Source: a virus
Length of the DNA stretch: 64,000 bases
Reading direction: 5' to 3' (one strand)
IMG/VR virus record: IMGVR_UViG_3300035663_000004
Coordinates: 23,524-87,523 of that record
Part shown: positions 1 to 64,000 of the stretch, piece after piece
How the letters are laid out: each line of letters opens with the position of its first letter
Numbering within the stretch: position 1 is the stretch's first letter
Made by a program: the position numbers and the translations under genes
Notes under the pieces: generated by a model
Told to the model about the DNA's origin: nothing
Databases searched by the model: none
The model's input: only the letters and a program-made list of their open reading frames with translations

Positions 1-164
1 GTAAAAACGTGAATCTCAACCGACTTCAGCCCTACCGTTACCCGCTTAACCAAAGACGATATGCGAATATAAGTCTTAACCAACGCCGCTATGTGTTCCG
101 CAAGTCGTTGCCGTTCCGGAGCGTGAACGCTCGCTCCGCTGTAAACCTCAGCCCTTATCTTCAT
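1..164 (-). CDS. hypothetical protein (3'-truncated by window edge)
   Basis: Open frame from ATG at 164 (MKIRAEVYSGASVHAPERQRLAEH...) overlapping the end of the upstream gene. Confidence 0.4.
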   Translation of the reverse strand, partial: MKIRAEVYSGASVHAPERQRLAEHIAALVKTYIRISSLVKRVTVGLKSVEIHVF

Positions 165-330
165 ATTCTACTGCTTTTGCCATTTGCTGAATAATACTTT
201 TTACCGCCGAACGGCACGCCTCCATCCCCAAATAGTTGCGACCATACGCCAAAGGCATACCGTTCCCGGCATAAAATACCCAGGTATATAAACCTTTTTC
301 GGTCTTTTTTATTTTAAACTTAGAAACCAT
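148..330 (-). CDS. YegP/DUF1508-like small protein
   Basis: KF.IKK...G.Y.W.F.A.NG..LA.G..Y....AC..AV pattern; TAATTTTG promoter element 4 nt upstream of ATG. Confidence 0.6.
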   Translation of the reverse strand: MVSKFKIKKTEKGLYTWVFYAGNGMPLAYGRNYLGMEACRSAVKSIIQQMAKAVEYEDKG

Positions 331-402
331 GGCACAAAATTATAAATAATTTTTATCGGGCGCTCGGTTTTTCCAAAAAATATTTTTACCTTTGCCGGAA
401 CG

Positions 403-1140
403 ATGCACAAGCAATCAAAACTCACATACGGTAGAATCCTTGCGAAAATCGGCGCCGACCGGTCGCTTAGGAAGCCTATGCGTCTGCTGTTTTGGTGCAA
501 AGTCCACGGAATATCCCGCGTTCATTACAAGGACGATATTCCGTCGTTTTCAAAGTATCAAGTTCAAAAGTATCTTTCCGTCCTGCTCGAACACGGCTTT
601 GTCGGGTTTGACCGGAACGGATACTACTATATCCGGTCGCTTCGGTTTGTAGCGAAGCGGCTGGGAATCGTCGGGCCTATACTGGCTCGACCGGATAAAG
701 ACGTTGTCTTTAAGGACAATACTTGGGTTTCCTATCTTATGGGCCATGCCGTACTCTCGTATGTCGGCAACCTTAGAAGCGGCAAATCCAAAAAACGCGC
801 GAAGTGTCACACGGCCTCAAATTGTCATGAGCAGGGGAAGGATCTTCTCGACTTTTGTTCAAATTCTTATCAGGCAAATTCAAGTGCTGACTCTCAAGCG
901 GTTTCCCTCGCGGGTATTGCCAAAAAATTCAACATCACGATCTCAACTGCTTCACGTTGGCGCAGGAGGGGGCAGCGGGCAGGGTATGCTGTCTGTCGTC
1001 ACTTAAAGTTCATACGCGACTTGAAAGGTGAAACTTTCAATGGCGTTCGGAATTTTTGCGAAGACGGAAAAGTCTTTTTTGCGATCAAGGGTAAGCTGTA
1101 TCAGGAGCTTCCTGCAATACTTTTTGCGGATGATTTTTAA
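403..1140 (+). CDS. basic HTH-containing protein, possible replication initiator or regulator
   Basis: HTH-like VSLAGIAKKFNITISTASRW; TACCTTTG promoter element at 387. Confidence 0.5.
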   Translation: MHKQSKLTYGRILAKIGADRSLRKPMRLLFWCKVHGISRVHYKDDIPSFSKYQVQKYLSVLLEHGFVGFDRNGYYYIRSLRFVAKRLGIVGPILARPDKDVVFKDNTWVSYLMGHAVLSYVGNLRSGKSKKRAKCHTASNCHEQGKDLLDFCSNSYQANSSADSQAVSLAGIAKKFNITISTASRWRRRGQRAGYAVCRHLKFIRDLKGETFNGVRNFCEDGKVFFAIKGKLYQELPAILFADDF

Positions 1141-1325
1141 AGAAAAAAAACGTGCAAACAATATTGTCATGAGCAGTTGTATGTATTGGTTGTATTTCTT
1201 TATATCCGTATCCGTATTTGTATATCCGTATTGGTATATGTATTGATTACGATTTGAGGATCGAAGCTAATGCGCGCACGCATACACGCACGCACGCGAA
1301 GGAACCCTCAAAAAAATGCACAAAA

Positions 1326-1451
1326 ATGCCAGCAACTTATTTTGCCATCGTGGCTATCCTTGTCTTATCGCTTTGGGTTTGCTTTGATTCCCTGCGGTCA
1401 ATCATGAATCGCGAAAGCGCCGAAGACAAAGACCCGTTCAAAAATTTGTAA
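1326..1451 (+). CDS. small single-TM membrane protein (holin candidate)
   Basis: MPATYFAIVAILVLSLWVCF hydrophobic stretch with charged tail, directly before the endolysin. Confidence 0.45.
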   Translation: MPATYFAIVAILVLSLWVCFDSLRSIMNRESAEDKDPFKNL

Positions 1452-1452
1452 A

Positions 1453-1980
1453 ATGCAAAAAGTTGAATTAAACCGCTTTTCATGGCGCTCAGACTGCACG
1501 CTGGGCGACCTCATCCTGCCGGGAACGCAAAAGTTGGTGACGCTGGAACTTCCGTGGCAAAAGAATCAGCGACGGATTTCCTGCATTCCGGCAGGCACAT
1601 ACATCGTTCACAAGCGATTCAAGGGTTTGATGCGATCGTTTGAGGCTATGGTCGCTTTCGCCAAAAGCGTTGGGGTGGAAAAAATCCCGGAATTTGCGCC
1701 TGGCAAAACTTTGATTTACAACTACGTCACCCGTCAATACTGGTGGGTGTTCTCTAATCAAAACTTTGGCGACCACTACCACGTCCAAAACGTTGCAGGC
1801 AGGAGCGGAATTTTATTTCATACCGGGAACTATACACACCAAATCAACGGTTGTATTTTGCCTGGTCGTCGGCATATGGACTTGAACGGGGACAAAATCC
1901 CGGACGTAACGCATTCCCGTTGGGCGCTGAACGTTATGCTTTCTCAACTTGGGGATCAGTTCGAGTTAAAAATTACTTAA
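1453..1980 (+). CDS. DUF5675-family protein, putative His/Cys endolysin
   Basis: TLELPW..N...ISCIPAGTY and GRSGILFHTGN...NGCILPG motifs. Confidence 0.8.
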   Translation: MQKVELNRFSWRSDCTLGDLILPGTQKLVTLELPWQKNQRRISCIPAGTYIVHKRFKGLMRSFEAMVAFAKSVGVEKIPEFAPGKTLIYNYVTRQYWWVFSNQNFGDHYHVQNVAGRSGILFHTGNYTHQINGCILPGRRHMDLNGDKIPDVTHSRWALNVMLSQLGDQFELKIT

Positions 1981-2003
1981 AATATTAAAACTTTCACAAT
2001 ACT

Positions 2004-2834
2004 ATGAAATTTGCAGTCATTACAAAAGAGAAAACGTATGAGGTTTCACCTTTGCCCGAACTTCGCTCCCGCAGGCAGTACACGATCGTGGTTGCCCTAA
2101 TCATCCTGCTGGCTGGTCTTAACTACGTTTTGTGGGTTCCGACCCGAGTATCGGAAGTTATCCAGGTTGAGGTTCCGGTATCTCATATGTCTGTTGTTCC
2201 GGCGTCTGCTACTCCGGATCAGCAAATTCCTCCAAATAACCCTGCTATTTCGCACACAACCACGGCTGTATCGAAAGAACCCGCAAAAGAGCACCCATTG
2301 CAAGGGCGGAAAAAGAAAGCCAAACGTGGGGCAAATAAACGACAAATAGAAAAAGCGGATATATCTATTACCGGGGCAGTTGGTGTTGGAGATTTGGCTG
2401 CGGTTTCGCAATATCTAAAAAAATACGCGCCGCTGGCTGTTGCGGAGATGCGAAAACACGGCATTCCGGCTTCAATTACTTTGGCTCAGGCCATTGTTGA
2501 ATCCAATGTTGGTAAGTCAGCGCTGGCTTTTAGTAACAACAACCATTTCGGCATTAAGTGCCAGTCGCGGAATTGCAGGCGCGGCCATTGCACTAACCGA
2601 ACGGACGATCACCACAAAGACTTTTTCAGAAAATACCCGTCCGTTGCAGATTCCTACAAACATCACTCCGTGTTCCTAAAGCAACCGCGTTACCGAAATT
2701 GCTTTGCTCATAACAAAAACTACAAAGAGTGGGCGAAGGAACTTCAGCGATCAGGATACGCTACCGATAAAACGTATGCCGCTAAACTGGTGGCTACGAT
2801 TGAAAAGCACAACCTTGGCAGGTTCGACAAATAA
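2004..2834 (+). CDS. GH73 glucosaminidase with N-terminal TM anchor
   Basis: GIPASITLAQAIVES, NNHFGIKC, GYATD motifs; TM IVVALIILLAGLNYVLW. Confidence 0.9.
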   Translation: MKFAVITKEKTYEVSPLPELRSRRQYTIVVALIILLAGLNYVLWVPTRVSEVIQVEVPVSHMSVVPASATPDQQIPPNNPAISHTTTAVSKEPAKEHPLQGRKKKAKRGANKRQIEKADISITGAVGVGDLAAVSQYLKKYAPLAVAEMRKHGIPASITLAQAIVESNVGKSALAFSNNNHFGIKCQSRNCRRGHCTNRTDDHHKDFFRKYPSVADSYKHHSVFLKQPRYRNCFAHNKNYKEWAKELQRSGYATDKTYAAKLVATIEKHNLGRFDK

Positions 2835-2837
2835 AAA

Positions 2838-2877
2838 AACCCGATCATTTTCGTGACGTCACGAAAATGATCGGGTT
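2838..2877. repeat. perfect 40-bp palindrome between convergent genes (may act as bidirectional terminator)
   Basis: AACCCGATCATTTTCGTGAC|GTCACGAAAATGATCGGGTT with no spacer. Confidence 0.9.
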
Positions 2878-2899
2878 ATCGTTTTTGCTGGCGACTATC

Positions 2900-3181
2900 T
2901 TAGCGCAGCATTTCGGCTGCGTATTCAATCTCTTCGTCACTCAATCGAAGCGCAAGCAATTCAGCCTGCTGGTCAATATCAAGGCGTTGGTTGCTTTCGC
3001 CCCATTGCTCTCGGTATTCGATTTTCGTTGCGATCCGTCCCGCGATACCGCTGTTTGTGCGCCGGATACGCATTTCCTCCGGCCCCGCCTGCTTCGCCTC
3101 GATGATGAGTGCTTTTGCGACCTCAGCCGGGGTCAACAGGCTTTCCAAAAACGCGTTGTACTCCGCTATCCTCGCGCTCAT
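2900..3181 (-). CDS. hypothetical phage protein
   Basis: 93-aa ORF in minus-strand unit. Confidence 0.55.
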   Translation of the reverse strand: MSARIAEYNAFLESLLTPAEVAKALIIEAKQAGPEEMRIRRTNSGIAGRIATKIEYREQWGESNQRLDIDQQAELLALRLSDEEIEYAAEMLR

Positions 3182-3581
3182 CGCTGAAAAACGAATTGAC
3201 GCGAATGCACTCGGTGTACTCTGCGTATAGGCTACACATTGCTACACGAAAGCGGTTTTTGTCATCCGGATCAGCCTTATCAAGCAGGAGCGGGCAGTTG
3301 ACGCCGAATGCCTGCGGCCACAACCCTACCGATTCGTCGCCCATGTCAATGATGGCCAAAGAGTCAACCATCGTAACGTCGTAAAACCATGCCGTTCTTA
3401 CAGGCAAATACTCGGCATTTACAATGTAGTCGCAATGCCGCTTGTAAATCTCCATAACCTGCTGCTGGAACGGCTCCAGCATATCCGTATCGTGGTGCGC
3501 AAACGGACATTGCAGGTAGCAGTCAATCAAGTTTTCGTTGCTGACTACCGTAATCTTTAATGAGAAAACTGAACTGTGCAT
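3123..3581 (-). CDS. hypothetical phage protein
   Basis: 152-aa ORF closely following 3585..3845. Confidence 0.6.
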   Translation of the reverse strand: MHSSVFSLKITVVSNENLIDCYLQCPFAHHDTDMLEPFQQQVMEIYKRHCDYIVNAEYLPVRTAWFYDVTMVDSLAIIDMGDESVGLWPQAFGVNCPLLLDKADPDDKNRFRVAMCSLYAEYTECIRVNSFFSDEREDSGVQRVFGKPVDPG

Positions 3582-3584
3582 TTG

Positions 3585-3845
3585 TTATCGCTTTTCAAAT
3601 TTGGTGGCCAACTCCACAAAGTATCCAACCTTTGCGCTCATTGCCCAATTAGCAATTTTTTCCAAACCGACGTGACCGTAATCCCGGTATGCCGACAATA
3701 TCTCATCATCGGTAAGTTCCGCATAGTGCGCCTCAGATTCAATAGCCTCCATAATGGCTTCGTGCATACGGTCTTCGGTGCATATCCATTCGCCTTTACA
3801 CCTTTCAATTTTTTTCCGTACTGCTGTAATTACTATTTTCTCCAT
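3585..3845 (-). CDS. hypothetical phage protein
   Basis: 86-aa ORF with A-rich leader, downstream of TATATTTG element (3883-3890, minus). Confidence 0.65.
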   Translation of the reverse strand: MEKIVITAVRKKIERCKGEWICTEDRMHEAIMEAIESEAHYAELTDDEILSAYRDYGHVGLEKIANWAMSAKVGYFVELATKFEKR

Positions 3846-3915
3846 TTTTTTAAAAGTTTTTGTTAATAATTAAATTGCTCTGCAAATATACGATAACAAT
3901 TTTATTAGCGCAACC

Positions 3916-3934
3916 TGTTAACATTTCGTTAACA
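3916..3934. promoter_or_regulatory. TGTTAA-N7-TTAACA operator-like site, copy 1
   Basis: TGTTAACATTTCGTTAACA, near-identical to 9161-9179; both lie upstream of minus-strand promoters. Confidence 0.6.
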
Positions 3935-3992
3935 AAAAGGGCGGACGATATTGCATCGCCCGCCCAATAATCAACCTCATGAAAAAATTTAC

Positions 3993-4178
3993 CTACTTAC
4001 CTATTTCTGTAAGATGCTTGTTTAAGGCATCAAAGATCAGCTTGCTTCTTTCCTCTCCGCTTTTTGCGAGCCGCTCAATCATCGGAAGCGGCAAGGATAT
4101 GGATATGGAATAGCAGCGGTTTTCAGGATCAATCCGGGGTCGTCCCCGCTTTCCTTTTTTCTTTACTTTTTGTACCAT
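3993..4178 (-). CDS. ribbon-helix-helix-like DNA-binding protein
   Basis: KRGRPR followed by SISISLPLPMIERL...RSKLIFDALNKHL. Confidence 0.65.
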   Translation of the reverse strand: MVQKVKKKGKRGRPRIDPENRCYSISISLPLPMIERLAKSGEERSKLIFDALNKHLTEIGK

Positions 4179-4193
4179 AGCGTTGTTTTAAGT

Positions 4194-5102
4194 TTAGAAT
4201 GGCAGGTCGTCCGCTGCTACAATGGAGAACTCCCAGTTTTTTCCAATGGCGGCATTCAGCCCTGCGTTGTGTGAAATGTTGACAAGTATCTCTCTTGCCT
4301 CGAAGTTGTCGTGCGCGGAAATTGCCCCGTACTTTTTCTCGTACTGCTCATAGTAGTATTTGGCCTTGTTGCAGATTTCCTGCATTTTGGCCTCATCCTC
4401 CATGCCCGTTGCCTTTTTTCCAATTTCCTGCTCAATGATCTGCGCAAACGTTTTCGGCAGAACGCTGTTTGCCTGACTTGCCGGAACTGGTGCTGGTGCT
4501 TTCTTTTCAATCGCTGGCTCAATGCCGCTTTCGCCCGAACTGCCGGAAAAGATTTGCTTTTGTGCGTACTTGGCGACGGACTTCCAAAACTCGTTCACCT
4601 TTTTGAACGTTCCGTCCTCGTCAATGCCGGGAACGCCATCCAAACGTCCCGTTTCCGCATTGTAAGGATATGCCTTATTCAGCCAATTACCCGACTGGTC
4701 TTTGCAGGAGGCGCGCATAAGGCCATCCTTGTCGTAAAGAGCAATCTGAATGAACTTGTCCCAGTCCGCAGACTGGCCGGCCAAGGTGTTGAGAACAGAC
4801 GATGTTGCGGACGATTTCCAATGATCTGAAAAAGACACGTTCCACTTTTCTCCCGGCCGTACTTCGATGGTCAACGTGTATTCCGTGCGGGCCGGAATAC
4901 TGTACTGCTTGTTCTCCTCCTTTTCTTCAATGCCTATACCGCAAAGGTAGCCTTGAATGAACGATGCCTGCGTACCGTCGGGCAGCAGGAAATGACTCGG
5001 CGTTGTTGTCTTCGCCTTCGGATTGCTGGGGACTACCTTCACCCAGCGCGAATTTCCGGAACTATTTCCGGCAGGCTGAAAATCCCAATTTTTTTCTTGC
5101 AT
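4194..5102 (-). CDS. putative ssDNA-binding/recombination protein
   Basis: Acidic DDLPF C-terminus typical of SSB-like proteins; likely start MQEKNW. Confidence 0.5.
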   Translation of the reverse strand: MQEKNWDFQPAGNSSGNSRWVKVVPSNPKAKTTTPSHFLLPDGTQASFIQGYLCGIGIEEKEENKQYSIPARTEYTLTIEVRPGEKWNVSFSDHWKSSATSSVLNTLAGQSADWDKFIQIALYDKDGLMRASCKDQSGNWLNKAYPYNAETGRLDGVPGIDEDGTFKKVNEFWKSVAKYAQKQIFSGSSGESGIEPAIEKKAPAPVPASQANSVLPKTFAQIIEQEIGKKATGMEDEAKMQEICNKAKYYYEQYEKKYGAISAHDNFEAREILVNISHNAGLNAAIGKNWEFSIVAADDLPF

Positions 5103-5477
5103 AAAATTTGAAATTAGTTTGAAACAAAAATTTGACCTTTCTTTTTGAATCACAAAGTTGACCTATTTTTTTTTACCTACCAACTTTTTTCGACAAAAAA
5201 TTTTCGCCCCTTTATATATATGCCGCCCTGCTACCCAAAAGGCAAAGGCAGGAGCGGCAAAAAAAAGTTTACGCCGAACGGAAAAAAGTTTACGCCGTAC
5301 AGAATCCGCGACTTTGGCCGAAAGCGGTCGGGCGCGACACAAAAAGTTTTAAGTTCTGGTTAAATTTGTTTTTTTTGTTTGGTCGCGGGGTTCGGTTTCA
5401 TCGCGCCGGATTGTTGGCCGGGGTTCGGGTTCGGGTCGTAGTGATCGCGCGGATCTTTCCGATCGGCTCAGGTGGGC

Positions 5478-5514
5478 AAAAAAATAACCCGACAAAATAG
5501 CCGGGTTATTTTTC
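5478..5514 (-). terminator. intrinsic terminator closing the early operon
   Basis: AATAACCCG...CGGGTTATT hairpin followed by a T-run on the minus strand. Confidence 0.7.
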
Positions 5515-5520
5515 GGGTTC

Positions 5521-5697
5521 CTAAATTTTTTCCTGCTTGTAAATTTTCCAGGCTCGCCCGAAAATTTTCATCGGCGGCGCGTCGGGTTCTTTCTCTGCCC
5601 TAATTAGGGCGCTGCGTACTTCGCGCGCGTCTTGGTCGTTGGCTTGTTCGTCTTTCCATACGCGGCCGCAGTGCCTCAAAAATTCTTGGTATTTCAT
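5521..5697 (-). CDS. hypothetical early protein
   Basis: Start MKYQEFLRH immediately after hairpin repeat copy 1. Confidence 0.6.
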   Translation of the reverse strand: MKYQEFLRHCGRVWKDEQANDQDAREVRSALIRAEKEPDAPPMKIFGRAWKIYKQEKI

Positions 5698-5700
5698 GTT

Positions 5701-5745
5701 TATAAAAATTTGCCCGCTCTCGGTTATGAGGGCGCGCGGGTGAAA
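5701..5745 (-). repeat. intergenic hairpin repeat, copy 1
   Basis: tataaaaatttgcccgctctcggttatgagggcgcgcgggtgaaa. Confidence 0.9.
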
Positions 5746-5752
5746 AGATAAA

Positions 5753-6196
5753 CTAAATTTCTCCGTTGTCGGCAAAGCTGTAAAAATCGCCGTCGGGGGC
5801 TAAAATAATATGATCTAACAGAATAATATCTAACAATTTCCCCGCGTCGGCTATCGCCTTAGTTAGTTTCCGGTCTGCATCGCTGGGCCGGAGTTCTCCG
5901 CTCGGGTGGTTGTGCGCAATAATTAGCGCGCTGGCAAGACCTTTGCAGGCGGCCCCAAAAAGTATTTTTAAATCTACAACTGTGCCGGCTATACCTCCGG
6001 CGGATAATTCTACAAGGCCTAAAACTTGGTTCCTTCTGTTTAGCAGGAGCGCTTTAAACTCCTCCTGCATTTCGATTTTTTTCGGGTTCCAGCTTTCGCG
6101 TAAAATTTCGTGCGCTGAATGCGACCCGGTAATTTTCGGCCGGTCTTTGGCTTTTACTTTGGCGCTATAAAAAAGGCTTATTTCCGCAACTTCCAT
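5753..6196 (-). CDS. radC: RadC-like JAB domain protein
   Basis: QEEFKALLLN, GGIAGTVVD, HNHPSG..PS.AD, LLDHII motifs. Confidence 0.92.
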   Translation of the reverse strand: MEVAEISLFYSAKVKAKDRPKITGSHSAHEILRESWNPKKIEMQEEFKALLLNRRNQVLGLVELSAGGIAGTVVDLKILFGAACKGLASALIIAHNHPSGELRPSDADRKLTKAIADAGKLLDIILLDHIILAPDGDFYSFADNGEI

Positions 6197-6200
6197 TTTT

Positions 6201-6245
6201 TATAAAAATTTGCCCGCTCTCGGTTATGAGGGCGGGCGGGTGAAA
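6201..6245 (-). repeat. intergenic hairpin repeat, copy 2
   Basis: tataaaaatttgcccgctctcggttatgagggcgggcgggtgaaa. Confidence 0.9.
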
Positions 6246-6248
6246 TAA

Positions 6249-6446
6249 TTATTTTTCTGCTGGTTTAAAAAGCGCGTGCGCTGCAAATTTGTTACCGATA
6301 AAGTCTTCTATATTAAAAAAGGCAATTTTTCCGGATTTGTTGCGCTTATCGTATTGTTTTACCTTCCATCCTTTGCGGGTTCTCTGTAAAAGTTCTACTT
6401 TTATGTCCGCGTAAAAAACGTGCTGCCAAACTTGCCCTACTTCCAT
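6249..6446 (-). CDS. hypothetical early protein
   Basis: 65-aa ORF bracketed by repeat copies 2 and 3. Confidence 0.65.
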   Translation of the reverse strand: MEVGQVWQHVFYADIKVELLQRTRKGWKVKQYDKRNKSGKIAFFNIEDFIGNKFAAHALFKPAEK

Positions 6447-6450
6447 GTTT

Positions 6451-6493
6451 TAAAATTTTGCCCGCTCTCGGTTATGAGGGCGGGCGGGTGAAA
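6451..6493 (-). repeat. intergenic hairpin repeat, copy 3
   Basis: taaaattttgcccgctctcggttatgagggcgggcgggtgaaa. Confidence 0.9.
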
Positions 6494-6496
6494 AAA

Positions 6497-6811
6497 TTAT
6501 TGTTGTTCTGGCTTCGGTTTGTCTGCTTGCGCGTGTTCGGGGTATCGCCTCAAAAACCCCAACCAAAAAGCCGGATAAACTTCTGCGAATTCGGGCGGGT
6601 TTAGTATTGCGGCGCGCTCAGAAAATATATATTCTTTTTGTGCTGTGCTGTGTTCTCCGGTTGCCAAATCGAAAACTTGGTAAAAGCCGGGGCGCTCTAT
6701 TGCGACTACCGCCAAAATATAGTATTGAAATCTTGCTACCGCTGTTTGGCCGGGTTCGCAATATACTTCTAAATTGTCGGCTATGATGGCAAAAAACGGG
6801 GGCTTTTTCAC
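6497..6811 (-). CDS. hypothetical early protein
   Basis: 104-aa ORF overlapping the stop of the upstream gene. Confidence 0.6.
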   Translation of the reverse strand: MKKPPFFAIIADNLEVYCEPGQTAVARFQYYILAVVAIERPGFYQVFDLATGEHSTAQKEYIFSERAAILNPPEFAEVYPAFWLGFLRRYPEHAQADKPKPEQQ

Positions 6812-7179
6812 GGGTTGCGCTCTTTTTGGGTAAAATAAGAGTCTTCTTCCTCGTCGCCGAAATATCCGTTTTCCTGCAAATATTCGATGGCTTCAGCGTC
6901 CCAGTATTCGGGCGCGTTGTCTTGCAAAAATATTGCAGCGTCTGCGGCATCTTCGTTGTCGTCTCGAAATAGCGCCACTACTTCGTAATAACTGCCGAAA
7001 TCGTGCGGGAAAGATTGCCTTTTCAGGCGTATTTTTTCGCACTTTTCCGGGTGCTTCCTGCGCAGTTGGTCGGCATATGCAGCGCACTCAAGGCGCGCGC
7101 GCTCTGAATAGTCGGGGTCCCCTACTTGCGCGCATTGTTCCCCGTGGGGGGTCGGGCCCAGTTCTATGTAATCTATCAT
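6808..7179 (-). CDS. conserved mobile-element hypothetical protein
   Basis: DYIELGPTP.GE.CAQVG and FPHDFGSYYEV motifs, recalled from phage/plasmid early genes. Confidence 0.75.
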   Translation of the reverse strand: MIDYIELGPTPHGEQCAQVGDPDYSERARLECAAYADQLRRKHPEKCEKIRLKRQSFPHDFGSYYEVVALFRDDNEDAADAAIFLQDNAPEYWDAEAIEYLQENGYFGDEEEDSYFTQKERNP

Positions 7180-7264
7180 TTTTGAAAAAATTTAGGTTAT
7201 CTAAAAATAATGGATGTCAAAACGGCGTAAAACAGCCATTTAAAAAGTTTTTTGGCGCGTTTTC

Positions 7265-7732
7265 TCATTCGGTTATCCTTTGAACCTTAAAAAAATTCCG
7301 GTGGTACATTAGGTACCTCGTTGCTTCTTCAAGGATGTTAACCGGCCCTTCGCTGCCGTCCTTCAAGTAACACCAACCAAAAAAAGTAGTATCTATTCCC
7401 ATTTGCCGGGCTGCGTCTGCCCAGCTTTGCGGTATCGCGGTATCTATTTCGGCGTCGGGGCGCAAAACGGCGTCTGCGACTTCCCGTTTATTTGCCCAGA
7501 TTGAAAAAAGCGCGCGCGAAATATAGGCGGCTGAATCATACGCGGGCGGCCGCATATCAAAAAGTTTTTTCTGCTGCCAAGGCAAAAAAAGCGCATCGGC
7601 GGCGGCGCGTAATTGTGCGCTGGGTTGAAGCTCTTCCTGCATTGTGAAGCCGTCAAACGTGAAAAAATTCCGTTTTTTTGCTCTATTCGAGTCAAAAAAA
7701 TACTTTTTTTCCTCAAAAAATAGACTTTCCAT
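7265..7732 (-). CDS. hypothetical early protein
   Basis: 155-aa ORF in operon. Confidence 0.6.
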   Translation of the reverse strand: MESLFFEEKKYFFDSNRAKKRNFFTFDGFTMQEELQPSAQLRAAADALFLPWQQKKLFDMRPPAYDSAAYISRALFSIWANKREVADAVLRPDAEIDTAIPQSWADAARQMGIDTTFFGWCYLKDGSEGPVNILEEATRYLMYHRNFFKVQRITE

Positions 7733-7743
7733 GTTGAAAAAAT

Positions 7744-8181
7744 TTAATTTTTAAATATAAAAAAATATTGTCCCTCGTATGGTTGCTCTCTTTCGTGTCC
7801 GTCATAACTGGCAAGCTGCGGCCCGCGGCCGTCGTATCTCAATACATCATCTATCCATCTGTCCAAATCAAAATATGGTAACAAGTCTTTCGATATTTCG
7901 TGCGCATAGCACTCGAAAAAAATATTTTCTACGCGGGCGCGGGCTGCTTCGTCTGCTTCCGCGTCTGTAAGGACCAAGTACTCGTATCTGCCTATTGTGT
8001 AGGTGTCGCCGTCTCGCGTCTCTTCAATGTCTTGCAATGTTTGGGCGTCTTCTTCCGATATTTCGCCGTTTTCGTCTGGCTCTGCAATGATTTCAAGGTG
8101 TAGCGCAAGCGCTACGACCTTTGCGGCGTATTCATATACTGAAACGCGCGTTTCGTTGTCGTGGTCGTGGTCGTTGTGCAT
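7744..8181 (-). CDS. acidic hypothetical protein (weak resemblance to ArdA C-terminal region)
   Basis: Highly acidic; LLPYFDLDRWIDD..RYDGRG..LASYDG.E. Confidence 0.55.
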   Translation of the reverse strand: MHNDHDHDNETRVSVYEYAAKVVALALHLEIIAEPDENGEISEEDAQTLQDIEETRDGDTYTIGRYEYLVLTDAEADEAARARVENIFFECYAHEISKDLLPYFDLDRWIDDVLRYDGRGPQLASYDGHEREQPYEGQYFFIFKN

Positions 8182-8212
8182 TTGAAAAAAAATTGTGAAG
8201 TGAAAAAATAAG

Positions 8213-8626
8213 TTATGGGTGTGCCTTAATGATTTTAAAATTTGCGGTCGGCATTAGCAGCGCTGCAGCCTCCTGCACCGTGTCGGGCTGGTCGTTGCCT
8301 TGGTTGTCGCGGTGAAACTTCTCTAACTGGTCGGCGCTGACTCCCTGCGCGCTTAGCGCTTCTGATAGCGCGGTAATTAGTGCGTCCTGCCTGCGGTCGT
8401 ATCCGTATCCGCCGGCGCGGGCGCCTCCTTCGCTCCATCGTTTAGGATAGTCGGCGGTTGGGTTGTAAATCCATACGCAACACGACGCGCGCGCGTCGGT
8501 TTCATAGAAACGGGCCGTTATGACCTCGCAAATTTGCGGGCCGTCTTCTGTATTGATGATGGTTAGTACTGAAATTTGCGCGCTGAAGTGTTTTGCGCGG
8601 CGGTTCGATATTATACTATGGTACAT
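8213..8626 (-). CDS. hypothetical early protein
   Basis: G.A.AGGYGYDR motif common in phage early proteins. Confidence 0.65.
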   Translation of the reverse strand: MYHSIISNRRAKHFSAQISVLTIINTEDGPQICEVITARFYETDARASCCVWIYNPTADYPKRWSEGGARAGGYGYDRRQDALITALSEALSAQGVSADQLEKFHRDNQGNDQPDTVQEAAALLMPTANFKIIKAHP

Positions 8627-8654
8627 GGTATTTGTTTTTAAAGTTTAAAAAAAA

Positions 8655-8855
8655 TTATATACCGTCTTCGCTTGCCATTATTCCGATAATAGCGCCAACA
8701 AGCGCAAACGCTGCATGGTAAAGCGTCCAAAGTACCCACAAAAGAATGTTTAACCTTTCGGGGCAGTAAGCGCTTCCGGCTGTTGCTGCGGCCAAAAATC
8801 CAGCGCCAACAAGCAAAGAAAAAACAATACTTAACACAATAATCAAATAACGCAT
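8655..8855 (-). CDS. small two-TM membrane protein
   Basis: Two hydrophobic segments. Confidence 0.6.
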   Translation of the reverse strand: MRYLIIVLSIVFSLLVGAGFLAAATAGSAYCPERLNILLWVLWTLYHAAFALVGAIIGIMASEDGI

Positions 8856-8884
8856 AATTTTAATATTTTAAATTGAAAAAATTT

Positions 8885-8958
8885 AGCCTGCCTCGTCAGG
8901 TGCGGGGGGCAAGTTCCGCACTACGCCGCGGGGTCGCGGCGTTTCGGCTTATCGGGCT
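8885..8958 (-). ncRNA. type II hammerhead self-cleaving ribozyme
   Basis: Minus strand AGCCCGAUAA GCC GAAA CGCCGCG ACCC CGCGGCG UA^ GUGCGG AACUUGCCCC CCGCAC CUGACGA GGC AGGCU: complete CUGAnGA/GAAA core, GUA triplet, three closed stems. Confidence 0.93.
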
Positions 8959-9077
8959 ATCCGAGTCCCGCAGCCTTCGCCGACTTTGCCGATGCCGTGG
9001 GAAGTTGCGCAGGATTGCAGGCAGATGGCACCGAAAATAAGCGCGAAAACAAAAGTAACAAAAGTAGATTTTTTCAT
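8949..9077 (-). CDS. 42-aa predicted lipoprotein (not in ORF track)
   Basis: MKKSTFVTFVFALIFGAICLQS-CATSHGIGKVGEGCGTRIAR; lipobox LQSC; first gene after promoter. Confidence 0.7.
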   Translation of the reverse strand: MKKSTFVTFVFALIFGAICLQSCATSHGIGKVGEGCGTRIAR

Positions 9078-9117
9078 GGCGTAAAAATAAATTTAACTGT
9101 TAAATAAAATGATAGCA

Positions 9118-9150
9118 CAAAGATAAGGGCGCTTTTTGCATCTGTCAAGT
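9118..9150 (-). promoter_or_regulatory. Bacteroidota sigmaA promoter driving the early operon
   Basis: TATCTTTG (9118-9125, minus) with TTGACA upstream. Confidence 0.7.
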
Positions 9151-9160
9151 ATTTTTTCCC

Positions 9161-9179
9161 TGTTAACATTTCATTAACA
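9161..9179. promoter_or_regulatory. TGTTAA-N7-TTAACA operator-like site, copy 2
   Basis: TGTTAACATTTCATTAACA. Confidence 0.6.
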
Positions 9180-9657
9180 AATAGGAATATAGTAATAATA
9201 GGAACGCGCGCGCGCGTATGTGTGTGCGGGCTGCGCTGTCCTTCTCCCTACCTTTGCCCCTACCTTTCTCCTTACCTGAATTACGGGCAGCGCGTGGAGT
9301 ATTGCGCGCGCTGGTCGCGTTCGCTGCGCCGGTGCCGTCCGTCTGTGCGCGCGTCTGCTGCTGCTGCTATCTTTTGGCCTACTCTTTTCCCTTGTTTCTT
9401 TTTGCGCGGTTATTTAATGCGCTGGGCTGCAATACATTACGCGCGTTTGTTGAATGTATGCGTATTAATGCAAGTTTGTTTTGCGCCTCCATTTAAGCGA
9501 TTCCGGCCGAGCTTGCGCACGAATCGCGCGCGCCGGATATATAGGAAACGCGCGCCCGGGGTGGTTTGCGATTTCGATTTCGGAACGCCGCCGACCGCCC
9601 CACCACCTATACATCAACCGGCAGCGTGTATCCTAATTAAAAAAAACAAGAAAAAAA

Positions 9658-9689
9658 TTTGCTATCAATAATAATCGCCTGTATCTTTG
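9658..9689 (+). promoter_or_regulatory. Bacteroidota promoter for the rightward operon
   Basis: TTTG at 9658 and TATCTTTG at 9682-9689. Confidence 0.7.
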
Positions 9690-9718
9690 CCACACATTTT
9701 TTAACTAAAAACAAAACT

Positions 9719-9829
9719 ATGCAGCAACAACAACGCTATCGAACTCCAATCCTGCCATGGATTCTACTGCTCACTTCCGCCTTGGCTTTGGCCTGTTTCT
9801 TTGTCGAGGCAAAATCGTTAACAATCTAA
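9719..9829 (+). CDS. 36-aa hydrophobic peptide
   Basis: MQQQQRYRTPILPWILLLTSALALACFFVEAKSLTI, first ORF after promoter. Confidence 0.45.
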   Translation: MQQQQRYRTPILPWILLLTSALALACFFVEAKSLTI

Positions 9830-9842
9830 AAAACAATCGACA

Positions 9843-10217
9843 ATGTTTACAGAAAAAGACCTTGTTGCTTTTGGAAACTATGTTGTTTCCGACCAGTTCA
9901 TTTTTGACTCCGCCTTTGCGTTCGGCTTCGGCCTGTCCAACATGGACAACATCACGGACGAAGACTTGTCGCTATTCCATTCCAACCATGACCGCCTGCT
10001 GGAGGCTGAAGTTGTCGGGTCATACACCAAAACTCAAATGGTGTCTTTTGCCCGCTATATGCGCAGCGATGAACGCGCTCAGCGGATCATGGATTTGATT
10101 ACTGACCCGGAAACTTTTGAACTAAATGAGGACGAATTGATGAGCGGCTATCTGATTGCGATGCGACAGGTAAGTGATGCCGACATTGAAAACTGGAAAC
10201 TGTTGGCGTATGCTTAA
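9843..10217 (+). CDS. hypothetical protein with internal duplication
   Basis: FTEKDLVAFGNYVVSD..ITDEDL versus YTKTQMVSFARYMRSD..VSDADI. Confidence 0.7.
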   Translation: MFTEKDLVAFGNYVVSDQFIFDSAFAFGFGLSNMDNITDEDLSLFHSNHDRLLEAEVVGSYTKTQMVSFARYMRSDERAQRIMDLITDPETFELNEDELMSGYLIAMRQVSDADIENWKLLAYA

Positions 10218-10563
10218 TTGGAAGTTTTTGGCCTTTCAGGCGGTTGCGTGTTTTTTTTACCACGTTTCGCTGGAAATGTACGAATTTGACGCTCGGACGT
10301 TTGCCTGGATATTCATGTTGGTTTTCGATATGCTTTTATTTCCGCTCCCGCTGGTCGTTCTTTTGTCGTACATGGTTTTACAAGGTCAATCTATTTCGGG
10401 CTGGAGTCGTTTGGTTCACGCGCTTTATGCGGCCAACGTTTTGTCTGTACTATGGCGTTACCAATCTGAAGTATTAAACCCTTTGGTTGTATTTGCTATC
10501 ATTATTTTTTTAACAACTTATACAATTTTACTACGTTATGGGTTACTACCCTCAGTCAGATAA
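10210..10563 (+). CDS. multi-pass membrane protein
   Basis: About four hydrophobic segments; likely start MLNWKF. Confidence 0.6.
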   Translation: MLNWKFLAFQAVACFFYHVSLEMYEFDARTFAWIFMLVFDMLLFPLPLVVLLSYMVLQGQSISGWSRLVHALYAANVLSVLWRYQSEVLNPLVVFAIIIFLTTYTILLRYGLLPSVR

Positions 10564-12130
10564 GACAAAGTTTTGTCAAGGCGTTGAAATGATGCTCCGT
10601 GTTGTTGGTTCAACGATGGGGCCGGGCGGGAATCCGGTTCTTGAATGCGCCGGGCTGGATGCTTCGTATCGTCGCCTCATCCGGGACGGCAAAGAAACGC
10701 TGAAACTGATTCAGCCGAACGACCCGGAAATGTATGAGCCTATTGCCCGAATGAAAGATGTCGCGGAGGCTGTCGTCCGGCGTGCTGGCGACGCCACAAG
10801 TACGGCTACGATCATTTTGGGCAGCGCTTTTCTTCATATCGAAAAGGCTATTAAGGATCACCCGGAACTGAACCGGAGCCGTATTGCCTTTCACGTTCGG
10901 CAGGCTTCAAAGATTGCTTTGGCTGAACTTGAAAAGCGCAAATTGCAGGTTACTACAAGTCAGGACTTGGAGAACGTTGCAACGATTTGCGCGGCCGGGG
11001 ATCGTGAAATCGGGTCTGTTATCGGTTCGATGATTGAAAAGATTGGTGCGGACGGGACTGTCAAGGTTGAATACCACGACAAACCGGGTGTTGAGGCGGT
11101 AATTGTTCCGGGCTACAAGTTCCAGGGCGGTGTGTACGGCATTGACCAATACAATGGTCGGCGCGGCCTCGAATTGGACAACCCTCGTGTTGTCGTTGTC
11201 GGCGACGAAACGGGTTTGGTGGATTACAAGATGGATGTTGCCCCTATTTTGGCGGAAGCGCAAAAGTTTGGCGACAACCGTCCGCTGGTGGTATTCGTGT
11301 TGTCTGCCGAAGGGTCTGCCCGCGCTACGTTGCTTCGTCCTTTTGTAAATGGTGCGGATGGCAACACGTTCCGTGCGCCTGTTTGGCTGGTTCGCATTGG
11401 TGCTGGCGGTGTAAATACCTGCGCGGACATTAGTGCTGTTACCGGGGCAACCTTGTTTGGCAAGTTGAACGGCAAAATGATTTCCAAGATCAAGGATTCG
11501 GACTTTGGCGAAGCGGCTTCGATTGTTGCTACTACGGAATCCGTAACGATTGTTTCTTCGGACGATCAAAAGGCGTCTGTAAAGGATTATGTGAAGCGGT
11601 TGGAGGCTTCGATTGCCGAACATCCGGAGCTGGAGGAAAAAACGCGCGAACGCATTGCTGCGGTAACGGGGGGTGTTGGATTGATTCGCGTTCCGGCTTC
11701 TACGCAATCTTCCGGCTTCTACTATCAGGAGGTTGTTGACGACGCTTGGCGGGCTACGCGGGCGGCTATCAACGGCGGTGTTTTGCCTGGCGGCGGGGCT
11801 GCGTTATCAGGTGTTGCTGAAAATCTATTCTCGATTCATGCAACGGCTTGGTCGGAGGAGGCATTGGTGTACGATGCCATTGGTCATGCCTTTTACGGTG
11901 TATTGAAGACGGTGTGTAACAATGCCGGATTTGAAGTTGACTGGGGTAATATTGAATTTGGTTATGGTAAGACTTACGACATTGTTTCCGGTGAAATGAA
12001 TGTAAGCTCGCTTGAGTGCGGGGTAATTGATTCTGCTCCTGCGATTATGGCTGCTGTTGAATTGGCTTTGGCTGAACTTGCTTTGTGGGTCAATTCGGAG
12101 TATTTGTTGGTTCAAAAATTTGAGCAATGA
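10538..12130 (+). CDS. groL: phage-encoded group I chaperonin (divergent GroEL)
   Basis: STMGPGG, AGDATSTAT, VATICA, IG.DG.V.VE, ERIA...GGVG.I.V, ATRAAI.GGVLPGGG.AL, GVID; 530 aa. Confidence 0.92.
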   Translation: MGYYPQSDKTKFCQGVEMMLRVVGSTMGPGGNPVLECAGLDASYRRLIRDGKETLKLIQPNDPEMYEPIARMKDVAEAVVRRAGDATSTATIILGSAFLHIEKAIKDHPELNRSRIAFHVRQASKIALAELEKRKLQVTTSQDLENVATICAAGDREIGSVIGSMIEKIGADGTVKVEYHDKPGVEAVIVPGYKFQGGVYGIDQYNGRRGLELDNPRVVVVGDETGLVDYKMDVAPILAEAQKFGDNRPLVVFVLSAEGSARATLLRPFVNGADGNTFRAPVWLVRIGAGGVNTCADISAVTGATLFGKLNGKMISKIKDSDFGEAASIVATTESVTIVSSDDQKASVKDYVKRLEASIAEHPELEEKTRERIAAVTGGVGLIRVPASTQSSGFYYQEVVDDAWRATRAAINGGVLPGGGAALSGVAENLFSIHATAWSEEALVYDAIGHAFYGVLKTVCNNAGFEVDWGNIEFGYGKTYDIVSGEMNVSSLECGVIDSAPAIMAAVELALAELALWVNSEYLLVQKFEQ

Positions 12131-12441
12131 TAATAGTAACTGAAAAGGAGTTCAAGGCCATGCAGCCCGGACTAAACCGGGTATTGGTTATTCCGGACGT
12201 TGACGATCACGTTGACGCCGCTACGGGCATTCAGATTGCGCGTGACGAAAGCGAGCGCGAACAGGGTGTTATTGTGGCTTCTTCTGATGACGCCGTAAAG
12301 GCCGGGTATAAGGTAGGCGACCATATTGTGTATGCCAAGACAAGCATGGAGGTTTTTGAGTGCGAGGTTAATTTTGGTGACAGGGTTAATACGCTTCGGC
12401 TTCGTGTTGTTGACTGGCACGATATTGCTTTAAAATATTAG
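12127..12441 (+). CDS. groS: GroES-like co-chaperonin
   Basis: MQPGLNRVLV...TGIQI...QGVIVA...KVGDHIVY; ATGA-coupled to groL. Confidence 0.8.
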   Translation: MIIVTEKEFKAMQPGLNRVLVIPDVDDHVDAATGIQIARDESEREQGVIVASSDDAVKAGYKVGDHIVYAKTSMEVFECEVNFGDRVNTLRLRVVDWHDIALKY

Positions 12442-12445
12442 GCTT

Positions 12446-12739
12446 ATGACAAGATTGCAGCAAATTGGTGTTTTATTGATTGCCCTGCATATCGTGTTTA
12501 GTTTCACGGGTGTGTATCGGGCTGTTTCTGCTCCGAGTTACGATGTGTATGTTTACACGGGTAATCAGGGGTATTTGTTCAAGGACGTCCGGGTTGGTTT
12601 TTCCAACTTATGCGTTGTTCCGGACAGTTCCGGTGTTTTGGTTTTGTATTCCGGTGTTGCCGGGAAGGAAATATCTGTGTCGGGTGTAAAGAGTTGTGAT
12701 ATTGTTGCTGTACGAAAACCGCTTTTGTTCCCATGGTAG
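12446..12739 (+). CDS. N-terminally anchored hypothetical protein
   Basis: Hydrophobic N-terminus then beta-rich domain. Confidence 0.55.
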   Translation: MTRLQQIGVLLIALHIVFSFTGVYRAVSAPSYDVYVYTGNQGYLFKDVRVGFSNLCVVPDSSGVLVLYSGVAGKEISVSGVKSCDIVAVRKPLLFPW

Positions 12740-13434
12740 GAGATTTGTCTTTATATGTTGAAGTCGCTCCGGTTGGGGACGTTTCTTTTGACAAGGACAC
12801 GGGGGTGTTGGTCAATGATTTTGTGGATGTCCATATTCTGCGTTCCCTGCTTGTCCGTGTTGTTTCCATACCGGGGCGGCTTCCGTATTATCGCCATGAG
12901 GTAGAGGCTGTTGGTTCGATGTACAAAAAGAGCAAGTCTCGGTTTGTGTCGGAATGGTCTCAACGGATGACGCACCGTAGTTGCGAGTACGATGTTCCTG
13001 TTGAGGTGTCTGTTGGGGACTTGGTTTTAATGCAGCACTTACCGAATTTGGAGCAGCCGGAAGGTGTGCGGTATGTTAGGTACGATCAGCTGGTTGCCCG
13101 GCTTATGAAGTTATCCGGGGGGTTGTATCCTTTGAATGGCCACCTGTTGTTGCGAATGCCGGAAGACGAAAAGGGGTATATTGATCCTAAGTATAAGTGG
13201 CGAAATTCTTTGACGCGCGGTGAAGTGATTGCGCAAGGGTGTGCGGTAAGGGGGTACAAGCGTTGGCCTGGGTTTCGGGACAAAGTTTCTGAAAACTGGG
13301 TTGGCAGGACGGTTTATTTCCGGCCTTACAGCGCGGTTAGGATTGAGAATGATACGCACCGGACGATGGATTATTCTTCTCCGTGGCCATATTATCGAAT
13401 TAGCAAGCCGCAAATCTTATCATGGACGGACTAA
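12733..13434 (+). CDS. putative tandem GroES-like domain protein
   Basis: VVSIP..VEVSVGDLV..YVRYDQL and YPLNGHLLL..RGEVIAQG..VGRTVYF. Confidence 0.5.
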   Translation: MVGDLSLYVEVAPVGDVSFDKDTGVLVNDFVDVHILRSLLVRVVSIPGRLPYYRHEVEAVGSMYKKSKSRFVSEWSQRMTHRSCEYDVPVEVSVGDLVLMQHLPNLEQPEGVRYVRYDQLVARLMKLSGGLYPLNGHLLLRMPEDEKGYIDPKYKWRNSLTRGEVIAQGCAVRGYKRWPGFRDKVSENWVGRTVYFRPYSAVRIENDTHRTMDYSSPWPYYRISKPQILSWTD

Positions 13435-14063
13435 CGGGTGTACTGCAATTTGACACGACAAAGATGCGGATTGATCCGCAGGCAAGCGGGATGCTTTGGG
13501 AACGGTATCCGGAACTTGCTATGCGGAAAAACCTTTGCAGTATTGATACGTTTACATTTAGTCAGTTAGATGAGGAGCCTGTTTCTTTGCAGGATTTGAA
13601 TAAAACGATTATCTTTGTGGCGTATTTCTGCGATCCGGGCAGTCCGTTTTTTTCGGAGGTTGTTTTGGATCACCGCATGAAGGTTTGTTTGGATGCGGCT
13701 GGAATTACGGGTAGGTTGAGGACGCTGGTTTTGTCGCGGCATTGGTGGGTTTCGAGGGTTATGACAGAATATTTGAAATTAGTGCATAGCCATGAGTTTG
13801 AGTTGTGGTTGAGTTTGTCAATGGACTATGCGGAAAAAATGGCATATTTGCGGCTACCGCTTACATCTTTTGTTGACAATATGGAAAGCGCAATGAATGC
13901 CCGCGATAAGGTACAGAAAAGCGCTCCGGCGCTGAAGGATGAAATCAAAAAGTTAGAGACAAAGTTGTTCCCGAATGCCTATGTAGTGGATGCGGCTGTG
14001 GAAACAATAACAGCGGACGGTATAGGGGGTTGGGCGGAATACTTTGCGATGGATAAAGAATGA
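13422..14063 (+). CDS. hypothetical phage protein (helical C-terminus)
   Basis: FVAYFCDPGSPF motif; coiled-coil C-terminal half. Confidence 0.6.
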   Translation: MDGLTGVLQFDTTKMRIDPQASGMLWERYPELAMRKNLCSIDTFTFSQLDEEPVSLQDLNKTIIFVAYFCDPGSPFFSEVVLDHRMKVCLDAAGITGRLRTLVLSRHWWVSRVMTEYLKLVHSHEFELWLSLSMDYAEKMAYLRLPLTSFVDNMESAMNARDKVQKSAPALKDEIKKLETKLFPNAYVVDAAVETITADGIGGWAEYFAMDKE

Positions 14064-14089
14064 ATTTTTTAAAAATAAAATCAAGTAGT

Positions 14090-14533
14090 ATGAAATTCAA
14101 AGCACTTCTTTTCTTTTTTGCCTTTTTTTGTGCGGCTTTTGTCTCCGCGCAATCAAACGCATCAAAAGTCGTTCCGTGGGTTCAAAACGGCGACTCTCTT
14201 TCCGAAAACACGACTCTGGCCTATGAGCTTGCCATTGGCGGAACAATTGATAAAACAAAACTGTGGAACTACTCAGTTATTGTTTTTGCCGATTCGATTT
14301 CCGGCGCCAACGCCGGGACGGTTCAACTTCAAATTTCCAACGATCCCGCCGGAACGGCCTCGCCTATTTGGTCTAATTATGGCACGGCTGGAACTATTGA
14401 CGGAACCGCAGATCAGTTTTTTAACTACGAAGGGACGCTCTATGCTCGCCGCCTCCGTGTTTTAATTACCTCTCCTGCCGGAACCCGAAAAACTGCTATT
14501 CGCCTGCGTGGGCTTTTCCGACAAGTTGAATAA
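14090..14533 (+). CDS. secreted beta-rich protein (Sec signal peptide)
   Basis: MKFKALLFFFAFFCAAFVSA|Q. Confidence 0.75.
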   Translation: MKFKALLFFFAFFCAAFVSAQSNASKVVPWVQNGDSLSENTTLAYELAIGGTIDKTKLWNYSVIVFADSISGANAGTVQLQISNDPAGTASPIWSNYGTAGTIDGTADQFFNYEGTLYARRLRVLITSPAGTRKTAIRLRGLFRQVE

Positions 14534-14598
14534 AGAAGTTCTGCTGCATACGTTACCGGGCGCACGAAACGGAAGTTATCGTGCGCCCACCTTTAAGA

Positions 14599-15846
14599 AT
14601 GAAAAAGTTATCTTTATTCATATTATTCTTAGGCTTTTTCTTCCGGTTGTTTAGTCAAGGGACTGTTTTGACAACGGAGGGCGGGAAGCCTGTTATGTTA
14701 AACCTCGACGAAATGCGCACGGTGCGCCCTGTTACGTCGGGGTCTTTGATTTTATACGGATCGGCATTGCGCGCTATTTACGTTTCTGAAACGCCTGCGC
14801 AAATTGCAGGATCGGGGTGCGGTCAAATAGCGCTTGTAAATACGACCGACGTTGGCAGGAATACGATTGTTGGCATTGGCGTTCGCCATATTGACGCGAT
14901 TCGGAAAACATCCGACGGCAAAGCGAGTATTGCAATGAATGCGACCAATATTCCGGCTATGAAAAGCGTGGAGGATTTTGAAGCGATTGTCTTGCGGATT
15001 GCGGTGTGTTCTACCGGCCCTGGAGGCAACGGGTCTTCTGCGGGCGGAGATCGGGACAGTATTGAAGCGATGGTTTATGTTCCGACTACCGGGCGGCTTT
15101 CACTTATAAATGAATCCGGGGATAGCATTAGCGTAGTTATAAACAATCAAACGCTGTCTGTAACAGGAGATAGTTTAAGTATTAGTTTTGGCAATAAAGT
15201 AAAACTGCCGTCAAAAAGCCTTTTGGATTTGGCATCTGAATTGCCATATTATGTTAGCGATTCCGCGGCGCTGGCTGCTGGTCTTGCTCCAGGCGCGCCC
15301 TATTTGTTGGAGTGCAATAATGACTACAATTTACCTTCCGGGCTTTTCAAGGTTGTAAAAATTTGTGGGTATGACTGTTTTATTGTTTTACGTTTTTATA
15401 CAAACGATGAGGAGGCTGCGTCTTCCGGGGTTCCTGTTGGCAGGGAATATGTTTTGGATGATGACAACGCTTTGGGGGTTCTTTACGGCTTCATTAAAGT
15501 TCTTACAAATGATACGCTAAGCACGGGCGGATTGATTTGCAATGACACGCTGCCTGTTTATGCGTCTGACGCTTTGGCTATATCCGGCGGCCTGGCTGTT
15601 GGAGATCAATATGAAACTTCTGACGAAAATACCTATGGCGCTCCTGCTGGAATTGGTCGTATGGTTTCGTCTTCAAATACTTTGTCCGGCACAACTCAGG
15701 TTTGCTGTGACGAAAATGACAATTTGCCTTTTTTCAGTAACGATTCGGCTGCTATTTCCGCCGGATTGTTGGCCGGAGAAAAGTATTATCTTTTAAAATC
15801 GAATACATACGGATGGCCGTATGGAACAAAAAAGACTGTTCAATGA
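14599..15846 (+). CDS. secreted Cys-containing protein with four ~45-55-aa LPxY..D..A...GL..G..Y repeats
   Basis: MKKLSLFILFLGFFFRLFS|Q; repeats LPYYVSDSAALAAGLAPGAPY, LRFYTNDEEAASSGVPVGREY, LPVYASDALAISGGLAVGDQY, LPFFSNDSAAISAGLLAGEKY. Confidence 0.8.
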   Translation: MKKLSLFILFLGFFFRLFSQGTVLTTEGGKPVMLNLDEMRTVRPVTSGSLILYGSALRAIYVSETPAQIAGSGCGQIALVNTTDVGRNTIVGIGVRHIDAIRKTSDGKASIAMNATNIPAMKSVEDFEAIVLRIAVCSTGPGGNGSSAGGDRDSIEAMVYVPTTGRLSLINESGDSISVVINNQTLSVTGDSLSISFGNKVKLPSKSLLDLASELPYYVSDSAALAAGLAPGAPYLLECNNDYNLPSGLFKVVKICGYDCFIVLRFYTNDEEAASSGVPVGREYVLDDDNALGVLYGFIKVLTNDTLSTGGLICNDTLPVYASDALAISGGLAVGDQYETSDENTYGAPAGIGRMVSSSNTLSGTTQVCCDENDNLPFFSNDSAAISAGLLAGEKYYLLKSNTYGWPYGTKKTVQ

Positions 15847-18800
15847 ATCAAAAGTTTTTCCTTTCCGCCTTGTTTGTTTTTTCCTGCGGCATTGCGGGCG
15901 CGCAGGGTATCGTAAAGGGTTCCGGCATCATTTACAGCGATTCGATTCCTACGCATAGTGTAGATACGCTAAAAGAAGCGGAAATTGCTTTGGATGTCCG
16001 CACCGGGAATTACTATCAATGGAGCCGCGATTCGGTCAAGTGGGTGTTCTCCGGATTTAGGGTTGAGATCAAGCCCGGCGCCTGTTCTGCCCCAACGTAC
16101 ATTCCGGGGCGCAATCAGTCTTATTTCGTTTCCGACACTTGCGGAACATTTTATTTTTACAACGACACGCTTTGGAGGCAGGTTAAGGGGACGATTGCAG
16201 ACGGAGATAAAGGAGATATAACGGTATCCGGAAACGGACTAAACTGGAATATTGACGCCGGAACGATTGGCGCTACCGAACTTGCGTCCACGTCTGTTGC
16301 TCCGGGAACGTACTCAAATGCTACGGTTACCGTTGACGCCGACGGTCGTATAACAAATGCCGTAAACGGGCCTACCGGCGCGCGCGGCATATATGATGGA
16401 TCGGGAACTACCGGAGATTCTACGGTTGTTGCAAGTATCAAAAAGGAAATTCAGTTTAGGTCTGATTCTACGGATGCTTCATTTTTGGTGGACTTTACGC
16501 CGAATGATCTGTATGGAACCAACGCGGCTGTTCGCCCGGACTCTTTGAACTTCCTGTTTTTTAATTTAACGGGTTCATCGCGTCTTGTTATTAAGTCGGA
16601 CGGCATTTCCGCTATTACAAATACGGCAAACCCGTCTTTGCGGCTTACCGGGAACCCTGCGATATACAGCGCGGACTACTCTCCGTTTACGGATCGTGAA
16701 TTGCCGGACTACGCGGCGGTAAAAAAAATCGTTGTAGATTCTGTACAGGTTATAACTGTAACAAACGACACGGCGTACTTGAGTCGGTCTGGAGGAATTA
16801 TTCCATTGAAAAAATACGCTCAGGTTATTGATACGTTTTCAAGGCTTAATGATACGCTTTTTATATCTTTGAGCAATGACAACGCCCCTGCTGTTAGTGC
16901 CATTATTGACGGTAGCTCAACAAATGAAATTCAGGACTTATCGTTATCCGGTCAAACGCTTTCTTTGAGCAATGACCCAACAACGGTGACGCTTCCGGTT
17001 ATTGGAGTATCCGGCGGAACAGGAATTACAACAAGTTCGTCGGGCGGCACGGTAACGGTGACAAACGCCGCGCCGGATCAAACCGTCTCAATTAGCGGAT
17101 CGGGTATTACAACCGTTACGGGAACTTATCCGGTCTTTACCGTCACCAGCACGGAAAACGACGGATCAACTTCAAATGAAGGTAGCCTTACAGTAGGAGC
17201 CGGAATAGCAACTACAAGCGTAATATCCTCAAATACAAGCGGAAGCACAAACGTCACCATTGAAGCCGGGTCTAATATAACGTTAAGTGAATCAGGAAAT
17301 ACAATTACGATTGCATCTACGGCTGCCGGGGTAACGGATGGAGATAAAGACGATATTACGGTTTCCGGCTCCGGCGCAAACTGGAATATTCGAAATGACT
17401 CGGTAACAAGCCCTAAAATATTGGACGGAACTATTGCGCTGGCAGACATGGGCGCTAACAGCGTGGACTCAACAAAGGTGGGCGACAAAACGCTTAGTCT
17501 TAGTGATCTCAACGGGGCATGGGGGGTACAAAATGGATTCGTGTTGAAATGGAATGGGTCTAACTGGCGACCCGGGGCGGATAATACCGGGGCGGACGGG
17601 AACGGCATTTATGGCGGCGACGGAGATATACCAACCGGCACCGACGCGACATTGCCGCTCAATAGTTTTTTTAGGTTTGAATGGCCAAGCGGAAATACAG
17701 CCTTTATAATGGATGATTTTGGCGACACGGTTTATTTGGCCGACCCTTCGCTGGCTTCTTCTGTTTTGGTTTCCGCTTCAAAGGTCGGCCTTCGCTCAAC
17801 AGGGAATATCGAACTTTGGGGTGGCACGGGCGGCGCTAAACTTCGGATGTTAGAACCGACGGGATCGGGAACTAACTATACTGAAATTCAGGTCGGCGCA
17901 CAGTCAACGGACATAACTTATACTTTGCCAACAACAACCGGATCGAATGGTCAATACCTGCAATTTACGACTGGCGGCCAGTTGCAATGGTCAACGGTGG
18001 CGGCCGGGGTAACGGATGGAGATAAAGACGATATTACGGTTTCCGGCTCCGGCGCAAACTGGAACATACGCAACGATTCAGTAACAAGCCCAAAGATATT
18101 AGACGGGACGATTGCGCTGGTGGACATGGGCGCAAATAGTGTTGACTCAACAAAAATAGGCGACAAAACTGTAAGCCTTAGCGATCTTAATGGTGCGTGG
18201 GGCGCAAATGCAGGATCGGTGCTAAAATGGGACGGGAACAACTGGAGGCCGGGAACAGACAATAATACCGACGCGCAAACGCTATCTATTAATAGTACAA
18301 CGGTAGGCAGTAGCGAGCGGTTTGCTGTTTCGATTTCCAGCGGGAATACGGTTAATTTTGACGTACCACAAGGGACGGTTACCTCGGTTGGTATCACTCA
18401 ACCCGCTGCCGGAATAACAGTAACTAATAGCCCTGTAACAACAAGCGGAAATATAAGCCTTGCGCTTGCAAATGACCTTGGCGCGGTTGAAGGGCTTACC
18501 ACGAACGGTATTGCGGTGCGGACTGGTGACAACACATGGACAACAAGAAGTATAGCGGGCGCGGCGGACCCTTCATCCACCGCATTACCTACTATAAACG
18601 ATTTTAATGGCGTCAATGGTAACCCCACAATATCAATAAGCACATCAACAAGCACCACAAAACTAACGGCGCTTGTTGCTACAACCGCTAACATTACATT
18701 AAGCGGGACGCAAACGATTGATGGTGTTGCGCTAAGTGCAGACAACAGGGTGCTGGTTAAAAACCAAAATACAGCGAGCCAAAATGGCTTATATGTAGTT

Positions 18801-21800
18801 AGGACAACAGCGTGGGTCAGAGCAACAGACCTTGATGCAAATACCGAATTAAACAATGGAGTTTTGGTTTACATTAGTCGCGGGACAGCAAATGGAGGCA
18901 AATACTTTAGGCTCGCAACGTCAACAGAACCGCCATTAACCATAACCACAAGCGCTTTAAGCTTTAGCGAAACCCTTGGCGCTGGCGTGACGGACGGCGA
19001 CAAGGATGATATAACGGTATCAAATTCAGGCGCAAACTGGAATATTAGAAACGATAGTGTTACGACTCCAAAAATCCTAAACGGAACAATCCTGTTTGAA
19101 GACATTGGCCAAAACAGCGCATCGCCCGGACAGGTTATCAAGTGGAACGGGACAGCTTGGGCGGCGGCGGCCGACAATACAGGCGGATCGGGTTCGACTG
19201 ATTTAAGCTGGACGGGCGCTTCTTCGCCTTATACGCTTAATAGTTCTTCTGGCACGGATGTGGATTTCGCGCAAGGCGGCGGCATAACGCTTTCAACAAG
19301 CGGGGCAACCTTGACTATTGCGGCTACGGATCAGTCCACGACAAACGAATTACAGACACTTTCTACGGCTACAAATACGGTAACGCTAAGCAATAGCGGC
19401 GGCAGTTTTACGATTGCAGGCGGCGGCATAAACGCTGCTTCAACATCGGGTTCTACTATTACAATAACCGGAACAGAGGTGGATGGCTCAACGACAAATG
19501 AGATACAAGACCTTTCGCTTTCAGGCCAAACGCTTTCTTTGAGCAGCGACGCTACAACGGTGACGCTTCCGGTTATCGCGGTATCGGCTGGAACTGGAAT
19601 ATCCACAAGTTCTTCCGGCGGCACGGTGACGGTGACTAATTCGGCGCCCGACCAAACAGTAGGAATAACCGGAACCGGAATAACAGTAGTTTCTAATTAC
19701 CCAAACTTTACTCTTACGGCGGCCGATCAGTCAGCCTCAAACGAAGTGCTAACAATTTCCGATGGCACAAACACCGAGGCTCTGGGCGGTCAAACATTAA
19801 CAGTTGCAGGCGGTGGTATCAATACGGCATCCTATAATGCTACAACCAATACGCTTACGATTAGCGGCACCGAGAATGACGGATCAACCTCAAACGAAGG
19901 TATTTTAGGTGTAGGCGCTGGATCGGGAACAACCGCTACAATTACAACAAACACAACAACCGGGAATGCTGTAACTATCGCGGGCGGTGGTATTGTGGCT
20001 ATTACAAAAACAACAGGTACGAACGGCGGCACTATTACTATTACCGGCACCGAGGCGGATGGCTCAACTACGAATGAATTGCAAACGCTTTCCACGGCAA
20101 CAAATACCGTTACACTCAGTAACAGCGGCGGAAGTTTTACAATCTCTGGCGCTGGCATTAATACGGCATCTACTTCCGGCTCAACTATAACTATAACAGG
20201 AACCGAGAACGACGGCTCAACTACAAATGAACTTCAGACGTTAAGTACGGCGACAAACACCGTTACGCTTTCTAATTCAGGCGGCAGCTTCACAATAGCA
20301 GGTGGTGGTATCAATACAGTATCCACAAGCGGGTCAACTATTACTGTTACTGGAACTGAAAACGACGGCTCAACCACAAACGAACTGCAAACAATCGCCA
20401 ACACATCCGACGCAACCAGTCATACGGTGACGCTGTCTAATTCGGGCGGGTCGGTGCAGTTGATTCAAGGCGCTGGTATTGATCTTACAACAGGCGGGAA
20501 CAGCGGCGCGGGAACGGTTACGATTGCGGCCACAAATAGCGGCACGGTTACATCGGTAGGCATCACCGCACCGGCCGCCGGCATAACCGTAAGCAATAGC
20601 CCTATCACGTCGAGCGGGAATATTACACTTGCGCTTGCGGATGATTTAGCGGCGGTAGAGGGATTAACGAGTATAGGTGTTGCTGTTAGAACCAATAATG
20701 TGCCGCCAACATGGACAACAAGGTCTTTAACGGTAGCTAATCCTATTTCTATACAAAACGCTACGGGCGCAAGCGATAATCCGTTTATATATTTAAACAA
20801 TGGAGATTACGGCGATATAAGCATTGCAAACTCTAATTTGCCCCTCGGGCTTCGTGGCGATGTTTGGACGATTGATGCCAACGTAGTAGATTCAACAAAC
20901 GTCGGCAACAATACGTTGAGCGTTGACGATATTAACGGCGGGTGGGGCGTTCAAACCGGGTCTGTATTGAAATGGAACGGGACAAACTGGCGTCCGGGAA
21001 CAGACGAAACAGGCGGCGGCGGCGGCGGCGTGACCGACGGCGACAAAGGCGACATAACGGTATCCGCTTCCGGCGCTACGTGGACGATTGATAACACCGT
21101 TGTGAATTACGCAAAAATCCAAAACATATCCAACACAAACCGCATTTTAGGCCGGGCAACGGCCGGGGCTGGATCAGTCGAAGAGATAACAGTTGGTGGC
21201 GATTTGACCCAAAGCGGGTCAAATTTTACGGTTGCTAACGACGCCATCACTTTTGCGAAAATGCAGAACAGCGCAGCCGCCGGGCTTTCGGTAGTTGGGC
21301 GAAGCGCAAACAGCGCCGGGGATTTCGCCGAAATAAACGCGGGCACAGACGGCTTTGTGTTGCGCAGGTCGGGTACTACTTTGGGCTTTGGGACGGTGGC
21401 GACGGCGGGGATTGCGGACGCGGCGGTGACTTACGCAAAAATCCAAAACGTAGCAGGTAACAGCGTGTTGGCTCGTACTGCCAGCGGATCGGGCACCCTT
21501 AGCGAGGTGGCGCTTTCGGCTTCTAATTTGTTAGGTCGCGGTAGTACGGGTAATGTGAGCGCGATTACGTTGGGTAGTAATTTGTCTATGTCGGGCACAG
21601 CCCTTAACACGACCGGGCATCCAACAATCACGGGAACGCCAACGACAAACGCGATACCGAAATGGACATCAAGTTCGGCGCTGGGTTCGACGATTGTCCA
21701 AGAGTCAATTTCTGGCGCGGACACGATCATTCAGATCGTTGGCCGGGACGCTTTGCGGTTGCCGCTGGGGACTACGGCGGAGCGGCCGGGAACGCCTACT

Positions 21801-22700
21801 ATTGGTATGACGCGCTATAATACTACTAATGGGGCGTTTGAGTATTATGACGCGGACGCGTGGGAAACGCCGCTGATTTCGGCTACGGGTACGGGACTTG
21901 GTACGGCGGGAAATGTGTTTTTTGCGGATGCGAATGGGCGGGCAAGCGGATCAACAAACCTTTTTTGGGACGCGACTAATAGCAGGCTGGGTGTTGGGAC
22001 AAGTTCGCCGCAAAGTCAGTTTCACTTTGTAACGAACGTTTCAGGCGACCCATCAAACTTCGTTGTAGAGCGATACACAGCAAACGCAAACATTATCCAG
22101 CGCCGCGCGAACGGAACTATTGCGTCGCCAACAGCCTGCCTTAATGGAGATGTATTGGGCGCAAACGCTTTTCGTGGCCATAACGGGACGGCGTTCGCAT
22201 CCCTTTCATCTGTAGTCATGCTTGCTGTTGCTACGGAAAACTGGACAACCTCTGCAAATGGCGCGAGGTTTACAATTAACACGATTCCTAACGGGGCAAC
22301 TTCAGGAAGTGCACGATTTACAATTAACCACAACGGCAACGTAAATATTGGTAGCGGCACAAGTCCTGAAAACAGGTTGCAAATTGAAGGCACCCTCGGT
22401 CGCAACGCGCCCGTATCAACTGACGCCACAGCATACGTCATGACAAATGACGTATCTACCACGTGGCTAATTTGTGACGAAACAGCAACAACAACGATCA
22501 CCCTTCCGGCGGCATCAAGTTGGAGCGGCCGCGAACTCACAATCAAAAATATCACCGCTTTTGCGGTGAACTCAAACGCGTCTAACGTTTTGCCTATTGG
22601 CAGCAATACGGCGGGAACGGCGATACTTTCAGCAACGGCTGGATCGTGGGCGCTGCTGGTATCAAATGGCACGAACTGGGTTATAATGCAACGCGGATAA
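15843..22700 (+). CDS. giant Thr/Ser/Gly-rich fibre/adhesin-like protein with Sec signal peptide (probably an A/B hybrid across the junction)
   Basis: MNQKFFLSALFVFSCGIAGA|Q; repeated DGDK.DITVS and TNE(I/L)Q modules; tail-fibre-like ATTANITLSGTQTIDGV..RVLVKNQ..SQNGLY domain; C-terminal TLPAAS..GRELTIKN..LVSNGTNW. Confidence 0.85.
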   Translation: MNQKFFLSALFVFSCGIAGAQGIVKGSGIIYSDSIPTHSVDTLKEAEIALDVRTGNYYQWSRDSVKWVFSGFRVEIKPGACSAPTYIPGRNQSYFVSDTCGTFYFYNDTLWRQVKGTIADGDKGDITVSGNGLNWNIDAGTIGATELASTSVAPGTYSNATVTVDADGRITNAVNGPTGARGIYDGSGTTGDSTVVASIKKEIQFRSDSTDASFLVDFTPNDLYGTNAAVRPDSLNFLFFNLTGSSRLVIKSDGISAITNTANPSLRLTGNPAIYSADYSPFTDRELPDYAAVKKIVVDSVQVITVTNDTAYLSRSGGIIPLKKYAQVIDTFSRLNDTLFISLSNDNAPAVSAIIDGSSTNEIQDLSLSGQTLSLSNDPTTVTLPVIGVSGGTGITTSSSGGTVTVTNAAPDQTVSISGSGITTVTGTYPVFTVTSTENDGSTSNEGSLTVGAGIATTSVISSNTSGSTNVTIEAGSNITLSESGNTITIASTAAGVTDGDKDDITVSGSGANWNIRNDSVTSPKILDGTIALADMGANSVDSTKVGDKTLSLSDLNGAWGVQNGFVLKWNGSNWRPGADNTGADGNGIYGGDGDIPTGTDATLPLNSFFRFEWPSGNTAFIMDDFGDTVYLADPSLASSVLVSASKVGLRSTGNIELWGGTGGAKLRMLEPTGSGTNYTEIQVGAQSTDITYTLPTTTGSNGQYLQFTTGGQLQWSTVAAGVTDGDKDDITVSGSGANWNIRNDSVTSPKILDGTIALVDMGANSVDSTKIGDKTVSLSDLNGAWGANAGSVLKWDGNNWRPGTDNNTDAQTLSINSTTVGSSERFAVSISSGNTVNFDVPQGTVTSVGITQPAAGITVTNSPVTTSGNISLALANDLGAVEGLTTNGIAVRTGDNTWTTRSIAGAADPSSTALPTINDFNGVNGNPTISISTSTSTTKLTALVATTANITLSGTQTIDGVALSADNRVLVKNQNTASQNGLYVVRTTAWVRATDLDANTELNNGVLVYISRGTANGGKYFRLATSTEPPLTITTSALSFSETLGAGVTDGDKDDITVSNSGANWNIRNDSVTTPKILNGTILFEDIGQNSASPGQVIKWNGTAWAAAADNTGGSGSTDLSWTGASSPYTLNSSSGTDVDFAQGGGITLSTSGATLTIAATDQSTTNELQTLSTATNTVTLSNSGGSFTIAGGGINAASTSGSTITITGTEVDGSTTNEIQDLSLSGQTLSLSSDATTVTLPVIAVSAGTGISTSSSGGTVTVTNSAPDQTVGITGTGITVVSNYPNFTLTAADQSASNEVLTISDGTNTEALGGQTLTVAGGGINTASYNATTNTLTISGTENDGSTSNEGILGVGAGSGTTATITTNTTTGNAVTIAGGGIVAITKTTGTNGGTITITGTEADGSTTNELQTLSTATNTVTLSNSGGSFTISGAGINTASTSGSTITITGTENDGSTTNELQTLSTATNTVTLSNSGGSFTIAGGGINTVSTSGSTITVTGTENDGSTTNELQTIANTSDATSHTVTLSNSGGSVQLIQGAGIDLTTGGNSGAGTVTIAATNSGTVTSVGITAPAAGITVSNSPITSSGNITLALADDLAAVEGLTSIGVAVRTNNVPPTWTTRSLTVANPISIQNATGASDNPFIYLNNGDYGDISIANSNLPLGLRGDVWTIDANVVDSTNVGNNTLSVDDINGGWGVQTGSVLKWNGTNWRPGTDETGGGGGGVTDGDKGDITVSASGATWTIDNTVVNYAKIQNISNTNRILGRATAGAGSVEEITVGGDLTQSGSNFTVANDAITFAKMQNSAAAGLSVVGRSANSAGDFAEINAGTDGFVLRRSGTTLGFGTVATAGIADAAVTYAKIQNVAGNSVLARTASGSGTLSEVALSASNLLGRGSTGNVSAITLGSNLSMSGTALNTTGHPTITGTPTTNAIPKWTSSSALGSTIVQESISGADTIIQIVGRDALRLPLGTTAERPGTPTIGMTRYNTTNGAFEYYDADAWETPLISATGTGLGTAGNVFFADANGRASGSTNLFWDATNSRLGVGTSSPQSQFHFVTNVSGDPSNFVVERYTANANIIQRRANGTIASPTACLNGDVLGANAFRGHNGTAFASLSSVVMLAVATENWTTSANGARFTINTIPNGATSGSARFTINHNGNVNIGSGTSPENRLQIEGTLGRNAPVSTDATAYVMTNDVSTTWLICDETATTTITLPAASSWSGRELTIKNITAFAVNSNASNVLPIGSNTAGTAILSATAGSWALLVSNGTNWVIMQRG
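21021..21537 (+). repeat. direct repeat, left copy
   Basis: 517 bp matching 63484-64000 with 11 mismatches; identical from 21411 onward. Confidence 0.97.
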
Positions 22701-22715
22701 AACAAACATTAAAAT

Positions 22716-23348
22716 ATGAAACACATCCTTTTCCTTCTCCTTTTCCCGGCTGCCTTGTTGGCGCAAGATCAACCGGACACAACCGCCGTCACCTATGAAA
22801 ACCGGGGCGGCATCTTTTACACCGTCACGAAAACAACGTTTCAATCCGGGCGGATCGTGACCGAAGAAACGCCGCTTGGCGCGGACACAGCAGGCGTGGT
22901 AAACGCCATTATCGGGCCGGTATTCACAGCCACAACCGACGCCGCAAACAAGGCTATACAGGTGGCACGGCTTAACCGGGTGCGGCAACAGGTGGTGGCG
23001 GCCAACGCGGCGCTCAACGGGCTTGTTGGACAGGATTATTTTAGCGTGGTACAGAACGCCGTTGGCCAGGAATTTTTGCCGGATTCATTACAAAGTATCC
23101 CGGCTACTATGCGCGTTGACGGCGGCTCTCCCATCACCGCATCAATCCGGCGAAACGCCGCCGGGCGCTTGGTATTTAGGCAGGGAACGCAGAACTTTAC
23201 GCTGGATATCGTTAGCCGTAATTGGATACGCTTGCGGCGCTATCAGGGTACGGAAACGCTGGCGACAGACGCCGTGATTGTTGATCTGTTCAAAGAAACT
23301 GAAGGGCGCTGGATTTCTCTTGATCTTAAATATAATCTGCGAAAATAA
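22716..23348 (+). CDS. secreted hypothetical protein (Sec signal peptide)
   Basis: MKHILFLLLFPAALLA|Q. Confidence 0.75.
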   Translation: MKHILFLLLFPAALLAQDQPDTTAVTYENRGGIFYTVTKTTFQSGRIVTEETPLGADTAGVVNAIIGPVFTATTDAANKAIQVARLNRVRQQVVAANAALNGLVGQDYFSVVQNAVGQEFLPDSLQSIPATMRVDGGSPITASIRRNAAGRLVFRQGTQNFTLDIVSRNWIRLRRYQGTETLATDAVIVDLFKETEGRWISLDLKYNLRK

Positions 23349-24466
23349 TGGCGAACAAAAAAATTTCCGAACTTGAACCCGGCCAACAGGTAGTTGCGGA
23401 CACGCAGTTACCCGGTTCACTGGGCGCGCAGACGTTCAAGTACACGGCTGACCAACTGGCTGCCTACGTTCAATCTAAGGACACGGCGGGCGATATTGAC
23501 GGGCCGCTGACCGGTGCCGAAGTAGTCGGCATTCGCGGGCGCTCGGTATCTGCGACGGAGCCAACGAACGGGCAGATATTGCAATGGAACGGTACGGCAT
23601 GGATCCCGGTCGCTGCGCCTGCCGCTGCGTTCACGCCGGTGGTATACGAATATAGCAACCCCGTTACCAACGAACTGCTTACAATCCCGACCGGCGCAAC
23701 GCTCATAGATATTATTTGCATCGGCGCTGGCGCTGGCGGCGGTTCCGGGCGCCGGGGCGCTGCGGGGACGGTTCGCTGTGGCGGAGGCGGTGGCGGTTCC
23801 GGTACTTTTTCTACCATCACGGTACGCGCGGGCGATATTGACGGGCCGCTAAAAGTTACGGTCGGCGCTGGAGGGAGCGGTGGTACAGCCCGTACAGTGG
23901 ACAGTACAGACGGCGCGAACGGTAGCCCTGGCACGTCTTCGCAGGTTACGTCGAACACGAACGCGATATTGTGTTTTGCGCTCCGAGGCGGAGCGGGAAT
24001 AGGGGGTACCACATCAAGTGGCCCTGGCGGTGCTGCTGGTACGTCTGGCGACTTTCAAGGCAGCGCCGGCAATTCGGCGTCAACAAGCGGCGGAGCGGGG
24101 CAGGACGCAGGCGCTGCTTCGTCGAGAGGCCCGTCGGGTGGCGGCGCTGGTGGCGGTATTACATCCGGCAACGCCGCATCGGACGGTAGCAGCGGGCAGT
24201 CGGTGGTTCACGGGCAAATCTTGGTCGTGAACCGGGGCACGGTCGCAAACCCAAACGCGTCCGGGGGGTATTCGCCGTTACAGGGGCAAACAACTGGCGG
24301 CGGCGGCGGCGGCGGTGGAGCGTCCAGCCTAACCGGCGCTGGAGGACTTGGCGGTAACGGCGTACGCGGCGGCGGTGGCGGTGGTGGTGGTGCGAGTGTG
24401 AACGGAAACAACTCCGGCGCGGGCGGCAACGGCGGCAATGGTTACGTGCGTATAATCTTTTTGTAA
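23348..24466 (+). CDS. glycine-rich virion fibre/structural protein
   Basis: MANKKISEL N-terminus; GQILQWNGTAW; IGAGAGGGSG...GGNGGNGYVRI Gly-rich domain. Confidence 0.8.
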   Translation: MANKKISELEPGQQVVADTQLPGSLGAQTFKYTADQLAAYVQSKDTAGDIDGPLTGAEVVGIRGRSVSATEPTNGQILQWNGTAWIPVAAPAAAFTPVVYEYSNPVTNELLTIPTGATLIDIICIGAGAGGGSGRRGAAGTVRCGGGGGGSGTFSTITVRAGDIDGPLKVTVGAGGSGGTARTVDSTDGANGSPGTSSQVTSNTNAILCFALRGGAGIGGTTSSGPGGAAGTSGDFQGSAGNSASTSGGAGQDAGAASSRGPSGGGAGGGITSGNAASDGSSGQSVVHGQILVVNRGTVANPNASGGYSPLQGQTTGGGGGGGGASSLTGAGGLGGNGVRGGGGGGGGASVNGNNSGAGGNGGNGYVRIIFL

Positions 24467-24467
24467 T

Positions 24468-24590
24468 ATGAACATGAAAAAAATTATCCGGGCATTTTGG
24501 GCGGCGGTGTTCTGTGCAGTAATACTGCCCACCGTCGCGCTGGCAGCCGTCACGATGAAAGCAGCGTCCGGCATGGACGCAGACGTATAA
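24468..24590 (+). CDS. 40-aa hydrophobic peptide
   Basis: MNMKKIIRAFWAAVFCAVILPTVALAAVTMKAASGMDADV; stop overlaps the next ATG. Confidence 0.45.
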   Translation: MNMKKIIRAFWAAVFCAVILPTVALAAVTMKAASGMDADV

Positions 24591-24796
24591 TGGACGTAAC
24601 ATCCGAACTTGCAGACATTATCGGGCCGCGCCGGGCGGGCGAAGCAATAGAAGCGCTATGCATTATTGCGGAAAACCTGCGCGGAGATCACCCGCACGCA
24701 CGCATGGTGCTGGTGTTCGACGGCGTCAGCGCGCCACAATGGGGTAAGGCGATTGACCGGACGCGCATTGAAGATGAGGAGGCGAAACCGGGCTAA
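24590..24796 (+). CDS. hypothetical protein
   Basis: Start MDVTSELADII coupled to the previous stop. Confidence 0.5.
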   Translation: MDVTSELADIIGPRRAGEAIEALCIIAENLRGDHPHARMVLVFDGVSAPQWGKAIDRTRIEDEEAKPG

Positions 24797-24919
24797 TCGT
24801 GCCAGACCCGGCTAATTGCGGCGAATCCGCCCTAATTAAGTTTTGCCGGGAAATTGAAAAAAATACCGTAACTTCGCAGCGCGAAACACACAAACCAACG
24901 CTAACGAAAAAACAATAAT

Positions 24920-25123
24920 ATGTTAACTGAAATTATCAAAAAAAACTGGCTTACTACCGCAATCGGCGTGCTGCTGATCGGCGGCGCAATCGGTGACGCT
25001 GCCGTGTGCATCGTGAACGGCGGCGGGCTATTCGAGTGCGTGCAGGCGGCGTGGGTAGAAATCCTGGCTGCCGTCGGGTTCATTTCCGCTAAGGACGCCG
25101 CGCCGGAAATTCCGGGGAAATAA
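24920..25123 (+). CDS. holin-like two-TM protein
   Basis: KNWLTTAIG...GFISAKDA pattern. Confidence 0.6.
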   Translation: MLTEIIKKNWLTTAIGVLLIGGAIGDAAVCIVNGGGLFECVQAAWVEILAAVGFISAKDAAPEIPGK

Positions 25124-25156
25124 CCCCCAAACTTGTAACAATCAAAACAAATATAC

Positions 25157-26581
25157 ATGCCCGCATCATATCTTCATGGGGTAGAAACCATTGAAATCCA
25201 AAAAGGCGCGCGCCCGGTGCAAGTCGTGAAATCGGCCGTTATCGGTCTGGTCGGCATCGCTCCGAAAGGCACGCCCAATTCGCTTACCCTGGTGCTGAAT
25301 GCGCAGGAAGCCGCGACGAAGTTCGGCAGCGAACTGCCGGGGTTTTCAATTCCGCAGGCCCTGTCCGCAATCTATGCACAGGGTGCGGGAACGGTTCTGG
25401 TAGTGAACGTTTTCGATCCGGCGACCATGACGACCGCCGTAACAAACGAAACGAAAACAATTACGAACGGCAAGGCGAAAACCACGAATGCCCCAACAAA
25501 CACGGTGGTCGTGACGAACAACGCAGGCACAACGACCTACGTCGCTGGCACGGACTACTCGATTGACGACTTCGGAAACCTGACGGTACTGAACTTCACC
25601 TCCATTGCCGAGAGTAGCGCAATTAAGTTCGCCTATTCGCACCTGAACGCATCCGCGATCACGCCGTCAGTAATTATCGGCAGCGTGAACGGTTCCGGCG
25701 TTCGCACCGGGTTCAAGTCCCTTGCGCTGGCTTACTCGACGTTCGGATACACCCCGAAGGTGCTTATTGCGCCGAACTACTCGCAGGAATCCACCGGAGC
25801 CGTTGCTGCTGAAATGATTGCCCAGGCCGAAGCGCTGAAGGCGGTCGCAATTATTGACACGCCGAACAACACGACGGTGGCAACGGCACTCACAGGCCGC
25901 GGGCCGTCGGGTACGCTGGCAGGCTGGAAAACCAGCAGCAAGCGCGCCGTATTGGCATACCCTAACGTGAAGGTGTACGACGCCGCTACTGACGCCGTGC
26001 AGGTTCGCCCGTATTCCGGGTACCTCGCTGGTGTTATCGCCGCAACCGACCTGAATGAGGGTTACCATATTAGCCCGTCGAATCACGAAATTCAGGGCGT
26101 AGTCGGGCCGGAGCGTACGATCACGGCTGCAATTAACGACGCATCCACGGAGGCCAACGCGCTGAACGAAGTCGGCATCGTGACGCAGTTCAACTCGTTT
26201 GGCACCGGCCTGCGCGTCTGGGGCAACCGCTCCGCATCGTGGCCTACCAACACAGCGCCGGATAACTTCATCCCGGTTCGCCGGACGGCTGATATCCTGC
26301 ACGAATCCGTAGAATACGCGATGCTGCCGTTCATTGATAAGCCGCTGAATCAGGCTACCATTGACGCGATCCGCGAATCCGTGAACGCGTTCATCCGTAC
26401 GCTGATTCAGCGGGGCGCGCTGATTGACGGGAAATGTATCTACAACAAGGACAAGAACCCGGCAACCGAACTGGCACTGGGACACGTCACGTTCGATATC
26501 GAGTTCCTGCCGCCGACGCCCGCCGAACGGATCACGTTCGAGAGCTTCATTGATATTAACCTTTTCCGCTCACTCGCATAA
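25157..26581 (+). CDS. contractile tail sheath protein (P2 FI-like)
   Basis: YLHGVETIE..AVIGLVG; SPSN; LNEVGI; G.RVWGNR; FIPVRRT; P.PAERITF. Confidence 0.95.
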   Translation: MPASYLHGVETIEIQKGARPVQVVKSAVIGLVGIAPKGTPNSLTLVLNAQEAATKFGSELPGFSIPQALSAIYAQGAGTVLVVNVFDPATMTTAVTNETKTITNGKAKTTNAPTNTVVVTNNAGTTTYVAGTDYSIDDFGNLTVLNFTSIAESSAIKFAYSHLNASAITPSVIIGSVNGSGVRTGFKSLALAYSTFGYTPKVLIAPNYSQESTGAVAAEMIAQAEALKAVAIIDTPNNTTVATALTGRGPSGTLAGWKTSSKRAVLAYPNVKVYDAATDAVQVRPYSGYLAGVIAATDLNEGYHISPSNHEIQGVVGPERTITAAINDASTEANALNEVGIVTQFNSFGTGLRVWGNRSASWPTNTAPDNFIPVRRTADILHESVEYAMLPFIDKPLNQATIDAIRESVNAFIRTLIQRGALIDGKCIYNKDKNPATELALGHVTFDIEFLPPTPAERITFESFIDINLFRSLA

Positions 26582-26594
26582 TTAACAGAAAAAA

Positions 26595-27113
26595 ATGAGT
26601 ATTCAAGTTAACCGCCTTACCAACGCTAACGTGTACGTTGACGGCGCAAACATGATCGGGCGGGCGGAAGAGGTTACCCTGCCGAGTATCACGCACAAGA
26701 TGGTCGAGCACAAGGCGCTCGGTATGATCGGGCTGACTGAATTTTTCGCCGGGATCGACAAGATGGAGGCGAAAATTAAGTGGAACTCGTTCTACCCTGA
26801 CGCGATGAAAAAGGCCGCCAACCCGGTAACGTCTGTGAAGTTGCAGGTACGATCCAGCCTGGAGGTGTACACCGCCGAAGGCCGAATTGAGCAGCAGCCG
26901 GTCGTGTGTTTCCTGACATGCCAATACAAGGGGTTCCCTATGGGCAATTTCAAGCAGCACGACAACGTCGAACTGGAAAGCAACCTTTCCGTGTATTACT
27001 GCCGTCTGGAAATCAATGGCGAAGAAATCACGGAAATTGACGTGCTGGCCAATATCTACAAGGTGGCGGGCGAGGACATTCTCGCGCAATACCGCAACAA
27101 CCTCGGAATCTAA
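26595..27113 (+). CDS. major tail tube protein (P2 FII-like)
   Basis: NANVYVDG..IG.AEEVTLP; EIDVLANIYKV.G.D. Confidence 0.93.
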   Translation: MSIQVNRLTNANVYVDGANMIGRAEEVTLPSITHKMVEHKALGMIGLTEFFAGIDKMEAKIKWNSFYPDAMKKAANPVTSVKLQVRSSLEVYTAEGRIEQQPVVCFLTCQYKGFPMGNFKQHDNVELESNLSVYYCRLEINGEEITEIDVLANIYKVAGEDILAQYRNNLGI

Positions 27114-27215
27114 TTGGAGGCCGGGGCGGCGACGAGGAAAAAAAGCCGAAAAGCCCGGCGCGTGCATAACGTGCCGGGCTTAACTACGGATATTACACAT
27201 ACCAACACACACACT

Positions 27216-27467
27216 ATGACAGAAATCACACTACCGTCCGGGGCGACGGCAACGATCGAGCCGGGGAAAGGTCGGCACGTTCGACAGGCGCAGAAAATGA
27301 GTGAGGGCGACAATTCCATGTATCTGAACTGCATGATGGCGCAACTTGTAACGGTGAACGGTGCGCGCCTGGTTCCTGAGGACTTCGACGAAATGCCGGC
27401 CGGTGACTACTTTGAGTTGCTGGCGAAATTTTCGGAGCAAAATTTTTCGTCAGCCCAAAGCAAATGA
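27216..27467 (+). CDS. tail assembly chaperone (GpE-like)
   Basis: Between tube and tape measure genes; ED.DEM...DY; start MTEITLPSG. Confidence 0.8.
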   Translation: MTEITLPSGATATIEPGKGRHVRQAQKMSEGDNSMYLNCMMAQLVTVNGARLVPEDFDEMPAGDYFELLAKFSEQNFSSAQSK

Positions 27468-27589
27468 TGTTTCTCGCGCATTTTTCCGGCTGGTCGTACA
27501 GCGATATAATGGAAATGCCGAGCGATGAGTTGTTTTTTTGGGCTGTCGAAGCCGAAAAATTGCACCGCGAAATCAATAGAACAGAATAA
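27464..27589 (+). CDS. GpE'-like chaperone extension, probably via -1 frameshift
   Basis: MMFLAHFSGWSYSDIMEMPSDELFFWAVEA in the -1 frame, open from AATTTTT at 27441. Confidence 0.75.
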   Translation: MMFLAHFSGWSYSDIMEMPSDELFFWAVEAEKLHREINRTE

Positions 27590-27609
27590 TACCACACACA
27601 CCCGCACCA

Positions 27610-29646
27610 ATGCAAAGGGTACTTGAAGTTGCCGTAATACTTTCCGCCGTTGACCGTATGACCCGCGTGGTTAATACGGCTACCGCGAACGTTGTGGCGA
27701 AACTTCAGCACGTGGAAACGCGTGCGCAGCGAATATCGAAGCAGTCGTTCGCGATGGGGCGGGATATGGGCGCAATGGGCATTGCTGCCGGGGCCGCGCT
27801 GGCTGTTCCGATCAAGAAGGCCGCCGAGTTCGAGACGGGTATGGCGAATATACGCAAGGTCGTGGAGGGGTTATCCGACCCGAAAGCGCTCGCTTCATTC
27901 GGCGCGGAAATCCGAAACCTTGCGCGCGAAATACCAATACCAATAGACCAACTTCAGGAACTTGTTGCGGCGGGCGGTCGCATGGGAATACCGCGTGACC
28001 AACTGATAGCGTACACGCGTGAAGTCTCGAAAATGGCGACGGCATTCGACGCCGCACCGGGGGAGATCGGCGAACAGATGGGAAAGTTAGCGACGGTGTA
28101 TAATATTCCGATACCGCAGATCGGGAAATTAGGCGATGCGATTAATTACCTGGACGACAACGCAATCGCGAAGGGTACGGATATTATAGACGTTATGCGG
28201 CGCGTCGGCGGTACGGCGCAACAGGTGGGCCTGGGCGCTAATAACGTCGCAGCGCTGGCGTCCACGTTCCTGACGCTGGGTTCGTCGGCGGAGGTATCTG
28301 CGACGGCATCCAACGCGCTGATCCGCGAACTTGCAATAGCGGAGCAGCAGCCGAAGCGTTTCCAAACCGGGCTTCGCGCGCTGGGTATATCCGCGTCCGA
28401 ATTGCAGAAAAATATGTCTATTGACCCGCAAAATACTATTTTGGGGGTACTCGACAAATTGAACGCGCTGCCGCAGGAGCAGCGCATCGGGGTTACTACC
28501 CAATTATTCGGCAAGGAATACGGCGATGACGTCGCGCGGTTGTCGTCTGGCATCGGCGAATACCGTCGGCAACTCGGACTATTGAACGACCCGAAATTAG
28601 GCGGTTCTATGCAGCGCGAATTTGCCCTGCGACAACAGACGGCCAACGCTCAAATGCAGATATTCCGCAACAACGTGCAGAGCGTATCCATTGCGTTTGG
28701 TTCGGCGTTGTTACCGCACCTTAACAAGGTTATGCAGGCGCTTACGCCGATTATTATTAAGTTCGGCGCGTGGATTGACCGGAATCAAAAACTTGCGGGC
28801 GGTATTGGCATGGCTATTGCGGCGTTCGCGGCATTCAGCCTGGCAACGTCCGGCGTTATGTACATTGTCGGCGGCGTTGCGAAAGCGATAGAGTTCGGTT
28901 CTATGGTTATGGGGCCGCTGACGAAGGGGCTGGGGTTCGTAGTTAAGGCGTTCAATATATTACGACTTGCTGTTCTGGCTAACCCGGTTATCGCAATCAT
29001 AACCGGTATCGCCGTGGCGGCATTCATAATCTATAAGAACTGGGACAAGATCGGGCCGTGGCTGGCGAAGTTGTGGGAGAACGTGAAAAAAATATTTTGG
29101 AAATTCTGGGAATGGTTGAAAAACTTTTTTCTGAACTATCACCCGTACGGGCTGATTATCAAGCACTGGGGGAAAATAATGGAGATCGGAAAAATGTTCT
29201 ACAACGCCGGGGTGAACATAATTAAGTCACTGTGGAACGGTATCAAGTCGCTGGCTATGAAGCCGGTTGAAGCGATCCGGGACGTGGTGACGAAAATGCG
29301 CGACTACCTGCCGTTTTCGCCCGCGAAGGTGGGGCCGTTCCGCGACCTGCACAAGGTGCGAATCGTGGAAACAATCGCGCAGGCAATCGTACCGCGTCCG
29401 CTTACAATGGCGATGGGTACGGTCGCCCGCGCTGCCGCCGACGTGCTGAATCCGGTCGGGCCGTCACTTGCGCCCGCTGCATCCGGCGGCGGTGTTACGA
29501 TTAATTTCCAGCCGAACATTACGTGGACGGGCGGTGTGACAGAACAATCGAAAACAGACCTGCTGGCAATATTCCGGCAATACGAGGGCGAACTGGTTAA
29601 GATGGTGGAATTGGCGATGGAAAAGAAAAACAGAACGCGATATTAA
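27610..29646 (+). CDS. tail tape measure protein (TP901 family)
   Basis: FETGMANIRKVV; LGDAINYLDDN; LFGKEY; ANPV..II; Trp-repeat region. Confidence 0.93.
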   Translation: MQRVLEVAVILSAVDRMTRVVNTATANVVAKLQHVETRAQRISKQSFAMGRDMGAMGIAAGAALAVPIKKAAEFETGMANIRKVVEGLSDPKALASFGAEIRNLAREIPIPIDQLQELVAAGGRMGIPRDQLIAYTREVSKMATAFDAAPGEIGEQMGKLATVYNIPIPQIGKLGDAINYLDDNAIAKGTDIIDVMRRVGGTAQQVGLGANNVAALASTFLTLGSSAEVSATASNALIRELAIAEQQPKRFQTGLRALGISASELQKNMSIDPQNTILGVLDKLNALPQEQRIGVTTQLFGKEYGDDVARLSSGIGEYRRQLGLLNDPKLGGSMQREFALRQQTANAQMQIFRNNVQSVSIAFGSALLPHLNKVMQALTPIIIKFGAWIDRNQKLAGGIGMAIAAFAAFSLATSGVMYIVGGVAKAIEFGSMVMGPLTKGLGFVVKAFNILRLAVLANPVIAIITGIAVAAFIIYKNWDKIGPWLAKLWENVKKIFWKFWEWLKNFFLNYHPYGLIIKHWGKIMEIGKMFYNAGVNIIKSLWNGIKSLAMKPVEAIRDVVTKMRDYLPFSPAKVGPFRDLHKVRIVETIAQAIVPRPLTMAMGTVARAAADVLNPVGPSLAPAASGGGVTINFQPNITWTGGVTEQSKTDLLAIFRQYEGELVKMVELAMEKKNRTRY

Positions 29647-29647
29647 T

Positions 29648-29932
29648 ATGTTATACCCGGATATTGACCACGCTAACACAAAGTTCCAGGCGCTCGACAC
29701 GCTGCCTGCAATGGTGCAACAGGTACTAATCGCTGAACGCCGCGTATTCATGACGGAGATGTACCGCGATGGTGTGCGGTTTTCCGGTACGCTGATCGCG
29801 AGGCCAAAAGACTGGAACGACGCGCGCCGCATTGCATACGAGCGCGGGCTGGGCGAAACGGTGGAAGGGTGCATTGAGGATATTATTCGGGGTGTTTGCC
29901 CGCAAAAAAAACTTACACTAAGTGTAAATTAA
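29648..29932 (+). CDS. hypothetical protein inserted in the tail operon
   Basis: 94-aa ORF between tape measure and GpU. Confidence 0.55.
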   Translation: MLYPDIDHANTKFQALDTLPAMVQQVLIAERRVFMTEMYRDGVRFSGTLIARPKDWNDARRIAYERGLGETVEGCIEDIIRGVCPQKKLTLSVN

Positions 29933-29938
29933 AAAGAA

Positions 29939-30796
29939 ATGTACCAACTCGGCGATATACAATTTGAGGGGCTGCGGGGCTTGGACTCGCTGAGCAAGAC
30001 GCGTGAAGCCGTCTATGCAGAACTTCCGCTAATGTCCGGGAAACCGCGACTTCAGCGCACGGGTACGGCATTGCAGACCGTTTCGGTATCTGTATCATTG
30101 CACGCCGCATTCACTGATCCAGCTGCAGATATTGCAGCGCTGGACGCGTATCGCGAAGCAGGCGAAGTGCTGCCGCTGATCACCGGCGAGGGCGAGGTGG
30201 TCGGGGACTTCGTGATAATTTCCATTGAAGAAACCGTCACGCAGACGACGCCGACCGGCCGCACAATCAGCGCGCAGGTGACTATGTCGCTGAAAGAATA
30301 CAACGACCCGAACAAGTCGGTAACGCTGGCACAGGCGGCACAGTCTGCAGCGTTCGCCGTCGGGGCCGACAAGGTCGTGCCTGTTCGCCTGGTACGCCCT
30401 CCGGTTACGGAAATGTCCGTCACTTCGCAGCAGGTGGAGGCCGGTAACGCCGCATCGCGTGACAGTATCGCGACCCTGCGAAAAGCGCCGTTGAACACGC
30501 CGCAGCAGGCGTCCCTGCTGGTGCGCGCAAAAAAGGTTCTGGAGGCTGCCGAAGCCGCATACAAGTCGGCGAAAGACGCTGTATCTGCATCCGCTAATCT
30601 GGCTGCGAAAGCGCCGCAATTATCCGCACAACTTGACGGCGTCTTGGCAGTGGTCACTACGCTGGCTGCGCAGATCGCATCGGGTAACGTCGCCAACGCG
30701 CTGACGGCTGCCGATGCACTCGAAGCCGCACTGCCTGGACTGGCTGACGCCGTTCGCCCGCTGAATGCAATACTAATGACCCGGCAACCGCAATAG
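29939..30796 (+). CDS. P2 GpU-like tail protein with Ala-rich extension
   Basis: QLGDIQF; KPRLQRTG; LPLITGEG..VG.FVI; LKEY. Confidence 0.88.
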   Translation: MYQLGDIQFEGLRGLDSLSKTREAVYAELPLMSGKPRLQRTGTALQTVSVSVSLHAAFTDPAADIAALDAYREAGEVLPLITGEGEVVGDFVIISIEETVTQTTPTGRTISAQVTMSLKEYNDPNKSVTLAQAAQSAAFAVGADKVVPVRLVRPPVTEMSVTSQQVEAGNAASRDSIATLRKAPLNTPQQASLLVRAKKVLEAAEAAYKSAKDAVSASANLAAKAPQLSAQLDGVLAVVTTLAAQIASGNVANALTAADALEAALPGLADAVRPLNAILMTRQPQ

Positions 30797-30798
30797 AT

Positions 30799-31020
30799 AT
30801 GCCTTACACCGAATACATCACGAACGAGGGCGACCGCCTGGATATGATAGCGTACAAGGCGTACGGCGACCCGTTCGCCTGGGCTGACGTATTGCAGGCT
30901 AATTCGGCGCTGCCTATTCAGGCTGAATATCCGGCTGGCATCCGCGTGATGGTTCCGATATTGGAGCAGGCCGCTGCAACGCAGCCCGCTGCTAACCTGT
31001 TACCGCCTTGGAAGCGTTGA
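30799..31020 (+). CDS. tail protein X (LysM-like)
   Basis: GDRLDMIAYKAYG..AN..YPAG..V..P..LPPWK. Confidence 0.9.
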   Translation: MPYTEYITNEGDRLDMIAYKAYGDPFAWADVLQANSALPIQAEYPAGIRVMVPILEQAAATQPAANLLPPWKR

Positions 31021-31024
31021 AAGT

Positions 31025-32005
31025 ATGAAAGTACGGGAAATAGCCTATAAGATAACCTACAATAATAAGGACGTAACGGCCGACCTGACGCCGTACGTTA
31101 CGGGGGTGACGTACACAGATAAGACGGAAGGCGAATCAGACACGATCGAAATACAACTTGAAGATACGGACGGGCTATGGCGCGGGGCATGGTATCCGAC
31201 GAAGGGCGATACATTGCAGGTGGAGGCCGGATATACCGACCTGCTGCTGCCGTGCGGCGTTTTTCAGATAGACGAAATAGAAATAAGCGGGCCGCCGGAC
31301 GTGGTATCAATCCGGGGCATGGCAACGGGCACGCAGCCCGCAATCCGCACGCGCAACAATTCGGCGCACGAAAACAAGACACTGCGGGAAATTGCCAATA
31401 CCATTGGAGGCGCTCACGGGCTGACTGTGCAGGGTGAAATCGAAGAAATCCGAATCAATCGCGCAACACAATATCGGGAAACCGACCTTGCGTTCCTTAA
31501 GCGCATATCGTGGAAGTACGGGCATGTTTTCAGCGTTCGCGGGGACTTGCTGGTGTTCCAGACAATCTATGGACTGGAAGGCGCTGACGCGGTGTCTGAA
31601 GTTGACCGCACCGACCTGATACGGTACAGCCTGACGGATAAGACCGCCGAAACGTATAAGGCTGCGGAGGTGAAGTACCACGATCCGGTACAGAAAAAAG
31701 TTATCCGCCACACGGAGACGGCGACGGCTGCCGATACGTCCGGCGATACCCTGGTACTGCAATGCAAGGCGGAAACGCCAACGCAGGCGCAGGCGCAGGC
31801 AAGGGCGGCGCTACACAGGGCGAACACGCGGCGGCAATCCGGCAGCCTGTCCCTGCCTGGTGATCCGCTGCTGGTGGCTGGCAGCAATTTCACGCTCACG
31901 GGGCTGGGCGTATTATCCGGCATGTATCATATCGAAGAAAGCAGGCACTCGCTATCACGCGCAAGCGGATATACGACCGACCTGACGGTGAAAAAGGTCG
32001 GCTGA
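31025..32005 (+). CDS. late control D / baseplate hub protein
   Basis: YTDKTEGESD; G.FQIDEIE.SGPP; ETDL.FL.R; G.Y.I...RH. Confidence 0.92.
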   Translation: MKVREIAYKITYNNKDVTADLTPYVTGVTYTDKTEGESDTIEIQLEDTDGLWRGAWYPTKGDTLQVEAGYTDLLLPCGVFQIDEIEISGPPDVVSIRGMATGTQPAIRTRNNSAHENKTLREIANTIGGAHGLTVQGEIEEIRINRATQYRETDLAFLKRISWKYGHVFSVRGDLLVFQTIYGLEGADAVSEVDRTDLIRYSLTDKTAETYKAAEVKYHDPVQKKVIRHTETATAADTSGDTLVLQCKAETPTQAQAQARAALHRANTRRQSGSLSLPGDPLLVAGSNFTLTGLGVLSGMYHIEESRHSLSRASGYTTDLTVKKVG

Positions 32006-32097
32006 CCATTTTGGCATCGAAAAATGGTCGTATTTTTAACGTTCATTGTACATTTTTGACGTTCGTTATATTTTTTGAAAAAAAGTTACAAAAAAAC

Positions 32098-32128
32098 TTG
32101 CGCGTATTTGCATAACGCAGTATCTTTG
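32098..32128 (+). promoter_or_regulatory. moron promoter with TTRYGC-N6-GCRYAA operator
   Basis: TTGCGCGTATTTGCATAAC followed by TATCTTTG. Confidence 0.7.
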
Positions 32129-32175
32129 TATCATCAAACAAACAAAATATTTTTTACTCACTAATTTTTTGAGAC

Positions 32176-32436
32176 ATGAAAAAGGTTTTTATTTCACTGT
32201 ACGGTACTGTTTCTTTCACCCCCAATGCTACAACAGTTGCCACTGCGTTAATGCACTGCAACAAGCCGCGTAAGTACGCAGAGGCGGCAGAAATCGCAAC
32301 TATGAACGCGAAAAGCGTTTCTGATATTGAAAAAATGGATTTTGATTGGATGAATCGCTGTATTCAATCTGTTGCGGGCGGAAACGTGTTTTGGTATTTT
32401 TCCAACGTGAAGCCGATAGCACTCTCTCACTCTTAA
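32176..32436 (+). CDS. hypothetical moron protein
   Basis: AT-rich ORF with its own promoter inside the tail operon. Confidence 0.65.
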   Translation: MKKVFISLYGTVSFTPNATTVATALMHCNKPRKYAEAAEIATMNAKSVSDIEKMDFDWMNRCIQSVAGGNVFWYFSNVKPIALSHS

Positions 32437-32441
32437 TTTTC

Positions 32442-32532
32442 GCCCGGATTGGCAGCCGGACTTGGAGGAAGCGGCAACCTTAATCGGTTCTGAAGGCGGT
32501 TTTTACACGCGGTTCGAATCCGCATCCGGGCA
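32442..32532 (+). tRNA. degenerate tRNA-like element (Leu-like acceptor; 8/4 or 7/5 fold)
   Basis: GCCCGGAT/ATCCGGGC stem plus A discriminator; GCGG-TTCGAAT-CCGC T-arm; GCCG/CGGC D-like stem; imperfect anticodon arm AACC-TTAATC-GGTT; no CCA. Confidence 0.5.
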
Positions 32533-32584
32533 CACGAGGACTTATCATGGGATCTCGGCAAACGAGCCGGGGAAATTGGTTCTG

Positions 32585-32616
32585 GGACGCGCTGACTGCT
32601 GGCGCGTCCTTTTTTT
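32585..32616 (+). terminator. intrinsic terminator
   Basis: GGACGCGC-N9-GCGCGTCC followed by T7. Confidence 0.75.
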
Positions 32617-32636
32617 GTCACCAACACACACACAAT

Positions 32637-32864
32637 ATGATCGAACTAACGCATCACGTCGGACAAATTTTCCTGCACCGTTCCGGCGCTCAGTACCGCA
32701 TTACGGCGGCGTACGGCGGACACGGTTCAATACCGGAAATCTATCACCTAACCATGCACAAACCGACCTCCGCAATTTTGCGGGCTGACCAATGGAAAAT
32801 ATGCGTAACTTTGCCTGAGCTGCAGGGCGAATTTCAACACCTTGCGCACTTGGATATTGCTTAA
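32637..32864 (+). CDS. hypothetical protein
   Basis: Start MIELTHHVG after a CA-rich leader. Confidence 0.55.
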   Translation: MIELTHHVGQIFLHRSGAQYRITAAYGGHGSIPEIYHLTMHKPTSAILRADQWKICVTLPELQGEFQHLAHLDIA

Positions 32865-33378
32865 GTACGGAAACATCTGTGACATTGACGCGGCCAACGG
32901 ACTGGCACGCGTTCAATTCGATGACGACGGCGTCACGTCGGGCTGGCTGCCCGTCGTGACGCTTGGCGCGTCCGGCAATTCGTATTCGCACGCGTTCGAC
33001 GTGAACGAGCATGTAGCGTGCCTGATGGATGAGGACGCGGAGAACGGCGTTATTCTGGGCGCTATCTACTCGCAGGCGCAGCAACCAGACGGCGGCAACA
33101 AGGACAAGGTGCGGGTGAAATTCACGGACGGCGCAAGCGTCCAGTACGACCGCGCGGCGTCGAAATTGTCTGTCAAGGTCGGCACGACAGAACTGGATAT
33201 TACTGAGGACGGGTTCGTGGTGAAGCGGGGCAGCGAAACGCTGAAGGCAATTATATCCGACCTGATAGACGCGATACTGGCGGAAACACACCCGACCGGG
33301 GTAGGGCCGTCGGGAACGCCGATCAATGCGGCGCAATACACGGCAATCAAGAACAGGCTTCCTAATCTGTTCGATTAA
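32857..33378 (+). CDS. baseplate assembly protein V (spike)
   Basis: ARVQF....SGWL; E.VACLMD...ENGVILG.IY; F.DGA.V.YDR; TH..G; probable TTG start. Confidence 0.9.
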   Translation: MLKYGNICDIDAANGLARVQFDDDGVTSGWLPVVTLGASGNSYSHAFDVNEHVACLMDEDAENGVILGAIYSQAQQPDGGNKDKVRVKFTDGASVQYDRAASKLSVKVGTTELDITEDGFVVKRGSETLKAIISDLIDAILAETHPTGVGPSGTPINAAQYTAIKNRLPNLFD

Positions 33379-33442
33379 CGCCGGAAGCAGCCCTCGGAAC
33401 GCCGCCGAAAATATCTGCGAAAAAAAACGTATCTTTGCGCCC

Positions 33443-33688
33443 ATGCCACTATCGAAGACAGAACTGAAAAACACCATCAAAACCGCGCTGGCGGCGAACA
33501 TCACGAATACCACGTCGTTCGACGGGGCGATTGACGCGCTGGCGGCCGCAATCGCCAACGCGGTGGCGAAGGCTGTGGACGACTACGTCACGACGGCAAC
33601 CGTCACCAATATCCCCGTGCTGGTATCGCCTGCTGGCGCCGTCACCGGCACAATTTCAACCACCATTGCGGGCATGATAACGCCATGA
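33443..33688 (+). CDS. hypothetical baseplate-region protein
   Basis: LA.AIA.AV..YV..A.V motif; promoter element 5 nt upstream of ATG. Confidence 0.7.
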   Translation: MPLSKTELKNTIKTALAANITNTTSFDGAIDALAAAIANAVAKAVDDYVTTATVTNIPVLVSPAGAVTGTISTTIAGMITP

Positions 33689-34188
33689 ATATATCGGATA
33701 TCAAATCGGCAGACTGGGCGCTGGCTACTTCGGGACTTCGCGAGGTGGTGGAGGGGATTGACGATATTAACCAATGTATTGCAATTATCCTTAGTACGAA
33801 AAAGGGCAGCGACCCGTTCCGTCCAACGTTCGGTTCTGATATCTGGGACTGGATAGACCGACCTATTGCGGCGGCGCTGCCGAACATGAAGCGCGCAATA
33901 TTCGACGCCGTCGGGCTGTGGGAGCCGCGCGTCACGGTGACGTCGGTATCACACGAATTTCAGAACGAGGCCGCGGTGAGCGCTCCGGTTCAATCCGGTA
34001 TCCGGTTCCGGGTATTCTGGAAATTGAAGGAAACGCAGACGACCGGGCAGGCGCTTGTGACGCTGGGACTGTACGACGCCGTCGCGAAGGCAGCGCAGCA
34101 GGTGACGCCGGTGCTGACTGATTATCTGCTCACAACCGAATCCGGCGACGCGCTGACGACGGAAACAGGAGACAATATCGTAATATGA
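33685..34188 (+). CDS. baseplate wedge protein W (gp25 family)
   Basis: DINQCI.IIL.T.KGSDP.RPTFGS; WEPRV. Confidence 0.93.
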   Translation: MNISDIKSADWALATSGLREVVEGIDDINQCIAIILSTKKGSDPFRPTFGSDIWDWIDRPIAAALPNMKRAIFDAVGLWEPRVTVTSVSHEFQNEAAVSAPVQSGIRFRVFWKLKETQTTGQALVTLGLYDAVAKAAQQVTPVLTDYLLTTESGDALTTETGDNIVI

Positions 34189-35288
34189 CGCAACCGCAAT
34201 TTTTATCTCTGGACGGCGAGCAGATCGTATCTGAACTAATACAGATATACGAGGGTATCACCGGGCGCGTGCTGCAACCGGCGCAACCTGAGCGCCTGCT
34301 CATCAACGCGTTTGCATACCGCGAACTGATCCTGCGCCAACAAATCCAGAACGCCGCGCTGCAAACGCTGGTGTCGTTCGCGTCCGCGCCCGCGCTGGAC
34401 TACCTGGGCGAACTGGTAGGGGTACAACGCCTGTCCGCATCGGCAGCGTCCTGCACGCTCCGCTTCACGCTGATATCCGGTCACGGCGGGGTAGTTATCC
34501 CTGCCGGTACGCGGGTGGCAAGTCAGGACGGAAAAGTAATTTTCCGGACGGCCGAAAATGCCGACGTGAACGCAGGTGTCAATACATCGGACGTGTTGGC
34601 ATTCGCTGACAATATCGGCGCAATCGGCAACGGGTACGCCGCCGCGGAAATAATCGAGATACTCGACCCGCAGCCGTTCATTGTATCGGCGTCTAACCTG
34701 TCCGTCACTTCGGGCGGCGCGGACGCTGAAACTGATGATGAACTGCGGGCGCGCATCAAGTTAGCGCCGGAACAATTCACGACGGCGGGCAGCGTTGGTG
34801 CCTATCAATTCCATGCGAAATCCGCAAGTCCGGCAATTCTGGACGTGGCGGTAACGTCGCCTTCGCCGGGACTGGTGAACGTCTACCCGCTGGCTGAAGG
34901 CGGGCTGCCGACTTCGAGCGCAATACTGAATCTGGTCGCCGCTGCCTGCAATGCGGAGCGCGTTCGCCCGCTGACGGATACCGTCGCTGTGCTGACGCCG
35001 ACCGCCGTGACGTATGATGTGGAGGTGGAAATCGAGTGCTACAACACGGCCAATACGACAGTGATACAGGAGCAGATCGAGGCGGCGCTACAGGCGTATT
35101 GCGACGGACGTACCCGGCAGATCGGCAAGGACATTACACGCTCGCAGATTATCGGGCTGTGCATGGTGGATGGCGTGTACGACGTGACGGTGGTGGAGCC
35201 TGCTGCCGACGTGGTAATTTCCGCAACGCAGGTACCGGTGCTCGATAACCCTATTTCCGTCACGATAACCGGACTTGTGAATGGCTAA
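34185..35288 (+). CDS. baseplate J protein
   Basis: PERLLI; LDYLG; GGADAETDDELR.R; TAGS.GAY.FHA; VRPLTD.V. Confidence 0.94.
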   Translation: MTQPQFLSLDGEQIVSELIQIYEGITGRVLQPAQPERLLINAFAYRELILRQQIQNAALQTLVSFASAPALDYLGELVGVQRLSASAASCTLRFTLISGHGGVVIPAGTRVASQDGKVIFRTAENADVNAGVNTSDVLAFADNIGAIGNGYAAAEIIEILDPQPFIVSASNLSVTSGGADAETDDELRARIKLAPEQFTTAGSVGAYQFHAKSASPAILDVAVTSPSPGLVNVYPLAEGGLPTSSAILNLVAAACNAERVRPLTDTVAVLTPTAVTYDVEVEIECYNTANTTVIQEQIEAALQAYCDGRTRQIGKDITRSQIIGLCMVDGVYDVTVVEPAADVVISATQVPVLDNPISVTITGLVNG

Positions 35289-36000
35289 TACAGTCGCAAC
35301 CGGCATATCATTCGCGCCGCATCTGACAGCGTTCGACGAGGCGGCACGGCAACGACTGGAAGGCATTGACCTGACGCCGCTGCTGATGTACGTCGTGGAT
35401 ACTACGCACGTCGAAGCGCTGCCATATCTGGCTGAACAGTTCGACGTGCTGGGGCTGGAGGGCTGGGCCTTGGCCAACACGGAGGCAGACAGGCGGGCGC
35501 TGATTAAGCAGGCGATTGAACTGCACCGGCACAAGGGTACGGTATGGGCGATCCGCAATGCCGTGCGCGCCGTTGGGTTCGGTGAGTGCAATATTACGGA
35601 GGGCGTCGGCGTGGACTACAACGGCGAGTATCTGTATTCCGGTACGATTGACTATGAGGGCGGCAACTGGGCGACTTTTCGCGTAATTGTCGAAATACCG
35701 AACACGCGACCCGTTACGCTGGCAGAGTTTTCCAGGCTGCGGGCAATTATCGAAGCGTATAAGAATATCCGCAGTCACCTGGTGGACGTATCGCTGCGGG
35801 TGAACCTGGTGACCGAACACACCCTGCCGGAAGATACATTAGACTTTTGGGCTGGTGATGCGCAGACGGACACGCTTACAAGCGGGGCGAATTACGACGG
35901 CGCAAGCGGATACGCCGGGGCGTACAATTACGATCAATCTAATGATCCGGGAACAATCACAATTGAGATCGGCGGGTTCGCAGTGACTGAAAATTTCTAA
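35281..36000 (+). CDS. P2 tail protein I-like
   Basis: LPYLAEQFDV; RR.LIK.AIELHRHKGT.WAI; K..RSHL. Confidence 0.92.
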   Translation: MANTVATGISFAPHLTAFDEAARQRLEGIDLTPLLMYVVDTTHVEALPYLAEQFDVLGLEGWALANTEADRRALIKQAIELHRHKGTVWAIRNAVRAVGFGECNITEGVGVDYNGEYLYSGTIDYEGGNWATFRVIVEIPNTRPVTLAEFSRLRAIIEAYKNIRSHLVDVSLRVNLVTEHTLPEDTLDFWAGDAQTDTLTSGANYDGASGYAGAYNYDQSNDPGTITIEIGGFAVTENF

Positions 36001-36018
36001 TCGAAAAAATATAAAAAA

Positions 36019-36462
36019 ATGGATATACGAAACGACACTATCGCACCTAAAGGCGTATTCGAGATGCGGGTGTACAATGCCGACGGCTGCCTGATTGACC
36101 AATACGAGGACTGGAATCTGATCGTGAACGGCGGGCGGTCTGCCATTGCATCACTGATCGGGGCGGCGACGTCCACGAAGGACGTCACGCAAATTGCATT
36201 CGGCACCAACGGCGCATCGCCGGTACTGACGGACGCCGCAATCACGACGCAGTTCAAGAAAGCCGTCGGGGCTGTGACCTATCCGGCAACTGGACAGGTG
36301 CGCTTCGCCTGGTCGCTGGAATTGGCGGAAAACAACGGCGTTACGATCCGGGAGTACGGGCTGCTATGTCAGGACGACACGCTGTTCGCCCGCAAGGTGC
36401 GCGCTGATATCGCGAAAACATCGGACGTCCGCCTGGAGGGCACATGGACAATTATTTTCTAA
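36019..36462 (+). CDS. tail collar/baseplate-fibre connector-like protein
   Basis: NLIVN.G; I.FGT; E.NG.TIREYGL; LFARKV; I.K...L...WTI.F. Confidence 0.75.
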   Translation: MDIRNDTIAPKGVFEMRVYNADGCLIDQYEDWNLIVNGGRSAIASLIGAATSTKDVTQIAFGTNGASPVLTDAAITTQFKKAVGAVTYPATGQVRFAWSLELAENNGVTIREYGLLCQDDTLFARKVRADIAKTSDVRLEGTWTIIF

Positions 36463-36478
36463 CTGAAAAATCGAAAAA

Positions 36479-37351
36479 ATGGCAAATCTGACTGAATCAC
36501 CGGTGTACGAAGCCGGTATATATCAATTAGAAACGACCGACCCGGTATTGGGCGGTTCTTCCGGCATTGCTAACCTTCAGGGCAAGCAACTCGCCAACCG
36601 GACGGCGTGGCTGAAGCAAAAAATTGACAACTTAGGCTTCGGTACAACAGGCGTACCTGTGTACGCTGGCAATCTAAACAGCCTGCTGGATACCGGCTGG
36701 TGGTACGCCACGACGGCAACAACCAACAAGCCGACGGGCGCAAGCGAGGGGTTCGTCCAGGTGGTCGAATACGTCACGCTTGGGTACTCTTATCAAGTGT
36801 ATCACTCGATCACCGTTGACCGAATCTGGACGCGCCGGATTACGGACGGGCCAACGTTCGGGGCGTGGTCGGAAATCGGGCGCGCTGCCGACCTGGCTAC
36901 GCTGAACGATCAACTGATCGGGAGCGTGGCGGCGTTCGCAATGAATACGCCGCCGACGGGCTGGTTCAAGTGCAATGGCGCTGCGGTATCACGCTCGCTG
37001 TACGCCGGGCTGTTCGCGAAGATCGGCACGACGTTCGGCGTCGGAAACGGAAGCACGACGTTCAATCTGCCAGACTTGCGCGGTGAGTTCGTACGGGGCT
37101 GGGACGACGGGCGCGGACTTGACGTTGGGCGCGTGTTTGGTTCGGCACAGGGCTACGCGACCGAAGCGCACACGCACTTTCTTCGTATGCAGACGCTCGG
37201 AGGAATTAACAACAACGGGAGCAGTCCGTATGCAACGACCGTAGCGAATAGCAACGATAGCACAACCACGATGACGCAGGCGCAGGTCGGCGGCGAAGGG
37301 GAAACGAGACCGCGAAACATTGCCCTGCTATACGCAATCAAATGGCAATAA
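36479..37351 (+). CDS. tail fibre protein with tail-collar domain
   Basis: QLANRT.WLK; PTGW.KCNG.AVSR..Y..LF..IGT.FG.G.GSTTFNLPDLRGEF.RGWD; ETRPRNIAL. Confidence 0.93.
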   Translation: MANLTESPVYEAGIYQLETTDPVLGGSSGIANLQGKQLANRTAWLKQKIDNLGFGTTGVPVYAGNLNSLLDTGWWYATTATTNKPTGASEGFVQVVEYVTLGYSYQVYHSITVDRIWTRRITDGPTFGAWSEIGRAADLATLNDQLIGSVAAFAMNTPPTGWFKCNGAAVSRSLYAGLFAKIGTTFGVGNGSTTFNLPDLRGEFVRGWDDGRGLDVGRVFGSAQGYATEAHTHFLRMQTLGGINNNGSSPYATTVANSNDSTTTMTQAQVGGEGETRPRNIALLYAIKWQ

Positions 37352-37366
37352 ACAATCATTGATAAT

Positions 37367-37795
37367 ATGAACACACAACACACACACGAACCCGTGCCCG
37401 TCTATTGTTACGACGACACGGGCAGGTACACGTCATGGGAATACGCCGACCCGAATCCGCTGGAGCCGGGCAAATACCTATTGCCGGTAAACGCTACGCT
37501 GACGCCGCCGCCTGACTGGAGCAAGGGCGAAGTAGCGCGCTGGGACGGCGAACGCTGGGCGGTGGAGCCTGACGATACAGAGGTTCAGCGCCATGCAGCG
37601 TTTCAGCGATCAAGGCGCAACTACCTGTTGGCCGCATCGGACTGGACGCAATTACCTGACGCGCCACTGACGGCTGATGAGGCGCAGCGATGGCGCGAAT
37701 ACCGACACGCGCTGCGTACAATTACGACAGACCCGGCATGGCCTTACGTTGCGTTTCCTGATCCGCCGGAAAAGGAGCCAATAATACAGGCTTAG
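37367..37795 (+). CDS. tail fibre assembly chaperone
   Basis: RNYLLAASDWTQLPDAPL...W..YR.ALR. Confidence 0.88.
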   Translation: MNTQHTHEPVPVYCYDDTGRYTSWEYADPNPLEPGKYLLPVNATLTPPPDWSKGEVARWDGERWAVEPDDTEVQRHAAFQRSRRNYLLAASDWTQLPDAPLTADEAQRWREYRHALRTITTDPAWPYVAFPDPPEKEPIIQA

Positions 37796-37929
37796 AAAGG
37801 TTCGCCGTCGCATAGCGCTAACAATGCCTGTGCGCGCTGGTATGCCTTGAGTCCGGTCGCTGGCTTGGGCTTAGGCGTGCGTGTTTTGGGGCGTTTGGGG
37901 CGGACGGGGGAAAATGGATCGAGTTTCAT
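37792..37929 (-). CDS. 45-aa basic peptide
   Basis: MKLDPFSPVRPKRPKTRTPKPKPATGLKAYQRAQALLALCDGEPF. Confidence 0.4.
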   Translation of the reverse strand: MKLDPFSPVRPKRPKTRTPKPKPATGLKAYQRAQALLALCDGEPF

Positions 37930-37977
37930 AATTCAGAAAAAATGCCCCGGCAAACACAAGTTCGCCGGGGCGTGTTA

Positions 37978-38781
37978 CTATATAAGGTGTTCGTCTACCT
38001 GTTCGGTAGGTTCGTCCGTGTATTCAATATATTCGGCGTCTGTGGCTTCGGTGGCAGGCTTAGCAGCGTTCGCCGTTGTGATTGCGGCGTTAATATCCGC
38101 TGCTGCCTGACGTGACGCCGGGGCTGGCTTCGCCGGGGCTGGTGCTGCGTGCTGGGCGCTAATTGCGGCGTTCAACTGATCAACGACCGGTATAGGCGAA
38201 GAAGGCACGCGCGGCGGCGTAACGTCGTGATATTCGATGTCGTGTACTTCGTCAGCGGTGAGTAGTCCCATCGCTACCTCCGGGGCGTACAGGCGCGAAA
38301 AGAACGCGGCGGCACGGTAACGCAGCATCAAGTCCGGCATTGACTGCCACTTACTGCCTGTCTTGCTGAACCATCCCTCTTTTTTTGCCATCCCAATTGA
38401 AACGGGCGGCCCCTCCAAAATTTCGCCGCTGGCCAAGTCCTTAGCGACGGCGAAACATTGCCGCGCATCACCGTCGCCGGATAACTGAAAGCGGAGCGGG
38501 GAAAACTTGCCTGACGTATTGATACAGGCGATTAGGTACGTCGCTGACCACGACGGCCGGCCGTGTATGATATGCAGGTTCTGCATCACCATCAGCGGTG
38601 ACGTGCCGATGCGGTTCGCCATTTCCAGCGCCACGAGGCAGTTCGCGATGTTGCCTTGGTAGTCCTTTGGCACCATCGTGGTGGTGGACAGCATTTTCGC
38701 CACGCGCTGCCCCTGCTCGAAAGCATCGCCGCTGGCATATACGCTGACGTTTTGCGGCTGGATTGAAAGTTCTTTTTTCAT
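37978..38781 (-). CDS. RecT-like ssDNA annealing protein
   Basis: VP..YQG...NC..A.EMA.R.G.SPLMVMQNL.II.GRPSW; SKW..MP..ML.YRAA.FF.R. Confidence 0.85.
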   Translation of the reverse strand: MKKELSIQPQNVSVYASGDAFEQGQRVAKMLSTTTMVPKDYQGNIANCLVALEMANRIGTSPLMVMQNLHIIHGRPSWSATYLIACINTSGKFSPLRFQLSGDGDARQCFAVAKDLASGEILEGPPVSIGMAKKEGWFSKTGSKWQSMPDLMLRYRAAAFFSRLYAPEVAMGLLTADEVHDIEYHDVTPPRVPSSPIPVVDQLNAAISAQHAAPAPAKPAPASRQAAADINAAITTANAAKPATEATDAEYIEYTDEPTEQVDEHLI

Positions 38782-38808
38782 AATATTGAAAATGTTTTTG
38801 TTGTAAAA

Positions 38809-39663
38809 TCAAAGTTGCTTAAATATATACTCTGGGAGCGCCAACCGCTCTAACTGGTCGGAATACCCCGGCCAAACGCCCGCCTGCAGGCAGTCAAGGT
38901 AGGTGCGAAGGTCGCGCATATATGCCTTGTGACCGAGTTCCAGGGTTCGCTCATCCGCGTAGTAACACGCAACGGCGAAGGGGTATTCCTTTTCCACTAC
39001 GACAAATCCGAAAATCTGCGGAAAATTTCCAGTCGCGTGGTAGAAGCCCTCGGAATAGAAGGCTGCCTGCACATGATAGCGCCACGAAAGCGCGGAGCGG
39101 CCGAACGAATCCGGGCTGGCGTCTGTGGTGGTTTTCAAGTCAATCAGGATATGACCGCTGCCTAACTTCCCGATCCAGTCCGGGCGGCACTTGCACTTCG
39201 CCCCCGTTTCAGGTTCCGTGAATTTCAACGTCTTTTCTGCAACGCCGTCTCTCAACAAGACACTGGCGGCAGGGTGCGCATGTACGGCGTCGCGCATGCG
39301 ACATGCCTTATCGTAATCGTCCGATTCGACAACCGTGCGGCCGTTGAGGCCGTGATTGAACGCCGCCCACCATTCGAGCGCAAATTGCGTTTCTTCGCTT
39401 GGTTTTTTCGCGTTAATCTGCGCAGCCGTCGGACGGCGCGGCGCATCCGGCGGCAGGATAGCGTATTGGCTATCCAGCAGGTGGGGCTGGAGCAGCACGT
39501 CGTTCGTGATCGAGCCGACCACGAAGTGTTTTTTCGGCATTTCGGCCGGTCGGTCGGGGTTAATGTATTTCGCCCAATAATGATACGGGCTTCTGGCAAT
39601 CAAGTCAAGACCGGACTTGCTGATCCGGCTGACGTCGGCGTGGTAATCGTCGCGTGTGAGCAT
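38809..39663 (-). CDS. exodeoxyribonuclease VIII-like PD-(D/E)XK nuclease (DUF3799, RecE-like)
   Basis: YH....ISKSGL; CKCRPD; IDLKTT; YHVQAAFY; VEKE.P. Confidence 0.9.
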   Translation of the reverse strand: MLTRDDYHADVSRISKSGLDLIARSPYHYWAKYINPDRPAEMPKKHFVVGSITNDVLLQPHLLDSQYAILPPDAPRRPTAAQINAKKPSEETQFALEWWAAFNHGLNGRTVVESDDYDKACRMRDAVHAHPAASVLLRDGVAEKTLKFTEPETGAKCKCRPDWIGKLGSGHILIDLKTTTDASPDSFGRSALSWRYHVQAAFYSEGFYHATGNFPQIFGFVVVEKEYPFAVACYYADERTLELGHKAYMRDLRTYLDCLQAGVWPGYSDQLERLALPEYIFKQL

Positions 39664-39715
39664 AATAATAAGGTGTGTGTTAATGGCAATATGCCGGTGA
39701 AAAAAAAATCTTGGG

Positions 39716-39752
39716 CAAAGATACAACGTTTGCGCGAATTTGCGTAACTTTG
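39716..39752. promoter_or_regulatory. overlapping divergent promoters with shared operator
   Basis: TATCTTTG (minus, 39716-39723), TAACTTTG (plus, 39745-39752), TTGCGCGAATTTGCGTAAC between them. Confidence 0.75.
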
Positions 39753-39782
39753 CACCGGATTTTTTTCAAACAAAAATAAAAT

Positions 39783-39977
39783 ATGGACATTATCGAGAAT
39801 CTGAAGGCGCGGTGCAAGGCCGCCGGAACTAACCTCACGCAGTTGTGTATGGACGCGGGCGTTGACCGAAGCGTTGTCGAGCGCTGGAAAAAGGGTACGA
39901 AAACGCTCACGCTGCTGGCACAACTGGAGGCGGCTCTGCAAAAGCGGGAAAAGGAGGTGCGCGATGGTAACGCTTAG
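39783..39977 (+). CDS. Cro-like HTH regulator
   Basis: LTQLCMDAGVDRSVVERWKKG. Confidence 0.8.
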   Translation: MDIIENLKARCKAAGTNLTQLCMDAGVDRSVVERWKKGTKTLTLLAQLEAALQKREKEVRDGNA

Positions 39978-41433
39978 ACCGTACCAACAAACGGCCGTTG
40001 AGCGAATTCGGCAGGCGTATTTACAGGGCGCGCGTTCGCCGCTGCTGGTACTACCCACCGGTGGGGGGAAGACGGTCGTATTTTCGCACATCGCCGCCAC
40101 GTCCAGCGCGCGCGGCAAGCGCATACTGATCCTGGTACATCGCATCGAACTACTCAGGCAGACCGCGAAGGCGCTGCAACGCGCCGGAATCCAGCCGGGG
40201 CTAATTAATCCAGCTTACACTCCGAACTATCGCGCACCGGTGCAGGTAGCGATGGTGCAGACCATGGCGAAGCGAACGCATTATTTTCGGAAAATGCCGT
40301 TCGACCTTATTATTACCGACGAGTGTCACCACGTTGTAAGCAAGACGTACCGGGATATTCTGGCAGAATTTCCGAACGCATATCAATTAGGCGTGACGGC
40401 TACGCCTGTTCGCGGCGACGGGATGGGGCTTGGCGTGACGGCTGGCGGCGTGTACGATACGCTGATTATGGGGCCAACCGTCTCCGAACTCATTGCAGGC
40501 GGCTACCTGGTTAAGCCCGCAATCTATGTGCCGAAAGACAGGGTTGACCTTTCCGGGGTTCGTTCGCGAATGGGGGACTTCGATAAGCACGAACTCGAAA
40601 CGCGCATGGACAAGCCACAGATCACGGGCAACGCCGTCGAACATTACCGCCGCACGTTGAACGGACTGCCTGCCGTTGCCTTTTGCGTTTCGGTGAAACA
40701 CGCGCAGCACGTCGCTGCGGAGTTCCAGGCCGCCGGATATAAGTCGTACGCCGTTGACGGTTCGATGGAAGACGCACAGCGCGCCGCGATATTGAACGGA
40801 CTGGCGACCGGCAGCGTCCAGGTTGTGACGTCATGCGATATTATTAGCGAGGGTACGGATATTCCGGCTATCGCTGGCGCAATCCTGCTCCGCCCTACCC
40901 AGTCAACCGGGCTGTACCTGCAACAGGTCGGGCGGGCGCTGCGCACAATGGAAGGGAAGGAGCGCGCCGTAATATTAGATCACGTCGGCAACGTGCTGAC
41001 CCACGGGCTTCCTGACGAAGATCGGGCATGGAGCCTGGACGGCGAGGAACGGAAAAAGAAAAAGAAAAAGGACGGCGAAGAACCGAACGTGCGCGTGACC
41101 ATGTGCAAGGGCTGTTACGCTGTATTCGAGCCGCATGTGCCTGCGTGTCCTTATTGCGGGCTGGAGGTGCAGGGGAAAGGCCGGCAGGTGAAGCAGGCCG
41201 ACGGCGAACTGCGGGAACTTACCGCCGAAGATCGGCTGCAACTTCGCCGCAATCAGAGCCGGGAGGTAGGGCGCGCGCGAACGCTGGCAGACTTGGAGCG
41301 CATCGAAAAGGAACGCGGATATAAGCGCGGGTGGGCGCGTTATGTTTTTGAATCTCGGCAGAAAAGGGCTGATTTTGCCGACGCGGTTTTCGGGCAGGAC
41401 TGGAACTGGCCGACACTTGGAAAAAAAAGTTGA
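39964..41433 (+). CDS. superfamily II DEAD/DEAH helicase with Zn ribbon
   Basis: LRPYQ; PTGGGKT; DECH; TATP; QQVGRALR; CxxC..CPxCG. Confidence 0.95.
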   Translation: MVTLRPYQQTAVERIRQAYLQGARSPLLVLPTGGGKTVVFSHIAATSSARGKRILILVHRIELLRQTAKALQRAGIQPGLINPAYTPNYRAPVQVAMVQTMAKRTHYFRKMPFDLIITDECHHVVSKTYRDILAEFPNAYQLGVTATPVRGDGMGLGVTAGGVYDTLIMGPTVSELIAGGYLVKPAIYVPKDRVDLSGVRSRMGDFDKHELETRMDKPQITGNAVEHYRRTLNGLPAVAFCVSVKHAQHVAAEFQAAGYKSYAVDGSMEDAQRAAILNGLATGSVQVVTSCDIISEGTDIPAIAGAILLRPTQSTGLYLQQVGRALRTMEGKERAVILDHVGNVLTHGLPDEDRAWSLDGEERKKKKKKDGEEPNVRVTMCKGCYAVFEPHVPACPYCGLEVQGKGRQVKQADGELRELTAEDRLQLRRNQSREVGRARTLADLERIEKERGYKRGWARYVFESRQKRADFADAVFGQDWNWPTLGKKS

Positions 41434-41452
41434 AAAAAAGTTTGCAAAAAAC

Positions 41453-41484
41453 TTGCGCAGATTTGCATAACGTCCGTATCTTTG
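41453..41484 (+). promoter_or_regulatory. moron promoter with operator
   Basis: TTGCGCAGATTTGCATAAC followed by TATCTTTG. Confidence 0.7.
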
Positions 41485-41531
41485 TACGGTAATTGAAACA
41501 ACACATTTTTTACTCTTTAAATTTTTGAGTT

Positions 41532-42224
41532 ATGGCACACGAATTTACCTCTCAATCAGGCCGGGTTTTCACGGCAGAGAAACGCGGCGAAAAATATATC
41601 ATTAACGGTTGCGCCGTGGCAGAAAAGAATTTCTGCTGGTTCGGAGTTAACGGACTGGAAGCAGAAAAGTTGTGCGCCAACATTGGCGCGCCTAAAAACA
41701 CCAGCGTAAAAATCGTTCTGGATCGCGCAGAATTTTCGCGGCTTATGGCTGCGTTTTCTGCCGAACAAGAAGAGTTCTTGTCCAGTCTCCCGACCCAATA
41801 CAGAGTAGAAGATGTATTCGTGAATGCCGATGGGGACATGGTTCCAATTGGAAAGAAAATAACCGAATACAAGGTTGATGAGTCTGGTAACGAGTACGTA
41901 ATTATCGTGCGCGAGTTCAAAAACTTAGTTATGAAGCTCTACGGAACTCCTTATCAACGATATTACGGCAACATGTACAACGGGCCCGACCTTACGTCCC
42001 AAAGGATTCAATTCCCCACATTAGGGGTAGAATTTGGATTCGACCATATTAACTATAATCCGGCAAGCTGGGTCGACAATGACCAGTTTGCCGATGATTA
42101 CCCGGACTTGTCAGGTGAATTTCTAGCTCTGTACCGCAGAGAGAGGTACATAATTCGGTTTCAAAACGGCCGGCCAACGCACTGGCGCACAAATCACGTT
42201 GTCACTTCTTGGCATGCGCGCTAA
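41532..42224 (+). CDS. hypothetical moron protein
   Basis: AT-rich 230-aa ORF with its own promoter. Confidence 0.7.
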   Translation: MAHEFTSQSGRVFTAEKRGEKYIINGCAVAEKNFCWFGVNGLEAEKLCANIGAPKNTSVKIVLDRAEFSRLMAAFSAEQEEFLSSLPTQYRVEDVFVNADGDMVPIGKKITEYKVDESGNEYVIIVREFKNLVMKLYGTPYQRYYGNMYNGPDLTSQRIQFPTLGVEFGFDHINYNPASWVDNDQFADDYPDLSGEFLALYRRERYIIRFQNGRPTHWRTNHVVTSWHAR

Positions 42225-42227
42225 ATT

Positions 42228-42254
42228 CACACACACACACACACACACACACAC
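42228..42254 (+). repeat. (CA)13C microsatellite forming a translation leader
   Basis: Perfect CA run ending 1 nt before ATG 42256. Confidence 0.9.
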
Positions 42255-42255
42255 C

Positions 42256-42513
42256 ATGACACAGCAACAACTCGATGCCGCCGTTCAACTTTCAAACCGA
42301 ATTTCCGAGATCAAACGCCTGCTGCTGGCGTTCGACAAGGGGTTCACGCTGGACGGGACTGGCACTATCGTGCTGCACTCAAACGGCACTTTTTTGGATT
42401 CGTTTGATTTAAAAAATGGCATGCCGAAATTTGCGGAGCAATTTCTGGCCGATTACCGTCGCCACCTGGCCGCGCAACTGAAAGCGGCTGAAATGGAATT
42501 TGAGAACATTTAA
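42256..42513 (+). CDS. hypothetical protein
   Basis: Start MTQQQLDAA. Confidence 0.65.
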   Translation: MTQQQLDAAVQLSNRISEIKRLLLAFDKGFTLDGTGTIVLHSNGTFLDSFDLKNGMPKFAEQFLADYRRHLAAQLKAAEMEFENI

Positions 42514-42561
42514 CATTTTTTTTCTCACGCCCGCTCCGGCTGGGCAAAATTTTTTTTCGAA

Positions 42562-43005
42562 ATGATAAACCAACTTACACTTATCGGCCGCATTGGCGGG
42601 GATCCCGAAATCCGAACGCTTGAGGGCGGCACAACTATTGCCCGCTTTTCCGTGGCCACGTCTGAGTCCTATAAGGACAAGGCCGGGCAATGGCAGGAAA
42701 CTACCGAGTGGCACAACATCGTCGTATGGCGTGAGCTCGCCGAACGCTGCGCCGGGCTGAAAAAAGGCGTACTTGTGTGCATTGTGGGCAAAATAACGTA
42801 TCGCAAATACGAAAAAGACGGCCAACAGCGCACGATTACGGAAGTAGTCGCGTCAACTGTTCGCCGCCTGGAAAAGCAAGACAAACAGGACGGACTGCCG
42901 GAAAATATACCGGTTCCGCCGCCGCCGGGCGCAAGAGCGCCGGAATCGAAACCGCAAACTTTTATCGCGCCGACCGTTGACGACGGAGGCGACTTACCTT
43001 TCTAA
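42562..43005 (+). CDS. ssb: single-stranded DNA-binding protein
   Basis: IN...LIGR.G.DPEIR; FSVATSE; TEWHNIVVW; DLPF tail. Confidence 0.96.
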   Translation: MINQLTLIGRIGGDPEIRTLEGGTTIARFSVATSESYKDKAGQWQETTEWHNIVVWRELAERCAGLKKGVLVCIVGKITYRKYEKDGQQRTITEVVASTVRRLEKQDKQDGLPENIPVPPPPGARAPESKPQTFIAPTVDDGGDLPF

Positions 43006-43007
43006 TT

Positions 43008-43805
43008 ATGAATAAGGAAGTCAAAGGCTGGCTGCTGGTAGCGCTGATTGGAATCGGAATCTGGGTGTACGGTGTTCGCAAATCCACCCGGCCGGGCAAA
43101 CCGCTGGAGGAGGAAAAGATGCACCTGTACCATGCGTATAGCCTATACCCTGACGAAGACCCGGAAGAGGCAGAAGCGCCTGTTATGCAGGTCGAGGCGT
43201 CCGCGTTACCGGTTGAACACGTGCGCGCGCCAAAGCGCAAGGCGAACTTGTGGTACAACGACGACGGCAGCGTAAATTACTTTCGGTGTATTATCATCGA
43301 GAGTAAACGCCGCGAGGCGTTGGGGCGTCCCGGCGCTGAACTTCGCCGGTATAAGGACGGGGGCGAGTGGGCGATCGGGTACGGAAATCACGTCCGGTAT
43401 CTTTCCGAATATTGGAAACGCACCTGCAAACGGCAGGGCTGGAAAGTGACCGAGGCGCAGGCACGGAAAATGATGTACCAGACATTTCACTCATTATGCG
43501 AGCAGATCAAACGCGACCTGCCGAACACCAACCGCCGCCAACAACTGGCGGTAGCTTCGCTGGCGTTCAACTGGGGGTACGGCAACTTGAAGCGCTCCGC
43601 GCTGTGGCGACACTTGAAAGCGGGCCGCACGGGCGACACCGTTACGGCGGCATGGATGCGAACGCAGGTAGCAACGAACAACCACCGAGCAAGCAGAGTA
43701 ATGGAGGCGGCGATGTGGAACGGTATTGACGAAGTGGTTTTGCGGGGCGGCAAATCGGCGCTGAGCGCGCTGCAAAAACGCGGAGATTTTCAACACTATC
43801 AATAG
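43008..43805 (+). CDS. membrane-anchored lysozyme-like protein (GH24-like)
   Basis: N-terminal TM; E...YKDGG.WAIGYG; VTE.QA; Q..A..SLAFN.G.G. Confidence 0.75.
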   Translation: MNKEVKGWLLVALIGIGIWVYGVRKSTRPGKPLEEEKMHLYHAYSLYPDEDPEEAEAPVMQVEASALPVEHVRAPKRKANLWYNDDGSVNYFRCIIIESKRREALGRPGAELRRYKDGGEWAIGYGNHVRYLSEYWKRTCKRQGWKVTEAQARKMMYQTFHSLCEQIKRDLPNTNRRQQLAVASLAFNWGYGNLKRSALWRHLKAGRTGDTVTAAWMRTQVATNNHRASRVMEAAMWNGIDEVVLRGGKSALSALQKRGDFQHYQ

Positions 43806-43913
43806 AATACCATGACAAACAACAACTTTGAGCGCCTTATGAAGGCCTTTTTCCTACTTTCACTTTTCATCACCCTGGCGGCATTTTTTGCCGACCGACA
43901 AAACTAATTTTTC

Positions 43914-44156
43914 ATGGAAAAAATGAACTGGATTACAGACCGCACGCCGTATGAACACGGGTTCTACGCGATTACGGTAGAGCGCCGGGACAAAACCCGC
44001 TTTTTCGGGTACGGATTTTTCGACCCGATTGAAGGCTGGCTGACGGCTAACCGGAAATTTCACCTGGACTTCGATATCATTGCCTGGGCAGTTCCGCCGG
44101 AACCGTATGACGGCCCCATTGTAGAAATTCAAAAACACCTGACCCATGGGCGCTGA
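43914..44156 (+). CDS. hypothetical protein (DUF551-like)
   Basis: NWI..R.P...IIAW..PPEPY. Confidence 0.6.
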   Translation: MEKMNWITDRTPYEHGFYAITVERRDKTRFFGYGFFDPIEGWLTANRKFHLDFDIIAWAVPPEPYDGPIVEIQKHLTHGR

Positions 44157-44352
44157 AAATTTCGGCGTGCTGAAGGCCGCTACCCGAAAATTTGCCGCCA
44201 ACGTCCGCGAAATGCGGGAATGGCAGCGCAAATATTTTGCCGCTCCGAGGGATAGCGCAGAAAAGGCAACCGCGCTGGCAATGGCGAAGAAAAGCGAGCG
44301 AATTGTGGACGAAACGCTGGCAAAAATTGACCAGGTACTTGAAAAGTTATGA
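44146..44352 (+). CDS. hypothetical protein
   Basis: V.EMR..Q.KYF...L..AK..E..VD motif. Confidence 0.65.
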   Translation: MGAENFGVLKAATRKFAANVREMREWQRKYFAAPRDSAEKATALAMAKKSERIVDETLAKIDQVLEKL

Positions 44353-44553
44353 AACAGAGCACAAAAAACGCCTACTTTTGGGCCGCAGTGTACATGTGGG
44401 CCTGCGTCGCGGTCGTGACCGGCAAGATTATCTGCTGGCTGTTCGACGTGCTGACGTTTGCCTGGGATACTTTCACGCTATGAAAAAAGCCGAAACCGTT
44501 ACAGACGTAAACTATTATTTGATCATTATTATTTCACTTATTTTGCTACTTTT

Positions 44554-44955
44554 ATGAAACATACAATTTTTATATTTATTTTCTCCCTCATTTTCAACTT
44601 TTCTGCCCGCGCCCAATATCTGGACATCAGTACGCCGGGCATGGCCACGATCCAGTACGATCACGCGCAGGGTATCGCGTCGTTCGTTTTTCCGATGGAA
44701 GAAATACCGATCGAATGGCCCGCCGAGGTCACGGAGTGCATCGTGCTGCCGGATTATTCGGAGCAGGTTTGTATTGTCTCGGAGAAGTATATTGACGGCG
44801 TGCCGCTGATGTGGGTGTACGCAATCCGGGGCTACGCTGAAATTCATATACCGTCGCTCGGAGCCGTGTACACGACCGGGAATCGCTCGGACGTATTGTT
44901 AGCGCCGAAGCCTAATTGTTACCTGCATTTGATTGAGGCGCACCTAGTTGATTAA
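44554..44955 (+). CDS. secreted hypothetical protein
   Basis: MKHTIFIFIFSLIFNFSARA|Q. Confidence 0.7.
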   Translation: MKHTIFIFIFSLIFNFSARAQYLDISTPGMATIQYDHAQGIASFVFPMEEIPIEWPAEVTECIVLPDYSEQVCIVSEKYIDGVPLMWVYAIRGYAEIHIPSLGAVYTTGNRSDVLLAPKPNCYLHLIEAHLVD

Positions 44956-45002
44956 CCAACGAGCGCCGGGGCGTTGCTACGCCCCGGCGCAAAAATAAAA
45001 TT

Positions 45003-45851
45003 ATGGAAATCAAGAAAATTAAAACGTACACGATCGAAGCGCGGATACCTTACACCCGTTCGCCGGACTGGAATTTTCGCGCGCTACTGCTGTCCGATAT
45101 ACACGTGGACAACCCGAAGTGCGACCGCGACCTGCTGACGCGGCACCTGGAGCAGGCCCGCAAGATAGGAGCGCCGATAATGGTGTTCGGTGACCTGTTC
45201 TGTGCGATGCAGGGAAAGTACGACAAGCGCGCCAACAAATCCGCGCTGCGACCGGAACACCAGGTGAACAACTATCTGGATGCGCTCATAGACACGACGG
45301 CTGATTTTTTCGAGGCCTACAAAGACCTAATATGTTTCATCACGCCTGGCAACCATGAAACCGCAATATTGGGGCGACACGAAACCGACCTGACGGCACG
45401 GCTGGCAGAAAAACTGGGCTGCGAACGCGGGACGTATTCCGGCTGGGTGCTGTGGCGATTTGAGGCGGAAACGGCGTCGCAAACAGGCGGAGGCGTGCGC
45501 ACGATACCAATGTCGTACCACCACGGATACGGCGGCGGCGGGCCGGTGACGAAGGATGTGATTCAGACCAGCCGAAAGGCGGTGTATCTGCCGGACGCGA
45601 AGATCGTGGTAAGCGGTCACACCCACGACAGGTGGATTTTTCCAATATCACGCATACGGCTGAAAGAAAACGGGGAGCAGGTCGCAGACGAACAACTGCA
45701 CGTGAAGTTAGGCAGTTACAAAGACGAATACAATCCCGGCGAAGGCTGGGCAGTTGAAAAGGGTATGCCGCCGAAACCGTTAGGCGGTGTATGGCTTATT
45801 TTTCACTATCACGCACAAGATATTCACTATTCGGCGGAGTTCTGCCGATAA
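45003..45851 (+). CDS. calcineurin-like metallophosphoesterase
   Basis: SDIH, GD, GNHE, HHG, GHTH motifs. Confidence 0.9.
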   Translation: MEIKKIKTYTIEARIPYTRSPDWNFRALLLSDIHVDNPKCDRDLLTRHLEQARKIGAPIMVFGDLFCAMQGKYDKRANKSALRPEHQVNNYLDALIDTTADFFEAYKDLICFITPGNHETAILGRHETDLTARLAEKLGCERGTYSGWVLWRFEAETASQTGGGVRTIPMSYHHGYGGGGPVTKDVIQTSRKAVYLPDAKIVVSGHTHDRWIFPISRIRLKENGEQVADEQLHVKLGSYKDEYNPGEGWAVEKGMPPKPLGGVWLIFHYHAQDIHYSAEFCR

Positions 45852-45949
45852 CACACAATACACACACACAATACAATAAAATAACTTCTTTGTGAACCGG
45901 GATCCGCGTGATGCACGAATTAAGATTTACAAAAAAAAGGATTGAAATC

Positions 45950-46756
45950 ATGGAACAGGAACAAATCAATTACAACGTTAAAATGGATATGCCTTATATG
46001 ATTTCCATGTCAGGCGGTCGCACTTCTGGGATGATGGCGAAAATAATTTGCGACAATATTCCTGAAGATCAAAGGATAGTTTGCTTTGCAAATACCGGCA
46101 AAGAGCATGAAGAAACGCTTTTTTTTGTGCAAAACATTGAAAATAACTTTGGAATTAAAGTGCATTGGCTGGAATACGACGACACGCCCGAAGGCTTCAG
46201 AGTTGTTGATTATGAAACAGCAAGCCGAAACGGCGAACCTTACGCCAAACTTGTAAAAAGGAAAAAATATCTTCCGAATGCCGTTACCCGATACTGTACA
46301 ACAGAGTTAAAAATTAGGCCTATAAAAAAATTTATGCAATCTCTTGGATTTTCCGAGTGGTATAATGCCATTGGCATTCGATACGATGAGCCGAGAAGAT
46401 ACAACCGGCTTGCAAACGCTTTCTCAAAAGAGCCTTATGAATCTATTGCCCCGCTTTATGACATGCGCATAACAAAGCCGATGGTTTTAAATTTTTGGGC
46501 CAAGCAGTCTTTTGACTTGAATATTCCGAATTATTTAGGGAATTGCGATATGTGTTTTTTAAAAAGTCGGGCTAAATTGAAAGAAATAATTAAAAAGGAG
46601 CCGAATCGGGTAAGATGGTGGGTTGAGCAAGAAAATGCGACTGGTGCAACGTTTAGGAACGGCTTGTCTTATGAGCGGCTTGTATATATGGTTAAAACGG
46701 CACCAGAGCTATTTAATTCAGATTTAGAAATTGAATGTTTTTGCACAACAGATTAA
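45950..46756 (+). CDS. PAPS-reductase-family (PP-loop) protein
   Basis: SMSGGRTS; FANTGKE; R.CT.ELKI; GIR.DE..R; GNCDMCFLK. Confidence 0.88.
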   Translation: MEQEQINYNVKMDMPYMISMSGGRTSGMMAKIICDNIPEDQRIVCFANTGKEHEETLFFVQNIENNFGIKVHWLEYDDTPEGFRVVDYETASRNGEPYAKLVKRKKYLPNAVTRYCTTELKIRPIKKFMQSLGFSEWYNAIGIRYDEPRRYNRLANAFSKEPYESIAPLYDMRITKPMVLNFWAKQSFDLNIPNYLGNCDMCFLKSRAKLKEIIKKEPNRVRWWVEQENATGATFRNGLSYERLVYMVKTAPELFNSDLEIECFCTTD

Positions 46757-46770
46757 AAACACATAAACAC

Positions 46771-47304
46771 ATGATACTCGGAATAACCGGCAAAGCCGGA
46801 CACGGAAAAAATACGGTCGCCAATATTTTGCGCGAAATTTGCCCGCAGATGGACTGGCAGATCGTGGCGTACGCCGATAAGTTGAAAAAGGTATACGAAA
46901 TAATCACGGGCGAACAAGTCCAGGACACGCCCGAATGGAAGGCGAAAATTGTGGAGCCGTGGGGCATTACCAGACGGCAGATGTTTCAACGAATCGGCAC
47001 GGAAGCCCTGCGCAATAACTTACACCAGGACGTTTGGGTGCGGGCGCTGTTCGCCGGACTGGATCCGGAGCGCAATTACATTATTACAGACGTCAGGTTC
47101 CCGAACGAAGCGAGCGCAATCCGAGCGGGCGGAGGTAAGGTTATCCGCGTGGTTCGGCACGGGTACGACAACGGCACGCCGAATCACGCAAGCGAGACGG
47201 CGCTGGACGATTGGTACTTCGATACGATACACAACGGCCCGCACTCGCTGAACTTTGTGCGCGAACAGGTCGAATTATTGGCGTTACATAATGATTGGTT
47301 ATGA
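46771..47304 (+). CDS. deoxynucleoside monophosphate kinase
   Basis: GITGKAGHGK; R...Q.IGTE..R; ITDVRFPNE; HASE. Confidence 0.92.
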   Translation: MILGITGKAGHGKNTVANILREICPQMDWQIVAYADKLKKVYEIITGEQVQDTPEWKAKIVEPWGITRRQMFQRIGTEALRNNLHQDVWVRALFAGLDPERNYIITDVRFPNEASAIRAGGGKVIRVVRHGYDNGTPNHASETALDDWYFDTIHNGPHSLNFVREQVELLALHNDWL

Positions 47305-47687
47305 CCGAAACCAACACTCTACGCGCAATCCTGCTCGCAGCGGCAAAACGCCTGCCCCACGTCCGCCTGTTCCGAAACAACGTCGGTATGGGGTGGGCCG
47401 GGAGGCTAATACATAGAACGGAGGCCGGAACCGTCGCACTTCATGGAGCAAGGCCGTTGCACGCCGGGCTGTGCGAGGGCAGTAGCGACCTGATCGGCTG
47501 GACTACGTTGGAGATCACGCCGGACATGGTCGGGCGCAAGGTCGCTGTTTTCACAGCCGTCGAAGTGAAAGTGCCGGGGAAAAAACCGACGGCCGAACAA
47601 ATTAACTTCATTACGCAGGTACGGACGGCGGGCGGTATTGCGGAGGTGCTGACGGATGCGGAGCAGGTAGGCGTGTTACATTTTTAA
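47301..47687 (+). CDS. VRR-NUC domain nuclease
   Basis: LFRNNVG; GSSDLIG; F.AVEVK; T.EQ..F. Confidence 0.9.
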   Translation: MTETNTLRAILLAAAKRLPHVRLFRNNVGMGWAGRLIHRTEAGTVALHGARPLHAGLCEGSSDLIGWTTLEITPDMVGRKVAVFTAVEVKVPGKKPTAEQINFITQVRTAGGIAEVLTDAEQVGVLHF

Positions 47688-47714
47688 CTTTTAACGCATA
47701 TTTAATATTTTAAT

Positions 47715-50351
47715 ATGAGTTTTGAAATTTCACAACTGAAGGCCCGCACAGACATTGTCGAGGTAGTCGGGCGGCGCGTGTCACTTGCGAAACGCGGACA
47801 GGAATGGGTAGGAATCTGCCCGTTCCATAATGACACGAAGGCGTCCCTGCAGGTAAATGAAAAAAAACAGGTGTTCGCCTGTTTTGCCTGCGGAAAATCC
47901 GGGGACGTGTTGGATTTTCTGACTGAAATGGGCGCGACATTTCCTGAAGCGGTCGCGGAACTATCCGGCGAAGCGCTAAACACGCACACGCCCGAAAAGG
48001 TGCATATTGACCGGAAAAAACCCGTGCAATGGCAGCGGGCTACGCCGGTTCCGACGCCGGGGCAGATCGTGCATTACCGATACGGCGCGCCGTCGCGGGT
48101 ATGGGAGTACCGCACCGCCGACGGACAACTGGACGGGCTGATCTGCCGTTTCGATACGCCGGAAGGCAAGCAGATTGTGCCGTACACGTTCCGCACAGAC
48201 GGCACGCGCCGTGAATGGCGATGGCAGGGGTTCGACGTTCCGAGACCGCTGTACCAACTTGACCGCATCGCCGGAAATCCGGCAGCAACGGTGCTGATCG
48301 TGGAGGGCGAAAAGGCTGCCGACGCCGCACAGTCCCTGCTGCCGCACGTCGTTGCAACCTGCTGGCAGGGGGGCGCGCGGGCGGTGCATAACACGGATTG
48401 GGGGCCGCTGGCCGGGCGAAAAGTCGTGATATGGCCTGACAATGATGCGCCCGGCGTAATGGCAATGCTTGACGTCTGGGCTGCAATCCGCGAAAAATGC
48501 CCGGCGGTGAAGTGGATTACGAACGCGCCGGAATTGCCGGAAAAATGGGATATCGCAGACGCCGAATGGACGGCCGACCAGGCACTTGCGTACGTTCGCG
48601 CGCATATCGGGAACGTACCGAACGCTGGGAGCGCAGCGCCTGGTATGAGCACACAGGGCGGAGATGACGCGCCGCCAATGCCGGAGCCGCCTGAATTGGA
48701 ATACAACCCACCGCCTGATGACTTCGGTGCTGATGCGGAAGATATGCGCGAAGACCCGTTCCGGGTGCTTGGGTTTTTCAAGCAGGACGAACAGACGGTA
48801 TATGCGTTTTTTTCGGAACTGCAACACCAGGTTCATGTTCTGAAGCCTTCGAGCCTGACCGCGCCCAATCTGCTGCTGCTCGCGCCGCTGGATTATTGGC
48901 AGACGTATTTTCCGAAATCAAAATCGAAATCTTCGTTCGACGTTGAAACGGCAATGAATTGGCTGATGCGGCAGGGCGATCAGGCGGGGGTATATTCGCC
49001 GACGAACACGCGCGGACGCGGGGCATGGATGGATAGCGGACGCGTGGTAATACACCACGGCGACGGGCTGGTGGTGGACGGGCGGCGGCACAGGTTAGGC
49101 GGGATAGATACCCGGTATATGTACGAGGCAAGCACGCCGCTATCTTTTCCGACGGAAAACCCGCTGACTAATAAGGAGGCTAACAGGCTGATGGAGGTAA
49201 TGGGGCTGGTGAACTGGGAGCGCCCCGTGAATGCGCACCTGCTTGCCGGCTGGTGTGTAATAGCGCCAATATGCGGCGCGCTGAAATGGAGGCCGCATGT
49301 ATGGATCACCGGCGCGGCAGGCACGGGGAAATCGTGGGTGTTCAACCAGATCGTACGGCGCTTGCTCGGGCGCAACGTGCTGGCTGTGCAGTCGGAAACA
49401 TCGGAGGCTGGTATCCGGCAGACGATTAAGAACGACGCGCTGCCAATCGTGTTCGATGAAGCGGAGGGCGAAGATAAGCGCTCGCGGGAACGCATGGAGG
49501 CGGTATTGTCCCTGATGCGGGCTTCGAGCGCCGAGGACGGCGGGGTGATGTTGAAGGGTTCGGCCGGAGGGCGCGCGCAGATGTACCGGATTAGATCGTG
49601 CTTCGCATTCGCTTCAATCGGCGTGCAGATCACGCAGGCGTCCGATCGGGGCCGCGTGTCTATATTGGCGCTTAACAAGCCGTCGGACGCCGTACGCGCT
49701 GAACGCTGGGAAAAACTGAAGGTATTACACCGTGAGATTATTACGCCTGAGTTCGTGAAGCGCCTGCAGGCCCGCACCGTTTCGATTATGCCCGTAATAC
49801 TTCACAACGCCGATACGTTCGCCGACGCCGTCGCGTATGAACTGGGGGAACAACGCGCTGGCGACCAATTAGGCGCACTGCTGGCTGGCGCTTACAGCCT
49901 GTTTTCGTCTAATGAAATCCAGTTCGATGCGGCGGTGGAATGGGTGAAGGGGCAGAACTGGGAAGAAGAGCGTGGTTCCGACCTTTCACGGGATGAAACC
50001 GTGCTGCTGGCACGCCTGACGGATCAGATCGTACGGGTGGACGGGCCGAATCTGGAGCGAACGGTGGGCGAACTGGTGCTTATCGCAAGTAACGAGGTAT
50101 TCGATGACGTAATATCGAGCAAGGTAGCACACGATCGCCTGCTGCGCATGGGCTTCAAGGTAGACGGAGATTTTTTCTTCGTATCGCAATCGCATCACGC
50201 CGTGCTGAAGGCGCTCGAAAACAGCCCCTGGGTGAAGTCCGTCGGGCGAACGTTGCTGCGAATTGACGGAGCCGTGCAGATCACTTCTGCCCGCTTCGGG
50301 CCGGGGCACCAATCGCGCGCGGTTCGCGTGCCGATCGAACGGCTGAAATAA
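47715..50351 (+). CDS. DNA primase-helicase (CHC2 Zn finger, TOPRIM, P-loop ATPase)
   Basis: CPFH...CFAC; VEGEK.AD; WPDND; GAAGTGKS; FDEAE. Confidence 0.92.
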   Translation: MSFEISQLKARTDIVEVVGRRVSLAKRGQEWVGICPFHNDTKASLQVNEKKQVFACFACGKSGDVLDFLTEMGATFPEAVAELSGEALNTHTPEKVHIDRKKPVQWQRATPVPTPGQIVHYRYGAPSRVWEYRTADGQLDGLICRFDTPEGKQIVPYTFRTDGTRREWRWQGFDVPRPLYQLDRIAGNPAATVLIVEGEKAADAAQSLLPHVVATCWQGGARAVHNTDWGPLAGRKVVIWPDNDAPGVMAMLDVWAAIREKCPAVKWITNAPELPEKWDIADAEWTADQALAYVRAHIGNVPNAGSAAPGMSTQGGDDAPPMPEPPELEYNPPPDDFGADAEDMREDPFRVLGFFKQDEQTVYAFFSELQHQVHVLKPSSLTAPNLLLLAPLDYWQTYFPKSKSKSSFDVETAMNWLMRQGDQAGVYSPTNTRGRGAWMDSGRVVIHHGDGLVVDGRRHRLGGIDTRYMYEASTPLSFPTENPLTNKEANRLMEVMGLVNWERPVNAHLLAGWCVIAPICGALKWRPHVWITGAAGTGKSWVFNQIVRRLLGRNVLAVQSETSEAGIRQTIKNDALPIVFDEAEGEDKRSRERMEAVLSLMRASSAEDGGVMLKGSAGGRAQMYRIRSCFAFASIGVQITQASDRGRVSILALNKPSDAVRAERWEKLKVLHREIITPEFVKRLQARTVSIMPVILHNADTFADAVAYELGEQRAGDQLGALLAGAYSLFSSNEIQFDAAVEWVKGQNWEEERGSDLSRDETVLLARLTDQIVRVDGPNLERTVGELVLIASNEVFDDVISSKVAHDRLLRMGFKVDGDFFFVSQSHHAVLKALENSPWVKSVGRTLLRIDGAVQITSARFGPGHQSRAVRVPIERLK

Positions 50352-50463
50352 TCCGGCGTTATCCGGCTGAAAAAAGTATTTTTGCAGCCGATAATGTTGT
50401 GTGGCCCTGCGTTCGCTTTGAGCGCGGGGTTTTTTTCGTATATTTGCAGCGAAAAACAATTGA

Positions 50464-50670
50464 ATGCAAACGGACGCCGAAAAGCCGCTGAAACTGAACG
50501 CGCGCGAATTGATATACATATTTTCTCTAATTATTGCCCTGCTGGGGCAATGGTTCTCGCACAAGGCGGCGCTGAACGAGGCCGTACTGAACCTGAAAGC
50601 CGAACAGTCGCTGCTGAAACTGGAACTATCGGTACTGAAGGCGCAGATTGAAAAAATGGATAGGAGATAA
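50464..50670 (+). CDS. single-TM plus coiled-coil protein (holin candidate)
   Basis: LIYIFSLIIALLGQWF; start of lysis cluster after TATATTTG. Confidence 0.5.
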   Translation: MQTDAEKPLKLNARELIYIFSLIIALLGQWFSHKAALNEAVLNLKAEQSLLKLELSVLKAQIEKMDRR

Positions 50671-50702
50671 AAAAACGGAGCCAAAATCCGTATGAAATAC
50701 AG

Positions 50703-51239
50703 ATGAAAGAATACTACTTACTGGCAATATCCGGCTTATTCGCCCTGCCTGGCTGTGTGTTGCAATCGAAAATCGCGGAGGACATGCAGGCGCATCAAAC
50801 GGCAATAGACAGTATAATTGCCGAATATGAGCGAAACAACGGCGTTGTGCTGTTACGGGAGTTCAATTACGCCGAACTGGCAGCCGTTGAACTGCCGCCG
50901 GATACCGCCGTCGTGGAAATGCTGGCCGAGGCCGTCGCCCAGTCCGAACAGGTGGTGCATACGGATACGCACACAATCACGCTCACGCCGATCACGCAGG
51001 CCGACGGCACGCGCCGAATTAAGGTGCAGGCCGTCACGAAGCCACGCAAGGTGCAGGCGGTACAGGCAACACGAACGGACGGGAAGCGCGCAGGGGCAGG
51101 CACAGGAGCGAAGTCGGGCGCAAGAGCGGGCGAATATAACAACGAGACAGGAAGCACAGCCCTGATCGAAAATTTGTATCTTATTCTGACAATTATAATG
51201 ACCATGGGGTTCATTGCATACCTGAAAAAAAGAAAATAA
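50703..51239 (+). CDS. putative unimolecular spanin
   Basis: Lipobox LPG-C and C-terminal TM followed by KKRK; next to endolysin. Confidence 0.6.
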   Translation: MKEYYLLAISGLFALPGCVLQSKIAEDMQAHQTAIDSIIAEYERNNGVVLLREFNYAELAAVELPPDTAVVEMLAEAVAQSEQVVHTDTHTITLTPITQADGTRRIKVQAVTKPRKVQAVQATRTDGKRAGAGTGAKSGARAGEYNNETGSTALIENLYLILTIIMTMGFIAYLKKRK

Positions 51240-51242
51240 CGC

Positions 51243-52031
51243 ATGGGGAAAACGCATAAGTTGTTCAATCGGGAGGCTGAAAAGGCCGGAGCCGGGAACG
51301 CGCAGGCGACACAGCCGACGGCTGACGCGGTGAAAACACAGGCAACGCAGCCGACCGCCAACGCGCTGAAATTGCAGGCAACGCAGCCGACGCTGGCAAC
51401 GCGCATTGTACAATACATGACGGCGAAGGGCTACGCCCTGGCACGCAAGGCCGGGGAAGTGAACATCGTGTACATCGAAGGCGCAGACTCCGACGGAACG
51501 CCGAACGCAGACCGCATAGACGGCTGGAATGACCGCCGGATTGTTATCATGTTCGAGATGGACGGGAATCACCCGGTGATCGTACACAATGCCGAGGCAA
51601 CCACGGAGCCGGGACTGGCAGCCACGAACAGCGAAGGCGCACGCCGTCGCGGAGGCGTGGCGCGTATTCAATTCGGGCAGTTCGCCGTCTGGCAGATGGG
51701 GTTCCACCGACAGGCAACGCAGGGGCCTAATCACCCGGCGCTGGTGCAACGTCGCCCGCTTCGAGTGCATCGTGACGCTAACCGCGACGGCAAGCGCACA
51801 GGCGATGCGCTGGACTGGGCGGAGGGTATTAACCAGCACAGCACGCGGGTAGGCATAAGGCCGGAGCGCGTTGGCTGGTGGTCGGAAGGCTGTCTTGTTG
51901 GGCGGTCGTGGATATTGCACGAACAGTTTATTCAACTTTGCCGGCGCGACCCGCGTTATATTGCCGATCCGAATTTCTTTTTTCCGACAACGATCATTGC
52001 AGGTGACGACTTCGCCCGCAAAACGAAATAA
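51243..52031 (+). CDS. putative endolysin (His/Cys peptidase-like)
   Basis: VNIVYIEG; WNDR; ATTEPG; RDANRDG; GINQH...WSEGCLV. Confidence 0.75.
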   Translation: MGKTHKLFNREAEKAGAGNAQATQPTADAVKTQATQPTANALKLQATQPTLATRIVQYMTAKGYALARKAGEVNIVYIEGADSDGTPNADRIDGWNDRRIVIMFEMDGNHPVIVHNAEATTEPGLAATNSEGARRRGGVARIQFGQFAVWQMGFHRQATQGPNHPALVQRRPLRVHRDANRDGKRTGDALDWAEGINQHSTRVGIRPERVGWWSEGCLVGRSWILHEQFIQLCRRDPRYIADPNFFFPTTIIAGDDFARKTK

Positions 52032-52068
52032 GCAGAGCAGTAGAATTAGGTATAAGTTGTTTCATGAC

Positions 52069-52104
52069 TTAGCGCCCCGTCGTAAGATAGGGCGCTATTT
52101 TTTT
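52069..52104 (+). terminator. intrinsic terminator
   Basis: TAGCGCCC...GGGCGCTA followed by T7. Confidence 0.75.
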
Positions 52105-52129
52105 GCCCTTGGGCATCCAGCCCCATCCA

Positions 52130-52503
52130 TGTAAACAAAATCCTGTTTACACTTGGCTTTTGTTTGCAAAAAAATTCACACAGTTACGCTTAGAGTATCA
52201 ACAAGTTACATATTTTGTCAACAATGTAAACAGAAAAAGGAATATATACCCCTATATACATAGATATACACCTATACCTATTGTTAAAAATTAAAAAAAC
52301 TTTCCATGGGGATATATTTATTTATTTATTTGTTTACAAATAAATATATAATATAAAAGAGGTCTGATAATCAAAGAGTTACGGCGAAAAAAGTGTAAAC
52401 GAAGGTCTGTTTACACCTGTTTACACATGTTTATAAATAATTGATTAACAATCATTTAGGTGTAAACAAGTCTTGTTTACACTTCAAAAAAAGGCCGTTT
52501 ACA
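52130..52503. other. putative replication origin with TGTTTACA iterons
   Basis: AT-rich gap holding about ten (T)GTTTACA/TGTAAAC(A) copies in both orientations. Confidence 0.65.
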
Positions 52504-52539
52504 AGGGTTTTTTGGGGCGAAAAACGTATCTTTGTCGCC

Positions 52540-53133
52540 ATGATTGAAATCAATGTAAGAAAAGCCATTGCAGACGCCCGACGGGAGTTTTCTGACCTGA
52601 ACGATAAGAGTATTGCCGTCGGTATTGCCCGCGCTATTAACCGAACGCTGGAGCAGTCGAAAACTGCCGCACGGCGTGAAATCCAAACGGTGTATAAGAT
52701 TCGGGCAAGAGACGTGAACCGGGCTATGATTATACGCCGCGCTGTTGCCCGTCAGATCGCGCAGCACGGCATGTTATTAGCGCAAGGTGTGAAACTACCG
52801 CTTATCGGGTTTGGGGCAAGGCAGGGAAAACGCGGGGTATCAGTGAACGTAATGGGAACCCGCAAGTTAGTGCGTTCGGCATTCATTACCAATATGCCCA
52901 GCGGAGGCCGGGGTGTATATGCACGGGGCGTGTACAATGGTAACGAATTTCAGTACCGAAATAAGCGCCTGCGAAAAAATGGAAACGACCTCCCGATCAC
53001 GCAACTTACCAGCGTGTCAGTGCCGAAGGCTATGTCGCACAATACCGTCCTGAAACACCTTGCTGATACGATTAACCAGAAGTTCCCGCAACGCCTCACG
53101 CACGAACTAATGCGCATACGGACGGGGGGGTAG
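52540..53133 (+). CDS. minor tail/neck protein (lambda gpZ-like)
   Basis: ARAINRT......A.REI...Y.I; AFI..M.SG..GV..R. Confidence 0.75.
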   Translation: MIEINVRKAIADARREFSDLNDKSIAVGIARAINRTLEQSKTAARREIQTVYKIRARDVNRAMIIRRAVARQIAQHGMLLAQGVKLPLIGFGARQGKRGVSVNVMGTRKLVRSAFITNMPSGGRGVYARGVYNGNEFQYRNKRLRKNGNDLPITQLTSVSVPKAMSHNTVLKHLADTINQKFPQRLTHELMRIRTGG

Positions 53134-53397
53134 TGTGTAGGTGTCGGGGGTAGTGTCTATACGGGTGTGCCGGGACAGTATGATGGGCGTGGCATAGGGT
53201 ACGGGGCGGAATTGGGGGTACGGGTTTAGGTTCTCCGCAGGTAGGACGTTCTGCGCGGCCCCGACGCCCGAAATTTCGCCAGCGAGCCGCTGTCCGTTTC
53301 TTACGCGACCAGCCGCCTCCGAGCAACCCCTACGGGCGGCTGGCCGGCCCAAAAAAATATTTGCGTACTTCCCAAAACCTTGCGTACCTTTGCTGCG

Positions 53398-53961
53398 ATG
53401 AAAATGGAAGTCACATACATTCACCCTGACCGCTTACGCCCGTACGAAGGTAACGCCCGTACGCACACGCCGGAACAGGTAGCGCAAATCGCTGCTTCGA
53501 TTAAGGAGTTTGGGTTTACGAACCCGATTATCTGCGACGGCGGTAATACCGTTATTGCCGGGCATGGTCGCCTGTTGGCCGCCGAACGTCTGGGACTTGA
53601 CGCCGTCCCCGTCATACGGCTTACGCACCTGTCCGAACGCCAACGTCGGGCGCTGACGCTGGCAGACAACCGCATCGGGCTATCTTCCGGCTGGGACTTT
53701 GAGCGCCTGGCTGTTGAAATCGAGGCGCTGGCAGACGCCGACTTCGATATTGACCTGCTGGGGTTCGATGAGCAGGAAATTTCCGCGTTGCTAAAAAGCG
53801 ATGCAGGGATATTGCCCGAGGGGTGGGCTGGGGACGCCGGGGTAGGAAATGAGCCGAATCAATTAGAAAAAACGTATATCGAAAATACAAATACGGATAT
53901 TCAAAAAAAATCCGGCAAAAAATGCAAGTGCCCAAACTGTAACTTCTGCTTCGATGCGTGA
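53398..53961 (+). CDS. ParB/Srx-like domain protein
   Basis: L.PY..NARTH...QV.QIAASI.EFGFTNPI; IAGHGR; LADNR; C-terminal CPNC. Confidence 0.9.
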   Translation: MKMEVTYIHPDRLRPYEGNARTHTPEQVAQIAASIKEFGFTNPIICDGGNTVIAGHGRLLAAERLGLDAVPVIRLTHLSERQRRALTLADNRIGLSSGWDFERLAVEIEALADADFDIDLLGFDEQEISALLKSDAGILPEGWAGDAGVGNEPNQLEKTYIENTNTDIQKKSGKKCKCPNCNFCFDA

Positions 53962-54502
53962 CACTAACACCATATCCCTCCGCGAGTTCGCCCGCCGCCT
54001 GTCCGTAACCGAGGGCGCTGTGCGCAAGGCGATTAAGGACGGCAAGATCGTGAAGGGCGTGCAGTACGACGAAAAAAACCGACCGGCTATTCTGCTGGTC
54101 GTCGCTGCCAAGGAATGGGGGCGCAATTTCAATCCGGCCTATCCACGAAACGAGGTGTTCTACGGGAAACTTGAGGCGGCGTCAGAGGGTGGAACGCCCG
54201 CGCCGGAATCGCAGGGGCGCAGCCTTGTAGAGATTAAGAAAATGCACGCCGAGATTAAGTTGCAACTTGAGGCGATTGAACTGCGAAAAGCAAAAAATGA
54301 ACTGGTAGATAAGAAAAAAGTCTATGCGCAACTTTTTGCAATGGGGCAGGAAGTGCGCGCGGCATTCCAGGCAATACCCGACCGCGTGACGGATACCGTA
54401 CTTGCGGCGCGTGACCGTGCTGAGGCGCACAAGGTAATATCCGACGCTATTGCGGATACGCTCACGCAGTTGTCGGATATTACGAAGCGCGATATTAACT
54501 AA
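53954..54502 (+). CDS. terminase small subunit
   Basis: N-terminal HTH SLREFARRL.V...AVRKAI..G; coiled coil plus ELV; precedes terL. Confidence 0.8.
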   Translation: MRDTNTISLREFARRLSVTEGAVRKAIKDGKIVKGVQYDEKNRPAILLVVAAKEWGRNFNPAYPRNEVFYGKLEAASEGGTPAPESQGRSLVEIKKMHAEIKLQLEAIELRKAKNELVDKKKVYAQLFAMGQEVRAAFQAIPDRVTDTVLAARDRAEAHKVISDAIADTLTQLSDITKRDIN

Positions 54503-54527
54503 CGCAACACGCAACACACAACACCGC

Positions 54528-56372
54528 ATGGCATACGAACTGATTACGGGCTTCCTTTCCGGGCTGCGACCTGAACCGTCGCTAACCGTCTCGGAGTGGG
54601 CCGACCGTCACCGGCTCCTGTCGTCCACTGCATCGAGCGAGCCGGGACTGTGGCGAACGGCGCGCACCCCGTATCTGCGTGAAATACTCGACCGCCTGTC
54701 TGCCAATGACCCGACGCAGAAGATTATAGTAATGAAAGGCGCGCAATTAGGGTTCACCGAGGCGGGCTGCAACTGGATAGGGTACGTCATTGACGCCGCG
54801 CCGGGGCCGATGCTGGCAGTTATGCCGACGGACGAAACCGTGAAGCGAAATAGCAAGATGCGTATCGCGCCGATGATTGAAGCGACGCCGCGCCTGCGCG
54901 ACAAGATCGCACCGGTGCGCAGCCGTGACGGGGACAACAACACAACGCAGAAATCTTTTCCGGGTGGCGTGCTGGTATTATCCGGCGCTAATTCGGCGGT
55001 GGGCCTGCGCTCTATGCCGGTGCGGTACCTTTTTCTTGACGAAGTGGACGCCTACCCGGATGACCTGGACGGCGAGGGATCCCCGATTGACCTTGCGCTC
55101 GCTCGCACCCGCACCTTTGCGCGTCGAAAAATCTACATTGTTTCGACGCCGGTAACGGCGGGCGCGTCCGTCGTGGAACGCGAATTTTTCGGAACCGATC
55201 AGCGGTACTATCACGTTCCATGTCCGCATTGCGGCGCCCTGCAAAAATTAGTCTGGGAGCAGGTGCGCTGGGAAACCGGGCAGCCGGAAACAGCGAAGTA
55301 CGAATGCGCGCATTGTGCTGAACTGATCGAAGAGCGTTATAAGCCGCTGATGCTGGAATCCGGGCATTGGACGCCTGAAGCGCCGGATAACGAGACCGCT
55401 CGCGTGGCAGGGTATCATATCAATTCGCTATATTCGCCGTACGGCTGGTATTCATGGACGGACGCCGTGCGCGACTGGGAGGAGGCGCAGAAAGACGTGA
55501 ACAAGTTGAAGGCATTCACGAACACCGTGCTGGGGCTGCCGTGGGAGGAACAGGGCGAAGTGCCCGCATGGGAACTACTGTACAACCGCCGGGAAACATA
55601 CCCGATCAACCGCCCGCCGAAATCCGTTATCGTGCTGACGTGCGGCGTGGACGTGCAGAAAGATCGAATCGAACTTGAAGTAGTAGGCTGGGGAAAATCT
55701 AAAAGGTCGTGGTCGGTGGACTACCGCGTGCTGGTGGGCAATACCTCCGATCACGCCGTCTGGCAAGAACTCGCGAAAGTGGTAGGCGAAACATGGGAGC
55801 GCGAAGATGGCGTGTCGCTCTCCCTTGCGCGCATGTGCGTGGATAGCGGGTACAATACTACGCAGGTGTATGACTTTTGCAGGCGCTTCGACCCGACCCG
55901 CGTGGTGCCGATCAAGGGACAGGAAAAACAGCCGGTGATGGTAACGACCCCGCGCGCCGTTGACCGCACACGCGACGGGAAACCGGCCGGGGCGCTGGGG
56001 CTATACAACGTCGGCGTTTCGATCATCAAATCCGAACTGTACGGCTGGCTGAAACTGCACAAGGACGAAGCGGGCAACGCGCCTGCCGGATATTGCCACT
56101 TCCCGGAATACGGGCCGAACTTTTTTAAGGGCCTGACGGCGGAAAAATTGCAGAAAAAAATGATTCGCGGGTTCGCTCAATGGGAATGGGTGAAACACTT
56201 CGACCGCAATGAACCACTGGACTGCCGGGTGTACGCCCGCGCTGCCGCATCGCTGGTCGGTATTGACCGCTGGGAGGATCAGCACTTCGACGCGTTCCAG
56301 GCGAAATATACCGGCCGAACGCCGCAGCCGCGTGCTGAGGAAACGCCGAAAAGAAAATCTAATTTCTGGTAG
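54528..56372 (+). CDS. terminase large subunit (lambda GpA family)
   Basis: TVSEWAD; RTPYLRE; KGAQLG.TE; DEVD; STP; GVDVQ; RNEPLDC.VYA. Confidence 0.96.
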   Translation: MAYELITGFLSGLRPEPSLTVSEWADRHRLLSSTASSEPGLWRTARTPYLREILDRLSANDPTQKIIVMKGAQLGFTEAGCNWIGYVIDAAPGPMLAVMPTDETVKRNSKMRIAPMIEATPRLRDKIAPVRSRDGDNNTTQKSFPGGVLVLSGANSAVGLRSMPVRYLFLDEVDAYPDDLDGEGSPIDLALARTRTFARRKIYIVSTPVTAGASVVEREFFGTDQRYYHVPCPHCGALQKLVWEQVRWETGQPETAKYECAHCAELIEERYKPLMLESGHWTPEAPDNETARVAGYHINSLYSPYGWYSWTDAVRDWEEAQKDVNKLKAFTNTVLGLPWEEQGEVPAWELLYNRRETYPINRPPKSVIVLTCGVDVQKDRIELEVVGWGKSKRSWSVDYRVLVGNTSDHAVWQELAKVVGETWEREDGVSLSLARMCVDSGYNTTQVYDFCRRFDPTRVVPIKGQEKQPVMVTTPRAVDRTRDGKPAGALGLYNVGVSIIKSELYGWLKLHKDEAGNAPAGYCHFPEYGPNFFKGLTAEKLQKKMIRGFAQWEWVKHFDRNEPLDCRVYARAAASLVGIDRWEDQHFDAFQAKYTGRTPQPRAEETPKRKSNFW

Positions 56373-56395
56373 AGAAAAATTGTATCTTTGCGGGC

Positions 56396-56608
56396 ATGTA
56401 CACACTCGAGCAATACACGACGCTGAAGGCCGCAATCGCGCAGGGGGCGCTGATGGTGCAGTACGCTGATAAGCGGGTGCAATACCGGAGCCTGTCCGAG
56501 ATGCTGGAAATACTGAAACTAATGGAGCAGGAACTGGGCATCGGCAGCGGGGCGGCAACGTTCCAGGGGACGCGCCGGGTGGCACAATACGATAAGGGGT
56601 TCCAGTAG
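56396..56608 (+). CDS. head-tail joining protein (gpW-like)
   Basis: L..AIA.G...V.Y.D..V.YRSL.EM. Confidence 0.85.
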   Translation: MYTLEQYTTLKAAIAQGALMVQYADKRVQYRSLSEMLEILKLMEQELGIGSGAATFQGTRRVAQYDKGFQ

Positions 56609-56631
56609 CCTGCACACACATACAGAAAAAC

Positions 56632-58149
56632 ATGAATATAGTTGACCGTGTAGTTTCCTTTTTCAGCCCTGAAGCAGGCGCAAGACGCGCCCGCGCGCGG
56701 GCAGTTGAGGCTATACTGACGGAGCGAAAATACGACGGCGCTGGCAAGGGACGCCGCAATCCGAGACAGAACCCGTCCACGTCCGCGAACACCGAAATAT
56801 CGGCGGCGGCGCGTGACCTGCGGAATAATCACCGCGACATGGTTCGTAACAATCCGTACGCGAAAAAGGCTGTATCGGTAATTTCCGCCAACGTGGTGGG
56901 TACGGGTATTAAGCCGTCTATACAGGCGTCCGGCAGCCGAGCCCTGCGCAACGCAAAACTGGCATGGCGCGCCTGGGCGGATACGACCGCCTGCGATTAT
57001 GAAGGCCGCAAGACGTTCGCGGGCATACAGCGCCTGGTAATGCAGTCCGTAGCAGAATCCGGCGAGGTGCTCATCCGTGCGCGCCGTTCTTCCGCAGCGC
57101 GTCCCGTGCCGCTTCGCCTTCAGGTTCTGGAGGCAGATTTTCTCGACACGGCGAAAGACGGAATCAGCACGCCGGACGGCGGGTATATTATGCAGGGCAT
57201 CGAGTTCGATGCGAACGGCGAGCGCGCTGCTTATTGGCTATTCGATTATCATCCCGGCGAGAATCGGCTGTACCGCTCTATGACTTCCGCGCGCATTCCG
57301 GCTAACGAAATCGCGCATATTTTCTATGAGGAGCGACCAGGCCAAATCCGGGGCGTGCCGTTCGGCGTTTCTGGCATGACCCGGCTGCGAGACTTCGATG
57401 AGTACGAGGACGCGCAGCTGATACGTCAGAAAATTGCGGCGTGTTTCGCTGCTTTTGTCACTGATTCAAAAGACCCGCTTCCGGGTGAGGCGAACGGAAA
57501 TTCATACCCGATTGAACGTGTGGAGCCGGGTATGATTGAATATCTTCCGCCGGGAAAACAGGTTACGTTCGGAAATCCGCCGCCCGCCGACGGGTACAAC
57601 GACTATTCGCGCCGGGTATTGCAGGGCATCGCTGCCGGGTACGGCGTGACTTACGAAGCGCTGACGGGCGACCTGTCCAACGTGAATTTTTCTTCCGGCC
57701 GCATGGGCTGGATTGAAATGGGGCGAATTATTGCCGACTGGCAGGAACTGATGCTGGTGCCGCAACTATGCGACCGGGTGTTTTCATGGTGGGCCGAAGC
57801 CGGATCAATCGCCGGGGTACTTGCTCCTAACCTGACGGTATCCTGGACGCCGCCCGCGCGAATGATGATTGATCCAGTTAAGGAAACGAAGGGACTATCC
57901 GAGCAGGTGCGCAACGGGTTCGTGTCCTGGCAGGAGGCGGTTCGGCAGATGGGGTACGACCCGGATATGACGGCCGACGAGCTGAAACAGGATTACGATC
58001 GCTTCGACGCTGCCGGGTTCCTGCTTACCTGCGACCCGCGCTACGACCCTAACCGCGGCGGCAATATGCCTGACCAAGAGCCGGACGACGACGACACGCC
58101 GGACGACCCGGACGACAACGGCGACAACGGCCCGAACGGCCAAACTTAA
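56632..58149 (+). CDS. portal protein (lambda family)
   Basis: RD.VRNN.YA; LQ.LEAD.L; RPGQ.RGVP; LTGD.S.VNFSS.R; IDP.KE. Confidence 0.96.
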   Translation: MNIVDRVVSFFSPEAGARRARARAVEAILTERKYDGAGKGRRNPRQNPSTSANTEISAAARDLRNNHRDMVRNNPYAKKAVSVISANVVGTGIKPSIQASGSRALRNAKLAWRAWADTTACDYEGRKTFAGIQRLVMQSVAESGEVLIRARRSSAARPVPLRLQVLEADFLDTAKDGISTPDGGYIMQGIEFDANGERAAYWLFDYHPGENRLYRSMTSARIPANEIAHIFYEERPGQIRGVPFGVSGMTRLRDFDEYEDAQLIRQKIAACFAAFVTDSKDPLPGEANGNSYPIERVEPGMIEYLPPGKQVTFGNPPPADGYNDYSRRVLQGIAAGYGVTYEALTGDLSNVNFSSGRMGWIEMGRIIADWQELMLVPQLCDRVFSWWAEAGSIAGVLAPNLTVSWTPPARMMIDPVKETKGLSEQVRNGFVSWQEAVRQMGYDPDMTADELKQDYDRFDAAGFLLTCDPRYDPNRGGNMPDQEPDDDDTPDDPDDNGDNGPNGQT

Positions 58150-58197
58150 AAAAATTGCAAATCCAAAAAAATCGCTGTAATATTGCGGCGTTAAACT

Positions 58198-60159
58198 ATG
58201 GAAAAAAACACGATCAAAGACAACCTTAGCGTTCGCGCAATGTTTGCGCCGGACACGCTGAACGAATCCGACCGTACCGTTGAGGTAGTGTTTGGTTCGG
58301 ACGCGCCGGTGCGGATTAATACATGGGACGGGCCTATGCTTGAATCCCTATCCTTTGAGCGCAGCGCGGTGAACCTGGAGCGCCTGAACAACGGCGCGCC
58401 GCTGCTGGACAATCACGACCGGTTCAGCAGCGTTACCAACGTGCTGGGCGTGGTTGAGCGCGCATGGACGGACGGCGCAAAGGGCTACGCAAAAGTCCGC
58501 TTTTCAAAGTCAGAAAAAGGCACGCGGGCAATGGAGGAGGTAAAAGACGGTATTCTGCGCAATATCAGCGTGGGGTACCGCGTGAACAAATACGAGCGCA
58601 CGCTCCCTGCAAATCCCGGCGAACTCGGAACTGTCCGCGCCGTTGACTGGGAGCCGTTTGAGATAAGCCTTGTACAAGTCCCTGCCGACCGCAACGCGAT
58701 GGTGCGTTCGGAGGCAGACCAAACCGAAACAATTACAATCACTAACGACAAACCTAACATGGACGTCAACACCCACACGCCGGACAACCCGGCAACCCCG
58801 ACGCCGGTGGATACCGAAAAGGTACGAAGCGAAGCCATTACGGCTGAGCGCCAACGCGTGACGGGCATTCAAGACGCCGTTCGCGCGGCCAAACTGCCGG
58901 GCGAGTTCGCGCAAACGCTGATCGCTAACGGCACGGATATTGACCGCGCCCGCGCGCTGATTATTGACGAATGGGCGAAGCAGGCCGCGCAGATTGAAAC
59001 GCGCAGCCAAAACCCGAACGCATCCGCAACCGTCGGAAAAGACAATGAGGCTGAAGGCCGCGCCGAGGCTATTGCTGACGCGCTGTTCCTGCGCGCAGAG
59101 CCGACGCTGGCTGAAAAGGAACTGAAAAACACGCCTGACCGCCGCCGTGCCGCTGAGCAATATCGCGGTGTCACGCTGGTTGACCTTGCTCGCGAATCCG
59201 TCGAGCGCACAGGAACTTCCACCCGCGGCATGGACAAGATGGAGATCGTGAAGCGCTCTATCACCTCCAGCACATCGGACTTTCCCGTGCTGCTGGAAGG
59301 CACCAACCGCCGCGTCCTGCTGGCCGCCTACGCAAACATGGCTGACACTTGGCGGCGTTTCTGCTCCGTCGGTTCCGTTGGCGACTTCCGCGAATACAAG
59401 CGCCTGCGCATGGGTTCATTTTCCAATCTGGAAACCCTCAACGAGAACGGAACGTACAAGACGAAGGCGATTCCTGACGGCGAGTTCGAGCGCATCGTGG
59501 CTGGCACGAAGGGCAACACGATCAATGTAACGCGAAAAATGATCGTGAACGACGACCTTTCCGCATTCACCCGCCTTGCTGCCATGCTGGGACGCGCTGC
59601 CGCCCGCACGATTGAAAGCGACGTTTTCGCCCTGTTCGGACTGAACAGCGGTAACGGTCCGACCATGGCTGACGGTCAGCCGCTGTTCCATGCAACGCAC
59701 TCGAATATCGCTGCCACGAACGCGAAGCCGACCGTGGACGCATTCGACGCCGCCCGCGTGCAACTCGCAACGCAAAAAGACCCGGCCGGTAACGACTTTC
59801 TCGATCTCCGCCCGGCGCTGTGGCTTGGCCCCGTGTCGCTTGGCGGGCAGGCGCGCGTCACAAACGAAAACCAATATAACCCCGACGTGACCAACAAGTT
59901 CCAAGTAGCCAACAACGTGCGCGGCCTGGTGTCGGACGTTGTGGATACCCCGCGCCTTTCCGGCACTGCTTGGTATCTGCTGGCCGACCCGATGGAAGAG
60001 CCGGTGTTCGAGGTTGTGTTTCTGGACGGCGTGCAGACCCCGTACTTGGAGCAGGACGAGCCGTTCGACGTGGACGGCATCCGCTGGAAAATCCGCCTGG
60101 ACTACGGTGTCGGCGCAATTGGCTGGCGCGGCGTTGTGAAGAACAACGGCACGGCATAG
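58198..60159 (+). CDS. prohead protease-major capsid fusion protein
   Basis: PLLDNH; ISVGY; WEPFEISLV.VPAD; TSDFP.LL; VNDDL; RLDYG. Confidence 0.93.
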   Translation: MEKNTIKDNLSVRAMFAPDTLNESDRTVEVVFGSDAPVRINTWDGPMLESLSFERSAVNLERLNNGAPLLDNHDRFSSVTNVLGVVERAWTDGAKGYAKVRFSKSEKGTRAMEEVKDGILRNISVGYRVNKYERTLPANPGELGTVRAVDWEPFEISLVQVPADRNAMVRSEADQTETITITNDKPNMDVNTHTPDNPATPTPVDTEKVRSEAITAERQRVTGIQDAVRAAKLPGEFAQTLIANGTDIDRARALIIDEWAKQAAQIETRSQNPNASATVGKDNEAEGRAEAIADALFLRAEPTLAEKELKNTPDRRRAAEQYRGVTLVDLARESVERTGTSTRGMDKMEIVKRSITSSTSDFPVLLEGTNRRVLLAAYANMADTWRRFCSVGSVGDFREYKRLRMGSFSNLETLNENGTYKTKAIPDGEFERIVAGTKGNTINVTRKMIVNDDLSAFTRLAAMLGRAAARTIESDVFALFGLNSGNGPTMADGQPLFHATHSNIAATNAKPTVDAFDAARVQLATQKDPAGNDFLDLRPALWLGPVSLGGQARVTNENQYNPDVTNKFQVANNVRGLVSDVVDTPRLSGTAWYLLADPMEEPVFEVVFLDGVQTPYLEQDEPFDVDGIRWKIRLDYGVGAIGWRGVVKNNGTA

Positions 60160-60235
60160 GCCTGACGAAAAATGACAACTGGGGGAGGCGCAATGCCTCC
60201 CCCTAACTTCGCATCAAAAAAAATAAAATCATACA

Positions 60236-60607
60236 ATGGCACAAAACCATATTACCGACGGCAGCCGGATTGAGGTGACCCTCGGAAACGAAACAACCCT
60301 TGGAGCTGGCAAGGGCCGCTTGGTCGGTTCAATGTTCGGCGTTATTCTGAGCCTGACCCGCAACGGGCAGACCGTGTTCGCCAACCAGGCATCCGCATCC
60401 GGCGACGTGGCAGTGATTGCTCTCTCCGGCGTTTTCACGCTGCCGAAAACAAACCCGCTCGTTATCAACCTGGGCGCAAAACTGTATTGGGACGACACCA
60501 ACAAAGTCGTGACCACGACGGTAGGTTCCAACGTTTTCGTGGGCTACGCCTGGACGGCTGCCGCTTCGACGGACGCGACGGTGCAGGTAAAGCTGCAAAC
60601 GGCCTAA
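60236..60607 (+). CDS. capsid cement/decoration protein (DUF2190)
   Basis: GVF.LPK; GAKLYWD; VG.A..AA....V.VKL. Confidence 0.85.
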   Translation: MAQNHITDGSRIEVTLGNETTLGAGKGRLVGSMFGVILSLTRNGQTVFANQASASGDVAVIALSGVFTLPKTNPLVINLGAKLYWDDTNKVVTTTVGSNVFVGYAWTAAASTDATVQVKLQTA

Positions 60608-60610
60608 TCC

Positions 60611-60964
60611 ATGCCGTCCAACTTCGATACCATGCAGGCAGGCGTATTCGAGCAGGCGAAAAACCTGTTCGGATACGCCGCTGCGTGGACGTCGGTGGAT
60701 GGCACGGCCAACTGGACGGGAAAGGTATTGTTCAATAATCCGACGGCGAATTATTCACCAGGTGGAACTTTTCAGTACGATCCCTACCGGTACGAAATGG
60801 AGTACAAGGACGGCGACTTTCCGGGATTGATCGAACGCGTGGAGGCGCGCATGGCACCGGAAACCGTCACGATTGACGGAAAAGAATATCACGTCCGGGC
60901 GGTAAGCGCGGACTTCGACGGCAAGACGTACCGGGCTACATTGCAGCCGGTGGAGGATATATAG
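60611..60964 (+). CDS. head-tail joining protein (gpFII-like)
   Basis: Position; VTIDG..Y.V....DG. Confidence 0.65.
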   Translation: MPSNFDTMQAGVFEQAKNLFGYAAAWTSVDGTANWTGKVLFNNPTANYSPGGTFQYDPYRYEMEYKDGDFPGLIERVEARMAPETVTIDGKEYHVRAVSADFDGKTYRATLQPVEDI

Positions 60965-61001
60965 GCGGGCTATCAAATAGCCGCCACATAAACACAACGC
61001 A

Positions 61002-61859
61002 ATGAACTACGCGAAACTTGAAGATGCAATAGTTGCCCGCTTGGAGCCGCTGAAGGCGCTGGGGTTCGAGGTGGTCGCGCTGCCTGACCGGGACGGTGAC
61101 TATGACCGGCCGTTCAAGTTCGGGCGGGTGACTGTGGCTTACAAGTCGAGCCTGTTCAATGAAGACGGCTTCAACGGCAAGCCGATGATATTTTCCACGA
61201 ACGAGATCGTGCAGCGTGAAACCGCTGAACTGGAAGTCGTAATACAGGCCCGCACGTTGCGAGGCGATAAGGGCGTGCATTGGTTGAGCCGTGCCGTCAC
61301 GAAGCAGATTATAGGCTGGGAGCCTGACAGCTGGGGCCGCTTGTATGGCCGCGAATACCGGTACGTCGAACATGCCGACGGGATATGGACGTACGCACTT
61401 ACACTATTCACCGCCGGACTGATGGTTCAGCACAACGACGCTGAAAACCTGCCGGTATTATCGCAGATCACCGTACTGATGGGAGCCGATCCGGCCAACG
61501 TGATAACCGTTGCGAGTGAACTGGCAGCGGGTGAAACCGACCCGGACGGCGGCGTGTATGTATTCCAGACTGGCACGAATTACAGTCTGAAGTACGAATT
61601 TTTCACTCCGACGGGAATGCCGGTTAACCTTACCGGATATACTTTTCGCTGGGGGTTGAAGCAATTCGTCACCGACCCTGATCCGCTAATCTTGAAAACC
61701 CCGACGGCGACGGATAACATCGTGTACGCTACCGTCGGAGCGCTCGAAAATACAATGATTCCGGGGACGTACAAGGCTATTCTGGAAGTCGTGAACCCGT
61801 CGCTGATCGTGGAGCAGGAGATCGTGAACACAATCGTAATAGAGCCGCAATATATCTAA
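61002..61859 (+). CDS. Mu Gp37-like tail terminator with extra C-terminal beta domain
   Basis: I..RL...V..LP...G.V.V.Y..S; C-terminal P.NLTGYT. Confidence 0.65.
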   Translation: MNYAKLEDAIVARLEPLKALGFEVVALPDRDGDYDRPFKFGRVTVAYKSSLFNEDGFNGKPMIFSTNEIVQRETAELEVVIQARTLRGDKGVHWLSRAVTKQIIGWEPDSWGRLYGREYRYVEHADGIWTYALTLFTAGLMVQHNDAENLPVLSQITVLMGADPANVITVASELAAGETDPDGGVYVFQTGTNYSLKYEFFTPTGMPVNLTGYTFRWGLKQFVTDPDPLILKTPTATDNIVYATVGALENTMIPGTYKAILEVVNPSLIVEQEIVNTIVIEPQYI

Positions 61860-61860
61860 T

Positions 61861-62403
61861 ATGTCCACTGAAAAGAAAGTCCGCGTAATTGTTACACCCG
61901 CACTGCCTGGTGCGCCTGGCGCGTCCGGTCGGGAGGTGGAACTACGCACGACTTCGACGCATATCCAATGGCGGTACGTCGGTTCGCTAACGTGGACGGA
62001 CTTAATACTATTAACTGAATTGCAGGGGCCGCAAGGTGAGCCGGGGCCGCCGGGCGGTGCTGTGGTGTTCTATCCGGCTGCGCAAAACCTTAGCGCCGGA
62101 CGGCTGGTTATCCTGGATTCCGGCGCGGTGCGATATTTCCAACCCGGCACGCCGTCGCACGCAGGCCGCGCGCTGGGCGTGACAAAGACCTCCGCAGCAA
62201 CCGGGCAATCCGTGCAGGTGCAGGTCGCGGGCGTGCTGTCCGACGCCGCATTCGCATTCACGCCTGACGCGCCGGTGTACAGCCGTACGGACGGCGAACT
62301 ATTTTCGACGCCGGGCGCATCCGGTTCGGTTCAATACGTCGGTACGGCGCTGAGCGCCAATTCAATCAATATTAATATAGATTCATCACTAATTCGATTA
62401 TAA
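61861..62403 (+). CDS. head decoration/fibre-base protein
   Basis: GREVEL....HIQWRY; GPQGEPGPPG collagen stub; cement-like C-domain. Confidence 0.65.
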   Translation: MSTEKKVRVIVTPALPGAPGASGREVELRTTSTHIQWRYVGSLTWTDLILLTELQGPQGEPGPPGGAVVFYPAAQNLSAGRLVILDSGAVRYFQPGTPSHAGRALGVTKTSAATGQSVQVQVAGVLSDAAFAFTPDAPVYSRTDGELFSTPGASGSVQYVGTALSANSININIDSSLIRL

Positions 62404-62406
62404 CAA

Positions 62407-62910
62407 ATGGCAAAATTTCTTAAAATCGGTACAACCGGCCTAGCAACTGAAGAGGCCGCAATTAACGTAAGCGCCGGCGCTGGCGATGCAAACAAGATTA
62501 TTGAAACCAACGGTTCGGGTAAACTGGACGCTACCTTCCTGCCAGCCGGTGTTGGCAATGATTCAAAATCCATGACCACGGGCGAAGCGCTGAGCGCCGG
62601 AAATCTGGTGTATATCAGCGGTACGGGCACGGTGCTGAAGGCAGACGCTAACGCCGTCGCAAAAGCCGCCGTAGGGTACGTCACCGCGTCCGCCGCAAGC
62701 GGTGCATCGGTGAGTGTATTTTTCGAGGGCACGATCACGGGGCTTACCAGTTTGACGCCGGGCGCGACGTACTTCCTGTCTGACACGGCAACTGGCGCTG
62801 TCTCGCTCACAATCCCGACCGCTGCCGGGGATATTGTCCAGGTGGTGGGCTACGCCGTATCTGCAACCGAACTCACATTCGAGCCGCAAGCGCCAATTGT
62901 GCGCGCGTAA
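62407..62910 (+). CDS. cement-like decoration protein
   Basis: EALSAG.LV; KADA....A.GYV; LTPGATYFLS; Q.VG.A.SAT. Confidence 0.7.
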   Translation: MAKFLKIGTTGLATEEAAINVSAGAGDANKIIETNGSGKLDATFLPAGVGNDSKSMTTGEALSAGNLVYISGTGTVLKADANAVAKAAVGYVTASAASGASVSVFFEGTITGLTSLTPGATYFLSDTATGAVSLTIPTAAGDIVQVVGYAVSATELTFEPQAPIVRA

Positions 62911-62923
62911 AAAAAAATAAAAA

Positions 62924-63139
62924 ATGCCTAACGTTAAACCGCTAAAGGTAGGCAGTACGGGTTATGTAACGGAGTTTCAAACGAACGACACAATAGACCC
63001 CGCACTGGTGCTAAAGGCGCTGCCGTCATACGTTGACGATGCGGCTGCAATAACAGGCGGGTTGTCCGTTGGCGACTTCTATGTAGTTGCGGCGGGCAAC
63101 GACGCAATACCGGCCGGAATTGTAAAAAAAATACTATGA
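62924..63139 (+). CDS. small protein with one LPxY..D..A...GL..G..Y module
   Basis: LPSYVDDAAAITGGLSVGDFY...PAGIVKKI, homologous to the repeats of 14599..15846. Confidence 0.75.
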   Translation: MPNVKPLKVGSTGYVTEFQTNDTIDPALVLKALPSYVDDAAAITGGLSVGDFYVVAAGNDAIPAGIVKKIL

Positions 63140-64000
63140 TAAACAAATATTTATTTTCTTTATTTATTTTCATTTTTCCGGCTGCCGCATTTTCGCAGAT
63201 CGTGAAGACGGCCGCTATACCTTACACAACCGGGACGCCAACGCACACGCCGTCGGCGTCCGGTTCTGCCTGGGCGATTGATAATTCAACCCTTGACTTG
63301 TGGGTGTATTATGGCAGCGCGTGGAACCTTGCCGGGGAGCGCATACAAACCATATCCGGGTGCGCCGCACCTGCCTACACGCCGGGCACGGGGCAATCGC
63401 TGTTTGTTGTGAACGGCTGTGATTCGCTGTATTATTACCGTTCGGGCGCGTGGGTGCGGATTAACGCTGGCGGCGGTGGCGGTGGCGGCGGCGTGACCGA
63501 CGGCGACAAGGGCGACATAACGGTATCCGCTTCCGGCGCTACGTGGACGATCGATAACACCGTTGTGAATTACGCAAAAATCCAAAACGTATCCAACACA
63601 AACCGCATTTTAGGCCGGGCAACGGCCGGGGCTGGATCGGTAGAAGAGATAACAGTAGGTGGCGATTTGACCCAAAGCGGGTCAAATTTTACGGTTGCTA
63701 ACGACGCCATAACTTTCGCGAAAATGCAGAACAGTGCAGCCGCCGGGCTTTCGGTAGTTGGGCGAAGCGCAAACAGCGCCGGGGATTTCGCCGAAATAAA
63801 CGCGGGTACAGACGGCTTTGTGTTGCGCAGGTCGGGTACTACTTTGGGCTTTGGGACGGTGGCGACGGCGGGTATTGCGGACGCGGCGGTGACTTACGCA
63901 AAAATCCAAAACGTAGCAGGTAACAGCGTGTTGGCTCGTACTGCCAGCGGATCGGGCACCCTTAGCGAGGTGGCGCTTTCGGCTTCTAATTTGTTAGGTC
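63136..64000 (+). CDS. phage B signal-peptide fibre/adhesin-like protein, 5' part (runs off the window; not in ORF track)
   Basis: MINKYLFSLFIFIFPAAAFS|QIVK...GCAAPAYTPGTGQSLFVVNGCDSLYYY...G8-VTDGDKGDITVS; ATGA overlap with 62924..63139. Confidence 0.9.
   Translation, partial: MINKYLFSLFIFIFPAAAFSQIVKTAAIPYTTGTPTHTPSASGSAWAIDNSTLDLWVYYGSAWNLAGERIQTISGCAAPAYTPGTGQSLFVVNGCDSLYYYRSGAWVRINAGGGGGGGGVTDGDKGDITVSASGATWTIDNTVVNYAKIQNVSNTNRILGRATAGAGSVEEITVGGDLTQSGSNFTVANDAITFAKMQNSAAAGLSVVGRSANSAGDFAEINAGTDGFVLRRSGTTLGFGTVATAGIADAAVTYAKIQNVAGNSVLARTASGSGTLSEVALSASNLLG
63484..64000 (+). repeat. direct repeat, right copy (truncated by window end)
   Basis: Matches 21021-21537 at offset 42,463. Confidence 0.97.

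Follow-up and report, generated by a model that had tools for sequence, protein, structure and literature searches.

The locus examined here raises the question of whether a phage transcript cuts itself directly behind its first gene. It lies in a stretch of 64,000 nucleotides (hereafter, the window), which is part of an 87.5-kb IMG/VR virus record (IMGVR_UViG_3300035663_000004, positions 23,524 to 87,523) estimated to be 89% complete. The source is an uncultured lake-water phage, and DNA that is nearly identical has turned up in many metagenomes from lake water and fresh water; the sequencing runs listed as containing it include no RNA run. A sequence-only reading of the window had placed a type II hammerhead ribozyme on the minus strand, right after a short lipoprotein gene, and had suggested that self-cleavage separates the message of this gene from those of about nine early genes downstream. 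We followed up this proposal by examining the structure of the element, its Rfam score, its relatives in metagenomes, its surroundings in the operon, and its resemblance to other viral hammerheads.

Architecture of the element

Read directly on the minus strand, positions 8948-8890 contain all invariant hammerhead core nucleotides and three helices in type II topology (Table 1). The order in the RNA is stem II 5' strand, GAAA, hairpin III, the cut, hairpin I, CUGANGA, and stem II 3' strand. [quoted passage not shown] Stem II begins at the core with the G10.1-C11.1 pair (G8892-C8946). In stem III, A15.1 (8942) pairs with U16.1 (8923), and the strands 8941-8935 and 8930-8924 form the remaining pairs; together with the A-U pair, these 7 bp make up the 8 bp described earlier. 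A17, at 8922, completes the cleavage triplet GUA, and the cut predicted by the sequence-only reading between 8922 and 8921 agrees with hammerhead numbering. The loop of stem I has 10 nt (AACUUGCCCC, 8915-8906), and the tail that follows the stem II 3' strand is AGGCUAAAUUUUUU.

The elements and coordinates of the sequence-only reading, namely the stems, loops, core and triplet, were all correct, as was its remark that the 5' arm meets the stop codon of the lipoprotein gene: the TAA lies immediately 5' of stem II. The minimum free energy (MFE) fold of positions 8960-8880 (81 nt) is the hammerhead three-way junction, as is that of the corresponding RNA of a relative, L032, which is described below.

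Table 1 Features at the head of the minus-strand operon, in transcript order (positions in the window).
Feature	Positions	Strand	Details
Promoter-like site, TTGACA, 17 nt, TATCTT (predicted)	9120..9148	minus	10/12 matches; almost identical in L032
42-aa ORF, signal peptide and ...QS/C lipobox-like site	8949..9077	minus	stop TAA 8951-8949
UAGCC within coding sequence, possible 5' arm of outer stem II extension	8955..8959	minus	MFE fold
Full-length Rfam Hammerhead_II (RF02276) match, model positions 1-66	8882..8949	minus	36.2 bits
Stem II 5' strand GCC, positions 11.3-11.1	8946..8948	minus	abuts stop codon; partner GGC 8892-8890
Core G12 A13 A14	8943..8945	minus	direct reading and Rfam alignment
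Stem III hairpin	8923..8942	minus	A15.1-U16.1 and 7 G-C-rich pairs; loop ACCC 8934-8931
Predicted scissile bond A17 (8922) / G1.1 (8921)	8921..8922	minus	hammerhead numbering on sequence
Stem I hairpin	8900..8921	minus	6 bp, GUGCGG 8921-8916 / CCGCAC 8905-8900
Core CUGACGA (C3-A9)	8893..8899	minus	N7 = C in window, U in L032
Stem II 3' strand GGC, positions 10.1-10.3	8890..8892	minus	sequence and MFE fold
3' tail AGGCUA	8884..8889	minus	partner: loop I GCC 8910-8908 or UAGCC 8959-8955
66-aa ORF, two hydrophobic segments	8655..8855	minus	next gene; AUG 37 nt after A9; A/U-rich leader

Rfam score and chance expectation

The sequence-only reading had named a search with the Rfam Hammerhead_II model as a check, and the outcome was divided. 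The alignment runs from end to end of the model with low E-values, while its 36.2 bits stay 0.8 under the gathering score of 37. The E-value was 5.4e-6 in a 301-nt search and 3.7e-7 for the 87.5-kb virus record; when the whole window was compared with all 4227 Rfam families, the element was the top match (E = 0.0012). An Rfam scan at gathering thresholds reported nothing anywhere in the window. The whole-window E-value scan revealed no second ribozyme, and the RF02276 scan of the 87.5-kb record revealed no further hammerhead, leaving one copy only. We also applied a descriptor of our own, composed of the core strings, a stem II of at least 3 bp, and stems I and III of at least 4 bp. It matched a single site in the window on both strands and had no match in 300 dinucleotide-preserving shuffles.

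The same model missed other viral copies. Among 16 other viral loci with the core pattern, nine were uncalled at the gathering threshold (L003, L004, L007, L009, L013-L017); most of these have clean helices, and several have 5-bp pseudoknots. The ribozyme of L032 was likewise uncalled. Since clean viral hammerheads and the L032 copy also fall under the threshold, the RF02276 threshold is conservative and the 0.8-bit shortfall carries little weight. The sub-threshold score does mean that standard Rfam annotation overlooks this ribozyme, and without sub-threshold annotation the first operon would pass for one plain polycistronic unit.

The tail GGC-CGUCAG is shared by a subgroup of the viral type II hammerheads (L003, L007, L014, L016, L027, and L029), most copies of which have a matching UGACG in loop I. 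The four members that were scanned (L003, L007, L014, and L016) are below the gathering threshold. The RF02276 model appears to be biased toward tails starting with A.

Conservation in relatives

About 260 nt downstream of the ribozyme, the phage encodes a 137-aa protein with homologues at 82-100% identity. A metagenome scan for the locus yielded two loci, L031 and L032, and the comparison that follows is with one variant, L032. Its 137-aa protein is 90% identical to that of the window. The promoter is the same and the ribozyme is present, the lipoprotein gene has diverged, and the 66-aa gene is missing; the 137-aa gene comes directly after the ribozyme. In L031, whose 137-aa protein is 99% identical, an unrelated ORF takes the place of the lipoprotein gene and the ribozyme.

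Across the ribozyme (8948-8885), the window and L032 differ at 2 of 64 positions. One difference is a C to U at N7, the sole core position free to vary; the other is an A to U at position 10.4 (8889), through which L032 gains a fourth stem II pair with the stop-codon A. The stem I and stem III hairpins are identical, and conservation is no less strict in the loops and junction strands than in the stems. Immediately upstream, in contrast, nine of the third positions of the last 15 codons differ (nine synonymous changes and no non-synonymous one), and so do 41 of the 126 positions of the whole lipoprotein coding sequence (Fisher p = 1e-6 for third positions against the ribozyme and 8e-7 for the whole coding sequence against it). 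Judged from these alignments, the contrast between ribozyme and codons argues for constraint on the RNA, loops included. The near-identity could stem partly from recent recombination or exchange: the locus is otherwise mosaic, yet the promoter region, with 11 differences in 123 positions, is well conserved too. Between the window and L032, the single relative, the stems are identical and hence give no covariation.

Three lake metagenome contigs have a ribozyme identical to the window copy and add no variation. Pattern searches of viral and genome contigs recovered no further copies of this lineage or of the lipoprotein C-terminus, and a reference phage genome collection held no similar DNA. 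The closest viral contig, L002, stops inside the chaperonin gene, short of the ribozyme locus. In viral contigs, the 137-aa protein had no match beyond a spurious one of 12 residues.

Cassette exchange at the head of the operon

In a contig from one sequencing run (X11), positions 8639-9161 of the window are replaced by 344 other letters, and the same replacement is found in L031 (275-874). The block that is replaced comprises the promoter core, the lipoprotein gene, the ribozyme, and the 66-aa gene, and the replacement (about 344 nt) has its own TATCTTTG box and a different ORF. Since L032 keeps both the lipoprotein gene and the ribozyme and L031 is without both, the two behave, judging by this joint presence and absence, as one exchangeable cassette. 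The 66-aa ORF, which is absent in L032, looks like a second mini-cassette, inserted or deleted independently. A 503-nt contig from run X4 joins 9162-9200 to 8988-9017 through 412 other letters. This junction suggests a further variant, in which the promoter and the N-terminal part of the lipoprotein were replaced and the conserved C-terminal coding part was kept.

The lipoprotein itself (8952-9077 on the minus strand; about 3777-3905 in L032) shows a similar division. The signal peptides differ strongly between the phages, but L032 has the same QS/C site and the same C-terminal GIGKVGEGCGTRIAR, with nine nucleotide changes, all of them synonymous. Maturation would leave a lipopeptide of 20 residues. 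A 12-nt tandem repeat (unit GGTAGGGAGAAA, minus strand; 9242-9277) in the divergent intergenic region has about three copies in the window and L031 and about seven in L032.

Layout of the operon

The ribozyme sits at the head of a run of minus-strand ORFs, with a plus-strand chaperonin operon diverging from it across an intergenic region at about 9080-9840. The promoter-like site overlaps TATCTTTG (9125-9118), a TAnnTTTG-type box. The 42-aa ORF matches no Pfam or PHROG family, and its signal peptide and lipobox-like site indicate that the product is probably a small lipoprotein. The sequence-only reading counted about nine downstream genes, and this figure has to be corrected: the ORF list has about twelve minus-strand ORFs after the ribozyme. 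Its label of an early operon is a plausible assumption. Pfam and PHROGs gave no function for the lipoprotein, the 66-aa ORF, and most of the operon, the exception being a RadC-like JAB domain protein at 5753-6196. In the leader of the 66-aa gene (8856-8884, the stretch read), we saw no promoter motif; the gene therefore appears to share the upstream transcript and to need read-through.

Three near-identical stable hairpins lie further along the minus strand (6447-6495, 6200-6250, and 5700-5750), with folding energies of about -15 to -18 kcal/mol and z-scores of -3 to -6. Each occupies the space from a stop codon to the AUG that comes after it and is followed by AAAUUUUU, like the ribozyme tail. 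Together they bracket the radC-like gene and a 65-aa ORF. They match no Rfam family.

Tertiary contact

In most type II hammerheads, a pseudoknot of at least four pairs links loop I with the nucleotides just after stem II and braces stems I and II, and shortening it lowers the rate 20- to over 100-fold at 0.5 mM Mg2+ (PMC3088659). The best contiguous match between loop I and tail in the window copy is 3 pairs (GCC 8910-8908 with GGC 8888-8886), and since 55% of shuffled tails match or beat it, it is no better than chance. In the other viral copies that we collected, 5-bp pseudoknots are plain. Two other pairings are available to the window copy. One is a bulged 5-bp pseudoknot, GGC-U-AA / UUGCC. 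The other is an outer helix between UAGCC (8959-8955) and GGCUA (8888-8884), which the MFE folds of the window and of L032 both include; L032 loses one pair through a synonymous change (GCC to GCG) and retains a 4-bp version. The extension of stem II by AGCC/GGCU in the sequence-only reading thus holds for the window, where both strands (8958-8955 and 8888-8885) are present and paired in the MFE fold, and is weakened by the pair lost in L032. It is possible that the bulged pseudoknot or the outer extension of stem II, both of them modelled pairings, could replace the usual pseudoknot.

Two further pairings of the tail were rejected. A 6-bp pseudoknot (GGCAGG / CUUGCC) could form only at the expense of stem II, and the A-to-U change in L032 breaks it. 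Masking of the core by the tail through a CCUG/CAGG hairpin (8900-8897 / 8890-8887) is unsupported, and this hairpin, too, is broken in L032.

Because of its unusually weak pseudoknot, this copy is well suited to testing how far a natural type II hammerhead needs tertiary bracing.

Alternative explanations

The alternative that survives best is a hammerhead-shaped element that cuts slowly or never and acts as a structured intercistronic spacer. Its two stable hairpins would shield mRNA ends or prevent pairing of the A/U-rich leader that precedes the next gene, and the three operon hairpins would do likewise. This explanation draws on the weak pseudoknot, no better than chance, and on the fact that the same operon has plain hairpins in the same slot, in the order stop codon, hairpin, AAAUUUUU, and AUG; the ribozyme tail reads GGCUAAAUUUUUU, like these hairpin cassettes. 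A spacer, however, would not need all eleven invariant core nucleotides, nor would it account for a sole core change in L032 that falls at N7, the one free position, or for loops and junction strands conserved as strictly as stems. We therefore consider a non-cleaving spacer unlikely.

Far less probable is a terminator or attenuator, in which G+C-rich hairpins followed by a U run would stop or lower transcription after the lipoprotein gene and the likeness to a hammerhead would be incidental. A U6 run (8881-8876) does follow the element and is kept in L032, and the small CCUG/CAGG hairpin mentioned above lies just before it in the window. This hairpin, however, is the one broken in L032 by the A-to-U change at 8889, and the strong hairpins are at least 20 nt away from the U run. 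A terminator scan found no terminator-like site within or after the ribozyme. Termination here would also conflict with the 66-aa gene, which appears to depend on read-through, given that no promoter motif was seen in its leader (8856-8884, the sole part read), and the other cassettes are also followed by A/U-rich leaders. A functionless chance resemblance is the least credible of all: it could appeal to the sub-threshold score and to sub-threshold RF02276 matches in 6 of 14 control genomes, but it is opposed by the empty shuffles, by the low E-value even over the whole window and all Rfam families, by strong conservation beside fast-changing synonymous sites, and by a genomic context that is canonical for type II hammerheads.

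On the basis of its core, helices, and topology, its near-threshold Rfam match, its conservation in L032, and its typical phage context, we conclude, as the sequence-only reading had proposed, that the element at 8948-8890 on the minus strand is in all likelihood a genuine type II hammerhead in a phage polycistronic transcript, with cleavage predicted. Our confidence in efficient cleavage is good rather than very high, mainly because the tertiary contact is weak.

Stop-codon placement among viral type II hammerheads

The window copy has the orientation of the genes around it, and G12 follows the stop codon at a distance of 3 nt. Many viral copies share this placement. In 20 of 26 viral loci with the same core flanks, an upstream same-strand ORF ends at most 5 nt away, compared with 8% of random positions, and in Rfam-called copies on other contigs, model position 1 usually falls on the final base of the stop codon. 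An independent set was assembled with a search pattern that left out the 5' flank beyond C11.1, giving 127 descriptor-validated copies at 80 loci. A stop codon ended 1-8 nt before G12 in 81 of the 123 other viral copies with an upstream ORF (random positions, 3%); the distance from stop to G12 had its mode at 2-3 nt, and the next start codon was typically 20-35 nt after A9. The window copy sits in the middle of this pattern, and its stop placement is the norm of the family.

Genome compaction alone could have caused this habit, and control by terminating ribosomes is possible. The founding paper on type II hammerheads does not mention stop codons (PMC3088659).

Several of the other viral contigs contain hammerhead arrays. 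Eight Rfam-called copies occur within about 6 kb of L008 (6900-13250), and three type II hammerheads each are found in L005 (1700-2850) and L010 (6800-10550). In L006 (1586-5800), a hammerhead, a pistol ribozyme, and a manA RNA lie within 4 kb.

Predicted consequences of cleavage

Hammerhead cleavage leaves a 2',3'-cyclic phosphate and a 5'-OH. In the mechanism that we propose, transcription would start at the promoter-like site and cross the lipoprotein gene; once the stem II 3' strand has been made, the three-way junction would fold and the RNA would cut itself between A8922 and G8921. The upstream product would be a short message of about 190 nt in which the lipoprotein ORF is intact, stop codon included; the stem III hairpin would form its 3' end, with a 2',3'-cyclic phosphate. 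By sequence, the complete ORF and stop are followed by 27 nt up to the predicted cut. The base of the stem I hairpin is the exact start of the downstream product, which would have a 5'-OH there and contain the 66-aa gene as well as about a dozen more ORFs. The two messages may then differ in stability or translation rate, in a direction that would depend on the RNases of the host. Such effects have been suggested for phage and bacterial hammerheads (PMC3088659, PMC6765202). The cut would then probably serve to make the first gene independent of the rest of the operon in stability and translation.

Translation of the first gene would bear on this step. By the size of its footprint, a ribosome that pauses at the stop codon would cover the stem II 5' strand, the GAAA, and the start of stem III, and folding would have to await its release. 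As the stop codon abuts stem II, a terminating ribosome would have to keep the ribozyme transiently unfolded. A more ambitious proposal goes further: because the stop sits at the edge of stem II and a possible outer arm lies in the last codons, ribosomes on the lipoprotein ORF would time its folding. The promoter, lipoprotein gene, and ribozyme could then form a translation-gated switch that travels with the gene as an exchangeable cassette. We rate this proposal as improbable, slightly more so than the non-cleaving spacer. If it were true, the translation level of the first gene would govern cleavage and, with it, what becomes of the dozen genes downstream.

The role of phage hammerheads is largely elusive (PMC6765202). 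With its single ribozyme, its tiny and conserved lipoprotein message, and natural variants with and without the cassette, this operon offers a simple system in which to test the effect of cleavage on expression.

Comparison with known systems

The class of type II hammerheads has thousands of members, and many phages carry hammerhead arrays. The class and its placement between phage genes have been known since 2011 (PMC3088659), and the present copy is an ordinary new example. Its points of interest are modest: it falls under the Rfam threshold, is without a convincing pseudoknot, and belongs to a cassette that is present or absent in otherwise near-identical phages.

Relative to the type II hammerheads of RF02276 (Perreault et al. 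2011, PMC3088659), the catalytic core is identical. The window copy shares with them the looped stems I and III, the open, short stem II (3 bp), and the same-strand intergenic phage site, with a stop codon flush with stem II and a start codon a few tens of nucleotides downstream. It differs in its score, 0.8 bit under the cut-off, in its large loop I (10 nt), and in a pseudoknot of 3 bp where 4-6 bp are usual. In addition, its possible outer extension of stem II enters the upstream coding sequence, and it is single rather than clustered.

Type II hammerheads between prophage genes have been proposed to process long transcripts (PMC3088659), and cyPhyRNA-seq showed in vivo cleavage of three predicted type II hammerheads of Desulfovibrio vulgaris that lie near phage-like genes (PMC8782182). 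The role proposed here is the same as for the prophage clusters (Perreault et al. 2011, Figure 3) and for D. vulgaris, namely the cutting of a transcript into messages of gene or operon length. In our phage, however, the first gene alone is set apart, and the other junctions have plain hairpins or nothing. The D. vulgaris hammerheads are active in vivo; for the window copy, activity is predicted from the sequence.

Among bacterial self-cleaving ribozymes, glmS is the only one with an understood role (PMC6765202). The resemblance lies in the self-cleavage of an mRNA that alters the fate of the downstream message through a 5'-OH end, which for the window copy is a prediction. The glmS fold is unrelated, depends on a metabolite, and resides in a 5' UTR, whereas the window copy, with no sign of a ligand, lies between the first two genes of its operon.

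Follow-up and report, generated by a model that had tools for sequence, protein, structure and literature searches.

Textbook accounts place the assembly of tailed phages wholly in the cytoplasm, and the tailed-phage fibres known to us carry no export signal and are attached to particles in that compartment. A literature search, with most subscription journals outside its reach, found no paper on Sec-exported tailed-phage fibres. In Cellulophaga phage phi18:3 (Pachyviridae, NC_021794), which has a Bacteroidota host, the consecutive proteins gp085, gp086 and gp087 carry Sec-type leaders ending in GYS/Q, VSA/Q and LNA/Q (the slash marks the predicted cut) and are annotated in the record as virion or tail proteins from MS/MS, the other MS-verified proteins being leaderless. 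The lysis, GroES, terminase and portal genes come downstream of all three, and the literature search found no paper discussing the leaders of gp085-087. Gln at the +1 position (the Q-rule) is specific to Sec/signal peptidase I substrates of Bacteroidota (PMC10653852), and small Q-rule proteins of Porphyromonas gingivalis phages have been proposed to alter the host surface (PMC10367356). Among bacterial appendages, the mosaic adhesive trimer (MAT) fibres of Bdellovibrio bacteriovorus are chimeric, phage-tail-fibre-like proteins made with a signal peptide (PMC10769870).

The window analysed here, a stretch of 64,000 nucleotides, is part of an 87.5-kb record that proved to be a chimeric assembly of two unrelated lake-water, Bacteroidota-infecting phages, A and B. 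Phage A is podovirus-like (~47% GC) and distantly related to phi18:3 (terminase 27% identity, E 8e-52; a giant virion protein is also in common), while phage B is a complete myovirus of 42,463 bp. The features discussed below are as follows.

14090..14533, + strand: P0001 of phage A, small predicted exported protein of 147 aa
14090-14149, + strand: P0001 leader, MKFKALLFFFAFFCAAFVSA/Q, predicted cleavage VSA/Q
14599..15846, + strand: P0002 of phage A, predicted exported hub protein of 415 aa; leader, N-terminal domain, then four copies of a ~35-aa module (Y..D..A...G...G..Y)
14599-14655, + strand: P0002 leader, MKKLSLFILFLGFFFRLFS/Q, predicted cleavage LFS/Q
15241-15348, 15550-15657 and 15724-15831, + strand: the three canonical modules of P0002
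Start near residue 266 of P0002: fourth, degenerate module
15843..22700, + strand: giant fibre gene of phage A, 2285 aa from 15843; two-Cys N-domain to ~16200, shuffled repeat modules, tail-fibre-type domain, C-terminal domain
15843-15902, + strand: giant fibre leader, MNQKFFLSALFVFSCGIAGA/Q, predicted cleavage AGA/Q
Residues ~959-1073 of the giant fibre: tail-fibre-type domain
21012..23334, + strand: 2.3-kb cassette shared by A and B, made up of the 3'-terminal 1.7 kb of the fibre gene together with P0004; the A-to-B assembly crossing lies inside
22716..23348, + strand: P0004, predicted exported partner of 210 aa, always 3' of fibres with this C-terminal domain
22716-22763, + strand: P0004 leader, MKHILFLLLFPAALLA/Q, predicted cleavage LLA/Q
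23348..24466, + strand: glycine-rich minor tail protein of phage B, leaderless, first gene past the shared cassette (Pfam Gly_rich_2, 1.9e-10; PHROG minor tail protein)
36479-37351: conventional tail fibre of phage B (36479-37795 with its chaperone)
62924..63139, + strand: P0200, leaderless 71-aa adaptor of phage B
63020-63136, + strand: C-terminal half of P0200, a single putative docking module
63136..64000, + strand: 5' part of the phage B fibre gene, leader then N-domain; ends at the contig end and resumes at 21015
63136-63195, + strand: phage B fibre leader, MINKYLFSLFIFIFPAAAFS/Q, predicted cleavage AFS/Q

The row of four genes from 14090 to 23348 belongs to phage A; in the nearest relative, the terminase gene comes downstream of it. 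The phage B set consists of the adaptor at 62924, a fibre of ~675 aa as a whole gene, and P0004, and is flanked by the head-completion genes on one side and the sheath gene on the other. The original prediction had treated 14090-23348 as one stretch of phage B, an operon of four genes between head-decoration and tail genes. The stretch in fact spans the assembly join of the two phages; metagenome run X3 indicates that phage A on its own has the four genes in this order, and the placement holds for phage B only. In both phages, the fibre start overlaps, as ATGA, the stop of the preceding gene, to which the fibre gene is translationally coupled; that gene encodes a product with the 35-residue module at its end (P0002 for the giant fibre, P0200 for the phage B fibre), and in several relatives this upstream module-ending product is a leaderless virion protein.

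The leader-then-Gln pattern noted for 14090, 14599, 15843, 22716 and 63136 is borne out by all five translations, each having a basic-hydrophobic leader that ends small-x-small before Gln, with K/R in the n-region, a hydrophobic h-region and small residues at -3 and -1. The start codons chosen were the conserved ones, as the P0001 homologue of the phage-A relative L007 begins at the MKFKALL position and both fibre starts lie in the ATGA overlaps. A leader filter (K/R before a 10-residue window with mean Kyte-Doolittle hydropathy of at least 2.2 and no D/E) was applied to all 99 genes that greedy calling gave for the 87.5-kb record and passed five, namely the four adjacent genes 14090, 14599, 15843 and 22716 and a 97-aa ORF at 12446. 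Since four of only five passing genes adjoin, the clustering is far from chance.

Each fibre opens, after its leader, with a conserved N-domain of ~100 residues, whose family comprises 481 clusters in all. A survey of relatives for signal-peptide fibres, suggested along with the original prediction, found the leader in 152/152 of the N-domain sequences examined, with a leaderless fibre in the equivalent slot of the relative L062. Gln at +1, originally recognized as the Bacteroidota signal peptidase I pattern, is likewise present in 152/152 (146 aligned, 6 shifted by the aligner), the -1 residue is A/G/S in 139/146, and K/R occurs within the first eight residues in 137/146. The small proteins follow the same pattern: leader and Q are found in 43/45 homologues of P0004 (the remaining two are truncated), in ~15/17 homologues of P0002 (the rest are truncated at the N-end or have an extended called start) and in 7/7 homologues of P0001. 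Across the fibre family the leader sequence drifts, but its n/h/c layout is kept, as are small residues at -3/-1 and Gln at +1; this points to a generic targeting signal read by a host peptidase and cyclase and not to a structural element. That the leaders behave as real Sec/signal peptidase I signals of Bacteroidota is well supported by these alignments, and relatives occur in Lewinellaceae and Saprospiraceae MAGs. Because the appendages carry the host's own secretion signal, they probably mature in the periplasm, and the fibres and their partners would actually be exported. The phage A fibre leader, and no other, contains a weak lipobox-like string (VFSC) upstream of AGA/Q.

Position and homology support the identification of these proteins as phage fibre proteins. 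The tail-fibre-type domain expected in the giant protein was located at residues ~959-1073, where the similarity is to tail or tail-fibre proteins of the cultured phages of Pelagibacter, Ralstonia and Gordonia (E to 2e-16), and the C-terminal 357 residues align at 52% with the leaderless fibre that fills the equivalent slot in L062. The nearest relative of phage B has a leaderless fibre of 1056 aa in the same slot, the middle of which corresponds to the same C-terminal 357 residues, while its N-end is homologous to the N-terminal ~26 residues of P0200 (E 6e-10). In siphovirus-type relatives, the gene order is tape measure, an 819-aa module-ended protein, a tail-terminator-like module-ended protein, the signal-bearing fibre, a P0004-like protein and lysis genes. 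The fibre gene comes after those for the tape measure and distal tail and precedes the lysis genes in L004, L073 and L077-L082. The signal-bearing fibre occupies the receptor-binding-protein slot in these siphovirus-type relatives, and there is no other long fibre gene in that stretch. In L085, a module-bearing terminator lies in the normal head-tail slot; the fibre gene comes directly after it and is followed by that of the major tail protein. No leader is present on the module carriers P0200, the terminator-like proteins (196 and 245 aa) or the 819-aa protein. The 17 homologues of P0002 contain one to four modules detected by regular expression (two to four in all but one) and Cys-rich N-domains. 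A leaderless 144-aa protein is encoded after the leader-bearing giant of L007 and again after the leaderless fibre of L062, so the leader status of a fibre and that of its neighbour are not always coupled.

The conventional fibres, such as that of phage B at 36479-37351 (a normal tail fibre, as originally noted) and that of L062, resemble the proteins described here in where their genes lie, in having mosaic repeat shafts and a tail-fibre-type domain, and in being followed by a small partner gene, but here a leader is present on the fibre and the attachment peptide is on a separate adaptor. Similarly, phage A and phi18:3 share the position of their leader-bearing genes upstream of lysis, GroES, terminase and portal genes, but gp085-087 have no BLASTP similarity to the proteins here and no module and N-domain pair was seen in phi18:3. 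The P. gingivalis phage proteins are also phage-encoded in a Bacteroidota host, with predicted signal peptidase I cleavage exposing Gln, but are small, are not fibres in structural-gene slots and have no described docking partner. The MAT fibres are likewise tail-fibre-like proteins made with a signal peptide, but are bacterial, used by a predator and often end in an S74 chaperone-protease, whereas the proteins here sit in phage structural modules; no S74 Pfam domain was found in them or in ten family members, and no MAT chain appeared in the N-domain fold searches.

The paired cysteines, proposed at the outset to suit periplasmic disulfides, covary strictly in the fibre N-domain: Cys76 and Cys95 occur together in 111 sequences, are missing together from 41 and never stand alone. 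This all-or-none pattern points to a disulfide. The N-domain was modelled with confidence (pLDDT 87.6), and the model had no Foldseek match in the PDB at E <= 0.001. Against BFVD, the best match had E 3e-3 (TM 0.3-0.4), to the N-parts of uncultured-phage fibre, collagen and C1q proteins, and the best Z in the wide VIA-align search was 3.2. Lacking a match of solved fold, the N-domain has no structural tie to a known attachment domain. Predicting the complex of P0200 and the mature N-domain of the fibre gave a score of 0.00, a result that counts neither way. The single-sequence model of P0004 was poor (pLDDT 42) and was set aside; in the ESM Atlas there was no usable match to P0004, and the look-alikes of P0001 were unnamed viral clusters. 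No match to the N-domain or to the family member P0069 was found by tblastn against 50,697 GenBank phages. The Bacteroidota O-glycosylation motif (D-[ST]-[AILVMT]) occurs seven times in P0002 (1.9 expected) and, over the three small proteins combined, 12 times (2.9 expected; 0/5000 shuffles reach 12), with no significant excess in the fibres (giant, 18 vs 15.4 expected; phage B, 2 vs 2.4).

The reading we prefer, to which we give an even chance, is that these are virion fibres exported through Sec, cut before the invariant Gln and docked onto particles after envelope breakdown. In the proposed mechanism, the fibres and their partners would fold, trimerize and become oxidized in the periplasm, while particles assembled in the cytoplasm would bear the module on a virion protein (the tail-terminator-like protein, the 819-aa tail protein or a small adaptor), and the fibre N-domain would dock on the module once lysis mixes the compartments. 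The mechanism builds on what is established here, namely the conserved leaders, the Q-rule, Cys covariation, module-protein synteny, tail-fibre homology and the chimeric nature of the record; actual export, presence in the virions of phages A and B, binding of the module to the N-domain and the timing of docking are extrapolated from these. Since P0200, the terminator-like proteins and the 819-aa protein are leaderless, they would meet an exported fibre only after lysis, and no precedent was found for such a meeting. Also weighing against this reading are the lack of a glycosylation-motif excess in the two fibres, the uncoupled leader status seen in L007, the N-domain model with no solved counterpart and the lipobox-like string in the phage A fibre leader. 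The exported-fibre part of the original prediction draws support from the export signals, the Cys pair, the fibre identity and the parallel with phi18:3, while its detail of a single phage B operon was wrong.

A broader proposal, which we put forward tentatively and rate somewhat below even, is that in tailed phages infecting Bacteroidota some of the virion is made outside the cytoplasm, involving Sec export, pyroglutamate formation, oxidation and perhaps glycosylation, with a portable docking pair that moves the cassette between podo-, sipho- and myoviruses. One half of the pair would be the module (~35 residues), borne by a virion protein, and the other the N-domain (~100 residues) of the fibre; together they would let one exported cassette pass between these morphotypes, as between A and B. 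If so, the receptor-binding fibre would bring a second compartment and a post-lysis step into tailed-phage assembly, and disulfides, pyroglutamate capping and possibly host glycosylation would be open to the most exposed part of the phage. Fibres of Bacteroidota phages might then require periplasmic expression for folding, and the leader would have to be reckoned with in host-range engineering and virion proteomics. The module and N-domain, if they bind, would be a small natural connector of fibres to particles of different morphotypes.

The proteins could instead be exported and act outside the virion, in or on the envelope of the infected cell or lysogen, for example in receptor masking or removal, superinfection block, keeping progeny off debris, or adhesin display on cells or vesicles. 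This we consider unlikely, although all members bear export signals, phage B is already equipped with a tail fibre of the conventional type and its chaperone (36479-37795), and Porphyromonas phage Q-rule proteins were suggested by their authors to modify the host surface (PMC10367356). The predicted export of the phage A hub P0002 also means that the whole phage A set could assemble and remain outside the cytoplasm. However, the leaders of the fibre family alignment contain no conserved lipobox Cys, no membrane anchor was found on the exported set, and P0001-P0004 and ten other family members gave no Pfam match at E <= 0.01 to a T9SS C-terminal domain (Por_Secre_tail and relatives), in agreement with the original observation on the giant protein, leaving nothing to carry the proteins to the surface. 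The surface or vesicle display considered originally thus received no positive support. Moreover, the signal-bearing fibre takes the receptor-binding-protein slot after the tape measure in siphovirus-type relatives, the module partners are virion-type (tail-terminator-like proteins and the 819-aa virion structural protein), and the leader-bearing gp085-087 of phi18:3 are in virions according to the record.

It is more doubtful that the N-terminus does not serve export at all and that the fibres fold and join particles in the cytoplasm, the leader instead tethering assembly to the membrane, inserting into the membrane at infection or being removed by another protease. Such a reading accords with the cytoplasmic assembly known for tailed-phage particles, with the leaderless module carriers and with the leaderless fibre in the same slot of a close relative. 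Prohead protease cleavage has also been given as the explanation of signal-like N-termini of capsid proteins (PMC10367356). The cytoplasmic reading leaves unexplained why the layout, the -3/-1 residues and the +1 Gln are fixed over 152 sequences while the leader drifts, and why small partner proteins bear the same leader; the all-or-none Cys pair and the Cys-rich N-domains of P0002 relatives fit an oxidizing compartment.

The chimeric nature of the record is evident from a GC step along it, from a ~3-fold difference in depth between the A and B parts in public lake metagenomes, from a direct repeat (21012-21537 and 63475-64000, with 13 mismatches and the last 127 bases identical) and from the lack in this record of the terminase and portal genes that lie 3' of the giant gene in L007. 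The 2.3-kb cassette is common to both phages at 97.5-100% identity, with the giant fibre from 21012 onward belonging to it. In run X1, a public lake metagenome, phage A has a depth of 19-21x, the phage B backbone ~61x and the cassette 78-84x, the A and B depths adding up to that of the cassette. In run X3, the phage B backbone is at 0x and phage A contigs are at 52-57x, tiling 12000-23334 in overlapping pieces that include the P0004 region and diverge after 23334, such that phage A without B still has the four genes in the order 14090, 14599, 15843, 22716. Phage B was closed because contigs at B depth in runs X1 and X2 connect 63448-63477 of the window to 21015 onward. P0050 (649 aa) was considered as independent proof of the rebuilt phage B fibre and rejected, only the N-domain being in common. 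A natural cointegrate of A and B formed by one crossover in the cassette would give the same contig appearance, and is ranked below an assembly join because the depths differ and one run has A without B.

That the four-gene row is itself an artefact, a joining of unrelated genes with no real cassette, is very improbable: for all the repeated contig end, GC step, uneven depth and missing terminase and portal genes, A-depth contigs run through it in X3 in the absence of the phage B backbone, the cassette depth in X1 is the sum of the two phages, and the pairs of module protein with fibre and of fibre with P0004 are kept in independent relatives. The record serves as a caution on public virus records, as an 87.5-kb ‘genome’ here is two phages fused through a common fibre cassette. 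The window has no RNA gene by Rfam (at the gathering threshold) or ARAGORN. A P0004 homologue at 96% is located on a 45-kb contig, and the domain of the minor tail protein encoded at 23348..24466 recurs in the phage-A relative L007, where it makes up the C-end of the giant fibre.

The window contains five open reading frames (ORFs) that begin with a predicted Sec-type signal peptide (leader), four of them neighbours among phage genes:

P0001, 14060/14090-14533, plus strand: ORF
P0002, 14581/14599-15846, plus strand: ORF
P0003, 15813/15843-22700, plus strand: giant protein ORF
P0004, 22716-23348, plus strand: ORF
P0005, 63136-64000, plus strand: open-ended fibre ORF
10538: GroEL-like chaperonin (Pfam, PHROG)
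23348: Gly_rich_2 minor tail protein (Pfam, PHROG)
25157: sheath, followed by tape measure, baseplate and tail fibre genes
54450-60159: terminase, portal and capsid-protease fusion (Pfam, PHROG)

The basic-hydrophobic leader followed by Gln, described in the original prediction, is seen in all five ORFs when they are translated from the starts given there, with the layout Met, one to four K/R, 10-15 hydrophobic residues, and small-x-small then Gln. A crude n/h/c filter, applied to all 99 called genes of the record, was passed by five, four of which are the neighbouring P0001-P0004. No family was recognised by Pfam or PHROGs in P0001-P0004. The phage B (myovirus part) capsid gene at 58198-60159 fuses a protease to the major head protein (PHROG 4523, E 2.8e-190). 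The chaperonin (Pfam Cpn60_TCP1, 2.7e-21; PHROG chaperonin groEL, 9.5e-56) belongs to phage A, the podovirus-like part, and with the small ORFs that follow it (10538-13434) immediately precedes the exported cassette; a similar region in Cellulophaga phage phi18:3 includes GroES genes.

Export was judged from conservation of the leader across homologues. Residues 1-125 of P0005, used as query in a full HMMER search (E <= 1e-3), retrieved 481 clusters carrying the fibre N-terminal domain (N-domain), the match always lying at residues ~2-120 of the hit, and leader statistics were taken from the 150 best representatives of these clusters together with the two proteins of the window. Among these 152 sequences the leader itself is free to vary, and Met-K/R, a hydrophobic core and Gln right after a small residue are kept in 152/152; residue -1 is A, G or S in 139 of 146 aligned fibre sequences, and leaders have a median length of 18. 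Conservation is high in the mature N-domain, where W63, P79 and P83 are invariant. Its cysteine pair is complete in 111 of the 152, wholly missing in 41 and reduced to a single cysteine in none, the all-or-none pattern that would be expected of a structural disulfide, so that folding in an oxidising compartment would be expected; this pattern agrees with the proposal that paired cysteines suit periplasmic disulfides. These family-wide leader and cysteine-pair statistics are new here.

The small partners behave similarly: leader and Gln are present in 43/45 P0004 homologues (the remaining two being truncated), and a leader is present in 7/7 P0001 homologues and in about 15/17 P0002 homologues, the others being truncated N-terminally or having an extended called start. 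In many P0002 homologues the N-domain is also rich in Cys (12-15 cysteines). Gln at +1 marks Bacteroidota signal peptidase I substrates, and is turned into pyroglutamate by a periplasm-facing cyclase (PMC10653852). Relatives of the fibre and of P0004 were found in MAGs labelled Lewinellaceae and Saprospiraceae, in contigs that may be phage. The host O-glycosylation motif occurs 12 times in the three small proteins together, against 2.9 expected, and is not over-represented in the fibres. The fibre-family leaders contain no conserved lipobox cysteine, and a Pfam search found no T9SS C-terminal domain, in line with the absence noted earlier.

In the giant protein, residues ~959-1073 have matches among tail or tail-fibre proteins from cultured phages. 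Relatives gathered via P0004 and via N-domain searches fall into three kinds of context. The siphovirus-like context (L004-L006, L073 and L077-L082) has the order major tail protein, chaperones, tape measure, 819-aa virion protein and 196/245-aa tail-terminator-like protein, followed by the signal-bearing fibre (complete versions 1659-1856 aa), an exported P0004-like protein, a small hydrophobic ORF, possibly a holin, and endolysin. In locus L085, with the terminator-like protein in its normal head-to-tail slot, the fibre comes next and the major tail protein after that. In phage B and locus L083 the fibre is flanked by the head-completion genes on one side and the sheath gene on the other. 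The closest phage-B relative, a circular 45.9-kb contig (L009/L062), has in the corresponding slot a leaderless 1056-aa fibre, of which residues 433-769 match the last 357 residues of the giant protein at 52%. This fibre (L062:4183-7353) has about seven tandem propeller-like repeats, YGNGLFVAV...TSPDG..WT, between attachment peptide and shaft, and a Gly_rich_2-type domain at its C-end. In a second contig of the Lewinellaceae MAG, another leader-bearing fibre-like protein of 713 aa and its 185-aa leader-bearing partner (L074:3616-6316) are closely followed by a collagen-like module protein and an N-domain fibre, so that several exported fibres are consecutive.

In phi18:3 (NC_021794), the consecutive proteins gp085, gp086 and gp087 each have a leader followed by Gln, and are annotated in the record as virion, structural or tail proteins from 'experimental MS/MS proteomics analysis'; no such leader is present on nine further structural proteins of this phage verified by MS. 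The terminase of L007, the nearest relative of phage A, is 27% identical to that of phi18:3 over 650 residues (E 8e-52), and a 3142-aa phage A protein matches the MS-verified phi18:3 virion protein gp123 (E 1e-40, ~690 residues); phage A is distantly related to phi18:3. The two layouts are similar, in the order fibre cluster, chaperonin and lysis genes, terminase and portal. The gene concerned lies upstream of the window:

Record bases 10986-20414 (L002), minus strand: 3142-aa protein, phi18:3 gp123 match

The record of 87,523 bp, of which the window is the final 64 kb, is a chimera, in which a fragment of a podovirus-like phage (~47% GC) and a complete 42,463-bp myovirus are joined via the fibre cassette. 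GC is 0.44-0.50 until about window position 20000, and 0.53-0.60 thereafter. The final 526 bases of the contig (63475-64000) are a direct repeat of 21012-21537, located 42,463 bases further on, with 13 mismatches, all within the first 399 bases; the identical last 127 bases are what an assembler using 127-base words leaves at a repeat. The left 44.5 kb of the record contains replication and nucleotide-metabolism genes, the 3142-aa protein and an endolysin, and lacks terminase, portal and capsid genes. From GroEL into the first kilobase of the giant gene, L007 is colinear with this sequence and 91.5% identical; the similarity ends at window position 21091, beyond which L007 has a 144-aa gene, large terminase and portal, all three missing from the IMG/VR record.

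Three public lake-water metagenome runs resolve the two phages. In run X1 the depth is 19-21x over 12000-20543, 78-84x over 21078-23213 and ~61x in the phage-B backbone past 23748, the cassette depth thus being the sum of those of the two phages. In run X2 the A part is at 7.5x, the phage-B backbone at 18.7x and the cassette bins at 20-40x, of which only the first (26.9x) equals the sum. In both runs, a contig of phage-B depth over 21048-22926 has the ten B-type variants and is preceded by the sequence of 63448-63477; phage B therefore closes as a 42,463-bp circle, and its fibre gene runs 63136...63477 then 21015...22700 (~675 aa). In run X3 the phage-B backbone is at 0x, and contigs of phage-A depth (52-57x) tile 12000-23334 at 96-99.8% identity, with 21943-22389 divergent, and continue past 23334 into sequence found nowhere in the record. 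A natural A-B cointegrate, which the contig alone would not tell from an assembly join, is unlikely, because the depths of A and B are unequal and one run has A without B. Phage A alone carries P0001, P0002, the giant fibre and a P0004-like gene consecutively; phage B carries a 71-aa leaderless adaptor (P0200), a shorter fibre of its own, and P0004. The two have a 2.3-kb cassette in common (21012-23334; GC 0.53-0.55, closer to the phage B value), inside which the assembler crossed over. Since the record, listed in IMG/VR as linear and 89% complete, is a chimera, this completeness estimate is not meaningful. Both the demonstration that this public record is a chimera and the nearly identical exported cassette common to a podovirus-like phage and a myovirus are new here. 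One X3 contig links ~21030 to ~24415 across 28 letters of other sequence, its short side being 21 bases long; on weak support, it may be a variant in which the fibre leads straight into a glycine-rich C-end, like that of L007.

A ~35-residue module (Y..D..A...G...G..Y...G.D.IP.G) closes the product of the gene immediately 5' of the signal-bearing fibre in 11-12 of the 14 distinct contexts, and wherever inspected the stop of that gene overlaps the fibre start as ATGA. The module carriers are:

Terminator-like protein: one or two modules
819-aa protein: one module
Collagen-like 92-aa protein
Exported hub P0002: four modules
71-aa P0200 in phage B

P0200 shares homology over its first 26 residues with the N-end of the leaderless L062 fibre (E 6e-10); the N-end of the neighbouring 167-aa protein is similar to them as well. 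The attachment peptide is thus fused to the fibre in L062 and placed on a separate module-ended adaptor in phage B, whose fibre begins with leader and N-domain in its place. This module/N-domain synteny, including an adaptor of traceable origin, is new here. We infer that the module binds the fibre N-domain. P0213, a P0002 relative of 334 aa, combines leader, fibre N-domain and two modules in one protein, and could link fibres in series, or as chains or branches, if the module binds the N-domain. The predicted N-domain structure is confident (pLDDT 87.6) and mainly beta; neither solved structures nor predicted viral ones yielded a significant match.

The most economical reading of the fibres is export, periplasmic maturation and docking at lysis. 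The fibres and small partners would be exported, processed and oxidised in the periplasm, the particles, bearing the module, would be built in the cytoplasm, and fibres and particles would meet once lysis removes the inner-membrane barrier. Late spontaneous fibre attachment is established in other phages, as for T4 long tail fibres; to our knowledge, attachment across compartments is not. Docking at the lysis stage is the weak point of the mechanism, because the module carriers have no leader. That fibres and partners are exported but have no virion role is unlikely, and gp085-087 of phi18:3, through their record annotation, are the best available sign that leader-bearing proteins reach particles. 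Slightly less probable again is a leader that is present but does not export, against which stands the leader conservation across homologues. A literature search for exported fibres in tailed phages found no account of them. Porphyromonas phages encode proteins of unknown function with Gln at +1 (PMC10367356), phage DGR target proteins are stated to be without signal peptides (PMC6199706), and Bdellovibrio MAT adhesins are signal-bearing and phage-fibre-like (PMC10769870).

The whole window (1-64000) contains no Rfam family at gathering score and no tRNA by ARAGORN, and hammerhead-like and tRNA-like candidates (8885-8958; ~32004-32864) were accordingly unconfirmed at that threshold. A G+C-rich element of ~67 nt is present in three copies, 76-100% identical, between small minus-strand genes at 5700-6514.

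Follow-up and report, generated by a model that had tools for sequence, protein, structure and literature searches.

The 87.5-kb viral contig analysed here is very probably (roughly 93%) a chimera that an assembler made from two separate phages, designated A and B. A sequence-only reading had described it as a complete phage lying within the fibre gene of a different phage; that arrangement is an in-silico join of two genomes, and one public sequencing run holds A without B. The same reading had also allowed that the assembler walked through a shared repeat, and this account is borne out by a depth step, by A occurring without B, by B closing without A, and by a contig end at a shared 127-mer. 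The window, i.e., the whole stretch of DNA that was analysed, is 64,000 nucleotides long and comprises bases 23524-87523 of an 87,523-bp IMG/VR record; window base 64000 is the final base of that contig. The features referred to below are as follows (window coordinates).

1-21020, no strand assigned: partial genome of phage A, with another 23.5 kb lying before window position 1; carries early genes, an endolysin gene, genes of GroEL/GroES type and the portion of the fibre gene that is specific to A
15813-22700, + strand: the 2,295-aa ORF as printed; A sequence to 21410, most likely B sequence from 21411
21021-21537, + strand: repeat copy 1, which begins at the poly-Gly linker and has DUF5907-type repeats and A-type SNP letters
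21021-23334, + strand: cassette shared by A and B, made up of the C-terminal ~560 aa of the fibre and nearly the whole 210-aa gene, with patchy ~92-100% identity
21411-21537, + strand: first exact A/B 127-mer, the merge point of two paths in a k=127 de Bruijn graph
21538-64000, + strand: a complete 42,463-bp unit of the P2-like myovirus B (GC content ~56%), printed as a circular permutation
21876-22388, + strand: variable tip block; in native A copies of other samples, unrelated sequence stands in its place
22716-23348, + strand: 210-aa gene with a signal-peptide-like N-terminus, the right part of the cassette; A-type variants and divergence at 23334
63136-64000, + strand: 5' part of the native 675-aa fibre gene of B, cut by the contig end and continued at 21538-22700
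63484-64000, + strand: repeat copy 2, B-type at the SNP sites, ending in the 127 nt (63874-64000) that form the graph vertex visited twice

The direct repeat is 517 bp long, with its two copies (21021-21537 and 63484-64000) offset by 42,463. Letter comparison reproduced the mismatches that had been read from the sequence, 11 in total (21047, 21089, 21126, 21176, 21179, 21194, 21248, 21254, 21272, 21344 and 21410); 10 are synonymous and one is Ile/Val, and the copies are identical across their final 127 nt (21411-21537 and 63874-64000). The flanks diverge upstream of the poly-Gly linker, as had been claimed, with DNA identity dropping to random level to the left of 21021. Neighbouring SNPs within 21021-21410 are all spaced <127 nt, and the next known A/B difference after 21410 is at 21620; 21411-21537 is therefore the earliest 127-mer common to the A and B versions. 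The contig stops exactly on its second arrival at this 127-mer. An end that follows exactly 127 identical nt is a break at a vertex of the assembler's k, which is a mark of a chimera. Because the contig stops at window base 64000, it is the contig end and not biology that truncates repeat copy 2. It had been suggested that the sequence beyond 64000 be inspected for a return to phage A; the contig ends there, inside copy 2, with no return to A in the contig.

SPAdes paths overlap by k where a cycle closes. The source of the protein record is JGI/IMG, and from this source together with the 127-nt tail we infer that k=127 was used for the assembly of this sample. The JGI workflow uses metaSPAdes with k = 33, 55, 77, 99 and 127, the largest being 127 (doi 10.1101/2020.09.30.320929). 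The printed layout resembles that of metaSPAdes repeat chimeras, in which a linear path enters a cycle via a shared k-mer, completes one lap, and stops at the re-visited k-mer. It also resembles de Bruijn end overlaps, in that the contig end repeats an internal stretch, the exact overlap equals k = 127, and node depth is additive. In a circular contig the k-mer overlap usually links one end to the other; here the end overlaps an internal site, a “lollipop” layout that arises because a second genome is attached to the cycle.

Parts of 16501-26500 are present in 24 lake/freshwater runs, many of which hold only ~0.4 of its words. We compared Logan contigs from four runs with window positions 11001-31000; these are assembled contigs built with k=31, which carry one depth figure per contig and break inside the repeat. 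Run X1 contains 0.96 of the words and is probably the source run of the contig, and run X2 comes from a different study than X1. Depths were as follows.

Run X1: A 19-21x; shared stretch 77.9x (single contig, 21048-22926); B 60.7x
Run X2: A 7.5x; shared stretch 26-29x; B 18.7x
Run X3: A 54.7x; B without cover on 25008-31000

Comparing coverage of 1-21 kb with that of 23-63 kb had been proposed as a check, and in the Logan contigs of X1, within 11001-31000, it gave a step from ~19x to ~61x. The depth of the shared stretch approximates the summed depths of A and B in both X1 and X2. A depth change at the junction and a summed depth over the shared stretch, both indicative of a chimera, were thus present in these two runs. 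The B:A depth ratio was ~3.2 in X1, ~2.5 in X2, and 0 in X3; the equal copy number of insert and carrier that is expected of a co-integrate was found in none of the three. A and B were found together in two studies. Each partner also occurs alone, another property of a chimera: A in X3, and the fibres of B and A on contigs of 45,073 bp and 26,907 bp, respectively.

Run X3 reveals the native course of A. Based on a contig covering 19000-21943 at 56.9x, A-unique fibre sequence is joined to the module in this run, which lacks B and carries the window's A-type letters at 10 SNP sites (21047 was not among the rows shown). The A contig continues past 21537 with eight changes at 21620-21673. The record at 56.9x then jumps from 21943 to 22389, and other sequence fills the gap. 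A further X3 contig (15,257 nt, 52x) covers 22401-23334 with 35 changes, after which the match to the window ends. Variant letters at 22977-23204 are the sole letters in X3, and the same letters appear at A's depth elsewhere (19.3x in X1 and 8.3x in X2). In both X1 and X2, contigs depart from the window at 23334 with one common 30-letter sequence; this exit sequence of A is absent from the whole 87.5-kb contig. Joints in X3 at approximately 21010-21030 and 24040-24434 were set aside as repeat noise, as their sides are only 21 letters long and rich in Gly codons.

For phage B, contigs in X1 and X2 join the module at 21015, and the letters that lead into it are identical to window positions 63448-63477. 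These letters belong to the N-terminal part of the B fibre, and at the level of assembled sequence the entry reads as the closure of B. Exact 30-mers of the A right-arm end and the B N-terminal junction had no match in a viral contig set that possibly excludes the contig's own and near-identical records.

The fibre genes give the same picture. Joining 63136-64000 to 21538-22700 yields 2,028 nt encoding 675 aa plus a stop, which confirms the intact reading frame that had been proposed. Three proteins, P0242, P0243 and P0244, are further members of the 90% cluster of the 2,295-aa ORF. P0242 (675 aa), from a 45,073-bp contig (NCBI and JGI), matches the joined frame letter for letter, so that the native B fibre predicted from the window exists on an independent contig. 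P0243 comprises the final 370 aa of P0242, and its contig is also 45,073 bp long. Judged by its proteins and its span, the 45,073-bp contig fits one 42,463-bp B unit plus a 2,610-bp overlap. P0244 (2,303 aa, on the 26,907-bp contig) is the native A fibre; compared with the printed ORF, it has four scattered substitutions to residue 1990, a replaced block at residues 2022-2192, and an identical last 103 aa. The replaced block corresponds to nt 21876-22388, in agreement with the X3 joint from 21943 to 22389.

The 2,295-aa ORF is accordingly an in-silico hybrid. Its earlier description as having an A head and a B tail holds for the printed contig, but native A has a very similar C-terminal part of its own. 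The N-domains of the A and B fibres share 33% identity (E 6e-16), each following a signal-peptide-like start, and the two fibres are homologous over their whole length. The A fibre additionally holds older, diverged internal copies of the first part of the module.

Phage B has the gene set of a P2-like myovirus: the terminase, portal, capsid, sheath, tape measure, J/W/V-type baseplate proteins, collar fibre, and chaperone expected of this type were all found. Its packaging and head genes encode a large terminase, a portal, a protease-capsid fusion, and head decoration and connector proteins. Tail genes include those for the sheath, the tape measure, baseplate proteins, and a collar-type tail fibre with its chaperone; other genes encode RecT, exonuclease VIII, a helicase, SSB, a lysozyme, and a primase. 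PHROG matches for the virion genes of B range from E 1e-244 to 1e-10. The P2-type collar fibre and chaperone lie at 36479-37795, apart from the gene for the 675-aa fibre-like protein that B also encodes together with a 210-aa protein and a 372-aa Gly-rich protein. The B ORFs scanned contain no integrase or invertase family, and RecT and exonuclease VIII were the only recombination proteins found. A complete myovirus gene set between the repeats, with a RecE/RecT-like pair and no integrase, had been read from the sequence, and the gene set and the pair were both recovered. The nearest relatives of the B capsid protein are in Chitinophagaceae genomes (58% and 48% identity).

Phage A is a Bacteroidota-type phage, and the contig's share of it is 44.5 kb. 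It encodes a BT4734-type primase, ThyX, a methylase, and a small integrase-family protein, as well as a 3,142-aa LPD23 polyvalent protein, an endolysin, and GroEL. GC content is ~47% in A (before 20 kb) vs. ~56% in B, rising to ~55-58% after 22 kb. Using megablast against 50,697 phage records, we identified no match to either the A part or the B part. A relative of A, the IMG/VR contig L096, shares 91.5% identity with it across 6.3 kb, from GroEL to the start of the fibre. The L096 fibre (2,060 aa) has the start of the module in common with A but carries a different tip, which resembles the 372-aa Gly-rich protein of B (48-53% aa identity). A large terminase and a portal lie ~0.9 kb downstream of the L096 fibre, and TBLASTN detected no match to either in the 87.5-kb contig. 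Since this relative has a terminase and a portal without counterpart in the contig, A breaks off at the junction, and the contig lacks its genes for packaging and the head. The right-arm 30-mer of A is not present in L096.

The sharing of the cassette between the Bacteroidota-type phage A and the P2-like myovirus B is real. The cassette, ~2.3 kb long and mosaic, begins at the poly-Gly linker within the fibre gene, ends 14 nt short of the stop codon of the 210-aa gene, and is common to two otherwise unrelated phages. The earlier proposal that very different phages share a segment by recent exchange is supported, and the stretch in question can be extended to 23334 to include the 210-aa gene. 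The block at 21876-22388 has a GC3 of 0.44, compared with ~0.6 in its surroundings. The cassette probably stems from recent homologous recombination, likely in a common Bacteroidota host, and the conserved poly-Gly/DUF5907 repeat region may have been the start point of the exchange. By family, the module belongs with DUF5907 (PF19264), which the protein P0002 matches with 45.5 bits against a gathering cut-off of 27. The module has >2,000 homologues; among the 120 listed, many carry PF19264, some with phage tail domains. Against metagenome contigs, P0242 matched only distant DUF5907 relatives (≤81% identity, in short segments). Neither the 210-aa protein nor the full 2,295-aa ORF matched a Pfam or PHROGs family.

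Such sharing is typical of fibre-tip exchange, a well-known phenomenon of which the cassette is one more example, without a new principle. Haggard-Ljungquist and colleagues reportedly described in 1992 (J Bacteriol) how distal parts of tail fibres and their chaperones were swapped horizontally among unrelated phages (P2 H/G, Mu S/U, P1, and lambda stf/tfa). As in those phages, A and B share the C-terminal part of a fibre and the next gene without other DNA similarity, the left boundary of the cassette lies at a domain linker inside a gene, and identity is mosaic. Unlike those phages, the partners here are uncultured freshwater phages of Bacteroidota type, and the protein, a DUF5907-repeat fibre whose N-terminus resembles a signal peptide, lies outside the canonical fibre position of B.

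A second parallel is found in the mosaic adhesive trimer (MAT) fibres of Bdellovibrio bacteriovorus, in which a signal peptide and a conserved N-domain (100-130 aa) precede a long repetitive fibre that ends in swappable C-terminal tips (PMC10769870). The same layout as in the MAT fibres (Caulton et al. 2024) is predicted from sequence for the A and B fibres. Within the B fibre, residues 452-581 match the solved tips of Bd2439 and Bd1334 (8OL4, 8ON4, 8OML) with E ~1e-9. Whereas the MAT fibres are those of Bdellovibrio, the genes here are phage-encoded, and in the comparison with MAT fibres an S74 chaperone domain was not detected in the phage fibres. Modelling of the 675-aa fibre with AlphaFold2 on a 17-row alignment gave a structure of poor quality (mean pLDDT 47).

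The printed contig could alternatively be a true co-integrate, formed by a single crossover of B into the A fibre gene via the cassette, perhaps by B's own RecET-like pair. The layout of the contig agrees with such an event, B encodes RecT and exonuclease VIII, 2.3 kb at 92-100% identity is an ample substrate for homologous recombination, and A and B co-occur in two studies. We nevertheless consider this very unlikely, and the crossover proposed in the sequence-only reading is not supported: the depths of A and B differ approximately threefold with the shared stretch at their sum, A is present at 55x without B in X3, closure of B upon itself is seen in both X1 and X2 as well as on one independent contig, and the printed contig ends precisely at a k=127 vertex with no return to A. 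Furthermore, the scanned B ORFs include no integrase and, judging from general knowledge of phage packaging, an extra 42.5 kb would lie far beyond what the A capsid can package. There is likewise only a slight chance that a minority of intracellular molecules are true A::B co-integrates arising from RecET-type recombination in the cassette during co-infection. If they exist, such molecules would be intermediates of an ongoing exchange in which a myovirus and a phage of non-contractile type trade the fibre tip and the 210-aa gene.

A single large phage genome of at least 87 kb, in which the fibre module is genuinely duplicated, would account for there being one contig, rated 89% complete by CheckV, but its probability is minimal. 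The halves differ in GC content and depth and are found separately in other samples and assemblies, the virion and replication set of B is complete and non-redundant by itself, and in the relative of A a terminase and a portal of its own follow the fibre directly; X3, with A at 55x and B at 0, refutes this reading. It is just as implausible that there is no real sharing, with the repeat as cross-sample or strain consensus noise and the module not native to A: nothing was found in its favour, and it is refuted by the module standing in line with A-unique sequence in X3 (no B; contig 19000-21943, 56.9x) and occurring in P0244 on a separate contig. The older, diverged module copies inside the A fibre also speak against it.

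The assembly chimera most likely formed in the following way. A and B are separate phages of the same lake water, B having a circular map, each with its own copy of the fibre-like gene. In a k=127 graph, the path of A would merge into the cycle of B at 21411-21537. The assembler would then take the approximately threefold more abundant B branch (we infer that this was the branch rule applied), complete one lap of the B circle, and halt when the same 127-mer recurs at 63874-64000. The true continuation of A is absent from the contig: its own version of the tip, the divergence at 23334, and presumably a terminase and a portal as in its relative.

The 87.5-kb IMG/VR/GenBank record, which is rated 89% complete, is on this evidence very probably a two-virus chimera, and a chimeric record would mislead estimates of genome size, taxonomy, host prediction, and “phage-in-phage” claims. 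A diagnostic for other contigs follows from its layout: a contig whose end duplicates one of its internal sites, with an exact overlap as long as the assembler's k, should raise the suspicion of a cycle on a linear path. For the phages themselves, the presence of a near-identical fibre-tip cassette in two unrelated phages of the same lakes suggests that they share a host and have recently exchanged what is likely a receptor-binding part.

In phage B, a 19-bp exact inverted repeat (CGGCCAACAGGTAGTTGCG) has its two arms in genes with tail-related functions:

23380-23398, arm 1, in the 5' end of the 372-aa Gly-rich tail gene
37616-37634, arm 2, within the 142-aa tail-fibre-assembly gene

In one Logan contig each from X1 (the probable source run) and X2 (a run from another study), the reverse complement of 37635-37664 directly abuts the sequence from 23380 onward. 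Inversion of the entire 14.25-kb tail module of phage B would produce two junctions, and this joint corresponds to one of them. Because the 19-bp arms are shorter than the Logan k of 31, simple graph collapse does not account for the joint in X1 and X2. The reciprocal inversion junction did not appear among the Logan contig matches listed, and the phage B ORFs scanned included no invertase.

Outside the shared cassette, phages A and B have further DNA in common, with 68% identity and in opposite orientation:

Contig bases 4-507 and 7063-7314 (before the window begins), phage A side
Window 46010-46519 and 46861-47112, phage B side, in opposite orientation to A

This homology is old and does not belong to the recent cassette; it spans the PAPS-reductase-like gene of phage B (45908-46756) and extends into the beginning of the kinase-like gene that follows.

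Within the phage A fibre, several repeat families (D2, D3, D5 and D7) occur at 16900-20400 with 63-88% identity; among the repeats are older copies (D4) of the shared module's opening part. These internal repeats could serve as seeds for unequal or inter-phage recombination. Elsewhere, at 10538-13434, phage A encodes a GroEL homologue (PHROG 5725, E 1e-55), with small ORFs behind it.

Signal-peptide-like N-termini were identified in three proteins:

15813-15905, phage A fibre-like protein
22716-22780, 210-aa protein
63136-63200, phage B fibre-like protein

In sequence comparison, the phage B fibre matches the tips of Bdellovibrio mosaic adhesive trimer (MAT) fibres; together with the signal-peptide-like N-termini, this match raises the question of whether these three proteins are virion fibres or exported adhesins.

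In L096, the IMG/VR contig of an A-like phage with 91.5% identity to A upstream of the fibre, the fibre (5213-11395) has a C-terminal tip related to the separate 372-aa Gly_rich_2 protein of phage B (48-53% aa identity), so tip domains move between fused and stand-alone forms within this phage group.

Follow-up and report, generated by a model that had tools for sequence, protein, structure and literature searches.

Attachment of tail fibres through a conserved N-terminal anchor is already known. In P22 the anchor is the head-binding domain of gp9, in T7 the N-terminus of gp17 is seated on gp11/gp12, and T4 gp10-like docking domains are found in the branched tailspike sets of CBA120 and G7C. 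The long tail fibre of T4 is built from gp34, gp35, gp36, and gp37 through end-to-end joints, and these are cytoplasmic proteins with dedicated chaperones. Ig-like domains at the C-termini of phage structural proteins are said to have been described by Fraser and colleagues in 2006, and the cohesin-dockerin system of cellulosomes combines portable terminal modules with tandem receptor modules on a scaffold. Substrates of Sec and SPase I in Bacteroidota follow a Q-rule, with Gln at position +1 (Bochtler et al., 2018; PMC5837995).

The locus described here comes from two uncultured lake phages of Bacteroidota, called phage A and phage B in the following. In each of them a protein ending in one or several copies of a small domain (the module) is encoded directly in front of a fibre that begins with a signal peptide and a conserved domain (the N-domain). 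The window, which is the whole stretch of 64,000 nucleotides that was analysed, forms the final 64 kb of an IMG/VR record that is 87.5 kb long and classed as linear. Its features are collected in Table 1.

Two phages joined in one window

The G+C content is 44-50% up to about position 21000 and 51-59% beyond. The part of the phage A fibre gene that returns at the end of the window is identical in its final 128 nt, and the contig ends there. When Logan contigs from four lake-water runs were placed on 19500-24000, a contig specific to phage A, with depths of 21.3 and 8.2 in two independent studies, was found to run into the shared 3' part of the fibre, and a second path, ending in phage B N-domain sequence, likewise enters it. 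The shared part has depths of 77.9 and 26-32 in two independent studies, and a phage B-specific contig leaves it at 60.7 and 18.7. Because the depths sum, A and B are two separate genomes with a near-identical distal fibre, and the window is therefore an assembly join. The assembler switches genome at some point within the shared part from 21012 onward, and phage A sequence diverges from the window after about 23260-23334. Insertion of one phage into the fibre gene of another was ruled out, as the depths in two independent runs sum as those of separate genomes. A B-like fibre with a 93% identical N-domain is found on another contig of 42,452 bp, a length that matches the spacing of the repeat. 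The preliminary description was thus right about there being two phages, but they are not neighbours on one DNA. Their distal fibres are 97.5-100% identical, and their N-domains just 33%.

Phage B is a P2-like myovirus. Its head genes encode the terminase gpA, a lambda-type portal, a protease-capsid fusion, a cement protein, and a Gp37-family protein, and its tail genes the sheath, the tube, the tape measure, U, D, W, J, and I. A small fibre cluster that includes the module protein and its fibre sits between the two groups, and another tail fibre, of the P2 type and with a Collar domain, is encoded separately behind the baseplate genes J and I.

Table 1. Positions of the features discussed, in the numbering of the window
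Feature	Position	Strand	Remarks
Phage A module protein	14599..15846	+	415 aa; Cys-rich N-terminal part after leader; TGA overlaps fibre ATG at 15843
Phage A module protein, signal peptide	14599-14655	+	n-h-c leader, then Gln
Phage A, four modules	15235-15360, 15379-15510, 15541-15669, 15715-15843	+	second copy divergent
Phage A fibre	15843..22700	+	2285 aa as assembled; long repeat shaft
Phage A fibre, signal peptide	15843-15902	+	cleavage AGA/Q
Phage A fibre, N-domain	about 15903-16217	+	profile E 7e-48
Shared distal fibre copy	21012..21537	+	97.5% identical to 63475-64000; spacing 42,463 nt
210-aa protein	22716..23348	+	directly 3' of fibre; own signal peptide LLA/QD
Phage B Gp37-family protein	61002..61859	+	PF09646; 285 aa; three genes upstream of module protein
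Phage B fibrous protein	62407..62910	+	167 aa; neighbour of the 71-aa module protein
Phage B module protein	62924..63139	+	71 aa; no signal peptide or hydrophobic N-terminus; TGA 63137-63139 overlaps fibre ATG at 63136
Phage B, single module	63014-63133	+	residues 31-70; profile E 6e-19; stops 1 residue short of stop codon
Phage B fibre, 5' part	63136..64000	+	truncated at contig end
Phage B fibre, signal peptide	63136-63195	+	cleavage AFS/Q
Phage B fibre, N-domain	63196-63474	+	profile E 2e-66
Phage B fibre, poly-Gly linker, then DUF5907-type repeats	from 63475	+	PF19264

Both gene pairs of the preliminary description are real, and in both the stop codon of the module gene overlaps the start codon of the fibre gene as ATGA. 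Its further statements also held: the four modules of phage A and the one of phage B align, the phage B module protein lacks a signal peptide, both fibres have a signal peptide, and the fibre N-domains are homologous and each is followed by DGDKGDITVS.

In front of its module the phage B protein has only a short N-terminal peptide. Residues 5-17 of this protein resemble the first 15 residues of the neighbouring 167-aa protein (8/13 identical, E 0.004, a weak result from a single comparison), and judged from this likeness the common segment may be a shared anchoring peptide. The Gp37-family protein of phage B has an extra C-terminal region in place of a module, and pairwise similarity between it and a module-bearing terminator-like protein from a complete siphovirus genome (G001, see below) was not detectable. 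The phage B fibre fragment matches PF19264 in three stretches with 45.5 bits (cut-off 27), and these belong to the shaft, not to the N-domain. The 210-aa protein encoded after the phage A fibre has no match in Pfam or NCBIfam.

The module and the fibre N-domain

The module is a domain of roughly 40 residues, and the five copies in the window share eight invariant columns. When the complete 87.5-kb record was scanned in six frames with a profile made from these five and many relatives, each copy was recovered with an E-value of 1e-16 to 1e-19, and no further module was found. A search of 1.84 billion cluster representatives with the profile gave 256 matches at E <= 1e-3, with lengths of 52-3007 aa. 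The best 150 of these 256 clusters include 146 credible module-bearing proteins, here called carriers, on which the following statistics are based; P0042 and P0124 were discarded, as their partial matches fall in a different repeat. The last module ends within five residues of the C-terminus in 114 of the 146 carriers and within 20 residues in 138. Most often there is one copy (78 carriers), and two, three, four, and five copies are found in 34, 24, 9, and 1, respectively. The N-terminal parts of the carriers are mutually unrelated and comprise terminator-like proteins, a family of about 590 aa, collagen-like stalks, Cys-rich exported proteins, and free forms of 52-92 aa. In the family of about 590 aa (P0059) there is a match to the N-terminal region of a PHROG tail fibre, which covers the first 260 aa, and in six carriers as well as in L028 collagen-like Gly-X-Y runs directly precede the C-terminal module.

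The module has no sequence match in Pfam, PHROG, NCBIfam, or the PDB, and ten long carriers gave no match against Pfam. A match to a lectin or carbohydrate-binding family was likewise not obtained, although a weak or missing match of this kind proves little. In the AlphaFold2 (AF2) model, with a pLDDT of about 90, the module of about 40 aa has a strand-helix-strand-strand fold with one short helix and three short strands. The model matches no PDB fold (Z < 2), and in BFVD it matches uncharacterised phage proteins only. Short variants of the module (L015/L025, L024) lack the last hairpin.

Three known kinds of domain were considered and rejected. A C-terminal sorting domain of the T9SS would need about 70-100 aa, against about 40 in the module, and a signal peptide on each cargo protein; neither PF18962 nor TIGR04183 was matched in searches of the whole of Pfam and NCBIfam, and many carriers, such as the 71-aa protein of phage B and the terminator-like ones, have no signal peptide. 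For LysM or another wall-binding module of Pfam, no family was found for P0001 or P0002 at E <= 1. The AF2 model does not have the β-sandwich of an Ig-like decoration domain.

The phage A carrier has no tblastn match among 50,697 GenBank phages, and Cellulophaga phage phi46:3 does not contain the module. Scans of IMG/VR with the single proteins P0111, P0060, and P0009 gave no match, and a scan with P0068 found one 6-kb contig. No paper on the module was found in the literature searched.

The N-domains of the two fibres are 33% identical over 125 aa (BLASTP, E 8e-18). A word-based search found the N-domain in 24 clusters of 176 to 1934 aa. Since the shafts of these differ directly behind it, the N-domain is taken as the constant anchor end of the fibre. 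It has no sequence match in Pfam, PHROG, or the PDB and no tblastn match among the 50,697 GenBank phages, and its sole match in species genomes is a Lewinellaceae MAG. Structural comparison of the N-domain model gave E > 0.1 with Foldseek and Z <= 3.5 with VIA, where the tailspike N-terminal rows, at Z 3.0-3.5, lie within the noise. A search of a protein atlas led to unnamed viral clusters only; the nearest named ones, PTL_trimer (0.87) and Mtd_N (0.83), are below the counting level. A divergent class that starts with IxGGGG is found in the fibre of L030 and in P0143, P0121, and P0139.

The preliminary description had called this a two-Cys domain. The two cysteines are indeed invariant among the closer relatives, but both are absent together in several lineages (L018, L021, L023, P0009, P0081, P0111), and the pair fits an optional disulfide and not a defining feature.

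Three proteins (P0009, P0081, P0111) have both the N-domain and the module within one chain, and P0111 is a fibre with the N-domain at the N-terminus and the module at the C-terminus. For the natural fusion P0081, an AF2 model of the single chain gave a pTM of 0.47 and thus no confident packing of the domains. In P0072 and P0085 modules precede a fibre part.

Signal peptides were judged by eye and not with a predictor. Both window fibres, the phage A carrier (LFS/Q), and all 22 N-domain proteins with an intact start have a leader of the n-h-c type in which positions -3 and -1 are small and position +1 is Gln. As this is the Bacteroidota Sec signal with Gln at +1, the fibre is probably exported. 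Removal of the leader is then likewise probable, as is, for some lineages, the formation of a disulfide in the periplasm. The literature searched contained no account of exported tail fibres.

Linkage of the module to the fibre and the nature of its carriers

About 22 N-domain loci with seven types of carrier were read, and in all of them the module is found directly upstream of the fibre, ending between 4 nt inside and 10 nt before the fibre start. This includes all loci that were found with the N-domain as seed (L004-L010, L016, L034, L035, L042, L044). Module-seeded scans and a genome search added L018-L023, L028, and L030, again with a signal-peptide N-domain fibre directly downstream, and most of the full-length modules from the module-seeded scans directly precede such a fibre. 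The spacing at the junction in 13 loci is -4 (ATGA), -1, or +2 to +10 nt. Co-occurrence and adjacency, which the preliminary description had named as a check, are strongly positive in both directions within the loci read. The scans were seeded with relatives of the window, and genomic context was read for a minority of the 256 module clusters.

There are exceptions on the module side. L017 is a 6-kb contig in which a terminator-like carrier precedes a 101-aa gene and then the major tail gene, with no adjoining N-domain gene; the contig breaks off within a homologue of the 819-aa carrier described below. In L029 a fibre-like carrier of 273 aa is followed by holin-like genes, and the short module variants (L015/L025, L024) also have no adjoining N-domain gene.

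The carriers at these loci are the 71-aa protein of phage B; proteins with a signal peptide and four modules (phage A, L023); terminator-like proteins after the tape measure (the G001 type) or in the neck position (L042, L044); proteins of 263-273 aa (L018, L019, L021, L034); a collagen-like protein of 92 aa (L028); and a protein of 396 aa (L030). The linkage between module and N-domain thus survives complete replacement of the carrier. The identity matrices of modules and adjacent N-domains correlate (r 0.89, Mantel p about 2e-4), which places the breakpoints of exchange outside the pair, before the module and behind the N-domain, and not at the junction of the two.

The clearest gene order is that of G001, a complete 35.9-kb siphovirus genome with direct terminal repeats. 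It starts with the portal, protease, major head, adaptor, head closure, major tail, and tape measure genes. Then follow an 819-aa protein and a 196-aa terminator-like protein, each with a terminal module, a leader-bearing fibre of 1709 aa, and a leader-bearing protein of 217 aa. The whole genome contains no modules beyond these two and no N-domain beyond this one, so that all three lie on consecutive genes, and the signal-peptide fibre is its only long fibre. The 217-aa protein is 65% identical to the 210-aa protein of the window (E 4e-92), which likewise follows the fibre, and the cassette therefore has three members.

The terminator-like carriers match PHROG 347, 'tail terminator'. In the preliminary description the module had been placed on the capsid side of the particle, and this is not borne out: the carriers that can be identified are tail-terminator-like proteins of the neck or proteins encoded after the tape measure, at the tail tip. 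The module of phage B had also been called cytoplasmic, which does not hold in general: a signal peptide heads the phage A carrier, and some 45 of the 146 carriers look exported, having leader-like N-termini by a crude test.

A putative attachment joint and its alternatives

In the reading we favour, the module would serve as a socket on the virion side and the N-domain as the plug of the fibre, so that the two would form the halves of an attachment joint. We put its probability slightly above even, at about 0.55. The socket would be displayed at the very C-terminal end of a protein that has already been built into the particle or has bound to it. Such a protein could be the terminator-like protein of the neck, the product of the gene behind the tape measure gene, a stalk of the collagen-like kind, or, in phage B, an adaptor of 71 residues with its short anchoring peptide. 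The N-domain would be the conserved anchor of the fibre, and the shafts and tips behind it would be exchanged freely. Together with the small exported protein encoded after the fibre, the pair is proposed to move between phages as a unit, and a phage gaining a fibre would therefore gain the matching socket. The overlap of stop and start codons would couple the synthesis of module protein and fibre. An exported fibre would meet socket-bearing particles only at lysis, while in phage A the four-module carrier would be exported along with it. Physical binding, export, and the time of attachment are what we infer from the sequences. Where the carrier has no signal peptide, socket and plug would be in different compartments until lysis, and this counts against a joint.

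A cassette that is simply inherited as a whole would likewise produce linkage and correlated divergence. The module could then be a small adhesion or decoration domain for glycans or the cell envelope, added C-terminally, with its place next to the fibre reflecting a common mobile cassette only. Its presence on many unrelated carriers, in one to five tandem copies, agrees with such a role, as does the exported look of part of the carriers. Some carriers are themselves fibre-like, and the module would be their distal tip, as in the P0059 family and in L029, where holin-like genes follow, and P0111 has it at the far end of a fibre with its own N-domain. The Gp37-family protein of phage B has another C-terminal extension where its relatives have the module. 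Chains with both domains (P0009, P0081, P0111), and likewise P0072 and P0085, are as compatible with a generic domain as with joints in series. A decoration domain does, however, leave unexplained why a module stands upstream of every N-domain gene seen, on seven carrier types, and why there are free proteins of 52-92 aa that are little more than a module. The predicted fold is not an Ig-like sandwich, and no lectin or carbohydrate-binding match was found, which is a weak argument. We consider decoration unlikely.

The position of the module at the extreme C-terminus, directly behind collagen-like Gly-X-Y runs in six carriers and L028, and the translational coupling of its gene to the fibre gene could also point to a nucleus for oligomerisation or folding, in the manner of the foldon of T4 fibritin or collagen NC domains, or to an assembly aid for the next gene product instead of a stable socket. 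Tandem arrays of two to five in one chain fit trimerisation poorly, as does the presence on terminator-like proteins, and a cytoplasmic carrier could not chaperone the folding of a fibre after Sec export; this explanation seems improbable. The same low standing is given to the idea that the signal-peptide fibre and its partners form an exported, non-virion complex on or in the host envelope, for instance for receptor masking or superinfection exclusion, with contact between module and N-domain serving that complex. The signal peptides of the fibre, the 210-aa protein, and the phage A carrier would be expected of it, and phage B has its separate P2-type Collar-domain fibre behind J and I. Against this, the signal-peptide fibre of G001 is the only long one and is encoded among the tail genes behind the tape measure gene, the leaderless carriers belong to the neck and tail, and a conserved anchor with a variable tip is the design usual for virion fibres.

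If the socket and plug do bind each other, they would offer a tangible way into the question of how a fibre that is exported gets to a particle assembled in the cytoplasm, and a marker for receptor-binding fibres and attachment sites in uncultured phages of Bacteroidota. Binding would also explain how two unrelated, co-occurring lake phages share a distal fibre, each with its own joint. The 40-residue module and the 95-residue domain are directly expressible. Compared with the libraries and literature searched, what is new is a widespread, unannotated, putative socket domain, its apparent hopping between carriers together with its fibre, and a fibre bearing the secretion signal of the host.

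A wider picture can be offered tentatively, and we hold it to be a possibility rather than a probability. Tailed phages of Bacteroidota might finish their particles outside the cytoplasm, with fibres that are exported by Sec and matured in the periplasm (leader removed, Gln cyclised, a disulfide made in some lineages) and are picked up, when the cell lyses, by a portable socket of 40 residues that proteins of the neck, the tail tip, or the adaptor kind display. The cassette of socket, plug, and small exported helper would move among sipho-, myo-, and podovirus-like phages, and tandem sockets, such as the four of phage A, could give branched fibre sets.

The proposed joint shares with the anchors of the P22, T7, and CBA120 type a conserved N-terminal anchor, exchanged distal parts, and a partner on proteins of the neck or tail tip, and the tandem sockets of phage A could branch as in CBA120 and G7C. 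No sequence or fold match was found between the module or N-domain and P22 gp9, T7 gp17, or the T4 gp10-like domains. Unlike the known anchors, the putative socket is a C-terminal tag of 40 aa that hops between carriers, and the putative plug stands behind a Sec signal peptide. As in the long fibre of T4, one protein would be joined by its C-terminus to the N-terminus of the protein from the neighbouring gene, and proteins with both domains (P0009, P0111) could form chains; there is no homology, however, and the T4 proteins are cytoplasmic and rely on chaperones. Like the Ig-like domains, the module is added promiscuously to the C-termini of tail, neck, and fibre proteins, but it is predicted to be a small strand-helix-strand-strand unit and is tightly linked to one partner gene. 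Cohesin and dockerin, with which Pfam gave no match, are unrelated proteins from another biological setting and are similar by analogy only, in that small terminal modules pair many carriers with one type of partner. The substrates of the Q-rule (PMC5837995) have the same leader with Gln at +1, and what differs is that the predicted leaders are here found on phage fibres.

The joined record and the small gene after the fibre

Two phages were joined into this one record during assembly, at window positions 19500-24000 and 63475-64000. In each of two independent runs of lake water, the shared 3' part of the fibre gene has a depth equal to the sum of the depths of the phage A-specific and the phage B-specific contigs. 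Phage A's own sequence resumes after about window 23260-23334, and its own continuation carries a variant, at about 92%, of the gene for the leader-bearing protein that follows the fibre. This protein, which matched no family, is 65% identical between the P2-like myovirus B and the complete siphovirus, and it may assist the fibre in the periplasm. A 67-nt repeat (family D6) with a G+C-rich hairpin core occurs in three copies in the minus-strand gene region of phage A.

Features of the window and of one related locus
Feature	Location	Positions	Strand	Remark
Repeat D6, three copies	window, phage A	5700-6514		
Divergent second module	window	15379-15510		
Leader-bearing protein, ~210 aa	window	22716-23348		after fibre gene
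Leader-bearing protein, ~210 aa	locus L026	1965-2618	-	after fibre gene
Conventional P2-type tail fibre, Collar domain	window, phage B	36479-37351		behind baseplate genes J and I
Cement-type gene	window	60236-60607		
180-aa protein	window	61861-62403		collagen-like Gly-X-Y run, then cement-protein domain (PF09956)

Variants of the module and its carriers

In all four-module carriers, the one in the window as well as the relatives P0009 and L023, the second module is divergent (LRFY..., ending LYGFIKV). Three canonical copies remain beside it, and one might speculate that these would suit a trimeric partner. A short variant without the last hairpin is found in the loci L015 and L025 (a 72-aa ORF), in L024 and in the protein P0145. 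It has no N-domain partner, in one case on a contig as long as 124 kb. In P0145 it precedes a fibre tip that contains an HxH motif; the short variant may have a different role.

The module profile search of cluster representatives also matched P0143 and P0146, each of about 1230 aa, in which the reading frame of a leader-bearing module protein runs on into a second, internal leader and then a fibre with an N-domain of the divergent IxGGxGV class. These are either natural fusions of the module/fibre pair or shared gene-call artefacts.

Cassettes in bacterial assemblies

Contigs C43 and C183 of a Lewinellaceae MAG (G004) each carry a module/N-domain cassette, and the two cassettes differ: one is of the type found in the complete siphovirus, and the other has a collagen-like carrier of 92 aa. 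Among 401 genomes of the order to which this MAG belongs, just 3 contain any module, and such phages are therefore seldom found in bacterial assemblies.

The fibre of phage B and its conventional counterpart

The gene for the leader-bearing fibre of phage B has the head-completion genes to one side and the sheath gene to the other. The 180-aa protein is encoded by a second cement-type gene of the window. Since phage B also encodes a tail fibre of the conventional P2 type, which contains a Collar domain, the leader-bearing fibre is an extra appendage.
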